Shown here piece by piece: positions 1 to 64,000 of a stretch of DNA of 64,000 bases (position 1 is its first letter; each line of letters begins with the position of its first letter). The stretch comes from Chiloscyllium plagiosum (taxonomy: Eukaryota): the NCBI RefSeq assembly GCF_004010195.1, contig NC_057749.1, positions 13,824,543 to 13,888,542 on the forward strand, given 5' to 3'. Position numbers and translations under genes: made by a program. The notes beneath the pieces are model-generated. The model was not told where the DNA came from, did no database searches, and saw only the letters and a list, made by a program, of their open reading frames with translations.

Positions 1-637
1 AGACAGTCAACAGTTATTAGTTAAAAAGGTAGTTCAATGTTTAATGGATTCCTGCAGTCTTGCCCCAGGTCCAGTACAAACACAACACCATTCCTGTTAC
101 TTCTAATGCGCTGCTTCATGCAGTTGCCTTTTATAATATTTCAGAAAATTAGTTTTGATATGTTCTACATGGTTTGAGAGGAACAGTTCAAAGAGCAACC
201 TTATTTCTGAACCAGCCCCAGACACTGTCATCCTAGCCGACCACCACGTCTCATGTGATAGTCACAAGCAGATAAAGGAGCCATCAACATTTACGGTAAT
301 TAGAAGTTCCCTTTTTCCCAAAGACTGAGAGGGAGAATTTTTCTAAAAATATATTTTGAGATTCACTTGTCAAATCCAGGCATAATTATACTCAGAGTGA
401 CAATGCTGTTCACTTTTGTCCAGGAACAGTACGATACTTCCACTCAAGTCACTTTAGTTGGTTTAGTATTCAACAGTAGTGAATCATAAACTTTCTTTAT
501 TGTCCCCTCCCCGCCACCCCTGAGACAAGTAACTTAGTAGTTCTTTTTTCATAAGTATTAAAGACAGGCTTATACTAAATACTGACAAAAAAAAATATTT
601 TAGGGTGAGCAATATATAAAAACAGTATCGCAGATAA

Positions 638-962
638 TCATCGAACCCTTACAGCGTGAAAGTAGGCCATTCAGCCCATTGAGTCCATACCACCCCCATG
701 AAAAGCATCACACCTGATCCACCCCCCCTTACCGTATCCCTGCACTTCCCATGGTTAATCTACTTAGTTTGCATATCCCTGGATATTATCAGCAATTTGG
801 AATGGCCAATCCACCTAACCTGCACATCTTTGGACTGTGGGAGGAAACCAGACATGGTGAGAATGTGCAAACTCCATACAGACTGCTGCTGGAAGCTGTA
901 ATTGAATATGGGCCCCAGGTGCTGTAAGGCAGCAATGCTAACCACCGAGCCACCATGTTGCC
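638..962 (-). mobile_element. HE1-like tRNA-derived V-SINE
   Basis: Minus strand reads GGCAACATGGTGGCTCGGTGGTTAGC (A box), then the V-domain GGTTTCCTCCCACAGTCCAAAGATGTGCAGGTTAGG, then a CR1/HER1-like tail ATGGGCTGAATGGCCT. Confidence 0.85.
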
Positions 963-1594
963 TCTCCTGGACGCATTCAGGAGTATTGACATTCTGTGGA
1001 ACACCACTCTCATATACAGGTGTGAATCTACACAGTGACGTAGCAGGTAATTCAATTTGCTAGGCCACTGCAGCAATGCTTGATCCTAATCTCACTTAAC
1101 ATCCACAAATATATCCCATTCACTGGGGCTCACTGGACAAGAATCCTGGCTGATCAGTAGATCCGTGTGCCCAAATATGTGCATGTCAAAAATCAGTCTG
1201 TAACCTTTCCTGCCGCTGTGCAGACCTTTGAGGTCCAAACAGGGCAACTCCTTCACAACTCAAAGTCAATGCATCAGCATTTTAATTGGTGTGTGCAAAA
1301 TCTTGAACAGCTGCATGACTACACAGCCAGAGGGAACATTGCTATCAATCACGTGAAGACTCATACAGATATCCATAACCCTTACCAGTCATCATTCCCG
1401 AATTGAGGACCAGATGAAAAACAGAATGACTAGCTACTTCTTCCTAGCCAAGGGTTGATAATTTGAAAGGATTTATTCCAAAATTCACAAAGGGTCTTCA
1501 GCTTCATTTTCAAATTTGTGATTTCATTGGAAGCTTCATAGTGTGTTATAAATTTAAAGATCCAAAAGATGTCTACACTCTCCTCACCAATAGC

Positions 1595-2845
1595 AATAGT
1601 GCTTCAAGAGGTCGGTCATGGCCCACATCAACTTTGATCTCCCAGCCTGCTTCAATCCTCTACAATTTGCTTACTGATGTAACAGGTCCATAGCATCTGC
1701 CATTTCCCTAGCCCTGCACTCATTCCTGGAACATCTGGACAACTAGGTCATCCATGTCAGACTCCTGCTCATCGACTACAGTTCTGCCTTCAACACCATT
1801 ATCCTCTCCAGACCGATCTCAAAACTCTGACACCTAGGTCTCAGCTGCACCTTCTGCAACTCGATCCTCAGCTTTCTGACTTACAGCCTGCAATCAGTGA
1901 AGTCAGATAATTGCATGATAACTCAACAATGGAGTCCCCCAAGGATGCATTCTCCCAGAACTCCCTGTAGGCCCACGACTGCCTTGCTAAATTCTGAATG
2001 AAAGCCATCTACAAGTTTGCTGATGACACCACTGTGGTTGGATGGATACCAAATAACAATGAGTCAGAATACAGAAAGGAGATAGAGGGCTTGGTGACGT
2101 GGTGCAACGAGAACAACCTCTCCCTTCATGTCAGCTATTCTAAAGAACTGATCATTGACTCAGAAAGAAGGGAGGAGAACATACCCCCATCTACATCAAC
2201 AGAGCTGAGGTTAAGAGGGTGGAGAATGGCAAATTCTCAGGAGTGACGATAACCAACAACCTGTCCTGCACTTCCCACGTAAATGCAACTGTCAAGAAGG
2301 CACAACAACGCCTCTTCCTCCTCAGGTGGCTCAGGAAATTTGGCATGTCCAAAAGTGCATCACCAACGTTTACAGACGCACAATTGAAAGCATACTGTCT
2401 GGGTGCATAATGGCAAATGGTCTAACCAGGACTGTAAGAAACTACAGACGGTTGTATGCATAGCTCAGACTATCACGGAAGCCAACTTTCCATCCATAGA
2501 CTCCATATACATGGCCTGTTGACACGGGAAGGCTGCCAACATCATCAACGATCCATCGCACCCTGGCAATGTTCTCCTTCAATCTCTTCCATCAGGTTGA
2601 AGAGTCAGAAGCTGGAACGCACACTGATAAATGGACTCTCTAAATTCAAATAAAATTGATTTCGCTAATGCTGATCTTGCCTAGCACACGACCTGTGCGA
2701 TGTAACTTGCATGCCTCTGTCAAATTTTTCTTTTCACCCTATGAGGTGTAAGCCCTTGCTTACTATGATCTGCCTATACAGCTCATAAACAAAGCTTTTC
2801 ACTATACTTAGGTACACGTGACAATCAATCAATCAAATCAAACCA
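1595..2845 (+). mobile_element. Rex1/Babar-type LINE, 5'-truncated and degenerate
   Basis: RT motifs PLQFAY, LLIDYSSAFNTII, YKFADDTTVVG and KKAQQRLFLLRWLRKFG, with frameshifts; ends in an (AATC)n tail at about 2823-2845. Confidence 0.85.
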
Positions 2846-4489
2846 AACTTGAGCAGTATTACAAAGACATACACTGAGAAACAAACATCTAAGATGATGA
2901 AAGCATTTGAAAGAGATGAAATTTAAACTTTTTGTGAAGCCCAGGTTTTACATTTTCAACTTTGTGTAGTGAGGAAAGTAAACCTGCACAACATTCAACC
3001 AAACATTACTTATTGCCCTTAACGGGATTGACAAGTACATTGTGGAAATTCAGAAGAGCACAAACAGCTTTTTGTCTGGCAGCCATGTTTTCATCAGTGA
3101 ATTCTGCTACAGTGATAGTTGTGCAGCAATGCACAAAGTCTAGGAGAATGCCAGATTTTGCCAGCAACCATTAACAATTTACATTGATTATAGTGCTCCC
3201 TACATAATGAAAGTGCATCAAGCCCCTTAACAAGTGAAGAGACAAAAAGAGATAAATAAGGTAAGGAAGAATGAAGCAATGGAAAGGAGGAGAGATTTTA
3301 GGACTCTTCATTAAAGGATAAGGGCATGGTATTTTGAATCTTGGCTATTATATCACAGGTGTATAATGCGCATATGTTAAGCTCTTGTTTAGAAGGATAA
3401 GGAAAATCTCTTTTATACACTCACACTAAAACTACAAAATTATTTGCCTTCATTCTTGCTTGACATAACCAGAAAATATTATTTTAAGCAGGGCAGGGGG
3501 GAACTATAGTTCAAAAATACATGGTGCTATGTGTTCTGTTCCTACTCAAACAAACAGTCTGTACCAGCCAGGCTTTTCCCTGCAAACAGCTGATGCACTC
3601 AAAACATTTATTCACAGTGGATGCATTTCATTCACTCAATCATTTACAAATGGTGCCAGTTAATGAAGGAGCCCAAGTTCAGCTCTAAAGACAAACCTAA
3701 TCTCATAAGAAAAATCTATGGCGTGCTTTTTTTCATTTGCTGAGCCATGAGATAGTTCCTGCAGGACTGAAGGTCAAGGCATGACCCTCTAAATCTTCGG
3801 CTGGTCTCCCGGTTTTAGGAGCAAGGGGTCAAAATGACCTACATTTTTCATAAACTAATGTAAACACCAAAAAGCACATAAAACAAGCCATCAATGGGTC
3901 GTATCTGATCTCTGTCTGCTGCATTGAACTAATTTTAATATTAATGTAGGAATGGCAACAGATGTTTTATCCTCACTGAAAGGTTGTATGTAATTCTTTT
4001 ATATCAAATCATTTTAGGTACACACTTTTGATTTCACAATAATTTAAGATTCTTTTATTAAACATTTTTCTATTTAGTAAATAGATTAAGCAGCTAGCTG
4101 ATGAAACTCTTCACTTAAAGGGACATCAACACTGAAAGTGGTTTATTTAAAAATAAAATGCCTGGTTAAAGAGAGGAAGATGAACCAGGACAGGGATTCA
4201 TTATAAGAATATTTTGGTTGATATGAAAGTGCTGCTTAGAGAAAATATATCTGTACATTTCATCTGTAAGAATGCTAATTACTGCAAATGGGCATTGGCA
4301 TGCATGGTGAAGCCATTCATTTCTTATCCAATTATCATGTACAATCTTACTATCAGCTAGCAGTCTATTTGAATGTGGTAGGCATCACAGTCAAGCCCAA
4401 TCATGATTTGATCTAACATCATGCACAGATATATTCCAGAGTGGGTCACAGCATTGTCACTGAAATGAACAGTTCAGCTCACCAAGCCA

Positions 4490-6430
4490 TACAAACATGT
4501 GAAATTAGAGTCAAAGTGGACAACTCAGCCCCTGAAGTCTGCTACACCATTCAACCAGAGCAAGTCTGATCTGTTTGTGTTTTGAATTGTACATTCCTAA
4601 TCATCTTCGATAACCTTCAATTTTTTGCCCAATAAGAATTCACCTGCTTCTGCCTCAATAAAACTCAATCACCCACAAGAGGAAACATATTTTGCACTTG
4701 CACCTTGTCAACGTCATTCAGGATCATGCATGTCTCAATCAAATCACCCCTCATTCTTGTAAACACCAATGGAAATATGTCCAGTCTGTTCAATCTATCC
4801 TCATAGAACAACCTACTTATTCCAAGTATCAATTAAATAAACCTCCTCTGAACCATCTTCAACACATTTAGATCCTTCCTAACATAAGGAGACCAAAAAT
4901 GCACACAGTATTTGGTGTGGTCTCACCAACATCCTGTACACTTAAAGCATAATGACTACTTTTATGTTTAATTCCTTTCATAACAGATAGCATCCTATCA
5001 ACCTTCCTACTTGGGTGCTGTACACACATACTAAATTTTAGTGACTCATGCACAACTCCTAAATCCAACTGCACTTTGGATTTCTGCAGTCACTCTCTGA
5101 TTAATACTCTGCTTTTACATCCTTCCTACCAAAGTGACATTTTTCCACAATGTACTCCATTTGTCAGATTTTGGTCCACTCAATGAATCTTTCTATATCT
5201 CTTTGCAAACAGTTTGTCTTTTTCATAACATATTTTCCTATTTATCTTGATGTTGTCTGTGTATTTAGCTACCATGCCTTCATTCCTCTCATCTAAATTA
5301 TTGATATAAACTATTAAAACAAACAGTAGGATCAGCAGAGACCCCTGTCACCTCATGCCAATCAAACAGACCCATCTATACACATACTAGCTGACTAGCA
5401 GTGAACATTTATCTATGCTAATATGTTACCTTGTATGCCATTATTTTTTATTTCCCCAATTACCTTTGATGTGGCATCTTATCAAATGCCTTCTGAAATC
5501 CAGTTACATCTGTCGCAGTTGTGGGTATTTTCGTCGAGCTTGGAAGTTGATTTGCAGACGTTTCACCCCCTGTCTAGGTGACCTAGTCAATGCTTTTGAG
5601 CCTCCTATGAAGAGCTGCTGTAATGTCTCTTCTGGAATTTATTTGGTTCCATTCCGGCTGCTTCCGTTTGCCGGTTCCGGTTGTTTGTTGTAGTGGCCGG
5701 TATATTGAGTCGAGGTCTACGTGTTTGTTGATGGGAGTCCGTGGATGAATGCCATGCTTCTCAAAATTCTCTGGATGTCTTATGTTTAGCTCGCTCGATG
5801 ATCGTTGTGTGGTCCCAGTCGAATTTGTGGTCCTTGTCATTTGTGTGTATGGCTACTAAGGACAGCTGGTCGTGGCATTTAGTGGCAAGTTGTTGTTCAT
5901 GAATGTCAATTGCTAGTTGTCTGCCTGTTTGTCCTACATAGTGCTTTGTGCAGGCTTGTGCAGGTCGGAGAAGTCTGGCTGTCAGTACAGAGTCGTTTTT
6001 TTAATATTAGGTCCATGAATCCAATTACACCTACTGGCTCCGCTTTATCCAAAACACATGCTCTTTCTTCAATGAGCTTTAACAAATTGGGTAAAGATGA
6101 ACTCCCCCCAAAACAATGCTGAATCTTCCCAATTACCCTGTTTTTTCTAAGTCTGCAGGGATAACCTGCTGAATAATTGATTTTAACACTTCCCCCGATG
6201 AGAGATATCAAGCTAACTGGTGTACAGTTTTCTTTCTCCCTTCCTCCTTGAATAAAAGAGATTGTATTGCTGCTTTCCAGTGTAATGAAACTTTGCCTGA
6301 ATCAAGGGAATTTTGGAAAATTAACACCAATGCATCTATTAACTCATTTGCCACTACTTTTAATACTTTAGGATGAAGTGAAGTGAATCTGGAACCCAGA
6401 GACTTGTCAACCTCCAGCTTCATCAGTTAG
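4490..6430 (-). mobile_element. Old CR1-type LINE remnant interrupted by a Penelope insertion at about 5508-5955
   Basis: CR1 3' tail near 4490-4570; RT fragments DLGVVHESLK and HPKVLKVVANELIDALVLIFQNSLDSGKVSLHWK (ORFs 4868..5074 and 6208..6423). Boundaries approximate. Confidence 0.75.
5508..5955 (-). mobile_element. Penelope-like element 3' fragment (GIY-YIG C-terminus plus pLTR with decayed hammerhead)
   Basis: Minus strand translates CTKHYVGQTGRQLAIDIHEQQLATK...FDWDHTTII...EAWHS; homologous to 63357-63890. Confidence 0.85.
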
Positions 6431-6450
6431 TTCAGTATCATGACCTCATT

Positions 6451-7163
6451 GGTCATAGAGATGGACAGCACGGAAACAGACCCTTCAGTCCAACAAGTCC
6501 ACGCTGACCAGATATCCGAACCCAATCCAGTCCCATTTGCCAGCACGTGGCCCATATCCCTCTAAACCCATCCTATACATATGCCCATCCAGATGCCTTT
6601 TAAATGTTGCAATTGTACTAGCCTCCATCACTTCCTCTGGCAGCTCATTTCTTACAAGCACCACCCTCTGCGTGAAAAGGTTGCCCCTCAGGTCTCTTAT
6701 CTCTTTCCCCTCTCGCCCTAAAACTATGCCCTCTAGTTCTGGACTTCCCCACCCCATGGAACAGACTTTGTCTATTTATCCTATCCATGTCCTTCATGAT
6801 TTTATAACCTCTATGAGGTCACCTCTCAGCCTCCAACGCTCAAAGGAAAACAGCTCCAGCCTATTCAGCCTCTCCCTACAGCTCAAATCCTCCAACGCTG
6901 GCAATATCCTTGTAAACCTTTTCTGAACCCTTTCAAGTTTCACAACATCCTTCTGATAGGAAGGAGACCAGAATTGCAGGCAATATTCCAAAAATGGCCT
7001 GTATAACCACAACAGACTTCCCAACTCTTCTACTCAATAAAGAAAAGCATACCAAATGCCTTCTTCACTATCCTATCTACTGCGACTCTACCTTCAAGGA
7101 GCCATGAACCAGCACTCCACTGTTTCTTTGTTCAGCAACACTTCTTAGGACCTTACCATTAAT
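6451..7163 (-). mobile_element. Younger HER1/CR1 LINE 3' fragment
   Basis: ORFs give LEYCLQFWSPSYQKDVVKLERVQKRFTRILP...RLRGDLIEV and RGNLFTQRVV...FKRHLD; the 3' UTR matches 44886-45077. Confidence 0.9.
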
Positions 7164-7834
7164 TATAATTTTACAAAGTTTCTTCCTTCATTCCATCTCC
7201 TGATTTACTGCTATCCCTGGAAAGTTGTTTGTTTTATCCACAGAGAATGATTCACTTGACATTGATTAGGGAGCTAATTCTTTCCTCCACAGTGCAGGGA
7301 AAAACAGTTAGCTAGTATGTGATTCAGATTAATCCCTAATTAATCCCTGCATTGGCTGAGGTAGACTTAGATCTTGCCTTCTTACTCAGTGCCTCAGAGT
7401 GAAAGGCAACGCCAAATTACCACTGACAAACAACTGCCAAGAAAAATAGCTCAGGATGAAGCATTATCAGACAATGAGCCAAGGAACTGCCTTTGGGCAG
7501 ACCACATGTTAATGAATGAATGCTTCATGTACACTGCCAGAAAATTCTTTAAAATTTACACAGTAAAAACTCTAGAGCTAGAATATTGCGTGGTGGATAA
7601 TGCAAAATGGTTTACAATTAGAAGTCCTCTAATGTTTGTCTTAGTAGGGAAACATACTACATGAAGGAGTATTGAGAAGCTATAAAACTCAAATATTTCC
7701 TAGTTGCGAGCTGGATTTATGTGAAATGTATTAGTGTTACTTGGCTGTGCAATAAGACAGTACTTTGGTTAAGATTCTATCTGGCAAAGCCTCTGTTTAG
7801 AGGTAAAGAGTAAACTGAAACTTAGTAAAGAAAA

Positions 7835-8300
7835 ATGTAACTTTTTATGCAGCGCCTATCACATCTTAGATTGTCCCACAGTCTTTCAGTTCAATGAAAT
7901 CTTTTGGAAATGCAGGCATTGTTGGTTACGTAAACAAGCTAGCAGCCATTTTACACACAATAATGCACACAGAAGCAAATAAACATATGACTAGTTAGTC
8001 TGACTTTGATTTCTTTTAGTGGAGGTAGGAATGTTGGTCAGAAAATCACAATTTTTGACTGGTGCCACTGGATCTCTTATGTTCATTTGGTCAGGATGAT
8101 AAAAGGCAAGAGTGAGGACTGCAGATGCTGGAAACCAGAGGAGTTTAGATCAGAGTGGTGCTAGAAAAGCACAGATCAGGCACCATCTGAGGAGCAGGAA
8201 AATCGATGTTTCGGGCAAAAGCCCAACATCAGGAAAGCGTTTAATTCAAAATAAGGCAGCACATGCTCAGATGCTCAAGTCCTACTCGAAATGTGTTCTG
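7835..8300 (-). mobile_element. DeuSINE (SacSINE1-like) remnant with a Penelope-tail insertion at about 8110-8236
   Basis: Reverse complement resembles the DeuSINE copy at 57840-58225 (…AAAATGGCTGC…TTGAACTGAAAGACTGTGGGAC…GGCGCTGCATAAA). Confidence 0.55.
8110..8236 (-). mobile_element. Short Penelope-tail element with mutated hammerhead core
   Basis: Same family as 37784-37909 (GTGAGGACTGCAGATGCTGG...CGATGTTTCGGGCAAAAGCCC..CATCAGGAA on +). Confidence 0.8.
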
Positions 8301-10216
8301 AGTCAGATGCAACAGATGTACTTTCATTTAATTTTTGTTTTGGTAAACTTCCTCAATAAGATGCTGAAAAATTGAACACTCTCCAATTTGGGTTGCCAAT
8401 GTCTCTCTACTCAAACAGTTATGAATCTTTAGAATTCTCTAGTGGATGGTCAGTCATCAAGTACATTTAAGACAAAAACTAAGAGATTTTTGAATACTAA
8501 AGGATTTAAAGGAATTGGGGTTAGCGCCGAAAACAGCAGTTGAAGGACAACATCAGGCAAATTTTAAGTGAATCGCAGAACACATTTGAAAGGACCAAGT
8601 GATCTACTCCTCATGCTTTTTCTCATGTACTCTAACAAGGTGTGATACAATTCCCAACTCAGAAAATCAATTGTTACTGTACCAATGTGACATTTTTCCT
8701 ATTGTCTGACTTCTTTGGATGATTGCCAATTTAATTCTAGCTCCAAATGAGGATTTTGCCACATCAGTCCAAGCTTGTTTCATCAGACAGTCTCAAATAG
8801 CACATAATCTAAAAATCCAATATGCAAAGTAAAACGTTTCTGCTCCAGCATAACCCTCCTGGGATATTTATAATAATTCCAATTACAAAATAAGAATAAC
8901 TGATCTAGTACAGAAACTTGTACAACAGCATTCACAGTACATGATATTTACTTAATGCCTAGATTAGAATTTCTACATTGTTTATCTTTGATAGTTATGT
9001 TATAATGACTTTTAATGTTGAATATTTATTCTGTAAAAAAAACAAGCTTTGCACAATACTGCAAAAAAGATTAATTAAATGCATTTCATTCCAATGATTG
9101 TCAAACAAACTATTCTGTGATCATCTATGCTATTAAATAGACTTGGAACAACAGAAAAATGAGGGGAAAAAAATCAAATCACTTATGACCACTCACTTCA
9201 CCTCCTGCCAACTGGATCAATGGTGAAAAAGGCAGCATTTGTGCCTGGGAGCAGATCACCTGCCTGCTTATTTTCTCAGCCAGAATGATGTAGAGAAACA
9301 TTTGATAGGGACAAGAAAGCAAATCTAAAGCAGAATGAGACAACAAGTAGGGCACTGAATAGAACACAATATGGTAAGCGTGCCTACTAACAAGGCAGCT
9401 CAGAAAGCCAAGTTTCATTTGTCAATGCCTAAACACTGGAGAATGGCAGTGATGTACAATTCCAAATGAGTCAATGTGAAAAGAAACTGACAGGCTTTAA
9501 GTGTGGTGCATGTGTCGCCATTCACTCTCAAATTCATTTACCACTTCATTTTGAGGATCTGCTTCTGTCAACCACGGGTAGAATACAAAGCCATTTGCTG
9601 CTGTAATATCTCAAACCAAAAATAACTATAGCAGATGACACTGTATCTACAAGAGAAGGGGGATGGTGACAGCTAACGATAAAACAACACACTGCATACA
9701 ACTCTGATCCGCAGATGTCACTTTCCAACCTTATGACAAACTACAGGTTTGACAACTCACTTTATATTTCAGAGCATTTCCAACTTTTTCCCATGTTGTG
9801 ACAGCCAACAAAATTAATTAAACCTTGGACCTGGGATTTGACACTCCTGCAAATTGCCTTCTATTTGTTGATTACTATTGATTTTCTTTGATACTTCATT
9901 TAAAAATCAATAGCTGGGAAGAAAAATAGGCATGGTTTACACATACTTAAACATACAAATGCTTGCTGGAAGGAACTTTAGTTTTGGCTAGGCGCTGGCA
10001 GCCAATTATGAGAAAAGCTCTTAACAGGTGAAAGCAAGGGCTCCAGATCGATTTTGGGTTTTCTTTTCTAATCACACAAAGTGGCTATAAATTAGGCTCA
10101 TCAGTGTATTTTTAAGATAATCTACGAAACAAATAATTTGGTGTATTAAGAAAACTAGCTTGCTAAGTTTTTTTTAAAGGATGAAGGAGTCAAATTGATT
10201 GCATGACTAACATTAC

Positions 10217-10353
10217 CTGGAGTTCATGCGTGCTCGAAGTTTCTTGGCCTTCTTCCTGACTTTCTGCTTCTCTTCTGCATCCTTTGATGTCTCAGGGTGC
10301 ACACAGGTCTCAGTTACAATGTCTGTAATGTACTTCTTGCAGGATAGATGCTC
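10217..10353 (-). CDS. SCAPER: SCAPER exon (137 nt) EHLSCKKYITDIVTETCVHPETSKDAEEKQKVRKKAKKLRARMNS(R)
   Basis: Acceptor ttccatcAG, donor CAG|GTAATG, phase 0 to 2. Confidence 0.94.
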
Positions 10354-13300
10354 CTGATGGAAGATAGCAAAAATAATCATTTGCTAAGACAAACTTTGAC
10401 TTTCAGTGGAACTCAAAGTTACGTTGTGCATAGCTTTGAACAAGTCCTTCGTACCATGCTCTTTTGCAGAAGCTTTAAGAAGCTCAAATAAACGCAGAAA
10501 CACTCAAAGTTGGACAGCATGTTTGGAGATAGAACCAGGGCCAATGCTTCAGTCAATGATTCGTCATCAAAAATAGGAAGAAATGTATATAAATTTGAAC
10601 AAGGAATAGAGCAAGAGGGACAAGGACAAAGGAAAGTCTGTGAATAGGTTGGAAGACAGGAGAGGCTGACTGACAAAAGTCTCAAGTCTTATGGAGACAA
10701 AGGGAAATGTGATGGAGTAAGAAAACAAAAACAAAGGATATGCATAGAAGTGTGCTGTTACCTGAAAACAAAAATGAGAAAAAGTGATTCATGCAAACAA
10801 AAAAAAGGAACAAAAAGTTGATTGGACAAGGGAGGGGAAATAGTTCACAATCCAGAACTGCTGAAGTCAATGTTTTGTGAAGAATGTTTTAAAGTGTCTA
10901 ACTGAAAGATGAGATGCTATCCCTGAAGCTAATGTTGGGTTTCATTGGTTTTCAAAGTGAGAGCAACATGAATAATTAAAATGACAGGAACTGGAAACTT
11001 GGGGTCATTTTGCACAGTCAACCCGCATTTGGTCTCGCTAATGTAGAGACACCAGATTGTGAGCTGCAAATACTGTAACTTGAATTGAAAATAATACATG
11101 TAAGTCGCTGCTTCATCGGGAAGGAGTGCTTAAGGCCTTGGACGGTGAGAAGCAAAGAGGTAGAAGGAAGAGTGTTACATTTCCTACCTTTGCTTGGAGA
11201 TGTGGCATGGGATGGGCCTGATGGAAAATGAGTGAACCCAGTGTGTATCACTGGGCCACACACAATAAAATCAAGTCTTATTTGATACTGGAAAATCAGA
11301 CAAAACCCATTCTCCTTTAATTCACATTCCGACATTTCTTTTTTACTAATCAACCTGTTCAGAGATTAGTTGGACACCTCAGGAGAAGGTGGGACTTTTA
11401 CCTAGATCATCTGAGCCCACAGGTGGGGACATTACCAATGCACCAGAAGAGGCCCTCATTCCATATTATAATTTATTTTTGAATCAACCTGTTCAGTGAT
11501 ATTATCACACACCTCATGAGCAGGAGGGACTTGAATCAAGGCTTCCTGGTGCAAAGGTAGAAGTCGCCGACAGATTTGCGGCCTCCGTGGGGTCCACAAC
11601 CACCAAAAAAGCTCCCTCTACAAAGGTAGGGATACTACCAGTGCACCACAAGAGCCCCTCATTCCTATATTTTAATGTATGTTCTTTACCTGTCTTCAGG
11701 TGTCTTTCGCTAGGTATAGGGAAAGATGAATAATTAGTAAAATGTAGCAACAGGCAGCCTGTCATCACTGATCTAGCATTCCTTCACCATGCTTTGACAA
11801 TCACTCCAACGAAGCACAATGTCCTGCTAATGGCACTATATAACTTCAAGGTGTTGTCACAATCATTAAGATGAGCACGAGTGTGGGTCATTTTAACTGG
11901 TACATTGATCATCATTAGCCTCTTGACATTTTCATTCAACACTTCTCTAAAACCCATCAGTGTCCACCATATAGAGAACATTGATGTATATGCATGCTCT
12001 AGAACACTGCCAATAACTGATACCCAAACCTACTGAGTTACCTTTACACACCTATTTAAACTAATAATTGTAAAATACTATAGATGCTGCCAATATGGAT
12101 GAATTTCAGGGATTATATTTAAGAAAATCCTCCCCTTAAAATTGTATTTCCCACACAGTTTACAGAAAGGTCCATAAGTCAAATCACACAAACATAATTT
12201 CTGCTCCATAAACATTTAGAAATGGTTGCCCAATTGATTTGGACCATGGCACAGCTCACTCTTTCATGTACACAATGATTTTCTATCCATCCACCCCACC
12301 TCCCACGCACATTTCCTTAGTCTAATTATGCTCTGCACCCATTTATGGTTCACTTAAAACTGAATATTTTTCACTGCCAAACGAAATTGAGTGCCATTTG
12401 CACACTGATCCACTGAAGTCTGATTACTCTCAGCTCTGTGCAAATCATTGAGACTCTGTTCACTATTTCCCACAGCAATGAAATGTGAAAGATTGACATG
12501 GAGGATTGGGAGCCAGAAGAGCAAAGATCACAACCTTTTATGGTGCTACTATAACAGCCAATTTTTAAACTATTCCTTACATACAGAGTTGCAGATTGAT
12601 ATACCTTATTGGAGTGCACAATACTTCACCAACTGGCTGTGCAAATGTTGAGATGTGAATCTAAGCCAGCGTACAAACATTTGTCATTTCACTGGAAGCT
12701 GTATCTACTGGCATTACAATTGTCACGAGTGTGCTGATTTTGCAAGAATACTCCGTAAAGTAACAAAATTGCATTGCATAAATTTAGTGTTTAATAGTTT
12801 CTCTCACCCTCACACAAAAGGTCACAGTCTTTTACAGACTCAAAATAATTAGAACTCTGAAATTTGCCAAATAAATTGGCAGGCATTAAATGGAGAAGCA
12901 ATATTTTTTGTCCAACTAGCAGCGTTTGACTTATTGCATTTATGAGGATTGTTTGATAGGATACTACAAAATGGAAAATGGGATTCTGAAGGAAGCCTAT
13001 AGCAGAATGATTTAGTGCAGAGTAGATGGAAAAAAGTAGTTAAGTAAAATAAGAAAATGCATTAATACATTATTTTATTATACATCTATCATGCTGCTAA
13101 TACTCAGCACTATGAAAATAAACCTAAAGGAAAAAAATAACACATGTTCTAAGTATTGAATGTACTGCATAATTAATTCATTAACTGGTTAAAAGAAATC
13201 CAGCCACAACTTTAAGATTCATAAAAACACTGAAATGAGAGTCCTGAAACCTAATCCATAACTTTACTGACAATAGGAGAAGACAAAAATGATATTCAAT

Positions 13301-16300
13301 AGGTTCTACCTGTTTAAAAATGTTTACAATTTTGAAAAATGTTGTTCTTCCCTTTCATTTTCTTCTTTTCTAATTTACGTTTGGAAGAACCAATGTCATT
13401 CTTCCAGGAATGCACCTAAAATGCTGAGAGTCTACAGTTGTTCCATGGAGCAACAGTGATTCCATCCTTATCTGATGCCTATAGTGCATTATGAGCACAA
13501 GGGGAAACCTTAGCTGATTTCTCCCCTCCTTAGCTTGGGGCACTGATATCTGAATATAGAGTCTTGGCACACCTCCAACAGAGTTTGGCTGATGTAAATA
13601 ATGTTTGGAATCCAACTGAAGATCTGCCTGGTCTCTACTACTCAGTTCCAGATTGGAAAGTGCACTCATCTGGAAAGCCACTGGAGAAATCGTTTTAAAT
13701 TTTAATTTACATTTTTGTTAATCTGTCAGAAACTTATTAAAGTTCTCTGGCACTTGTTTAATGCTGAAATTATGGATCTTTCAAACTTGTGAACTAGATT
13801 CTGTATTTTTATCATCTGTCCAATCGTCTCCATATTATGAAGAGTAAAAATCTGTATAATAGCTTTATACAATCATAAAATATATTCATTGTCCATAATC
13901 TGACATATCACAATACAGCTTTGTGATGGTTTAGTCCACTTTAATGATTTAAATTAAGATCTAAACACAGATCTAAAAGTAATTTTGTTTTATGATTGCT
14001 CCCTCTCTGGGTTAAACCCAAAGCATTTAAACATTTTTGTTTAAAAAATGGTCCAATTCTGGTGTTCCATTCCAATACAGCACCACAAAAGAAACAAATA
14101 CTTTAAATGTGCCTGCCACGGTATCTGGCTGGGGAGATGAAACACAACCGTCCTACCCACCTGCAGCTGTGGAACAGATTCAAGAAGTTATCACTGATAT
14201 AATCTATTCACTCACTGATGTTCCTGTCTAAAGTGATAACTGAACAAAACAAACCTAATCTCAGTCTCTGAAACCGACACCCATCAGTAAGAAAGCTTGG
14301 ATATAAAATGACAAGTCAGCCAGCTGTTCCACTGTCACTGTACAACAATTACAAGCTGTCCATCAAATCAGGAGGATGGGTGTGGCAATGAATAAGGACA
14401 TAAGCCTGGTTACATTTTCCAATGCACAGTTTCGGATTTAAAAATCTGTCCTTTATTGCAAGACCCATGCACTATCAGAAATCCAATAACTATACACATT
14501 TGTCATTCAACAGCTGATATGGCAAAGAGCTAATGTTAACTGGGATATAGAGAAAACAGTGAGCACGAGAGAGAGGGAGACAGAGTGTGTGTGCGAGAGA
14601 GAGAGAGAGAAAAACAAAGATTGGCGCCTGTATCTTCTGCAACACCAAACCAGTGCTACATGATTCCAGGCGTTTCTCAGAGTTCTCACCTTTCAGGTTG
14701 TGCAGCTTGGACAAAATATCAGAATTCAACTCTAAGAATTCATTAGGAAAACAATGAAGTAATGATACCTCAATTCTGACATGAGTGTCATATCTCAAAG
14801 GTGGAGATCAAAGTACTGGATTATCACATTAAAACAGATTAAACAGCATTATGTTCAAACTGGCAGCTTTGACTTTTAGCTAATGTGAAATAACTCCATT
14901 AAACTGCTTCGCTCAACACTAAGTTAAAAAGCAGCTAATGTTTGACAATTTAAAGTGCATTTTAAATGACAAGAAACAAACAAATCAAACTTAAATAAAA
15001 AATGGAAAGCGTTGAGATAATTCAACAGGTTTGGCAGCATCTGTTGAGAGAAAAACAGAGTCAACATTCAGAAAGCGAAGTCATCGAGGACTTCAAACCC
15101 CATGTCCAATGAAGATCCCTCAGCACTGTTTTAATTTAGATTTCCAGCATCCACAGTTTTATTCAGATTTTTATTCAGTAAGGATATCAAATGATATGGA
15201 GCAAAGGTAGGATAAATGTAGGTGCATACCAGTCATGAACAGTGGAACAAACCTGAAAGCTGAGTAGCCTACTTCTACTTCTACCCCTAACATATCTTTT
15301 CACTTGTACAGAACTATAATCATGTATAACACACCAATTGGGTGGAGGGGGGTGGAATCCTCATGGATGAGGAGTCTGGTACAGTTAAGGAATTGACAGG
15401 AATCTTGCTTTGGCTTATTCAGAGAAACACCATTATTTTAGCTGCTTGAATTTTAGATCATGCAATCATAAATTCAACCTGAAAGCTGAGTAGCCTACTT
15501 CTACTTCTACCCCGAACATATCTTTTCACTTGTACAGAACTATAATCATGTATAACACACCAATTGGGTGGAGGGGGGTTGGAATCCTCATGGATGAGGA
15601 GTCTGGTATAGTTAAGGAATTGACAGGAATCTTGCTTTGGCTTATTCAGAGAAACACCATTATTTTAGCTGCTTGAATTTTAGATCATGCAATCATAAAT
15701 TCAGTCTATTTAAAACAGTGATAATCTTCATCTTTTATTTTTTAATTTTCCAGGAGATGAACTATGTCAGTTTTACGCCTTGAAACTTAGAATTTATTGT
15801 TGTTTGAGACACTAAATGATCTCTATCAGCATGTTTTATACAATATGATTATAAAAAAGGTATTTGATAATTAAAACTAATAGGGACAATGAATGAGATA
15901 GTTTATAAGAGAAAAAGAAATGCATCATTCATCTGAAAACCATTCATCCAAAATACAGTACATCTGACAAGAGAGCACTTTCTCAGTACTGGGAAAAAGC
16001 ACAAAGAACTGCAGATACTGGAAATTGGAAATGAAAATGAAAATTGCTGGCAAAACTCAGCAATTCTGGCAGCATCTGTGGAATGCAAGCAGAGTTAACA
16101 TTTTGGGTCCAGTGACCCTTCTTCAGAATTGGTGTCTGCTTTCACTCCACAGATGCACCAAAGCTGTTGAGTTTTTTCAGCAATTTGTTTTTGTTTCATC
16201 CTCATTACTGCTCTACAATACCGATCCATATTATGCACTCAAACTCTGGTTTGAATCAATAATCTTTTGCCTCAGTTTATGAGTGATGTCATTTTTATTA

Positions 16301-19300
16301 AAAAAGAGCATTGTTACACTTTCCTACAGATCAGCAGGATTAATTCAAGCATCCCAATGTAATTTTGACCGTCCCAGCCATGTCTGTCAACATGGAAATG
16401 TTGAGTAGATTTACAAATCATCTATCCTCCCTCCAAGCAATGAATGGAAAACTCCATTCTGATCCATATGATCTTTCTCAGCTCTTGGGGTACATGCTGG
16501 CCAACAACAAATTCATAACTTTAAAACTACCACATTTGTACAGAGATCCATACATTTTTATTTTCATGGTACTTTATTGCTGTGGAATTCACCACAATAT
16601 AAACTAGCACAGTTCCATAATAATCCAGATCCATCAGAAGTAGTTTGGCAGAAATGCTTCAGGAAACCGTATTGGACTATAAATGTCCTGAAGACAGATT
16701 CCTGGATTTCTTATTTGGAAGTTTAAGAATTAACAAAATTTCATTATCTATTATTCCATTCGGGCCATATTTGTGACTATTTCCATATTTGAGAAGCACT
16801 AGTTATGCATGTTAATGATGATCTGTTGGCCATTGAGAGATCAGTGAAAAGATTTTGAATAATTTCCTGAAGTAATAATTCTGCGAGAGGGGTGAAGAGT
16901 CAAGCACCAAATGTTAATACAACAAAGTTAAAAGTCACTGCAAAATAGAATGTTTTCAAATAAAAATCCCACCCACCCTTCAAAGTTTTTATTTCAATAG
17001 CAATAAAGATCTCAAGTAGTTTAAGTCTGCAGCATTAGGTTTTCCCTCAAGACATCTGCTCCACAACAGTAATAATATGACCACTTGATCTCGATAAATA
17101 ACTAAGACAAATAAATAGGTCCACAGTTTATGTATCAGCCACAAGCAAATGAAGAAACTGTATGTCACAGTTTAAAATTTTAAAGAAATTACATTACATT
17201 TTGCAATACCATTAAAGCATTCAATTAAAAAAAATTCTAGAATTAAGTAAAATAATCAAGTCTACATCATTTACTTTCAGCTGATGGTGAATGTGAATGA
17301 TGCAAAACTTAACTGTGAGGAGAATAGTGGAGAACTTGAAAACATCATCGACAAGCTATTGGGCAAGTGGCAGCTGCAATTCAAAGCAGAGAAAGTGAAA
17401 TGATTCATTTCAGAAGGAAGGACATGGAATTGCAATACAATATAAAGTGAACAAATCTGAAGTGGATGCAAGAGCAGAGATGCAGGTATGTATGTGCCTA
17501 AGCCATTGAAGCTAGCAGGACATGTTGAGAGTGCAGTTAACAAAGCATACCAGATCCCTAATAGGAGCAGAATACAACAGCAAGAACATTAAATTGAACT
17601 TGCATAAAATGTTTTGGCCTTGGCTCACATACTGTGTCCAGCTCTGGGCATTGTAATTTAGTAAAGAGGTGATGCATTAGACAGAGTACAGAAAAGATTT
17701 ATGAGAATGGCTCTGTGGATCAGGAACTTCAGTAATGATCAGATTTGACAAGTTATGACTGTTATCCTTAGAGAAAATAAGGCTGAGGGGAAGTTTGATA
17801 GTGTATTAAAAGCAATCAGCAGTCTGGACAGAATAGATAGGGAGAAACTGTTCCGACTCTCGAAAGCATTGAAAATGAGAGCAAATATTTAAAGCAATTA
17901 GCAAAAGAAGCAAGAGTGGGAGACAAGACTTGGTGCAGAGACGATGGGCCAAATGTCTTCTTTCTAAATCATAAAAGTTCTGCGATTCTACCATAACCAA
18001 TCCAATGTTACATAATATATAATAATTCACATTTTTAAAAAAACCATTAAAATTCCTTATTTAGCAATTTTAATTATATAGACAGGTTAGTTTATGAGGA
18101 GTTAAAAATTATATTCTGTAATGATGAATAAATTTTTAAAATCTTGGATTCATATCATACCTTATCATGACACATCTCAAAGCACTTCAGGCAATGATTA
18201 ACTTTTGCAGTTACTGTTAAGTGGGCAAATGAATATACATCTCTTTCATGATTCATGTGTGGTATTATATATACTTTTATATATACACACATATGGGCAG
18301 CATAACATTGGATATAATTCATTTTATTTAATCTAAATTGTCCAATCAATTATAAGTTATAAACCAGGAAAGTAAAAAATGGACATTAATTTAATTAGGA
18401 CAGTTTTTTAAAATTCAGACATAGATATATAGGTGCATTAAGAAGTTGACTTATCTGTTAGTGTTAACTTTTTATTAATGAAGATCAGAAATAATTAAAT
18501 GCACCCAATTTCCATTCACCACTGTCTGAATTTCTTGCAGAGTTTTATTTCTTTTCTGCTTTCCTCTCCTCAGATGAGCAACCTTTCAGCTAGGCTGGTT
18601 TCACCAGCATTGGTTGCCATTCTGCAGTTAATAAAGCAGACCAGATCCCGAATCAACCCGAATTTCAGTGCAGAGCTCTTGTCAGAATGATGATTTCATA
18701 GATGAGCTAAATTCTGTCCTCATCTAAAATGCACACATCCACACACATATAAGTTCACACATGTTGGCATACAAACATTTTCCCCTTAGGTTCCAAGACA
18801 ACAGAAGCCCTGCCTAAATCTTTCTTCCTCTCACTCAAAGTTCTGATGACAATTAAAATGTTTCTATTGTCACCTTGACTCAGGTTATTTAACATTGCAC
18901 ATGTCAATAAACAAACCAACACCCTACTAAATTCATTAGTTGTCTCTGTGAAATATTTTTGGTCTCCTAGCATTCATTTATTGCTTGCCCCATATCTTTG
19001 TTTCAGTCAGTTCGGCTCTATACAAGTAATTGCCCATCTATCCTTACAAGGTAAGGGTATTACACATAATGGAATCAAGTCAGGTAGATGGAGGTCAAGG
19101 CGTATAATCAGTCATAATCCAGCTGAGTGGTAGAAAGGGCTCAAGGGGCACTTAATGTCATTCGCCTAGCCAGGATGATTCAGTTCCACAGTGGGCTCAG
19201 CATTTAACAACTGAAGCATTTGAGTTTCTAATCTAATGAGTGGAATTAGTCCCTTTGAAGAAAGTGGCGCATATTTAATGATATTTGTAATGTCTATTGG

Positions 19301-22300
19301 GTATGAAGAGAGCGATTCTGATTTGTATTGCTTAAAACTACACTCTCTAAATGCGCTTCTTAAAAATGGACACTTTGCTAGACTGACAACATGGATGCCA
19401 TTGATCACATGATGTCTGTTGACCAAAATTTCTGCCAGGTTCTGACTTTCCATAAGTAACCAGAGGACAAATGCTCCTACCATCTTGCTGGAATGCGGCA
19501 CTGCATGTATTGTACGAATATTCCAGTCAACTTAACTCAAAGAACTAGCAGACCAGATGTCTACCACAGCCAGTTTTGAACTAAGGACACCACTCTTATG
19601 AATTGACCTAATGCAAATTATTCCACAGTTATCTCCACAAAATACAATTGTTTCTGATAAAGGAACATCAAAACCACCTCACAGACGTTATCTCCCCACC
19701 TGGAAACCCTTGTCAATCAACTACTGGATTGTTTGAATCACATTCAACTATACAGTTTTGACACATTCATTGGTCTGCTTGTAATACTAAAAGGGTAAGT
19801 AGCTCCAGACTCAGCTAAACACATATCTTTTGATTTCTCTTTTATGGTAGACATCTGGTCTCTGAAATTTAACTACTGTTTTGATTGCAAAATGCGCCAA
19901 CCTCTAAGGTTACAATCATAGCATCTTCATCAGCAATTCGACAATGTCCCAGGTTCCTCTGAAAGAGGTTGTCGTACACAGTGAACTGCAAGAACCTCAA
20001 CTGGACAACGACATTACAGATTTGCAAACTCAATCAACTAATTCTGATATTTTTATTTTAAAATAAATAATAATTTCTCTCCTTTCCTTCCCCATTTCAT
20101 TCTTTCTTTCTTTCTTAAATGCATTTGCGGGTAAATGTGCATCGCAGACCATTCTCCTGAAGCTTTGAAAGCTTTATTAAACCCTACTTTGTTTTAACCC
20201 TAAAAGATTTGCTGTGGGTCATTTTTAATTGGACTTCCCAAACAAGATGTAGGGAAACACATTGCCATCCAACTTTTTAAAAAAAAAAGAAAAAACATTA
20301 AACTCAACAACTCGTGCTTTAGATGGGGCGGGGGGGTCAGGTAGGAGAAGAGACAGTAAAAATTATTCAATATACCACTTCCTTTTGTTCGTGACACATA
20401 ACTTGGAACACTGAAAATAGGTGAATGTAAAAACACAATCATATTTTAGTCTGTTACAGTCAAATGGAGGAAAAATTAGCTATTTGTAACAAATTTCATA
20501 CTAAATGGAAAACATTTTACCAGTTTGAAGTAGGTATTTTCTTAAATAGCTTGCATCACCCTCTAAGGTGTTACATTAATACTGATGCCGTGCTACATTT
20601 TCTGAAATGCAATCATAAGATATTTAAGTGGTGTGAGAGAATCCACACAAAGTCAATTATTCTTTTTTGTAGCACTGTATAAAGCATCCTGAAAATACTT
20701 TGAAGGGTTGAACTTTGAATACATTTGCGCAATTATTTTGACTATTATCAGCTTACGCAGCCTAGGGCTGTTTCACAATATGACAACTTAAGTTTAAGTT
20801 TAGGTTTAATATGTTTATTGAAGGTCACTGCACAAACTTATAATCATAAATGCCACAGAGTGTGAACAGAAATAATTAAAACGAGTTTAACCTGGTGCTG
20901 AGGTATTGTACCACACTGATGTATAATAAATAAGTGTGCCTTTAAAGGAGGGATCTCTGATTGAATGTATTGCTTTTTTCAGCACAATGCACTTAAAATC
21001 AGTCAAATCAGTAAAAAGTACTGTAAAATTGAAGTATAAATGATATCCCGCGCATTTCAAGATTCCACAAAGTTTTGGAATAGTTCAACATTATCGTTCT
21101 ACGTTATGCTACGCTTTTCAAGCGCCACATTTTTCGATTCATTCTAAGTTGGTACAACCCAAAAAAGCACGCTCCGAATCAAATTATTTATGATTCAAGT
21201 TTCAGCTATTTTCCCCCACTTTAATGGTCTTTGATGAGGCTCTTAAAATTAAAGAACCTCTTGTTGGAGCAAAGACACTAATAACTACATTTTACAAGCT
21301 TTTGAATTTTTAAAGAAATGGTTAAGAAGCTGACCATTGTGCCTCAATATAATAACAAATAGCTCCAAGGTTTTTTTTAAAAGAAGTCATTTTTAATTGT
21401 TTACAATTGACTTACTCACAGACAATAAAATACACTCTAAGTATAATTGCTTATTAGTGAATTTTGAGAAGATTTGTAGCTCAGGATGTAGGTTTGCTTG
21501 CTGAGCTGGAAGATACATTTTCAGATGTTTGGTCACCATACGAGGTAACATTATCAGTGAGCCTCCAGATGAAAAACTGGTGGTATGGCCCACTGTCTAT
21601 TTATGTGTTTAGGTTTCCTTGGGTTGATGATGTCATTCTAGCTCAGCAAGTAAACCTACATCCAAAATTCACTAAATGGGTACAGAATTCATGTGTGAAG
21701 CTGTTGAACTCAATGTTGGGACCAGAGGCTATAGAGTGTCTACGTTCCACCAGCATGTGTTGTGCTTCACTGGACCACTGCAGTATGAAAGCAAGGTGAT
21801 GTGCTAAAATTGTAAAAACTAAAACATTTTATTTTCAGTATTTTTGATGTAGACTGAACTGGGAAAACAACTGTTTGAAAAGCCAAGTGTTGTTTATATT
21901 GCAGCTCAATCAAAAAGAGGGGGAATGTTACTGCAGATAGGCTGACAACAGGTGGTCTGTACAAAGTGAAATTAGACCAGAAACAAGTAACTGATTGGTT
22001 TGTGGAGTGACGATCAGTTATTGATGACAAAAGCCTTCTGCCCACCAACAACTACATGATTGGCTTCCAGTTGGCCGAATAGCTTGAGTATGAACAATAT
22101 GGCTAGATGCTTTTGGACCTCCGAAAAGTGGTATTTCCCTCTGCATTGAAAATTACCCAAAGCCTGAAGAAAGCCAGTTTATTTTCCATCATCATTCCTG
22201 CAAGTTGTTGCTTTAAACCAATAAGTCAAAGACTTTATCATTTGTAAACCAGTTGCTCTGTGCCTCCTGCAAGGGAGTGAAAGTACTTGAAGTGAGATTG

Positions 22301-25300
22301 AAGTTGAGCAAATCCTGGTATGCAGAAAGGATCATCGCCCTGTTGTGAACACAATTGAAATGCCTTCCCAGTTTTTCCCTCCACTCATAACACCAGTGCT
22401 TTTTATCTTTGTCTGTGTGCAGGAGGAATTTTATACGGGTAATAGAGTTTTAACTAGTAGAGTTTTATGTTGACAGTTCATAGCTGCTTATCTATAGCTT
22501 GAAACTAGTTAGTTTAATAAACAGTAATTCTTGTTAAGTACAGAAACCTGGTATTAGCCTATCTAAAAGGGGAGCTAGAGGTAGGTAAATTTGGAAATTT
22601 GGTATATTTTGATAGAACCTTTAACTTTCTAGTGATAAAGGAAAATCGGAGCTTTATCTGCAGCACGCTATATAGAACATAGAACTCTCCCTATTCCTCG
22701 AATCTCTATCACGTGGCATGGGTAACAAACCAGAGAACCAGATATCATTTTGAGCCATGACAAAATGGAAAAATAACTATCAATTTGGAGTCATGCTTAC
22801 AAATTGAGGGGCAATCTTGTACAAAGCAGGCAGCCTGCAAATGCATTTCCCAATTCAGAGCACTGTGAGCAGTGAATATAGTAGACTAGATTGAAAGTAG
22901 TTTGAGTCTTGATCAAGGAAAGAAGATGTACCTGAACAGCCACTGAGAAGTTAGCATCAACATAACAAATGCAATGGACAAACTGGGAAAATGGAATGGA
23001 GCCCTTACAAGAAGCAGGGTGTCAGGAAATATAGCTGAGGTAGGAGTGGGAGCAAAGTCACCCTTGGAGAAACTGTCATCTGCTTCCCGCTGGGTGATAG
23101 TAATAGAAACTGGTAGCAAATCACAATCATGCACTCAGCACGAATGGTTCATTATTCTGGGGATTCATAACAAAGAAATGACAGAATAATAAAAAATAGA
23201 CAACAATCCTAATCAGAAACATTCTCATAATTGACTACAATAAATACTGAAAAATTATTTTAAATTTTAATTGACAAGTTTAAGTGGTCTGTGCGCCAAA
23301 TCTCAGAGTACAAGACATTAAAAAGGGTACATTCGGCAGAAGTCAAGTTAGAAGGTTCTGTAGCTTAGAAATGAAGTAACCACCATTTTTAGAAGTAACA
23401 CATATTTTATCAAATTACATTTTCGTGAAACTTACCACTTCTTCATCTGACAGTTCCCGTCCTTGAATGCTGCTATTCTCCCGCACAGCTTGCTGATGTT
23501 TTCTCCCTTTTATGTGGCTGAAGAGATAGACCTCAGAGGTGATCTTTGGAACAGAAAGTGACAACGTTTCAAGCTCAGTGAATTCTCTAAGCTTCCAATA
23601 TTAGTTAATATTGGTAGGATCTGCACAAGGACAATCAGCATAGAACTGCACACTAACCAATTATATTTTACAATATTATATTTTTACAACAATTAAGGTA
23701 AAATACTCTTATTGTGCATAGCGTAGAGAAACTTATTGGAAATCCTAGAAGCCAAACTAAATCCTTTGATCCAACAACCTTGTTACTTTTGTTACTGATC
23801 AATCTACAAGCCATCTGCATTCACACTCCATCCCAATCCTCTCCTGCCAGAGACACTCGGGCATATTAATATTGTTCTTTTCAAAATACTCTCTAGGTAC
23901 ATAATTCCAAAATATTTTTCCCTTATAATTCCACCCAACTTTTCCCTTCTCTTTGATAACTTTATAATTTGTGCCATTTTTCTTTGGATCAACTTTGCCA
24001 AATCTCTTAAAAATGTTCCTTGTTTTCTATAGGATCAATTTCTTCAACTTGTGCCTTCTGGTCAAGCAATACAATATTTACACTTGTTCTCAGCCAGATC
24101 TTTGAAAATAGAAGCACAAACAGCAGAACCTACCAACACGTTGCACAAGGAGCAATGTTTTTTTCGTTCATATGGAGTAAGTTTGGGTGCGTAGTCAGTG
24201 TTAGCATGTCTCCCACTGCTAAGCTCAGCTGCTTTTTCTTTTCGTTGTTCGATCTGCTCCATATGCCTCCGACTGCTCTCATCATGCTGCATGAAAGCAA
24301 AACATATGCAGAACAATTGTAGCAACTAATGCTCTTCTGCTGGTTAAATCTCCAGTGGAAAATGAAATAACAACCTGTGCACTTTGTCATCATTCAAAAG
24401 GGCTGAAAATAATAAAACAAGTAATTACAATTCAGCTAGCCTATCACAGCTATCATTGAGAAAATATTAGAATCCACTGTAAAGGATGCAATAGCAGAGC
24501 ATTTAGAAATGTATAATATAATCAAACAGAGTCAACAAGGCTTCAAGAAGGGAACATTATGTTTGACAAATCCGTGAGAATTTCTTGAGGAGGAACCAAG
24601 CAGGATAGGTAAAAGGGAAAGTAGCTGTAATATATTTGGATTTCCAAAAGGTATTTGATAAGGTATCACACACAAGGATATGTAATAGGATACCAGCCGA
24701 GTGTTGTAGTAGTACAGGACTAGAGGGCATAAGCTTAGAGTAAGGGGTTGTCCATTTAAGACTGAGATGAGGAGGAAAACTTTCTCCAGAGGATAATGAA
24801 GCTGCGGGATACTTTAACACAGAAATATGTCAAATCTGGGGTTATTAAATATATTCAAGGCTGAGACAGACAGATTTTCAACCAGTGAGGGAATCAAGAG
24901 CTATAGAGAAAAGGCAGTAAAGTGGAGCTGAAGATTATGAAATCAGCCATGATCTCATTGAATGGCACAGCAGATCCTATAGATCAAATGATCTCATTCT
25001 GTGGCTAGAACTTATTGCCCCTCTGTAATTTCTTTATTATTACCTTTCTCTCCACTTTCTGCCTCTGCATTACCAAACTCATGAGGGTCTGCTCCCACTG
25101 TCCAGGCAGATATCCGAAATACTGTGACCAGCTTTGGTCTCATAAAACAAGGAAGGGTTTACACGTCACAGCAGGGATGCAACAAAGATTCACTACTGTG
25201 ATTGTTGGAATGTAAGGATTGTGCTATGCGGAAAGAGCGAGTAGAATAGCAGGAATTAAATTCTCTGGAATTTAGAAGAACACATAGCAATCATGCTGAA

Positions 25301-28300
25301 ATGTAAAAAATTCAAAGAAGGTTCATTAAGTTATAAGTTAAAAGGCTGTTTCCCCAGATTGTGAATGTAAAACTATGAGGTTCACTGTTAGGATAAAAGG
25401 TCAGCCACTTATGTCTAACTTAAGAAGACATTTCACTCAATCATGAATACTTGAAATTTTCTAGCCAGAAGGCTACAGGTGCACACAGTCATTGGTACAT
25501 TCAAGGTTGAAACTGATAGACACCAAGGGAATAAAGGCACATGGGTAACAGGGTAAGAGAGTGAAGTTGAAGTTGAAGCTGAAGATCAGCTAGTTTATGA
25601 AATGGTGAAGCAGACTTGAGCAGTGGTTGTCTCTGTTCTCAAACTGACATAATGCCCATACTCCCTTAAACAATTCTTCCCCATGCTACCAGTGTGCCGC
25701 TATCATTGCTATGCTCCTCATTTAAGTGTGGCATCAGTTTTACTCTCCCCTATAAATCTCAATTGCAGGACTGGTGCTATACTATCTCACTGCCCAGTTA
25801 TCCTGATTTCTACACAACCTTGCCCCAACTTGCCTGTGAAAACATTGCAGCAATACATTCAATATCTCCCTGAACATTGAATAACTTTTCCTTAATCTTC
25901 TGCTTTTAAAATAATGTTGCTCATGTACTGCACTAAAGATTGTAGCTTTTACTTGCTTTCTTAATTAACAGAAAATATAACACTAGATCAATCAAGATTT
26001 TACTTTTCCATACAACTACTCTGCATCCTTGCTCTATTGGACAACAACACATTCAGTTCAATAATTCCAATGTTCCCATCTGAAAATAATTCTGGACAAA
26101 ACAGATACAAAAGTTAAACCTGGCTTGATGGATCATAAGGTTTACATTTCTTTTTGTTTATAGTGGAAGTCAGTCACTGATTATATTCTCCAAAGTCTGC
26201 CAAGTTCTTTGACAAAGAACATAAAACTTTATTACAGCAAAGAAAAACACATTACAGGAACAATCTTATTACATTCCCCAGAAAGAAAGGTTCATCCTTT
26301 TTACCCCAACAATACTCTTACAGACATGTAAACCTCAGTGAAGAGTAAATCAGTGTCCTCTCCAGTGCATCTTGGAAAGGTGCCAAATTACATACTTCTT
26401 ACTGAAATATTAAAAAGATAGGTTCTGTATCAGGTGGAACCACAATGCCAAGTAACACATATTCAGTTGGACTTAATTTCAGAATTGACACTGAAAGGCT
26501 CTTAACCTAGCAGAGTCCTTTATAACTGTTGGCCTTTGCAGACTAATCTTAAGAACTGCAACACATACAAACGTTTCAACGTGTATTTGAGAGGATCAGC
26601 AAAAATCACAATATTATATAATACCTTCAGTTGTATTTTCTTTTGTAGTTCTTCCATAGCTTCTTGTTGAGCTGCACACAGCGCAGCCAGCCTCTCCTCT
26701 CGTTCCCTGCCAAAGGCACACAAAAAAAAGTAGTGACAGACTGACGATCTGCAGTGATTCTTGATATTTTCCGATTCCTACCATGGAAGGAGCCAGGAAA
26801 ATAAGTAATTTAACAAGGGTGAGAAGGTATACGTCCTGAAATATATTTGTGTCCTTTTAACATAATCAGGATTCCACATGCAGGATTTGACATATCACAA
26901 ATAAGTTTTGGATACTTCTAAGATAGCATCATACCTAACCCCAACCTTCCCTACAATTCAAAAGTTATACTGAATAGTAATCAAAACCAGGAAACATAAG
27001 CAACGTTTTCTCCCTCTGGTCAAGGTTTACAGTAATGTTCTGGCAGAACAAATGAGCTACGATGAGATCAATTAAGCTGCAGCTTTGTGGTCAATACATC
27101 TTGATATTACAACAATTGGCTCTTGAGGGGTGCACAGAAAATTGTTTAACAAAGGCCACAAACCTGGCTCTTTCACGTGCTGCATCTTCCCTTGCTTTCT
27201 CTTTTTCTTGTCGCTGTTGCTCAATCCGTGCCTCCTGTTCTCTCCTCTTCAACATTAGTTCTTCCACACGGGCCTGACGCTCTGCCTCCAGTGCTCTCTT
27301 GCGTTCCTGCATTCAATCAAGTCATTTTAAAACAAGAGATTTTGCTATAGTTCAAGAATGATAAAAAATAATCCAACACTTCTCTAAATTTCCATTGTTT
27401 TTTCATAGACTTCTAACTGAGGTACACAATGTCAGCTACCCTCTGGTAAAGAGAATAAAATATATATAATTTGTATATGACCCAAGAGACCATCCATTCA
27501 ACCACAGTCACGCTCAGCCCTGTGCATACTCGAGCTTTTCCAGATGGTAATTTAATAAAGAGCAGAAACAGCACCTGTGGCTAATTTTGCGTTCTGTAAC
27601 CCAGTACGTTATTAACTTCAGCACTGTTCCACCTGCCAACTCAACATGGAGCAGACATTACATTTGACCCTTGGCTCAGTAATTCATAGAATAAACTAAT
27701 TGAACTATCAAAAGGAGATCTATAGGAGGTATAATCTCACTCTGATGTTTCAATTTAAATGTTTTGTTCAGAAGTACTTCAAGTGTTGCATCTTTTCCAG
27801 TTTCTAGTACAATACATCGTAAACAGTTTTACAACTTCACATACAGAACAAGATTTCTGCTTAGTGAATTGAAAATATACAGAGATCTATCGTACATGAT
27901 AGCTGATGCTAACCTGGTGAGATTGAAAAGTAAGGACCACTTACACTTGCATAATGCCTTGACACATCCTTGAGGAAGAATTTAAATGTGATTCACTTGT
28001 TGCAAATGAAAATTATTTACTTCTGTTAAACAACTGCTGAAACACAATTATCTTTGCACGTTTGATGGACTGAGGAGGATATGGACAGATTTTTATTTAG
28101 TATTGGTTTGAAGCGTTCTGAAAAGTGGGAAGGAAGGTGGAGTTGAGACTGAAATTAGATCAGCCAATGATTGTATTAAATAGCAATGCATGTTCAAGGT
28201 GGGTGAATTGCCTACTCCTGGTTCTTATGTTCTTATTATACTTAATCTCCATGCTGCTGTCTCAGAACCCTTCTGTATCTTTTTGCAACCCGTGTCCTTC

Positions 28301-31300
28301 TCGCAACTTATATTTTCACCTAGTTTTGTACCACGAGCAAAATTAGATACATTATTTTTTAATAATAGCTGAGTTCCCAGCACTGATCCATGCCGTACTC
28401 CGCTAGTTATAGCCTGCTAACATGAGAATGTCCCATTGAAGCTAAAATCTTAACCCCATTTGCATGAACTCTAACTTGTCTATTAAACTTTTATATGGCA
28501 CTTCAATGAATTCCTTTTTGAAATCCATATTACATCTACTGGCTCTCTTTAGCTATCCTACTAAATATATCCTCAAAAAACTTGAATAAATTTGTCAAAC
28601 ACTCCTGCCCATTTATAAAACTGAAATATCAGTAAAGCAGGGATGCTTTAAGTTCTCATTCAGTAGTCAGCATCTCAAACAAAGGAATTCTTCAATCTTA
28701 ACTGAAGAAGGGCACTACTAGAATTATTCTACCCAGTAAAAGAAGTGACTTAATTTTATTAGATCAAAAGGTAATTCATAAATTTACATCATCAATTGTT
28801 CTATGAAGTTTTGAGATAACATCCAACATAAACATTTTGCAAAACAGAATTATTTTGGATTGTTATTTTCCAAATTTCAACAGCTGTTTCCCTTTTGTCC
28901 ACATTATATAAAGTGCATATAAAACATTCTCTCAGCTAGCAAACCACAGCAAATGTACCGGAGACAGAACTCAGTTATTAATGCTGAATACAAAGCCATA
29001 TTAATGTGGTCCGAGCCAATGCTTTGCACCAATGCAGTAAGATGGTAGCATGCTTTCTGGAACCTTAGGCTGGGGACCCTGATAAATTTCCTAAATCCAT
29101 GGCAGATCCAACTCTTCTTTTTAAAATTAAGTTGCTCAGGCCACATTTACAAAGCAATTATGGAACATACTCGGTGGTTTTGTTTAATGCTAGCATTTAA
29201 ATAAGGCAGAAATCTGCAACTGACCAGATTCCAGAGCAAATTGGAGCAAGAGTCTTTCTGGAATAAGTGCAAAGGAAAAGCAATTCACAGGCATTACATT
29301 TGTAGAGTAAACAATGCTTATTTCAATTTATACTTAGAGTAGGCATTGGGATCCATTAGCAAGGCACTGGACAGGGTGCTCATCTCCAGAATATACCCAC
29401 TCCTAGAAGAATAACTCTTTTCACTAAGGCAAAGGATCGTCTTGATTTTAAAATGCAGCACTGTTCTTCGGCAGACTCAATACAAGTTTTCTTTCTCTGT
29501 TTGTTTCTAACCTGTACAGCCTCATCGCGTGCTTGCTTCTCCTCTTGCCGACGATGTCGTTCTTCCTGTAATTCATTCAGCCGCTGCTCGTACTCTTTCA
29601 GCTTTGCAAGAACATCATGACGCTTGTTTTGAGCTTCCAATGTGTTGATGAAAGCAATTTCATTAACCTGAAAGGACAGAAAAGATAGACAGGTTTCCAC
29701 ATCCATTAGAATGTGATTGTATTTAAAATCTACATAATTTATTCTTCAAATACAGCTGATATATTTAGTTTCCAAAAAGTCCCGGACAAATGAAACTTGT
29801 ATATAGCAATGTACCCCAGGGTCACTTCCTTGTGTTGCTAGCTGACCTCAGCTGGACAGAAATCTGGAGACGGTGTCTCAGATACCCTTAAGCCAAAGAG
29901 AGAAAAAAAAACTGAATGCTCCCAGGTTTCATCACTGACCAGTGATAATCTGTACATGAGACATGAGTTGAGGGCATGATTGGGCTCAACTTGAGATAGT
30001 CATCAGGGTTATACATTAAGAAGGCCTAGTTTCATGAGGTAGGAGAAGGCTGTTAATGTCTATCAAACGAGATGCCAAAAATAACTAGATCATTCAGAAG
30101 AGGGAAGAAAACAGGAAATATTTAGAAGATCAGCTCATATGTAGCATTACATTTCAAAATGTTATAATCTTTCCTTTTCCTCTCAAGTTATATCAATATC
30201 TAACAAACCTCAAACTCACATTTTATCTACTCTAGGCTCCAAACTATCCAAAATATAAATAAGCTTGAAGTGCTATCTTCCAACTCCCTTGCTTGAAATT
30301 TAATTGCCCAGTCAGTTAACTTTGGCAAATCTATGATCTCTCAGTCCATGCAGAATTTAGAAGAACCTTAGAATGAGTTATTAAGTTGAAAGGTATTGTA
30401 CAAATGTGTGTTCTTATTATTCCTCCTACCTTTATCATTGCTAGCAAGCTTTAAAAAAAATCAAAGCAAAACCGACATTTATGTTTCAACTGACTTTGGT
30501 TTCATATGCAATGGAGTAAAAAGAAAAATCAGCAGTCCAATCCAATAACCCATTCTCTACAGGTATATGGTCAATAACTCAGGAAAATCAACGTTTTTTT
30601 TGCACAACTGTTCATGGTTCCCAGTGGGTATTTCACCATGATAATCAGGTTCAATGACAGAAGAAAGACCATTAATATTCTGAAATTGTGTCTCAGTCAC
30701 AGCTTTAACTTCAGCATTTTTCCCTCAACTTGGTACATGATCAGTGTTCAGGCACTCTAGATGATCCAGCTCGTATCTTGAGAATGGTTCCAGACCTTAG
30801 CCTCTTCCTCTTGTGCCTTCTTCACTATTGCTTGCAGCTGAAGCTCCCGTTTCAGCTCAGCATGAAGCAGCTTCTCCTCCATCATCTTCCTCCTCTGCTC
30901 CAGCAGCTCCTCCTTCCACTTCCGTACTTCCTTCTCCTAAGGATATTCAGCATAAAAGTTGAACAGTTTTACAACTTCAGCACTTTCCTCACTTAAATAG
31001 TGAGCAACATATAAACTACAGGCACTCCCTGTTGAGCTCAGAAAATTCAATGCCCCAATTCTCAGTCTACACGTCTTCAATGTTACGTCAATGACTACAT
31101 AAAGTATTTCATTGGTTGAATTATGCTTTGAGAAGTTCAATGGCTGTGAAAGGCACTGGAGAAAGGCAAATCATTATTTTTGCTGCATCTTCAGCATTGG
31201 TAACAAACAAAATTACTGTGTGAGGTGATGTTCTTTGGAAGAAGTAAGAAAACAAAGGAGCATTCAACAAATGGCATGACTCTAGGAAACTCAGAGGAAC

Positions 31301-34300
31301 AAAGGGTCCTTGGAGTGTTTGTTGATAGATCCTTGAAGGCAGCAGAACAGATTAATAGAATAGTTAAAAAGGCATGCAGGACACGACTTTATCAGCTCTG
31401 GCATAGACTATAAGACAGGCTATGTTGGAGCTATGGTTCAGCAACAGCTAAGGAACTGTATGCAGTTCTGGTCAGTGCTCTACAGGAAGAATTGCACCAG
31501 AGAGAGTACAGATGAAATTCACCAGGATGTTGCCTGAGATGGAGCATTTTATCTCGGATGAGAGGCTGGAAAAAGTCAGGTTATTTTCTTCAGAGCAAGG
31601 AAAACTAAGGAGACCTGACTGAGGTGTGTCAGATTATGAGGGGCATGGACAGGGTGGAAAGCAGCTGTTCCCCTTCATTGATAAGGTAACAACAACAGGG
31701 CATAATTTGAAGATGAAAGGCAGGAGATTTAGAGAGGATTTGTGGAAAAATTATTCTCACCCAGAAGGTGGTGGGAATCTGGAATGCGCTGTTTGGGACG
31801 GTACTTAAAAAGTACTTGGATAAGTACTTGAAATTTCATAACATTCAAGGCTATAGGACAAGTCCTGGAAAGTGGGACTAATGTAAATAAGTGACCCAGA
31901 CTCGAAGGGCATCTTCTATACTGTATAATTCAACTTTACTACACTACCATAATTACAATGCAAATAATGTCAACATACAGTATCTGTGGATTGGCTATAG
32001 AATATGAGTTCCAACAACAACAATGAAGGAGAGTACTTCTTCTAGAATGAATTTACATTTTCAGTTAGGAAATTTTATTTCTTATACTAACTGGCAAATT
32101 AAAAGACATCTTGCTGTGACATATAACCTGCTGGAAACATGTCACTAACAAAAAAGTGTTTTTAGAACATCAGTCAATTGTGCTCTTAGTAAACACTAAC
32201 CAAATGTCACCTATTGCCAGCATTATGCATTGTCTAGGTCAAGCATTTGTGCTAGAGTCTGCAGAAAGTTCTTTTCACTGCACCCAAACAGTACGTCTCA
32301 GCCTCAATCCAAGAATGTCACTGCCACACCACACCAATACGACACTTTGTCATTTTGGCTTTTTATATGACCTTTCTGGTTGGAACTACCAAATCAAAGC
32401 TCATTAACAGCAGTTTTGTTTCATACTTTACAACCATCTGAGAACTTCCTTCAAAGTTGACAAATACATTATTTAAATGCCTTACTACCAGCAGAAACAG
32501 GAAACAGACAAACGTTCTGGCCTGTATTCAATGCAGGCAACAGATTGGTGTGTAATTCACTATGCCATCTAATTCCTCTGCTTCTATATTTTTAACTCTC
32601 ACTGTTATAAACAGATTTTGTCTGTCTTACTCGCTCCAACAACTTCTGCAATTTCAGCGTCTGTTCCTCTCGTAGTTTTTCACGAAGTTGTTGGGCTTTC
32701 AGCTGCTTTTCCTCATGTCTCTTTTTTGATTCTGCAATTGTCCTGTTAACAGGAAATTTGAAAGAGAGATTCCATTACCAGAGAGATCAAATGCTTTTAC
32801 AAATAAAATCCAGCACATTAGTGTACTCTGCAGATTGCAACATGTAATATAAAATGTTAGCTGATCATGAATCACATGCTGCACTAAAAAATTTTAAAAA
32901 ACGAAAGACTGAAATAATAATCTTAATCACATTTTCCTCGATGGTGAGGAAAGCTTTTCGTGCATCTGGATGGCATGTCCAGGTGGTCGTGCTGGCTCCT
33001 CCTCCACAATATCCCCCCATGAAGTACTCTGACGCCAAGGTTCACGTGCTATAAAGAATAAAATAGAAAAATAAGAAGAAATTAAATGCCAATGTGGACA
33101 ATTAACACACAGATATTACCTTTGAAGAACTTCTGATGAAGGTTGCCACTTCTCTTTCCTTCTACATGCTGACCATGTGTTGTCCCAGTCAAAATGGTGT
33201 TTTTTTTTAATCCTGGGACAGGCTAAGCAAAGACATGCCAGAGAATTCCTAGAGGCCTGGCACTCCAACCAAAACGCCATAAACAAACACATAGATCTAG
33301 ATACCATCTATCAACCCCTCAGAAAACGAACAGGAAATGACATCACGACAAACCCCAGGAACCCCATCCAGGACAAACATATAAATAGAAAGCAGGAGAC
33401 AACAGCTTCGCTTCATTTGGAGATCGCCACTGATGATGTTACCTAGCCAGGTAATGAAACGTCTGGATATCAAACACAGCTCAGCGAGCAATCCTACACC
33501 CAAAACCTCAACCTGAGCCACAAACCTTGCATTAATCAGGTGTCGCAAACTAAGGATTCCTACCTTGTTGGACACAAACCAAATCCAGTCAGTCCAAAAG
33601 TATAATTCTCAAAAATAACTTGTATAATTACACCAAGCTTGTATCTGGCATTCAGTATTCAACTCCAGTTATGCCCCGGGGGAAAAAAACAGTTTAAATA
33701 AAATGAATGCCATAATAACGCTAACTTTTTTTTGCTCATTTACTCTTAAAAGCCAGGTTTCAGCAGAAATGTGCAAAGCATATCAAAACATCCTCAACTG
33801 GTACAATCTGCTCACTTTCACATAGGATTGGCTTGGTGAGCATTTTTCAGGCAGGTCTTTAGTAAATAGATTAAAAAAGTAGATTGTGAAAACATCATCC
33901 ATCACACAAATCAATGCAAATCAACAAATTAAAGAAGAAAGATGAAGCATTGATGATCAAGGCTGAAATTAAAGCCCTTTCTATACTAAAGTTAGGTTAG
34001 AGATAAAAGTTAACAGTCACTCGCGTGGCATTCATTTATGGCCATCTTGCATGGGAAAAGATCCATTTTGCAAAAAAAACACATTTTTACTGAAATGCCA
34101 ATGGAATACACATTAGCTACAGTGCACATACCTTCATATTCTGCAAGGACATCATTCCAGTCCAGATTTTGAGACTGTGAGGAAACACTATAGAGAGACA
34201 AGCTGCCGCTGTTCATGCTGGCCTATACAAAGAAAGAACATCACTTTGATACACCGAATTCAACAGTTATGTGGTGATAAAAGACAAAATTAGCATCAAT

Positions 34301-37300
34301 CTGCAAAAACAGGTAGAGTTTACACCTAGAAAATATCTTCCACCTTAAGAATAATGATCAGTTGAGAAGGATCGAGCTGTTCTATCACAATAAAGATTCT
34401 GAGCTACAGCAGGTTGTTCTTCAGAAAATTTGTTTCAAATCTTTTTAAGCTTCATGTGGACCACATATTTTATAATAATTCCCTATTCAGTCACTATCAG
34501 TGATAGCAAGGCTTTTTGAAACTTAACTTCTTTGACCAAAAGTAAATGGAAAGCAGTTACATCTTTTTATGTTGTGTGGCTGTTTGATTTGTGAAAATAA
34601 AACTCATTACGATATTGATATTGTCAACTCTGCTCAGAATTTCTGAAGTAGACTTGTTTTTTTTTCCTTTAAAACATCAAAGTTTCCATTGCAGAGACTA
34701 AGGCTATTCGTATTAGAGCTGCAACCTCAACAGAAAACACATTACTGCAGTTCAAAATTACCTATGACAGGTGGGAAAAATCTAAGATAAATAATTATAA
34801 TTATAATGATATTAAAAGTGCTGAATTTGGATTTGCTGCTATCAATGGGATTGGTTATGCCAATGATTTAACCTGAAGAATAACGTTGAGGTTAAACGAA
34901 ATTCTCTGAATGCCGTAACAGGGTTTGGAAATCAGTGGTTCTCCAAATAGCTTCTTCCAGTTCACTCAAGTCTACAAATATCAATTGATTTTTGCAAGCT
35001 TTGTCTGTTAATTTTTAAGTTTTTAATTTGGATTCTACTTCAACTATTTAAAAAACATTTTAGTGCTAGTGGATTAATTTTCAATCACTATTACTTTTAA
35101 TTTTGTCATTTTTATGTTATCTTTTACCAATAAAGCAATTCTAAATCCATTTCAACTTAACAAATATCTTTTAAGCTAGTTTGCAACATTTTTTTCCACT
35201 CTCCCATTTTTCAAATCACTTTTCAAATCTTTGAAAGCTCTCCATGGATATTATTATCTCCATGGATATCCTCCTACACTAACTTGCAAATACTTCAAGG
35301 CCCTGTGCACTGCTCAAATTCAAAATTAATGCATTCATGAAGCAGATAATCCCTTGGTAAAACTAACAAAGCCTGCAGTGTAACCACCTTTCAATACACT
35401 GGGTTAAGACCTCCATTTCCTGCCAGAACAGAGGAAACTCAAAGATGGATAATGGAAATTGGCTAGTTAACAACATCTCCCAAAATATAGTTTTACACAT
35501 ATGGTATATATGGTAGACTTGGGAATGGCAATTAGAAGAATTTTTTTTAAAATTATGTAATGTTGTTCCACAAAAAAAAAATAGACGTGGCAGACCATGC
35601 AATGGGACATACACCATGCAAGGTTTTTTAATAACAAAAATTTAGACAGAAAAGGCAATTTCATATTTAAATATCTTATATCCAATGGAACTTTCAAAGA
35701 CAGTTAAAAAGCAGGAAATCAGTACCAACAAGAGGTCCAGCTGTAATGGAAAATACAATTAATTTTTGATAATTTCCTTGTTCACAATCAATATTCAGCA
35801 ATGCCTAAGGAAAAATGCCAACTGTAGATGCCAGATCTTGAATGTGCTCTGACATAGTCATTTAACCCATAGAAACCCAGTGTCTAAAGGTAATAAGAAC
35901 GTACATCTCAGATTGGAGTTACCAAGATGGGTGGAAATGTACATTAACACCTTCAAGGAAGAGAAAAAGTAAACTACAAATTATATTTATATATTGAATG
36001 TCAAAGAATTGGAACAAACTGATATAAGCTGTAAATAGATGTAGGTCATACTCACTGTGAGCTCGCTTTCAGTGTCAGTCTCTATGTTTATGTCATTGTT
36101 TTCCTCAGCCTGTATTTCTCTTGTTAATTGTTCTTCCTCAGCTATAGCATTAGCAATCGCTTCTTCATTCTCCTTTTCCAGACGGTTTGCCAGTTCCTCT
36201 CCTTTGGCAAGGACTGCTGCCATAGATTGCTGAGAGGGAAGAAAAGTAAACATGTATATGGGTTTTGTTAATGATGACAAAAAAATCCAAGAATACCAAC
36301 ACATATATGGAAGAAGCTGGCTCTGAGCACAACTCTTTTGCACTTGTAGATTACTGTTAATATTTATGCATAACAATAAAAATGAAAAGTATAATGCCTG
36401 TTCAATAATTAAATCCAATAAATAATGAGCCAGTTACACTGCAATAATTTAATTCTACATTAAGCATAGTGCACACTAAGCACAAGTAATTCTGAGTTTT
36501 ATTCCTCTAAAACTCAAATAGCCCAACTGTCCATGAGTTGCATAATACAGCACATATTTGTAGAAAGAACAAATGGGTTCCAACATAAATATGGAGGGGA
36601 TTAAGTGGAGCGTGTTTAACTTATGAAGAAGGGTGACAAATTTTCAAAACTACCAGAAAAATAGCCTGTATGTTCCTGAAATCAACAAAGACTACTCCAA
36701 ATTTCAAGTGAAAGGAGTGCTGCCGAGTGCATTCCAAGTGAATAATCACATTTCTGTTCCCTCCTCTGTTTAATAATTGAGCATGAAGTAATTTCATAGT
36801 CTCAATAAATCAATAACAATGTCATTCCTGTGGTTTCCTTACATCCAAGGGGCCACTTTTTCCTACTAGACACAAATATGAAATCTTCCAGCCTCGTGGT
36901 ACAAAAGGATTTGGCAACTTATCATGACAAATTGCAACATTCAACTCAAAAACAAGGAAAAGCATTTAATTCACCCCAATCTACCTAGTCATAAAAGGTT
37001 ATACTTTACAGGACTGTATTTTTTGTAATTCTATTCCCACCGCTTCTGTAAAGTTACTTAAAATGATTAATCATGAGTTGCTAAATTCAGTTTTGCATCA
37101 TGGGGCTGGAATGTTTCCACAATACCTGCAGCTCAACATCACCCCATTAAGCGGCTTTACTGTGTGTAAACTAAAACACGGGGAATTCTGGTGGAGGAAG
37201 CACCATAGCCCAGCTTCATCCTCCTTTCACAATTCCCATGCACGAACATCAGATACGGATCAGTAGCAGGACCTGTGGCTAGTTGTTGACCATATGAAGG

Positions 37301-40300
37301 CAAATGGGTCACCCTGAACTACTCCCCTAATTAGGTCAGCACAAAAAAGTGTGGGACAATGAGTCAATGGTTCAGTACGACAGCTTAGGATAGCTTTATA
37401 AAGAATATTAAAAGGGAATTAGTCTCAGATTATTACTGAAACCAACACAGAGCTAGAATGCACATTGCAGCATTCCTTTCAATAACTCTAACCCAAACCT
37501 TTGAATTCTTATTTAGCAACTATAAACTGATCAACATCACAAAGTGCAGAATGCACAATTATTTATATAACTTGATCTCAACTAAATAATTGAAAGAATT
37601 CTGCAGGAGTGTTATAAAGCTGAATTTGACATTGAACCTCATAATGGAAGATTAGGGTGGATGGCAAAAAAAGGTGTCAAAAATTGTCCAGAAATGTCAT
37701 TTTACAGGTAAGTGGTTCAATAACAACAATGTCAAACTCAGCAATATCTATCTTGTAAAGTTCACCTTACCAACATCACAGGAGAAAGTGAGGTCTGCAG
37801 ATGCTGGAGATCAGAGCTGAAAATGTGTTGCTGGAAAAGCGCAGCAGGTCAGGCAGCATCCAGGGAACAGGAGAATCGACGTTTCGGGCATAAGCCCTTC
37901 TTCAGGAATCAACATCACAGGACTAAGGTTAAAATTGCAAGCGATGTCTCACAGAGTACAAAGGTATAAGTCCATCAGCGTGACAACGTACCACACAAAA
38001 CCGTCTCCATCCCTGGCTATATCCTGTCCTACTGGCAGGACAGAACCAGCAGAGTAGTGTAACAGCAGTACACATTTGGGAAGGAGTTCCCTGGGAATGA
38101 TTAACATTAAATCTGGGCCCCATGAAGTCTCATGGTATCAATTAAAGATGGGCAAGGTAACTACCTGCAGATTACCACGTACCTAACCCTATTACCACTC
38201 TCCCACTGCCCAGATGCTAGACTATGCTTGGTCAAGTTGAAGAGAAAGAACCAATAAGAGGGAACAAGACTCAACCTCACCCTTATTAATCTGCTTGCTG
38301 CAGTCACAAGACAGCATTGGCAGAAATAACCACTGCATTTTTCATATCCATCATGCTGTGTGGCACACTAAGTGAAACAGATCTCAAACCAATCTAGCGA
38401 CTTAAGACTGGGCATCCATGAAGCATTGTGGGCCATCAGTAGCAGTAGAATTAAACTGAAACACATGGCCTGACATATTCCCCACTCCATCTTTAGACCA
38501 TCAAGAGAGGGTTGAAACCCTGGCTCAAAGAATGTAAGAGGGCATGCAAGTTGCATATGAACATACAAAATAGGAACCCCAGAAGTCTACTTTTCCATTC
38601 AATAAGCCGATGGCTAGTCTGTTTGTATTTCAAATTCTACATTCCCATCTACCATCAATAGCCCTTAATTCCCCTGCCTAACAAGAAAGTCAACCAGCTC
38701 TGTCTTAAAAATATTTGAATGCTGACTAGCTAGCAGTATCCACATCTCATGAGTGAATACATAAATTAAAATAACCCAACCTTCTGAGGTGGAGTACCAA
38801 AGTCAAACAATCCTCAGAGAAAAAAATTCTCAGCTCTGCCCTAAAAGGGAGATCTTCATTTTTATACGTGGTCCCCTAGTTCTGGACTGATCTACAAGAC
38901 TAAACATACTTTCCACATCCATCTTGTCAAGGTTATTCATGATCTCGTACACTTCAATCAAGCCATCCCTCACCAGGAATGCCTAAAGATGAGAGTCAAC
39001 CCGGTGAAGCTACAATACAGGACTATTTGCATGTCGAATAGCATAAACAGCGAGAGACAGATGGGGCTAAGCAATTACACAACTAATGAGTCGAATGTAG
39101 GGTGCTGGAAAAGCATAGTAGGTCAGGCAGCATTCAAGGAGCAGGAGAGTCGAAGTTTCCAGCATGGGCCCTCCATCAGGAATTCCTGATGAAGGGTTCA
39201 AGCCCAAAACATCAGCTCTCCTACTCCTCGGACACTGCCTGACCTGCTGTGCTTTTCCAGCACCACACTTTCAACTCTGACCTCCAGCATCTGCAGTACT
39301 CACTTTCTTCCACAACCAATGGATCAGATCCAAGCTATGCAGTCATGCTAGATCCTGTCATGAATGATAGTGGACAGCTAAACAACTGATTGGAGAAGGC
39401 GGCTCCCCGCAAATATCCCCATCTCAATGATGGGGCGGCCAAGCACATCAATGTAAAAGACGAGGCTGAAGTATTTGCAACATCTTCAGCCTGATGGTTC
39501 GACTGGATAATTAATTTTGGTTTCTTACCAAGGGTCCCCAAATCACAAATAAGCCAATTCAATTCATTCCATGTGGCATCAAGAAATGGGCTGAAGGCAC
39601 TGGATACTGAAAAAGATATGGGCTCTGACAACATTTTGTCAGTAATACTGAAGGTATATGCGCCTGAACTTGCTACACCCTAGCCGAGCTGTGCATGTAC
39701 AGCTAAAACACTGTATAATGTGTAAAATTGTTCAGTTATGTCATGCACACACACAAAAAAAGGCCAAATCCAACCTGGCCAATAATCCCCCCCAAGTCTA
39801 CTCTTAACTGTCAATAAAAATACATGGAAGAGATCATCAAAGGTACTATCAAAAACATTTGCTTAGCAATAACCTGCTCACTGCTACTGAGCTTAGGCTT
39901 TGTCAGGGCTAGTGAGCACTTGACCTCATTACAATCTTGGATCAAACATGGACAAAATAAAGAGCCGAACTAGAGAGTAGAAGTGATCTTGGCACTGGGT
40001 AGGCGACACAGCTATGTGCACTCACGCTCTTTGCTGCGAAGAACAATGTCAATTTGACTGATTATACTATTTCCATTACCTAAAATGTTCATTTTTTCTC
40101 ACCCTTTAATGACTTCCTGTACCACAGTGCAACGGTTATTTAGTCTATCCACCCTGCAGCCCTCCACTTCCATTCAATCAAGCTGAAAGAACCTCAACTT
40201 GTTGGACAACTGCAGAAGCAGAGGCTCCTGCCTTCCTGGCCTCTCGGTCTCCTTTGCAGTCACTCTTCTGTCCTTGAATACTGATCTAATCAGAAGACCC

Positions 40301-43300
40301 TGTGGTTAGAGGTATGATCATCTTGTGGTACAAAGAATTCAGGTAAGTTTTCCCCTTCTTGATGCACTGTTTGTAGTTCAGCATCTAGCTCAAATGAGCT
40401 GAGTCTTCCTGAAGGTCAAATATTTATCACAGAAATGTTCACCTTCGATAAAACTGGCATCCAGGAGCTACTACAATCTGTAGCTATGACACATCACCTA
40501 ACTTGGCAGCCGCTATGTGTTCTAGTTAGCCACTTAAATTATTATATTGAATTCAATTTACTTCTGTTTAAATATATTCTCGATGTTGCTGACTGCCTCT
40601 GGATGCTCCTTTTGCTTGTTCTTTTCGACACTGTTGTCTCTAGTTCTCCCAGACATTGCTGACTGCCTCTAGCTCTCACTGGGGACACTCCATTTTATTT
40701 TACTGTAAGTTGATATTAGTAAGCTGATGCTAGGGCTTTGACTCTGTTCTGCAGTATAATTATATGGGCAGTGCCATCCTTAATCCCGGTTGCTGGCATT
40801 CTGTCATTGTGTTTCTGCGTATGTTCAGTCACCTAATGGTCGCATTGACAATAATTGCAGTCCTTTCAAATTAGAAAGCACCCTTTTCTGATTTCTAGTG
40901 ATGTGATAGCAAAAACAAATTTAAGAGCTACTTGTATTATTTTATAGGTACCTACTTTCACTGGACAAAGTGAAATACTTTTAAATTTGATGATGGGGCT
41001 TGTGTGATCAGGCTTCCTTAAAGTCTCTTCATACAAGTGAAAAAAAAATTGAAGCTCTTGACAATTTAATTTCAATGTCGCTGGTTTGGAGGCAGTTCAG
41101 GGAGAAGTCTCAAGACAGAAAAATTAACCAAGGCCACTATTTCAACTGTTGCTCTATGACCAATGTTACCACACATCAATGTGAACAAGAATGAAGTTCA
41201 ATTGTCTGATACATTTCTCATTGGTTCAGCCCAAATAAGAAGTGACATTAAGTGAGATACTGTTTCCTGTGGGACCAGAACCTTGTGTATACCAGCATCT
41301 TTGGGAGACATGGGGAGAAAGAACTGAAAACTGGATGGGCAGAACATGGTAAATTTTAATGTGTATAACCTTTCTTTCATTGTCTAATCACAGGTTGGGT
41401 GTTAATCATCATGTTTTTAAACTTGCAACACAAATAGTCTTTGTCACTATGCAATTTAACATTGTATACACATACATTTAATTCATCAATAAAATTGAAC
41501 TATTATAACCTTAAGATACTGCCAGTTCCGCACAGATTTAAAGTGATCAGTCTATTTGTGTTGTCTTGCACTCTGAACTCTGGCTGTCAACAGTAACCTT
41601 GTGCTGTTTGCCCTAACTGCGAACATTGTTTACACAGACCTAGATCCTTTAATCAACTGGCATTTTGACCAAATAGCCAAGAGGTGACAGACATGTTCCT
41701 TTACCACCAAATACGTAGGGAAGTAGAGGGAGCATCTCTCTTGTTAAAGAAACATGGGCTGCCATATAACATTCAAAATTAACTCAAAAAAAGGTCTGGG
41801 AAAATTTGATACCATATACATCATGCTTGCAAACATTTAGGCCTTCACAAAATAGTAAACATTTCAAAAGCAAAAAGAAACAAACTCTGCACCTTCAGGG
41901 AGTAGAAAGCTGACAGACTGCCCTTCTTCTTAAATCTACAGGTTTCCAAAGTCTAACTTGGCTTGATCAGTTGTTTCCAATTGACACTAACCCGTTTCCT
42001 ACAATCTTCAATCTTGCTGGTGTCCCCATTACTTTCACACAAATTTCTCATTTAAACACAGTTGAATTGTTAGCATAAAAGATCTAATCTCCTACCAAAG
42101 GTCACTTCAGTCTTAGCACTGGGTCAAAGGTGGTAAGATGCAGTTAATTGTTGTCTCCTAAAGCAAAAGTCAAATTCTGTTTAAGTGTGACTAGGAAGAA
42201 GCCAAGAAAGAGGGCAACACAAGAACAAGGGGAGGTAAAACTGGAGCAATACTTCATTTTAGTTCTCTTAAAAATTAAAAATAATCAAGTATATATTTTG
42301 ACAGAATTTTCCATCAGAACATAAGCCAAACGTCCGTCAAAGATGATGTTTTGATACATCAATGGATCTTTTCATGCACGGCCTTCCGTTTTATTTTAGT
42401 TCTTTTAACAATGTGACATATTGAAATGTTCTCACCATAGACTAAGTTAGATGCATTACACAGGGTAAATATTCTCAACATGTTCCAACAGAAATTCAGA
42501 AGTTTTTTCTGCAGTTAATCAGAATGGCCTCATCACAACTTGTTTACAGAAAATTTCCCAATGAAAACTATAAGGTGAAAAGGCCAAAAGGAAGAACAAC
42601 TTATGCCAGTCTTTTGTATGAACACTAATGCAATGTCTGACTATATTGGCATTAGTTAAAATGTGCATGTTGGTGACCAATAGGGATAAATATCAACCAA
42701 GACACCAGGGATAACCCCGATCATCTTTAAAATAATGACACAGGAATGCTTGCTTATAGTTAAGGGGATACATGACAATCTAGGTTTGACATTTCATCCA
42801 AAAAACCAACACCTCCAACAATGCAGTACTCCCACAGGACTGCAAATAGGGTTTTGAGAGAAAGCATGCTGTATTATTAGGGCAGCTATCAGTCCACCAT
42901 ATGTCTTGATAGAAAATTTAAAGACAAAGTTTCTTATCTGAACCCACTCAACTGGATTTTTCAGCATCAATTACAGCAGGAAGCCCTGCCAATCTTGTTG
43001 ACTTGTCCTTCAGTGACAGTTGGAAATTAATCTTTATATTTTAAAACAGGCCTCCATATTTTAGCACAAGTATTAATAATTCCACTTTGAAGATATGAGA
43101 GACAGGATTCTTGATATTTAACTTTCATTAATCCTCTTAAGCACCTATATATACCCAAAGGTCCATGGAGCACCAACAATTACAGATCTTATAAGATATA
43201 AATCACGGACAAACATGACACAACAATATTCAAAGCATAATTTTATATTAAGTGCAGCTTCTACTTGACTTCGTTCTCCAAAACTTGGCTCAATTCAAGG

Positions 43301-46300
43301 TATGTTAGTTCAGCAATAAACTGCATGAATCCCACCAAGATTATAAGCCATACTTGTCAACTAAACAGAAAACAAAATGTTCTATTAACAGCCAAGATGT
43401 TTCCATTTTGCCAAGTACCAAGTAAATATTTTTTAAAATGGCACCATTTTCCCCTGAATTCTTCCTTGATTTCTCAGCAACGATTTCTATGTTTTCTTTC
43501 CCTGCATTTGTGCAATCAGTTCAAAATGAAAATGTATTTGTCACTCTGGCAATTGGGTTTGTGCCTGTCTCTACTGAAACCTGCAATGCTTTTATAAGAT
43601 TTTATTTCAGTCTTTCTTTCTCTTATATTCTCACAAAGGCATTATGCTCTAAACTCTTTGCTTCCCTTGAGAAAAAGTTAAGTGACTCAAGTGTTGGCAA
43701 CTTGTCATGGGTTTTCATTCTCAAGAAAGTTGCATAAAAAAAGTGTGTTGATAAATAACTCACAAGAGTTAAGGATTAGTTTCAACCATCAGCAATTAGT
43801 CCTTCTGTAATTTTTCGTAATCTTGTTAGTTCACGAACCAATCAGATCACATAAAAACATCAAAGTCTAATTGCATGCTTCTTGTGGGTTACATTCTCAT
43901 TTGATCAAAAAACGTGAAAAAAGACATTTGCAGTAAAACAGTGGGACATCACCACATGAGACCCCTTAGATAATTTAATGCAGCTTTAAAATCCCCGCCT
44001 CACAAATTAGAAGTGATTTCTAGACATTGTGGATTCTGACCTTGGGTAATCATTTTAAAACAGAGGGTGAGAATGAAACTTTTACAAATCAAGGTACATT
44101 TAATGTTTCTCGAGTTAATTAACTGGAAAACGGCCCAAAATAAAAACAAAAGTCATTATACTGATTGGTTACTGGGTACAAAGAGCAATTCAAAATTTAT
44201 AAATGGGCCTATAGTGTATCTTTAAGCTCAAATCATGAAGCAATTACTGAACACTGTGAAACACATTTTCAACATGTACAAGCATATATTTTATAATTGT
44301 TTTTATCAACTTGTTTGGATATGTTATAATATTTTAGCCCAGGCATACGGACACTATCGCTACATCGTAAGACCCCCTTCATTACAGTATAGAAGGACAT
44401 AATTGGTCAATTATATAATTCAAATGAGAAATTACAGAAAACACATTAACCTCTTTGCTTCTGGGGATCTAGTAGATGAATACTTTGACTTTTCCTTCAA
44501 TTCACCAGTGTCATGGTTTTATTTTATACTTCAACTTTAGTTAACTGAATACTTTTCCTAAAGTATTTGCATTTGGCGGTAAAATTTATCCTGTTCTTTG
44601 TTGTAAATTACAACCTGCTCCCATTCTTTCCATTGATTTGTATCAAATTCCTGATTTTCTTCCTTCTCTATACTAATGAAGGAATTTTAGTCAAATACAA
44701 TTTTACATCAATGTTTTATACTTAATCTTAGTTTTGGGAAGCTGATCTATATATGCCCTTCTCTCCCATTTACATTATACCAGATAAACAAAGGCCTTTA
44801 AAGATCACTGCAAAATCTGTATGGGTTGAGTGTTAAGCTAATACACAAATGGCATGATGCACAGTTTAAATTCAGAGTGCTGCAAGTTAGAGAATCAGAG
44901 GCTGGTACAATTGCAACATTTAAGAGGCATTTGGATGAGTATATGAATAGGAAGGGTTTGGAGGCATATCTGCCAGGTGCTGGCAGATGGGACTAGATTG
45001 GGTTGGGATATCTGGTCGGCATGGACAGGTTGGACCGAAGGGTCTGTTTCCATGCTGTACATCTCGATGACTCTATGAACACATCATAGTGAGCTTTGGA
45101 AAGGTATTACAACAAAGTAGTCCATAAAATGAGAAAAGGCTTCAGTACATTTCAGTACATTGTTTCTGTTCATCTGTTTGACTCAGTCATCCACCATCCC
45201 CCCCCCACTTCCCTAGCTCTTTCTCATCTACATGCTACCACTGGTTACATCAACTTCAAGCAATAAGCTACATACCAAGGTACACAACTGACCCAATTCT
45301 TCTTCCCACATTTCTCTCTTCTGATTGGTAGTACCTCTGTCTCTTGAATCAGGAGATGAAAGATTCAATATCTGAAGAGAAACTGGTACTACATACTCAT
45401 CCAGGCTGTTTTTATTACATGTACATTGCTTATTCGAATGCACACTGTTTTTAAAACTTATACATGGCTACATAAACATGAATCTTGTGAAGTGGTGGGA
45501 AAAAAATTAAAGAAGTGTTTTCTGAAGCCATAGTTTTACACTGAAGGAAATTACTTAAAATACAGAATATTGTAAACCAGTGCATTTCATGAACGCAAGG
45601 TATTCCATACAAGTAGCATTCTACACTTAATCTCCTGGTACTCACATTTGAAAGATCGCCAGAGAGATCCACGTCAGGTTCCAGTTTTGGAGTGTCTGAT
45701 GAAGTTGGTTCTTGTACAGAAATGACAGGTATTGCTTCCACATTTACATCTTCTGACAGACAGGCGACATCTCTTTCACTTTCAATAGAGTCTGTATCCT
45801 GCTGCCAAGACTTGTCTTGCAAAGGCACATTATCAGGCTGCACTGGATCTGCAGACATGTTTGCTGTGTGCTAATGTAACATAATGCTTATTAACAAGAT
45901 GTTTCAATAGCTTTACAATTATTCAAAATGCTGCTATTGATTAAAATACAAAGCTCTCTTGGCCCAACTCTCCAGAGTTAAAGCTGTACAAAGACAATTT
46001 GTATTTGCTTCCAACTAGATACTGATTAGATTAGAAGCACCTTGTAAGCAGGAGATTTTGTTGCAGGCTATAAAAGAGAAGGCAGCTAAAGTGCTTACAT
46101 GTAAAATAAAACTACTTCATATTTTAAAACCAGTTGAATTAGAAACCCTACAGTGGAATAATCTATTTACAGAGCAGGATGGATTTGTAACCCCTGGTAA
46201 AAATATACAACTGACCACTGGTGCAGAGTTTGGTCAAAGACTTATCCAACTGCTGAAGAAGATGGATATAGGCTGGCTGAAGGTCAATCACATCAAAAGG

Positions 46301-49300
46301 TTTGCTCTTATATTGCAGATCGAACTGCAAAGAGCCTGAAATAATCCATCAAGCATAATCAAAACAAAATGGGTGCGCAGCCAAAACAGAGCTTGGAGAG
46401 GGATAGATAAAACTATGATCAGAGATTTAGGTTTTCAAGAGAATGTTTTAGAGCTTGGGTTGCTAATTACTGGGCAAGCTGGTCTTAGGAGTGCTGGATC
46501 TATTCTTCCAAAGGAAATACTATAAATGATATGTCCAATTTGCAACGTAGAAAGCACACACCATCAAAAGCTCTTGCAATCCAGCCTCGGAAATCCTGAT
46601 GATACCATACTATGTATGGCTATTTACTTATCTGATTTGAATTTTATAAATGTGAACATTTGCTAAAGACTGTACTAGCATTGTTACAGAAATGTACAAC
46701 TAGAATACAAAAACAATTGTCAGACTTCAGAAATTAATGGGAACTTGCTACATAGCACTGAAGCTCTGTGGTATGTTTCAAATTGTCTGAAAGGCTAAAC
46801 ACACCAGCTTTAGTGGTATCTAGAAAGTAACTAGTTAAATGAGAATGCTTTTTTTTGCAGTATCATGTTTATCAGGCTTTTCGCGAAACAGAATTTCATG
46901 AATTAAGTATATGACTGCAGTCACGAGTCATAACAATAAATCTGAGGATTAAAGGTAACAATGTGTTATAAGACAAAGTCGAAAGAAACATTATACACTT
47001 GAGAATATTTATGAATTCAGTTGTATCTATAACCTAACAATTAGAAATAATGTTAAATTAATTTCAAGAATATTAAGTACAAAGCAACTCTGTTTTCTCA
47101 ACTATTATCTTTAGCATACATACATTATTGAATCATTTCATACATTATTAGTATGAAATTACAGTGACTTGTTTATTGTGAAATTTGTGCTTATCAAAGT
47201 AAGCTTTATCAGAGTTGAGGTATGGAGCACTATGTCAGCATCATGTACATTCAGATCATTAATTTCAAAACATTCAGAATTTTAGCACTGGGTGGAATAC
47301 CTTTACTATCATTATGTCATCCAACCATTCAGTAGCTAATGGTTGGGTGCCAGCACAGGCACTAGTCCTGGAAACAAAGTGTCCTCTGAAGCAATTCAGT
47401 TACAGAAGGGGAAACTTTTCAGAGCCAAGAATTTAAACATTAATAATATCCAACATAAAATGACAACTTAATACAAATGTGTAGTCTCCTGGACTCTTGG
47501 AATGATTGATATTTCTAGATTACGGATTTATAATACCAGACAGAATTCTGAATTTCACATCAGTGTAGGCTAATTCTTCAAAAACCAGCAGTAACCACAT
47601 CACGGTCAACAATTCTGTTCTGTAAATTCTGCTGCATGGAACGGATGCAAAATGAATTGAGAAATGAAAATGGAATAAGTTCAGAATAAATTTACTGTCT
47701 CTGGTGGCACTGGATCTTTATACAAAATATTCAGACACCTGGTATTCAGAACATTTCTCATAATGGACCAAAGCTACAGATACCAAATAGTTGTGATAAA
47801 ATCTCTTCCCTGAAGGGTTGTTTTTCAGAAAACAACTTTTTTTGGATGGTCATTTTTGTGTGTGGTGTCAACCTGGATATGAAGATTCCCGATCAAAGGG
47901 CAGGCGGTGAAATAGAGTCTTTAAAAATAAGTCAATGCTCTGTTTGAAATCTGAAAGCATAATAGTGTAATTACATCACTAAATAGGTCTTTTTTTTCAA
48001 ATTACAGGGTTACAACACTGTTGGAACTATGAACAACCTCAAATATGTGAAAGATAAATGCTTCTGCAGTCAGCTTTCGACCAGCCAATGCTACTTAAAC
48101 TAGACTGATGTATCTCCTTGTGCATTCCATTACACCAAAGTCATGTCTCCTTGCCTTAGTGCTCTCCTCCTGGAGCATTTTGTTTCTGCCCACTTTTCAT
48201 CTACATAACTGTCTACTAAGCTATAGGTTCATATTTTTCCCTCTGAGGCTCTTAACTTTGCTTCTTCATCCAAAAGCTTATTTTTGCTTCTCCTCTCTTT
48301 AATCACACTACCAAATAAAAATCTGCATTTCAACTTCATAGTTTTGCTTTTCCCTGCCTGATCCTAAATTTCTCCCTCACCTTTGGGACCCCATTATATT
48401 TCCAAAGATGTTCTTCATAACTTATCTATGCTCCCTTCTGCTATTTGTTTTTGTTACTGACTCTCCTAAACCTGAGTCCAAATTTCTCTGTTCCTTCATT
48501 TAAATTCAATTCCAACAGATCGCAAAACATCACATCTAGTTAATTATTTGTATGTGATCCTTCATTTGCCACAACTGCTTATTTATTCAAATTAACTAAT
48601 TACCATACAGGCTGCCCAGACATTCTTCATTCTCCAAGGCCTATTTTTATTTATTCCTTTGACAATAACTGTTTATTTAATCTGCTTAATTAACTAACCA
48701 ATGTTAATTCATATTCAGATTCGACTCCTACCAGAGGAAGAAAACCTCCTACCAGAGGAGCGATATGAATACAGTTGCAAGCAATATGCAGATGACACAT
48801 TGCAAACCAGGACATGACATCAGCTGCACAAAGTGCATCAGAGAGAACAGTTAATATAAACCTAAAATAACTTAAAACTGTTGTTACTACTGGAACTTTA
48901 TGAAAATTTGGAAACTCGCCATTACAAATTCAGCCTGAATATTGCAATTAATGATCACAGTACAACTGAGAAATGAAAGCAACAGAGCCTTGACAGGGAA
49001 AGCAAGTATGCTTCAAGAATGAAGCACTTGTACAAGTAAATACCGTCTTGTTGGTTGCATTATACTTAAAGAGACTTTTTAAACCTTGACTCATTTCATT
49101 TGATGACTTCATAATGACTACAAATGGAACACAATTTAATAAAATTGTATATTAGCTGTCTCACAGCATTTTTTAAAGTGATTGTAAACATTAAATATTA
49201 CAAAAGGAAGATTTTACCAGTTTATTTAGTTTATGTAGCTAGTGCATACCTTGAGGACATCTATAGAGGTGTCTTCATTCCTGTTAATTAACTTTTCTGG

Positions 49301-52300
49301 TGAATCTGTCATGCTCTCAGAACTAGGGCTACTTTCAAAGTCTATTTTGCTATTCTGGGAGACTGAGAGCCCGTTTTCTTTATCACTGTCATCCTTAAGA
49401 CTCAGGTCCATCATGTCTGAAGTCTTAGTAGAAGCATTTGCAGCCATTGTGGCAGAACGTGATCGGGTAGCTCTTCCACGCTGTACTGTTTCCCATCCTT
49501 CGGTATCTTTCTTTTCTACAGAGAAGTGAACAAAGACAGATTGGCAAAATATAGTGTTAACTGATATCTGTGTAAAACAGTGAGTACTGCAGAACGGCAA
49601 GGAGTTTTCAGTTTCAGTTGTACAATGGACAAAATTAACAAAATAAAGCTCAATTAATAATTCACATTCCAAAAACATCACAGAGGCCCTCAAGTCCCTC
49701 AATCTTGCTTACACTCTCAGCTACAATGACACAAGTGACCTAAAGAAAACTGGAAAATAAACAAAGAGACTCAAAAACATTAAATTTCATTTCAAATACA
49801 AATCTCATCTAGTCTATGATTTTATTGATCAAAAGCTTTCTGAGAAGGCATTTCTGACAGCTACATCAGAAACTACACGCACACAAAAAACAAACTGTAA
49901 ATTTATTTTAATGCCATTCGAACTTTTCTAACCTGAAAATCTGCAACAAATCTGAAATTTCAGCATAATTGTTTGCAAATGAAAAAGTGGGGTAATTTAT
50001 AAAAATGGTTTTGCTCAGCATTGTTAGTTATCAATTGTTGATTGTCTGTTGGTCTAATTGATAAAGGCACAAATCAGCACAGCACCAGAAGATCCCAGGT
50101 CTGACTGTGTAACAAGAAATAAATTTGAATGACCTTGCTTTGTGATAGGAGAAAGAATCAAGATTGGCTGTTCCCATGGTGAGAATTGCAAGGATTTAGA
50201 TTCAGGGATACGTGCATGCACTTCTAATAAAACAATGCAGAAACAGTAAAGCTTCACAACCTTTGCCCTTAATTTTCTAGGTTTATACTGCAAATGTAAT
50301 GGTATCAAAGGACTAGAAATGCTCAGGGGCAAAAGACAGCACCTAAATGAGAGAAGTGTCAAAAAAGAATTAACTTGCTAGCATTCCAAAATAACATACA
50401 TCAAGCAGAAGTTATAGTTCTGATTGGACATTCTACTGTTTCTACAGCTGCTTCATCTACCACAGATGTTAAACAAAAGAATATCAATTTTCATCATTAC
50501 CCACAAATCTGATCATTGCTCTCAAGTATCAGATTCTCTGCTATGGTGGGCCTAAAACTTTCCCAGCTTCCTTATGTACTTGTACAGTAGTCATGCATAA
50601 GCTATGCAGAACTGTAGACATAGCAGATGTTTGTGAACTACCAGTCTCGCCAGTACATACTGTAAACACACAAAGACCACCCAATTTGAAGATGAATCTC
50701 ATCTTAGCATTACACATTTGCACAATATCAAAACGTGTGATTTTTAAATGATAAATCTTTAATATTTTAAGGTTTGCAACAGTGTAGAGGTAGTAATGCA
50801 GTGTGGATCACCCAGAGGTGTTCTTGTGTTTCCAAGAGTGACAACAGAAATTGGAAACAAGTCAACTTAAAGGTGACAAAAATGAGAAGGTGGCAGACAT
50901 TTGAATATACCCCAACAAAACAAATTTGCAAGTTTCCGGTGAGTCAAGCAGCAGAGAAAATCCAAAGATTGGATTGACCAGTTATTCACAAGGCTAAGAA
51001 TAGAATTATTATTTAAAGCAGACATCTCAATCTGCAGCATGCTAGAAGGATGGAATACAGATACAAGAAGCAGGTTGGCTAGTTTTACTGGATAAGAAGT
51101 CTTGCATGCTGCTGTCGGGGCTGTTGCGAAATCTGGTGCGCGTATTAAACAGCTATCAATTCATGAACAGTTGCACCTAACTGGAAGAATTTATATTAAG
51201 TTTGAAGTTTGGGCATGTTTCTTTTCCAACGTTGAGAAAAACAGAGAATTATTCAAAAGAAATGTTGCAGTTTGAGGTTCAAGATCCACACTGAAGAAGT
51301 AAGGTTCCAGCCCTCTCCAATTGGAAATCTGATGCAAACATACCATTCAATATTTCATGGTTCACATTTCCAAAACAATTAGTTTACTTGGAGCAAAAGG
51401 AACCCACATAAACTTAAGAGAAAAGTTTCAGGGAATTTATCAACCAAGTACGTACCATATGGCAACATATGATCTTATTGTTTTGCAGCCAATTATAACA
51501 TCTCCTTAAGAATACATTACAGTGCAAATCACTATTTTACATATGACTAGTTTTGTTGGAATTCCTAAAAAATCTCTTGAAATTATCCACGCACTTTGCG
51601 GGTATTAACTGCAACTTCAGCATGAATTTTTAAAAAGTCCTTCTCAGCCTCCACTGAGTTTAACCAAATTTAGGGCAATATTACCCAGATTCTCCATATA
51701 CTCCAACATCCCCAGGTGCCTTTGATCAGCTTTGCTATTCTCTCATTCTAATCTTTACGAGGAAAGGATATTGAAATTGGAGAATTAAATACCCATCTCC
51801 AGCACAAGTTCCAGGCAATTTGACTCATCACTCTGCACTCTTATTTGAGTGAGAAGATTCTAAATTATAGTTTTCAACCATCTGAGTGGCACTGGTTTCC
51901 TGAAATTGAGGGATCTTCCCCACAGACACTCCACAACCCCAGCATGACTCAGTGATATTGTCAGCCACTCTTAATGCCTCAGATTCAATGACATCACTCA
52001 TCCACAGCCATAGCAAGTCACAATCATATCAAGCACAGGTAGGATGGGTTGAATAGTTGGAGAGCTCAGGAATCAGAAAAGCTGGAGCTCCGAGAACAGA
52101 GGGTTCAGAGAAAAGAGATGAAGACTTGAGAATGAAGGCTGGAGAATGTAGGCTAAGGGGAGAGAGGTTGAAACTGGGTCACTGAGAAAGAAACAGATAG
52201 TAAAGGTGAACTAAATCTGGGACATTACATGGCTAGAGTGCAGTGGTTTTCACTGGAGAAACAGAATTGTGAAACAAAAAAAAACACAATTCTTCACTGC

Positions 52301-55300
52301 AAGAAACAAGGAAGAAACTTTCTAAACTTTCTTTAAAATGTTAAAGTAGTACTTGGATGAGCACTTGGAGCATCATTACATTCAAGGCTCTGGCCAAGTG
52401 CTGAAATTAATGCAGGTATTAGTGTACTTTTGGCCATTCAGACTCAATGGGCCAAAGGGCCTCTTCTTTACTGTATGATTCTATGATTGATTCCATGACT
52501 GAATGGTGGGCTTCAAAACAATGGGATACTACATTTTATTATTGAGGTTGAGACTGATCATCATGCGAAGGGGAATGCACACAAACTTGAACACAAAAAG
52601 ATCATGTAGCGTGGTGAAACTTGACTTACAAAAGAATACAACAACCATCCTAAGGCTTCTGCTGGCGCTGTAATCTGTACATTCATATGAGAACTCACCT
52701 TTATTCAGGCCAAGTTTAGTGAACATTTTAGAAATATTAGTAATGAGCTAGGTTTAAAGTGATATGTTCTGCGAGAAACATATAAAGAGAAACCCATAAA
52801 AATTCCACACATCTAACAGTACAGTACTAAATGGGAAGGTTTACTGGTCTTTCAAAAAGACGGGGAATCTTTCTAAAGGGATTTTAGGTTAGACTATCCT
52901 CCATTTACTGGCTTCGCATGTGTCTATTGTCTGAAGTTCTAAGGTCAGATTTCTTGCCGAAAAGCTGTTGTAAAAATGTCATTTTAGTCAAAGCTATCAT
53001 GTGCCTTTGAGCCACCTACAATCTTTAAATAGCTTTCAGAATTTTCAGTGTCTCTTGAAACTGGCAAAAGATATCCAGATTGGATTTTAAAAAAGCTTGA
53101 GAACTTTATCCAAGTATTTTTGATGCTAGCTTCATCAAAGATGACTTAATCCTAATCAGCATGAAGTATGTTCTGAGACCAATAAGACTTTTGATATCTG
53201 TGCCACAGATGTATAACTGATTCTGGGGAACTCTATGTTGCATCATATATCTATTTAATGATTTATTTTAAAATATAAAGTTCTGTAACATTTATCAAGT
53301 TCAAGTAACAACTAAAATATTCAATTCTCCATAAATACTTTCAAAAATACAAATATTATTAACCATTCTTTAGCTTTAGGCTACATTCAGCACAGACTCT
53401 ACAACTTGCTCTCTACTGTGATGTCAATGCACATTCCTTTATTCAAGTTCCTGATGATATAATTAAGCACAGAAACTGGATCTGACTGCCCTATTTGACT
53501 CAGTTGAAGGCAGGAAAAGATAGATGCACACTGCATCTTTGATGATTCCAGACATGATGCCCTCATGAAACTGGTAGAATCATCAGGATCAACACATTGA
53601 TAGAATTCAGAGCAATTACAGCACATGATTCATATCTGCAAAGGCAAAAGTGAGGACTGCAGATGCTGGAAATCAGACTCTAGATTCGAGTGGTGCTGGA
53701 AAAGTACAGCAGGTCAGGCAGCATCCGGGAAGCAGGAAAAAAAATTGACGTTTCAGGCAAAAGCCCTTCATCAGGAATGAAGCAAATATCTGCAAATAAG
53801 AATTGACCAACTTAAGCACAGTCCTGAATGCAAAGTAAACAAAGAACTGCGGATGCTGTAAATCAGAAACAAAAACAGAAATTGCTGGAAAAATGTAGCA
53901 GGTCTGGCAGCTGAAGTTCTGAAGAAAGGTCACTGGACCCAAAATGTTAACCATGCTTTCTTCTCCACAAATGCTGGGTCAAAAAGTGTGGTGCTGGAAA
54001 AGCACAGCAGGTCAGGCAGCACCTGAGGAGGAGGAGAGTCGACATTTCGGGCACAAGTCCTTCATCAGGAATATCTGATAATGGGCTTATGCCCGAAACA
54101 TCGATTCTCCTGCTCCTCTGATGCTGCCTGACCTGCTATGCTCTTTCCAGCACCACACTTTTCAACTCTGACTCTCCAGCATCTACAGTCCTCACTCTTT
54201 CCTCTCCACAGATGTTGCCAAACCTGCTGAGTTTTTCCAGCAATTTCTGTTTTTGTTTCTGAATGAAGAGTGCTTCTAGATTCTTCCAAAAGAAATGTCC
54301 TTCTCACATGCATCCCATGTAGAGTACATCACGGGTGGTTGCAGGGACAATGGGCTACTTGTTCCTAAGAGTTCTAATGTGGTACTCACAGCTGCAAACA
54401 AATATAGACAAAAGGAGCAACTAACTCCAATTTCCCACTACCTATCCTTTGGTGGCTCACCACAGCTGAAATTATGAGCTCAGAATAACATGAAGTTGCA
54501 CCAGTATGCCTCTCGTCTCTCGGGGTTACAAAAGCCACCATCCGACAAGCTTAGCTAGAAGTAACACTTCTCTTTCTGATGTCATCACTCTCACGTCGTC
54601 ACAACATAGACATTTTCGTACAACAGCACAGAACATGCTTTATTTCTCAAAACAGCAACAAATGTAAAAATCAAAACAGCAACAAATGTAAAAATCAAAA
54701 CAGCAACAAATGTAAAAATAACGTCAATGCCCAAATATATAGCAGAAAGAATTGTGGAATGGTCTGTCTGGAGGTTTAAAACAGATGTGGATTTCACCAA
54801 GGTTTCCAAACTAAAATCCTCTGAATATTGTCTATGAAGTAACCCTGGGGAATTATCAAGCTCATTAAATCTCTGTCACCAGATCCTATATTCTTCTGTA
54901 GTTGTTTCTAGTGCTGCAGAATGAAAAAATTGATTCTGCAGCGAAAGCACAACTTTCTTTAGGAAATTGACCAACCTGTCTTTTACGAGTTAGGACAAGA
55001 CTTCCATAAAATGTGTCAACGTTTGGAAGCACTTAAAAGAAATGATAACATCCTAGCTGTTCATACAAGCAAAAGATGTTTTATTCACAAGTTTTCTTAT
55101 TCATACATGTAATGCCTAATTGAACCATCTGCTCAATGAGAACTTTTGTAGATAAGCAGCACTGACCAAAACAATAATAACATTATACATTTAGACATGA
55201 AATGCTGTTAACAATTAGTACGCTACTGGAAAATGAGCAGCAAGTGAATTACTTCTTTCCTCTGGTGTCAAATAGTTTCGTCAACAAATCTAAATGCAGG

Positions 55301-58300
55301 GCTTACAGAGAAATTCAAAATTAAAACTGGAAACAGAAGTTACTTCACTTTACCTTTTACCTCAAAATGTACTCCTTTATCACTTTCCAAGATCCATGAT
55401 TTCCTTAAGACTGGGTCTGATGATTACCTCTGTTTCTCTCTCCACCTGACCTGAGTGTTATCAGCATAGTCTGCTTTTAATTTTGTTCATCTATTAAATA
55501 TGACTTACCATTTGGATGCAATCTGCTCCGCTGTGAAGATTTTTGACAGTTGTTTCGGCTATGTTTTGGAGAAGCAATATTTGCCCGATTAGCTTTGACT
55601 TTGTCTGCCCAACTGACACCAGTTGGAGCAAGACGAGCTGCTACCAAAGCTGGAGGAGCGCCCCTAAATAGAAAATTAACTAGAATTAAATTGAATCAGT
55701 GAGAAGGTCCAAAAAGTAAAGAACTAATGGAAATAAAAAGAATATGAATACTACAGCTTCCAGCTTAACACAATGATTCCTGATTTCTGAAAAATCAACA
55801 TCCTCAAGCTTCCATTACATACAACACATACGCACTTTCTCAGGCACACTGACTGTGACTGCACTAATCCACAACTCTCACTATACAGTATTCTGACAAA
55901 ATATTTATCGCACAACTAAAATCATCTTACAGTTGTTCGTGGGATCTTGTTGTGCACAGATCAGATGCTGCATTGCCTGTATTATAATGGTCACTTATTA
56001 AAGTATTGATTGGCTATGAAATGGTTTGGATGCTTCCATGAAAGTCATTATTTTACATTCATCGGAAATATGTATACTTTTCATGTCATACATTGGAAAT
56101 GTGACTTTAATAAATTTTAAAAGGTACTGCCCCAAATCCTTTACCTTTTCCATATTCTTCCTTCTCCAGGGTGTGAATAGCATTTGAGCCACAATGTAAT
56201 GACAAATTTACAAATTTAAAATACCTGCACGTGCGGATTTGCTTGTTGCAGCCTGAGCTGTTCACGTGATATGAAACATGAAAAAAATACAGAGTTCACA
56301 GTACTGATAGCCAAAGATATTCCAGAAATCCTTCACACTTGAATCTAAATTAAACCCAATGAGGACATTGCTGGCTAGGCCCATCCCTAATTGCGCAAAG
56401 GGCAGTTAAGAGTCAACCGCATTGCTGTGGATCTGGTGTCACACGTAGGCCAGACCAGGTAAGGATTGCAATTTCCTTCCCTTAAGGGCTCAGTGAAAGA
56501 GGTGGGTTTTTCCAACAATCAACAATAGATTCACAGTCATCGTTAGATTCTTAATTCCAGATTTTTATTGAATTAAAATTTCACAATCTACCTTGGCAGG
56601 ATTCCAACACACATCTCCAGAACATTATCTGGGTCACTGGATTAACATCCAGTGGTAATACCACTTAGAGCATTGCCTAGTGAAGCTTTTAAAATGAATT
56701 CTGCTTTAAAAATAAGTGAATGAGTTACAAGTTATCATAGCACATATAAAGTTAAGCGAGTTTTCATATGTCAACACACTTAACACTGCATTTACTACGT
56801 GCCAGGTCATCTGTGCACTTAAAATGGTGATATCTACACGTCTCCTACTCAATGTCCAACATAACTGTACTTTTGGACTCTAATATTGCTCATTAACAAT
56901 TAACCTAGTAAAGCAGAATGCATAAACCATAACATGTTAAATATTGTTTTCTTTACTTCAGCTGTTCTATGACAAGTGTTAAACTACTATTTGAGCTTGA
57001 CGTAAATGTATATGTCAATACCAGTCAACATTTGCAGTACTCTGATAATTAATAATCATTTCCTGAGATATTTCCATTACATAATAACACATGTATTGAA
57101 CCACCTCTTCATGTAGTCTTCAACCACAATTAGATGTGAACATTCTTAGGCAGTAACGTGTTTAATAAATTGAAAGGAGCTCCAAGTAGGTGACATTAAA
57201 CAAAGGATCAACCTGCCTGTGTTAACCTCATGCATGCCTCTAGGATTTAACTTAATCCAACCCAAAGTATGGTACTTCGGAATAAAGGAAAATAGGTCAC
57301 ATTTATGGCATTTTATAACAAACCATTATAAAGTTTGGGTAATTAAATGGAATTTAACTAGTCTTCGGAATTGATAAGTTCTGATGTAATCTGACTTCAG
57401 ACTGAGAACTTTATTCATTCAAAAAACCGATACATTATTTGAACGTTAAAAAGTTTCAAAGAATCAAAAATTTACTTTGAAACAGCACGGAACGCTACAT
57501 TTTTCCACTCTAAAACAGAATTTATTTCATAGAGCAGCTCTCTGCCACAACAAAACAAAAATATCAAGCAACTAACTTTTCAGACTTCATTTTAGTCCTG
57601 TTTGGTATTAGCTGAAAAGACCAAAGAGAAAAAGACTTGTTTTTTTTCAAGACTGCTTTACACTGTGTAAATAATTGCATGACATTTAATTTTGGCAGGG
57701 CAAAATTTCATACCAATATTTGGAGAACTTGATAGAATCAATGTCACTAGGTTTGTCCCTAATTCCCACATTGACTTGTAACATTTATCAATATTTACAG
57801 AGAAGATACTTAGAATCAGCATGCAGAACACCAAAATTACTTAGCCTTGGTTCTATTGGTAGGATTCTTGCCTTAAAGTTGCAAGATTGGAAGTGCAAGA
57901 GCCACACCAAGATGAACACACAATTTAAACAGTCATCTTTTGGATGAGACCTTGAATGAAAAGCTCTGCCTATCTGTTCAAAGCGGTGTCAAAATTCCAT
58001 AGCACTATCCAAAGAGAAGAAGGACATCTACCAGTTTTCGGCTCGGGTTCCCTTCTAAGCTAATAGCACTAAAAATGCATTCACTGATCATTCATTTTAT
58101 GCTGTTTGTGGGATCTTGTTATGCACAAATTGGGTGCCATGTTTGTCTCCATAAAAACAATTGCATTAAAAACTAAATCGTTGTGAAACATTTTGAGAAC
58201 TGTCTGATGAAATGGGAATGTTATAATTCCTCCTTTCTTCCCATACCAGCAGTTCCTACTGAATGCCCCCATGAAACAATTTAACTACCTGTACTTAAAT

Positions 58301-60388
58301 CCCCAAGAACTATGATTCTGGTTTCAAACATGAAGACAAAGTATGCACAAACCTGACCATAGGAATGATGTAATCATTCCATTTCCATCAACATATATAA
58401 AGAAAAATCTAGAAATTCTTACATCGTATTAGGAGCTCCAAAGTTTAAACTCCTTCGGGCACTTGACGTTGTGCAAATTCTGTCTGTTGGTGGACTTGGC
58501 ATAACATGTCGCCCTGGGGACATTTTCCTCACTTCCCAAGCCAGCGATGTGGGTCTACAATAGAGAGTGCAAGTCACAATTCAAAAGCATGCAGTACATA
58601 GGTTATATATACATGCAGCGTATCATACTCAGTTCTAGTTTAGATATTACATAAATAAGACTTTGGAGAAGGTACAAAAAAATATTTCAATGATGAAACT
58701 AAAATTGAGAGATAATAACTTCCAAGAAAAACTTTGCATACTAGAGTTCCTTCCTCTGAAAGCAAAAAGGCAGAGGTAAATTGATTGAGGTTGATAATAT
58801 TTTAAAGGTTTAAAATAGTATAGTTGGGAGGGATATTTCATTTGTGAGAGGTTTCAAAGTTATAAGCCACAATCACAAGGTAGTCACTAATAAATTTATT
58901 CACTCATGGAATTATTAAAATGTGTAACATGTTAACAGTGTTTTTTAAAAATTCATTCATGGGAGGTGGGCATCACTGGCTTGGTCTTTATTGAATGCCC
59001 ATCCCTAACTGCCCTGGAGTGTATCTGCAGCAAGCAGTATCAATTTATTTAAGGGGGAGTTGGAGAAGCACGAGGAGTGCACAGAAACAGTGTATGTTCC
59101 ATTTGCACATTTGCAGTTGCACTCATGATGTCACACCAGCATAACATTCAAATCTTAAACTAATCCTAAGGCCTGGGAAAACAGCAACAATTATAATCAG
59201 TCTGCAAATTTCTTTGCTAGGAGAGTCCATGGTGCAATAAAAAAAACTGATTAGTTGTTAGATAACTTTGGATTGTATCTGTTTAGAGACCACATTACTT
59301 AATGAACAACAGAAGTACAAATTTGCAAAGAAATATTCCGATTGTGTGTTTCCTTAGATCTTACAACTAGCTTAAAACTCAATGTAAGAAATTGCGGCAT
59401 TTGCTTACTTGTTTTCTACTTAGAATTAATTTTGGGGCAAGAGGTAGAGTAATTTTCATCACAGTCAGGTACAACTCTCCCGCCTCTCACAATGACAGAC
59501 TGTAGCACTCCAGCTACCAGCAGTTCTGCCCATAAATGCAACAGTTTACATAAGGTTAGATGAAACAAAGTGGGAGGAAATTTATGCAGAGGATAAACAT
59601 TAGTTTTGACCAGTTTGGTGGAATAGCATGTTCACATCTTGGAGACAGAACAGAAGATAACACAATGAACGCAGTTTCATATAACAACTGTTTCATTCCT
59701 AACGCATGTTGATATAGCACATCAGGGAACATAGATCACTTGCAATAACAATAAATTGCATCTGAAGAAAGTTATTGCTAACATGAACAAGTATGAGTCT
59801 AAATCTGATGTTTACAAGAAATTATGTAACTAAAGCCACCTCCATTTTAAGACCCATGTTAATTTCCTGTTCCATTTGCATTCAAAAAGGATATAAGTAA
59901 TAGCAGTGCTTCTCTCAAGTACTGTCTGCAATTGCCTTTATTTGATTCTACCTCAGAATGCATTCTAATTAAGCAAATGTAAACATTCTCACCATACTAA
60001 TTGATTGGAATCTTGATCATTTTACTCAAACAGCCTGCACCTCAGAACATCATAATTGGTCTAACAATCAGATAAAGGTTTGTTGTCTTTCAAAGTCTTC
60101 TGCTAGTTATTTCCAGTAGGTTGCTTAAAATCAGATACTTTGCTAACAAAGTTCCTCTCGAATGTCTCCTTTCATATATCCATTCTTCAGAACATTTAGC
60201 AACATTTAGCCAGTTTAATGGGAGTATAGATCTCCCATTCAATAATTAAGTTATTTCAAGTGGATGGTGTACACTGTAGTGTATTACCTGTTCCGTGCAT
60301 CTGTATTCTCTAACTTTTCCTGCAGCTGCAACCAATCTATCAATGCCTTGAAATCTCGCACGTAGTTATCCAGCATCATCAACACTTC
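10217..60388 (-). CDS. SCAPER: SCAPER, partial multi-exon CDS (16 internal exons; both gene ends outside the window)
   Basis: Spliced translation matches vertebrate SCAPER as recalled, from EVLMMLDNYVRDFKALIDW to KKAKKLRARMNS. All introns are GT-AG, phases are compatible throughout, and the exon sum is 2294 nt. Confidence 0.97.
10490..11230 (-). mobile_element. Degenerate Penelope-like element (second family), GIY-YIG region plus tail
   Basis: ORF 11018..11353 contains VQGLKHSFPMKQRLTC..N..Y.IC, a decayed form of the QGPKHSFQVKQRFTC..NLVYCIRC..CGLLYIGETKR endonuclease motif; decayed hammerhead-like tail at about 10530-10570. Confidence 0.65.
11345..11660 (-). mobile_element. Tandem pair of short tRNA-derived SINE units, the second interrupted by a 60-bp insert
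   Basis: Repeated unit AATCAACCTGTTCAG...GGGACTT...CACCA(C/G)AAGAG(G)CCC. Minus strand starts GGGCTCTTGTGGTGCACTGGTAG (A box) with a GATTCAAGTCCC B box. Confidence 0.65.
14567..14610. repeat. Compound (GA)n/(GT)n microsatellite
   Basis: gagagagagggagacagagtgtgtgtgcgagagagagagagaga. Confidence 0.85.
15250..15703. repeat. Head-to-tail tandem duplication, 226/227-bp unit, two copies
   Basis: Copies start at 15250 and 15476 and differ by 2 substitutions and one 1-nt indel. Confidence 0.95.
15998..16197. mobile_element. Fold-back (inverted-arm) Penelope-tail element with decayed hammerhead
   Basis: Arms AAATTGCTGGCAAAACTCAGCA...GCATCTGTGGA and TCCACAGATGC...GTTGAGTTTTTTCAGCAATTT; minus-strand core TTCTGAAGAAGGGTCACTGGACCCAAAATGTTAAC. 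Confidence 0.75.
17280..17995 (+). mobile_element. Degenerate CR1 LINE 3' part
   Basis: Fragments KWQLQFKAEK and YCVQLWA...RVQKRFMRM, plus a CR1-type tail GATGGGCCAAATGTCTTC...TTCTGCGATTCTA. Confidence 0.75.
19170..20020 (+). mobile_element. Possible highly decayed Gypsy-type LTR element (integrase remnant plus LTR-like end)
   Basis: Weak motif remnants resembling integrase DNG..FT.E.F..F..MNGI and a D-Q-M C-terminal motif; ends ...GACAACGACATTACA. Many disruptions. Confidence 0.3.
21450..21670 (-). mobile_element. Penelope pLTR fragment with decayed hammerhead and a short inverted piece
   Basis: Homologous to the tail of 33175-33530 and 63357-63890. GGATGTAGGTTTGCTTGCTGAGCT (21484) is mirrored by AGCTCAGCAAGTAAACCTACATCC (21640). 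Confidence 0.75.
23436..23543 (-). CDS. SCAPER: SCAPER exon (108 nt) ITSEVYLFSHIKGRKHQQAVRENSSIQGRELSDEEV; second half (Hx5H) of the zinc finger
   Basis: Acceptor ttccaaAG (AAG type), donor GTG|GTAAGT, phase 0 to 0. Confidence 0.95.
24134..24286 (-). CDS. SCAPER: SCAPER exon (153 nt) HDESSRRHMEQIEQRKEKAAELSSGRHANTDYAPKLTPYERKKHCSLCNVL; first half (CxxC) of the C2H2 zinc finger
   Basis: Acceptor catgcAG, donor TTG|GTAGGT, phase 0 to 0. Confidence 0.96.
24430..25640 (+). mobile_element. Two adjacent CR1 LINE remnants (about 24430-25010 and 25100-25640)
   Basis: RT motifs IKQSQQGFKKG..CLTN..EFLE and IYLDFQKVFDKVSH, plus CR1 3' tails. Confidence 0.75.
26625..26706 (-). CDS. SCAPER: SCAPER exon (82 nt) EREERLAALCAAQQEAMEELQKKIQLK
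   Basis: Acceptor tttggcAG, donor AAG|GTATTA, phase 2 to 0. Confidence 0.96.
27164..27306 (-). CDS. SCAPER: SCAPER exon (143 nt) ERKRALEAERQARVEELMLKRREQEARIEQQRQEKEKAREDAARERA(R)
   Basis: Acceptor gaatgcAG, donor CAG|GTTTGT, phase 0 to 2. Confidence 0.96.
29512..29667 (-). CDS. SCAPER: SCAPER exon (156 nt) VNEIAFINTLEAQNKRHDVL...QARDEAVQ
   Basis: Acceptor cctttcAG, donor CAG|GTTAGA, phase 0 to 0; lies within ORF 29380..29706. Confidence 0.96.
30796..30936 (-). CDS. SCAPER: SCAPER exon (141 nt) EKEVRKWKEELLEQRRKMMEEKLLHAELKRELQLQAIVKKAQEEEAK
   Basis: Acceptor tccttAG, donor AAG|GTCTGG, phase 0 to 0. Confidence 0.95.
31215..31930 (+). mobile_element. CR1 LINE 3' remnant
   Basis: EEQRVLGVFVDRSLKAAEQINRIVKKA and GHNLKMKGRRFREDL; same family as 61010-61492. 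Confidence 0.8.
32631..32742 (-). CDS. SCAPER: SCAPER exon (112 nt) TIAESKKRHEEKQLKAQQLREKLREEQTLKLQKLLER
   Basis: Acceptor gttaacAG, donor CGA|GTAAGA, phase 2 to 0. Confidence 0.95.
32931..33048 (-). CDS. SCAPER: SCAPER exon (118 nt) AREPWRQSTSWGDIVEEEPARPPGHAIQMHEKLSSPSRK
   Basis: Acceptor tttatAG, weak donor AT|GTGATT, phase 1 to 2. Confidence 0.92.
33175..33530 (+). mobile_element. Penelope-like 3' fragment with 5' inversion and intact hammerhead
   Basis: ILGQAKQRHAREFLEAWHSNQNAINKHIDLD, closely similar to 63571-63890; 33175-33208 is the inverted upstream segment. Confidence 0.9.
33427..33466 (+). ncRNA. Minimal hammerhead ribozyme motif in Penelope pLTR; predicted cleavage after 33463
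   Basis: CCA-CUGAUGA-U-GUUACC(UAGCCA)GGUAAU-GAAAC-GUC-UGG: all core nucleotides present, 3-bp stem I, 6-bp stem II. Confidence 0.75.
34132..34222 (-). CDS. SCAPER: SCAPER exon (91 nt) ASMNSGSLSLYSVSSQSQNLDWNDVLAEYE
   Basis: Acceptor tgtatAG, donor AAG|GTATGT, phase 0 to 1. Confidence 0.93.
36056..36229 (-). CDS. SCAPER: SCAPER exon (174 nt) QSMAAVLAKGEELANRLEKENEEAIANAIAEEEQLTREIQAEENNDINIETDTESELT
   Basis: Acceptor ccctctcAG, donor ACA|GTGAGT, phase 0 to 0. Confidence 0.95.
37784..37909 (-). mobile_element. Young 126-bp Penelope-tail element with 13-bp TSD
   Basis: Flanked by a perfect CAACATCACAGGA at 37771-37783 and 37910-37922; CpGs intact. Confidence 0.9.
37873..37910 (-). ncRNA. Minimal hammerhead ribozyme motif on the SCAPER sense strand
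   Basis: GAUUC-CUGAAGA-A-GGGC(UUAU)GCCC-GAAAC-GUC-GAUUC: core intact, stem I has one U-U mismatch. Confidence 0.7.
38560..38975 (-). mobile_element. CR1 LINE 3' remnant
   Basis: Tail resembles 4490-4750 (CCATTCAA...TTTGTATTTCAAATTCTACATTCC...CAAGAA). Confidence 0.65.
38980..39980 (+). mobile_element. LINE (CR1-group) ORF2 remnant interrupted by a fold-back Penelope-tail element
   Basis: Degenerate LKALDTEKDMGSDNILSVILKVYAPELA, KSNLAN, HLLSNNLLT and DLITILDQTWTK. Confidence 0.75.
39089..39310. mobile_element. Fold-back Penelope-tail element with 11-bp TSD
   Basis: Inverted arms centred on CATCAGGAATTCCTGATG; flanked by CACAACTAATG (39078-39088) and CACAACCAATG (39311-39321). Confidence 0.85.
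42640..42845 (-). mobile_element. DeuSINE central-domain remnant
   Basis: Minus strand ...TTTTGGATGAAATGTCAAACCTAG...CCTGGTGTCTTGGTTGATATTTATCCC matches the Deu-domain pattern. Confidence 0.6.
44886..45077 (+). mobile_element. Young HER1/CR1 3' end
   Basis: Near-identical in reverse to 6451-6630 (GCTGGTACAATTGCAACATTTAA...GAAGGGTCTGTTTCCATGCTGTACATCTCGATGACTCTATG). Confidence 0.85.
45276..45371 (-). CDS. Candidate SCAPER alternative cassette exon (96 nt) ILNLSSPDSRDRGTTNQKREMWEEELGQLCTL
   Basis: Acceptor tttctcttcAG, donor TTG|GTATGT, 32 stop-free codons, phase 0 to 0 matching the host intron. No homology recognised. Confidence 0.4.
45646..45870 (-). CDS. SCAPER: SCAPER exon (225 nt), divergent acidic region HTANMSADPVQ...DLSGDLSN
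   Basis: Acceptor acattAG, donor AAT|GTGAGT, phase 0 to 0. It ends in DLSN, like the DISN preceding SMA in mammals; lies in the frame of ORF 45451..45858. Confidence 0.82.
49250..49515 (-). CDS. SCAPER: SCAPER exon (266 nt) EKKDTEGWETVQRGR...KDDSDKEN...IDVLK
   Basis: Acceptor ctctgtAG, donor AAG|GTATGC, phase 1 to 0, conserved EGWETVQRGR and KDDSDKEN; lies within ORF 49226..49702. Confidence 0.93.
52330..52495 (+). mobile_element. CR1 3' tail
   Basis: AGTACTTGGATGAGCACTTG...ATGGGCCAAAGGGCCTCTTC...TATGATTCTATGA. Confidence 0.7.
53643..53785 (-). mobile_element. Short Penelope-tail element with 11-bp TSD and near-intact hammerhead core
   Basis: Flanked by ATATCTGCAAA at 53632-53642 and 53786-53796; minus-strand core AUUC-CUGAUGA-A-GGGC(UUUU)GCCU-GAAAC-GUC. 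Confidence 0.85.
53838..54262. mobile_element. Nested fold-back elements: an inverted-arm element (about 53977-54202) inside another inverted-arm element
   Basis: Outer arms TCAGAAACAAAAACAGAAATTGCTGGAAAAA and TTTTTCCAGCAATTTCTGTTTTTGTTTCTGA; inner arms centred on CATCAGGAATATCTGAT. Confidence 0.85.
54647..54718. repeat. Perfect tandem repeat, 3 x 24 bp (TCAAAACAGCAACAAATGTAAAAA)
   Basis: Units start at 54647, 54671 and 54695. Confidence 0.95.
55509..55663 (-). CDS. SCAPER: SCAPER exon (155 nt) GAPPALVAARLAPTGVSWADKVKANR...LHPN
   Basis: Acceptor tatttAG, donor G|GTAAGT, phase 2 to 1, conserved RLAPTGVSWADKVKA. Confidence 0.93.
56225..56257 (-). CDS. Candidate SCAPER micro-exon (33 nt) (I)SGCNKQIRTC(R)
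   Basis: U-rich tract then aacAG acceptor, donor CAG|GTATTT, frame-preserving and stop-free in the phase-2 host intron, CpGs retained. Confidence 0.3.
56360..56680 (-). mobile_element. tRNA-derived SINE, near full length
   Basis: Minus strand GGCAATGCTCTAAGTGGTATTACCACTGG...GTTGGAATCCTGCC (A/B-box-like) then CCTTACCTGGTCTGGCCTACGTGTGAC...GTTGACTCTTAACTGCCCT, a body I recognise as a common shark SINE. Confidence 0.7.
57840..58225 (+). mobile_element. DeuSINE (SacSINE1/AmnSINE1-related)
   Basis: CTTTTGGATGAGACCTTGAA...ATTCCATAGCACTAT...GCTGTTTGTGGGATCTTGTTATGCACAAATTGGGTGCC matches the Deu domain and tail; a partial copy also lies at about 55930-56060. Confidence 0.7.
58423..58554 (-). CDS. 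SCAPER: SCAPER exon (132 nt) PTSLAWEVRKMSPGRHVMPSPPTDRICTTSSARRSLNFGAPNT; contains the RxL cyclin A-binding motif (RRSLNF)
   Basis: Acceptor ttgtAG, donor AT|GTAAGA, phase 2 to 2. Confidence 0.93.
60288..60388 (-). CDS. SCAPER: SCAPER exon (101 nt) EVLMMLDNYVRDFKALIDWLQLQEKLENTDARN(R)
   Basis: Acceptor ttttctcAG, donor CAG|GTAATA, phase 0 to 2, strong similarity to the SCAPER N-terminal domain. Confidence 0.95.
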
Positions 60389-61009
60389 CTGAGAAAAGAA
60401 ACTCATTATAATTAGGTTGCAAGTAATATCCCCTACTCCCACAAATCATAAATCAATGCTGGTTTGAGTTGCTCCTTTTTCTCTGCTGCAATTATGTGGC
60501 TATATTATCAGTGAAAATCGCTTCGGACAACTTTTTCACTCTGAATGAAGTACTAAATGGAATAAAATTCATGAGAAAAATTTCATAGAAGAAAATGGTT
60601 AATAAGCCTTGCAATTTCAATACTCAGACAGTGGAGCTGGTTTTGAAATTGTGCTATTTGTGGTGTCTCGGCTGATGCTTTTTCTCACTTATTTTGTCTA
60701 ATTTGAAGTCACAGCAAAATATTTATGGTTAAGTTTCATTTCTTTTCTTTGTAAATTTACTTCACGCTACATCCATTTAAACTGTACAAACACTGAGTAT
60801 TACTGTTATAGATGCTATATTTCCATAGCCCCTCTACCCTCATCTTAAGCAACATATAAGGATTTCTCAAACTAAAATTTAGATAATCTGTTTTCCTACC
60901 TCTGTCACATCTTTAACTTTCTGTCACCTACAAGTTACATTCCCACCAATGTTTTACCACTGGCCTTTGCTCTGGTCACCGTACTATGGCAAAGTGATTT
61001 CACTAAAGA

Positions 61010-61492
61010 GGTTCCAGAAGAGATTCACCAGGACACTGCCTGGGACGGAGTGCTTTAGCTATGATGAGAACTTTCATAAGCTGGGGTTGTTTTCTTCAGA
61101 GCAGAGAAAGTTGAGCGGGACCTGATACAAGTGTGTAAGATTTATGAAGGGTATGGACAGGGTGGACAGAAAGGACCTCTTCCCATTAGTTGAAGGGTCA
61201 ACAACGAGGAGGCACAGTTTTAACATGACAGGCAGGAGGCTTTTTGGGGTGGTTTGAGGAAAAACCTTTCACCCAGGTTGTGGTGGGGTTCTGATATGTA
61301 CTGACAGGGAGGGGTAGTATTCGCTAATTATTTCACAACATGGATGAAGTACTTGGATGAACACTTGAAAAATCATAACATTCGAGACTATGGGCCTAGT
61401 ACTGGAAAATGGGGCTAAAGTAGATGAAGTGTAGTTTTGGCACTACAGACACATTGGTCTAAGGGCCTCTTCTGTATTGTATGATTCTATGA
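61010..61492 (+). mobile_element. CR1 LINE 3' remnant
   Basis: RFTRTLPGTECFSYDE...LGLFSSEQRKLSGDLIQV and tail GGGCCTCTTCTGTATTGTATGATTCTATGA. Confidence 0.8.
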
Positions 61493-63356
61493 ATGTTTCT
61501 CTAGTTTCTCTCCTACCCTACCCTCTCTAAGCCCATCTAGTCCAGCTGACCTTCTCCTTCGTTCTTGACCCTACTCCAATTAAACAGCTGACCATACATA
61601 CTTGCTGATAATACATAAATGATTCCCACTCCTCAGGGACTAACCCACCACTCCAAAATAAACATCCATTATTCATCTATCTCTATGCTATCACCTATGT
61701 GCACTGACCGACACTGGCTGCCAGCCCACCAATAAATCAATTTTAAAATTTCATCCTTGTGCTCAAATTTCTCCTATGCTTGACCCGTTCCAAATTTTGT
61801 CATGCAACTGTCGAAAACTCTGATTGCCTCCAAATATGGTCTCTCGTGCATTCCCACTCCCTTTGGCAAATAAGCGCCACCGGTGTGTTCAGCCACTTCA
61901 GTACTAATCTCTGACATTCTTTCTAAATCTCCCCTCCATCATCTTTCACTTCCTTAGAATCCAACTTTAATAAGTTCAAACATTCTGTCGACTTATGCTT
62001 CTGTGAAGTGCTTTGAGTGCCTTTCTAGGCGTCAAAGAAATTGTCTCTTTTTGTATCCAATATCGTTTCTTCTTGTGGGAGGACACCACATTGTTGGCAA
62101 TGTGAAACTTACATCTTTCTCTGTCTCTTCTGTCATGACTCAGTATAGCTCTACTCTAAAAATGAACACTGACCATAATATGTGTCTGCTGACATTTAGG
62201 TAGAATGGCTTCAGATGTAAAAGGCAACCTAGGAAGTGGAAAAAAACACTGACATAAAGCTATTGTTTGAAATAATTAGATGATCTAAAGAGGCTGTGCA
62301 GCATAACATGAATCAATCTATAATGCACACAACTAGGGTGAATGTTTAAGAGGCAATTGCTTGAACTGTTCTTTTTGACAAGTTTTTGAAACTAAGCAAT
62401 CTCATCATGTGAAAGTAACTGCTTAGTATTTTTTGCACTTACATACAATTTTGGGCAAATTTGGGCAAATATAAAATTAAGCCTGCCCTTAGATATCTAC
62501 ACATCTTACCCTTTTCAATCTAGAAGCATCTCTTTGAAGATTCATAATCCAACTTTAATATGTTTCCATATTAAAGCCACAATGGTTTATGAAATCAATG
62601 AGATATATTTTGGAAGGGTATCACAACACTTGAAAGCAACTTTCCTATATAACATCAAATCTTAAACTTCCTGTAAATAATTTATTTTAATGGGACACAA
62701 AATTTAACATTGCCAAGAACTCTTTTTAACCTTTCAAGGGGAGTTAATTAACTGATTGTGCTAATTTAGAGAAAGGTGTTTGGAATTCTTGAATCAGGAA
62801 AAAGCATCTTGCTAAACGTTGCTGCTGAATTTCTTTAAATTGAACCAACTAAATGGAGGAATCTTATGAACTTATCAGTGACTGGTGAGAATATTTTGGA
62901 GGTGAGTGAAGACAGTGTAGTCTGATTCTAGATGCAAATTATTGAATAATAATGCATTATTATTCAGATGCAAATATGCTATCAAGTTCAACACAACACA
63001 CACCTACTGTACTTTTGATAACAACCTTGATTTAGATGCAGGTATTTAGAGTCAATGATTGATGCCTCTGGTGGCAGCCATCTGGATTTCCTCTGCAAGA
63101 TTTGTTTATAACTGACATGTTTCTTAAAACAAAACTGCAGCTGCTTACAAACATGACAATGGAGTTTAAAGTCAGGTTCAACTCACTCACAAACATAGTG
63201 CGCAATCAAAAAAAGGAAAAATAAACTGCCCGCAATTAAGAACATCACTTGAATTTGAATTCACTTTTCTGTACAGTTTCTTTATAACTCCATTCAAGCA
63301 GAATTAGATTTTCCAATCACTATTCCTGCATGGTTCCAAAGAATTCAATAAAATCA

Positions 63357-63890
63357 CAACTCATGTTGTGGGTACAACCCATGGACAAAACCAACGTCAT
63401 CTACAAAATTCCATGCAAGGACTGCCACAAACACTACGTAGGACAAACTCAAGAAAGTTAGCCACCAAGATACACGAACACCAGCTAGCCACAAAAAGAC
63501 ATGTCCCTCTCTCCCTCGTAGCCCTACACACGGATGAAAAAAACCCACCATTTTGACTGGGACAACACATCTATCCTGGGACAGGCTAAGCAAAGACATG
63601 CCAGAGAATTCCTACAGGCCTGGCACTCCAACCACAACACCATAAACAAACACAGAGATCTAGATACCATCAATCAACCCCACAGAAAACGAACAGGAAA
63701 TGACATCACCACAAACCCTGGGATCCCCATCCAGGACCAACATATAAATAGAAAACATTTCACTTGGAGGTTGCCACTGATGATGTTACCTAGCCAGGTA
63801 ATGAAACGTCTGGATATCAAACCTACAGGTCAGCGAGCAAATCTACATCCTAAACCTCAACTTGAGATACAAACCTTCACAAACCTTGCA
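63357..63890 (+). mobile_element. Penelope-like element 3' part: GIY-YIG endonuclease (frameshifted) plus pLTR
   Basis: MDKTNVIYKIPCKDCHKHYVGQT / RKLATKIHEHQLATKRH / HHFDWDNTSILGQAKQRHAREFLQAWHS. Confidence 0.9.
63774..63813 (+). ncRNA. Minimal hammerhead ribozyme motif in Penelope pLTR; predicted cleavage after 63810
   Basis: Identical to 33427-33466: CCA-CUGAUGA-U-GUUACC(UAGCCA)GGUAAU-GAAAC-GUC-UGG. Confidence 0.75.
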
Positions 63891-64000
63891 AAAATCACTT
63901 TAATAGTTATATAAGTGTTGGTCATTAATGCTCTCAAGCCACCTTAAAGATCTAACGGTTTTGATTCAGACTGGTCCAACTGCAATATTTTGTTACAGTT

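Follow-up and report, generated by a model that had tools for sequence, protein, structure and literature searches.

Minimal type I hammerhead ribozymes (min-HHRs) have been known in Penelope-like retroelements (PLEs) since 2014, so the identification reported here is in itself ordinary. The published motif (Cervera & De la Pena, 2014; PMC4209133) combines the hammerhead core letters with a short helix I, one base left unpaired between A9 and 10.1 and a palindromic ACGU at 15.1–16.1; loop III is absent. It forms consensus families with compensatory changes, is associated with open reading frames (ORFs) for reverse transcriptase (RT) and GIY-YIG, and occurs as thousands of mostly solitary copies, with opposite-strand pairs 100–700 bp apart. 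Its reported activity in vitro is low and dimer-dependent, and dimer cleavage has also been attributed to Lunse, Weinberg & Breaker (RNA Biol, via PMC6765202). The available portion of the 2014 article does not name cartilaginous fish, and a literature search on shark Penelope ribozymes yielded only a review in the text accessible to us.

The Poseidon element PAc from Anolis carolinensis (Frangieh et al., 2024; PMC11167929) is known biochemically, whereas the element described here is known from its sequence alone, with an inferred ORF start. In both, the start codon would begin stem II; the cut site lies 26 bp past the start codon in PAc and 25 nt past the inferred one here. As in our element, PAc insertions have 3′ ends about 106–124 nt after the AUG and a second class that is 30–40 nt shorter (the tail). 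Here the upstream ORF also terminates within the ribozyme, in loop II, a feature that goes unmentioned for PAc in the available part of that report. Animal non-LTR retrozymes (Cervera & De la Pena, 2020; PMC7229834) are also short, non-coding, PLE-related and equipped with a type I hammerhead, but are described as tandem arrays of two or more ribozyme units that yield circular RNAs, whereas the copies found here are single or head to head; none of the four tandem arrays in the 64 kb stretch analysed carries the motif, and in the loci the spacing between ribozymes on the same strand is irregular.

We analysed a 64 kb stretch of Chiloscyllium plagiosum DNA (hereafter the window), together with further loci and the whole genome. 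The layout of the copies matches, point by point, the motif as set out in the available portion of PMC4209133, and we assign them, with a probability of roughly 0.88, to the minimal type I hammerhead that PLEs carry near the 3′ end or in the pseudo-LTR. They sort into at least four lineages in the genome, termed A, A′, B and C.

Hammerhead copies in the window

All 13 arms listed in a preliminary description of the window are present, each reading as CUGANGA, one unpaired base, helix II and GAAAC-GUH. The stem I pairs quoted there (CCA/UGG, GCA/UGC, UCA/UGA and GUU/AAC) were confirmed by reading the sites, with UCA/UGA also occurring in a second, unrelated copy (L083, 3458–3515), and only four of the 13 arms have an intact core, in agreement with its statement that most copies are decayed. 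The listed sites that match the exact pattern CTGANGAN{6,30}GAAAC are 33430–33460 (+), 63777–63807 (+), 37881–37905 (−) and 53750–53774 (−). A fifth match at 53451–53476 (+) lacks helix II and seems to be a chance occurrence. The five matches in the window compare with 1.16 expected, and none of 100 shuffles reached five. The decayed arms are 5554−, 8200−, 16093−, 21521−, both arms at 39180, 53916+ and both arms at 54070, with damage mostly of the type CG>CA or CG>TG within GAAACGU.

A covariance model (R1), trained on 50 distinct copies of which four were taken from the window, gave ten matches in the window with E values between 1.9e-15 and 0.0038, and the match ranked next has E 0.7; the window and loci together (316,938 bases) contain 143 matches. 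R1 misses 5554−, 21521− and 53916+, which blastn and tblastn identify as decayed members of A′, an A-like family and C, respectively. The Rfam hammerhead families (types I, II and III, HH9 and HH10) have the same catalytic core, yet they gave no match in the window at the gathering score or at E ≤ 10, which we attribute to those models expecting a helix III. The features are as follows.

5554–5964, −: decayed family A′ copy in which a GIY-YIG remnant (5586–5964) runs into a hammerhead (5554–5593) (tblastn)
8193–8244, −: decayed family B hammerhead (A9>U, CG>CA; R1 44.5 bits)
16085–16138, −: decayed family C hammerhead, helix II GGGUC/GACCC, helix I GUU/AAC (R1 20.6 bits, E 0.0038)
21521–21560, −: decayed family A relative, helix I UCA/UGA (blastn 69–80% to family A copies)
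33156–33528, +: 5′-truncated family A Penelope-like copy with a C-terminal GIY-YIG remnant, ribozyme and tail
33427–33466, +: family A minimal hammerhead, intact core (R1 51.4 bits, E 1.5e-11); helix I CCA/UGG, helix II GUUACC/GGUAAU, predicted cut after C33463
37780–37909, −: family B copy of 130 bp that starts AUUC (helix I 5′ strand), followed by the hammerhead and the tail region
37873–37910, −: intact family B hammerhead of the 130 bp copy (R1 65.7 bits)
39140–39225, both strands: head-to-head decayed family B pair (R1 33 and 32 bits)
53735–53786, −: family B (B2 type) hammerhead, core intact, helix II closing pair G-U (R1 58 bits)
53916–53951, +: decayed family C hammerhead, 88% identical to the 16093 copy (no R1 match at E ≤ 10)
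54029–54114, both strands: head-to-head decayed family B pair (R1 43.4 and 29.2 bits)
63371–63764, +: GIY-YIG coding remnant of family A directly upstream of the 63774 ribozyme (tblastn)
63774–63813, +: second family A minimal hammerhead, intact core (R1 50.4 bits)

Within the 33156–33528 copy, residues 33156–33443 are a family A coding remnant by tblastn (77% identity), the family A copy L001 1311–1629 corresponds to window positions 33210–33528, and a 2 bp deletion at 33475 distinguishes this copy from most family reads. Around the 130 bp family B copy, reads and contigs have loose ends at 37780–37782, 37815–37820 and 37909, the second of these being about where the family's short-end class terminates. 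The junction of the 39140–39225 pair is the 5′ edge of helix I (..CAGGAAT/ATTCCTG..). The A′ copy has a GCA/UGC helix I and is 75–77% identical by blastn to L047, L018 and L026.

Core, helices and abundance

The complete minimal-hammerhead core, C3-U4-G5-A6-N7-G8-A9 ... G12-A13-A14-A15.1 ... U16.1-H17, is present and its columns are invariant in all 50 aligned distinct copies; 36 of 86 unselected copies have a fully intact core. Around it are arranged a helix II of 4–7 bp and a helix I of 3–5 bp, with no loop III, the position of helix III being held only by the palindrome ACGU (A15.1-C-G-U16.1). GAAACGUH is invariant in the intact copies, and the unpaired base between A9 and 10.1 is U in A and A′ or A in B and C in all 50 rows (alignment column 20, by eye).

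Covariation of stems I and II, which had been proposed from the sites in the window, was recovered in the aligned set. Helices I and II together are paired in 83.5% of cells, compared with 64.1 ± 1.6% in shuffles (none of 500 reached the observed value), although this control overstates the significance because the sequences come from only about 4–6 lineages; registers slid along the alignment gave at most 55.2%. Both sides change in seven of the ten pairs of the two helices: four of six in helix II, where 95% of cells are paired, and three of four in helix I, where 72% are paired. Depending on lineage, pair 2.1–1.1 is C-G, A-U or U-A and pair 10.3–11.3 is G-C, U-A or C-G. Of the pairs closing helix II (10.1–11.1), 28 are G-C, 17 G-U (family A, in place of the usual G-C) and two A-U; this G·U closure differs from the min-HHRs described in the available part of PMC4209133. 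The main B type has a helix II of only 4 bp, compared with the 6–8 bp stressed there, and a U·U mismatch at the third pair of helix I. In thermodynamic folding, four of five copies did no better than shuffles (z −0.02 to −0.94), family A giving z −2.27, and the minimum-energy fold of A′ lacks helix II.

Genome-wide, the exact pattern CTGANGA-N8-24-GAAACGTH gave 168,951 occurrences and its reversed-pattern control 2,008, an 84-fold excess; over 130,000 of the intact motifs belong to family B. For comparison, about 4,000 copies in coelacanth and about 9,000 in Xenopus are given in the available portion of PMC4209133. Allowing a decayed helix III CpG raises the count to 292,106, so that ∼123,000 otherwise intact motifs carry a YR other than CG at this position. 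C15.2/G16.2 is changed at 30 of 172 sites (29 of them transitions), whereas ten other positions of the core show 18 changes in 836. Both results support the earlier suggestion that many core mutations in old copies reflect CpG decay.

Penelope context of families A and A′

The assignment to Penelope-like elements, also made at the outset, is supported in A and A′ by the order RT, GIY-YIG, ribozyme, by 5′ truncation, by the tail and by inverted partners. The RT domain was recognized by RVT_1 at E 4.5e-7 (L013) and GIY-YIG at E 1.5e-4 (L005; 22.5 bits, just under the Pfam cut-off of 22.6), and the two lie in order on the single loci L005 and L020. The RT + GIY-YIG ORF shares its last six codons and its stop with the A/A′ motif, ending inside it as ..ATDDVT(stop) in A and ..STEDVT(stop) in A′, with the UAG in loop II. 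The endonuclease regions of A′ and A are 45–53% identical. The 5′ ends of family A are variable, 50 to 580 nt upstream, while the distance from ribozyme to insertion 3′ end is about 78 or 115 nt by class (range 78–133 nt). The two 3′-end classes, 17 short and 13 long among 30 by eye, are ∼37 nt apart, and those of family B are about 35–40 nt apart, as expected for the 30–40 bp Penelope tail. At least 12 of the 30 family A loci have head-to-head partners. Most copies are short, 5′-truncated, dead insertions, many of them head to head.

Family B has a GIY-YIG ORF of a second type, which precedes the ribozyme on its strand in all four loci where it was seen. The spacing varies, and the domain was recognized at E 0.0013, below the cut-off. 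Head-to-head partners were found by script for 19 of 65 B/C copies, and for more by eye. Families B and C keep the core with neither a start nor a stop codon inside.

In active elements the RNA would fold as a hammerhead and, as published for the class, would be cut after GUH only when two copies pair through ACGU, since the motif has no helix III of its own. By analogy with PAc, the A/A′ ORF may start at A9-U-G10.1. The A9-U-G frame is open to the insertion end in A, A′ and the 21521 relative, and the three peptides can be aligned (M-L/S-P-..-K-R/H-L-..-ELQ-T/I-F). With such a start, the cut would fall 25 nt past the start codon and separate translatable from processed RNA. Cleavage of a dimer in cis needs a tandem, unit-length ribozyme pair, and none was seen. 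Nor was any locus seen in which directly repeated family A ribozymes stood one unit apart, as in a pseudo-LTR (a partial tandem with a ribozyme on either side of the ORF); the body of the single candidate long copy reads N. Single-cell poly(A) RNA reads, from a library ill-suited to the cleavage question, showed no pile of ends. In published work, core mutations left insertion in vitro unaffected, and RNA-seq revealed no ends at the cut site.

Alternative readings and significance

The bulk of family B may, at somewhat worse than even odds, be a separate non-autonomous mini-element of ∼100–200 bp rather than truncated autonomous PLEs. Such an element would consist of only the ribozyme and the RT entry/tail, copied by PLE enzymes from RNA starting at helix I. 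It would live on PLEs as a SINE-like parasite, related to tandem non-LTR retrozymes without being one of them. Upstream sequence common to the family is present in at most 16 of the 65 B/C copies; in the remaining 49 the element gives way to unrelated DNA or to an inverted partner no more than ∼4 nt from the CUGA box (sorting partly by eye). Discrete 5′ ends recur at locus positions 1494–1496 and 1430–1431, and 37 of 78 unselected copies begin at element positions 1–5; family A junctions, by contrast, are variable. A preprint (Li, Clavereau & Pollet, 2026), in its accessible part, derives retrozymes from PLE pseudo-LTRs. However, some B copies are longer, reaching 300 nt or more beyond the ribozyme on its upstream side and preceded by a GIY-YIG ORF, and the sample is small and drawn from loci chosen around such motifs. 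No transcript start was observed, and a tandem array bearing the motif is lacking in the window.

A broader and more tentative reading, which we regard as doubtful, makes the ribozyme the organizing point of the element and no mere passenger, with the A/A′ ORF wrapping the unit and the B mini-copies as a minimal SINE-like parasite of Penelope enzymes, different from tandem retrozymes. The stop codon (UAG, loop II) lies in the hammerhead and the start codon probably does so too; a cut 25 nt past the AUG would then decide between message and template. The more than 100,000 mini-copies of ∼100–130 bp, from the commonest lineage, would comprise only the ribozyme and the RT entry/tail region. As they start within ∼4 nt of helix I, a template RNA starting with the ribozyme would be implied.

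Conservation of the motif could also reflect coding or protein binding instead of self-cleavage, with cleavage negligible in vivo, because the motif holds the stop and probably the start codon and sits a short way upstream of the point where reverse transcription starts. This we consider unlikely. The ORF end and the open A9-U-G frame inside the motif fit such a constraint, as do the low activity in vitro in the available account of PMC4209133, the published core mutants whose insertion in vitro is unchanged, the lack of reads ending at the cut site and the published success of Naiad PLEs that have no such motif. Yet the 13 core letters are all conserved between lineages with endonucleases only 45–53% identical, families B and C retain the core with no start or stop codon in it, and helix II changes are compensated on the strand outside the upstream ORF; moreover, PAc has been reported to cleave in vitro and to be rescued by the C3G/G8C double mutant. 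That the matches are chance hits to a short, loose pattern, as the one window match of five with no helix II might suggest, is refuted by the 84-fold excess over the reversed control, the conserved flanks of the repeat families in which copies sit and the helix covariation.

Two details may be new: the ribozyme's enclosing the stop codon and probably the start codon as well, and the existence of a very large family of ∼100–130 bp copies that start at helix I. With about 0.17 million intact and about 0.29 million near-intact motifs, this is among the most abundant ribozyme motifs reported for a genome of vertebrate size, and its lineages form a natural series of compensatory helix I and II variants. 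Bearing on what use the ribozyme is to the PLE are the codons inside the ribozyme (the stop and, probably, the start), the fixed distance to two classes of reverse-transcription start and the copies starting at helix I. This genome would be a good test ground for the role of the ribozyme in the retroelement.

Hammerhead motifs and other features of the window

The preliminary description had claimed a recurring minimal type-I hammerhead layout, and CUGANGA, an extra base, a hairpin, GAAAC and GUH, together with flanking bases able to pair, were read at every site that it lists. The copies belong to lineages of Penelope-like elements (PLEs), designated families A, A', B (types B1, B1b, B2 and B3) and C. 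The features of the window are as follows.

Features of the window (coordinates, strand, description)
33427 (+): family A copy
63774 (+): family A copy
5554 (-): family A' copy, with an endonuclease region 45-53% identical to that of A
21521-21560 (-): decayed A-like copy
37873 (-): family B copy
8200 (-): family B copy
53743 (-): family B copy
39140-39225: inverted pair of family B copies
54029-54114: inverted pair of family B copies
16093 (-): family C copy, 5-bp helix II
53916-53951 (+): family C copy, 5-bp helix II
15250-15703: 227-bp unit, tandemly duplicated (2.0 copies, 98% identical), free of the ribozyme motif
2159-2407 (+): open frame matching Pfam ALKBH8_N (E 2.6e-5, above the cut-off)
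61958-62200 (+): open frame with a weak match to Pfam Tmemb_170 (E 5.4e-4, below the cut-off)
29638-29718, 46684-46771 and 18683-18716 (+): weak C/D-box snoRNA-like matches, scoring 21-26 bits where the gathering score is 45 (E 1.8-6.7)

The exact pattern CTGANGAN{6,30}GAAAC is matched by four of the listed sites (33430+, 63777+, 37881- and 53750-), and all listed arms beyond these show decay, as had been stated earlier for most of them. The pattern occurs five times in the window against 1.16 expected (0/100 shuffles reached five); the fifth match, at 53451+, has no hairpin and is probably due to chance. The Rfam search of the window returned no hammerhead at the gathering score, nor at E <= 10. 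A covariance model was built on 50 distinct copies, including four window copies; run with filters off, it gave ten matches in the window with E values of 1.9e-15 to 0.0038, the next best having an E value of 0.7. This model recovered 10 of the 13 listed arms and missed those at 5554-, 21521- and 53916+, which are decayed members of A', an A-like lineage and C, respectively, as identified with blastn and tblastn. A B2 copy (53735-53786, -), the C copy (53916-53951, +) and an inverted B pair (54029-54114) all lie within 700 bp (53600-54300), a clustering that agrees with the published tendency of PLEs to insert beside one another.

The ALKBH8_N model often matches the tails of LINE reverse transcriptases. 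The Tmemb_170-like frame may represent a host-gene exon, and the C/D-box snoRNA-like matches are most likely to have arisen by chance.

Pairing, core decay and abundance of the motif

Covariation was assessed on 50 aligned distinct copies under a hand-written structure (four helix I and six helix II pairs) derived from the same sequences. Standard pairs occupy 83.5% of cells, compared with 64.1 ± 1.6% when the 3' partners are shuffled (0/500 shuffles reach the observed value), a control that overstates the significance because the aligned copies represent perhaps four to six independent lineages. Sliding the register by 1-3 columns leaves 16-55% of cells paired. Changes on both sides are found in 7/10 pairs, which, with the same reservation about significance, bears out the compensatory changes in helices I and II proposed earlier. 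In helix I the first pair is C-G in 25 sequences, A-U in 14 and U-A in two, and in helix II the third is G-C in 34, U-A in 11 and C-G in three. Further compensated helix II variants were noted by eye in the genome listing (GGGUC/GACCC versus GAGUC/GACUC and GUUACC/GGUAAU versus GUCACC/GGUGAC). The helix I variant UCA/UGA, in which both sides are changed relative to CCA/UGG, is present in two separate copies, at 21521-21560 (-) and at a second locus of the same genome (L083:3458-3515), which may mark a subfamily instead of two chance changes in a single dead copy.

Thermodynamic folding contributes little. Minimum-energy folds of A, B1 and B1b include helices I and II, and that of A' is without helix II; family A folds better than its shuffles (z -2.27), the others insignificantly so (-0.02 to -0.94). 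A cofold run gave generic domain-swapped dimers, uninformative on the ACGU helix.

Decay of the core was counted over 86 model-findable copies other than the match for which a locus had been fetched. All 13 core letters and H17 are retained in 36/86 copies. C15.2/G16.2 are changed at 30/172 sites, 29 of the changes being C>T or G>A, compared with 18/836 sites at the ten other core positions. This excess at the CpG sites and the CpG observed/expected ratio of the window (0.24) support, among model-findable copies, the earlier remark that core mutations look like CpG decay.

Over the 3.56-Gb assembly, CTGANGA-N8-24-GAAACGTH has 84,562 + 84,389 matches, against 978 + 1,030 for the backwards pattern used as a control. 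With a spacer of at least 14, which leaves out most of family B, there are 34,353 motifs against 1,352, and with the CG of GAAACGU relaxed to any YR there are 292,106 against 6,553. Occurrence of the motif thus exceeds chance. Words of 31 letters sampled from a family A copy (33300-33560) occur in contig sets labelled with four organisms from eight studies (shares 0.17-0.69), and therefore family A or close relatives seem to be common to several species.

Coding context of families A and A'

Window 33400-33490 shares 96-100% identity with each of its 40 best genomic matches. At 30 fetched family A loci, the shared sequence begins 50-580 nt upstream of the ribozyme and stops 75-115 nt after the ribozyme start, which is the pattern of 5'-truncated retrotransposed copies. 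The ORF upstream of the ribozyme matches a reverse transcriptase (RVT_1, E 4.5e-7) and a GIY-YIG endonuclease (E 1.5e-4; 22.5 bits, just under the cut-off of 22.6). Its end, ...LHLEVATDDVT*, is repeated copy after copy, and the codons ACU GAU GAU GUU ACC UAG make up the CUGAUGA box, the helix II 5' strand and the initial bases of the loop. The ORF of A' ends similarly (...STEDVT*).

An AUG is formed by A9, the `unpaired' U and G10.1 in families A and A' and in the decayed copy at 21521. Read from this AUG, the frame meets no stop before the insertion ends in any of these lineages, and it stays open for at least 21 codons in 30/30 family A copies; its peptides can be aligned across all three. 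By analogy with the Anolis element PAc, A9-U-G10.1 is probably the start of the ORF of A/A'. Such a start codon and the stop codon in loop II would overlap inside the ribozyme, with the cut 25 nt after the AUG. A protein search with the 55-residue frame through the ribozyme, restricted to longer proteins, gave no homologue.

A search for a complete family A copy turned up only copies that were 5'-truncated or interrupted by runs of N. The only locus seen with sequence beyond the tail, about 115 nt after the ribozyme, is a candidate long copy (L081), which reads N for 2658 bases directly after the tail. For these reasons the ORF start and pseudo-LTR structure of family A are putative.

Insertion ends, family B and comparison with known elements

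Sampling of loci and copy ends covered about 320 kb. The 3' ends of family A, placed by eye (n = 30), fall at ∼78 nt (17 copies) or ∼115 nt (13 copies) after C3. Family B has the same two classes, and loose ends of contigs and reads in the window copy lie at 37780-37782 and 37815-37820. These classes correspond to the optional 30-40-bp `tail' of PLEs (Craig et al., 2021; available part of Frangieh et al., 2024, PMC11167929). Head-to-head partners are present at no fewer than 12 of the 30 family A loci, and the sample shows no tandem ribozymes a unit length apart.

Family B is the commonest family by far. A second type of GIY-YIG ORF, preceded by a cysteine/histidine motif, lies upstream of the B ribozyme on the same strand at 4/4 loci showing it (Pfam E 0.0013, below the cut-off). 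Between this ORF and the ribozyme lie about 160-720 nt, and because this spacing varies contiguity of the two is only partly established. Families B and C have in common a conserved block 3' of the ribozyme (window 37780-37877, -, and, at another locus of the genome, L055:1529-1630), which reads GAUGCUGCC.GACCUGCUG...UUUUCCAG. An 8-bp long-range stem of GGAUGCUG with CAGCAUCU, the 3' strand of which is in the optional tail, is predicted downstream of the B ribozyme, where folding of the tail region does not surpass that of shuffles (z -0.3 to -0.4). The conserved downstream region could be an entry site for reverse transcriptase.

The shared family sequence continues upstream in at most 16/65 B/C-type copies (12 B2 by script, two B3 and two C by eye); in the remaining 49, family sequence gives way to unrelated DNA or to an inverted partner copy no more than ∼4 nt from the CUGA box. 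Among unselected copies, 37/78 begin at element positions 1-5, unlike family A, the 5' junctions of which are variable. In this small sample, such ends at helix I suggest either that the template RNA began there or that a ribozyme-plus-tail element of ∼100-130 bp spreads by itself. Ends at the predicted cut site were considered and rejected: starts 1-5 nt past it occur in 8/78 unselected copies but form no sharp peak, and the junctions are ragged, several being joints with inverted partners. A second small cluster of 5' ends (positions 49-53) is merely where B/C homology begins. A look-up of public runs listed no RNA set containing the sequence. Alignment to the window took in a single-cell poly(A) RNA run (X19), the contig sets X1 and X15, and X20, which gave no alignments. 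Reads of X19 cover only A and B repeats, in both directions, and contain no family B RNA start; this library type is unable to show a ribozyme cut, and the lack of any listed place where many molecules begin or end is uninformative about cleavage.

The consulted part of Cervera & De la Pena 2014 (PMC4209133) describes PLEs whose flanking repeats carry a minimal type-I hammerhead, with an unpaired base between 9 and 10.1, G10.1-C11.1, a short helix I and a palindromic 15.2-16.2. It further describes consensus families `full of covariations', copies in thousands that are mostly solitary, opposite-strand pairs 100-700 bp apart, and in vitro activity that is low and seen only as dimers. For PAc, the Poseidon-type PLE of Anolis carolinensis, the accessible text of Frangieh et al. 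2024 (PMC11167929) gives two reverse transcription starts, 111-118 nt into the ORF, which explain the tail. According to the same text, cleavage is lost with C3G and with G8C and partly recovered in the double mutant, ribozyme mutants leave in vitro insertion unaffected, and the cut site coincides with no RNA-seq read ends. A limited literature search for these motifs in cartilaginous fish found a review and no description, and a 2026 retrozyme preprint, in its accessible part, has one chondrichthyan species in its sample.

The present copies match every sequence-level feature in the accessible account of the minimal hammerhead of PLEs (PMC4209133), and on this basis they belong to an already known motif class. 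A stop codon together with a probable start codon within the ribozyme may be a novel detail of these elements, as may the family B copies that start at helix I.
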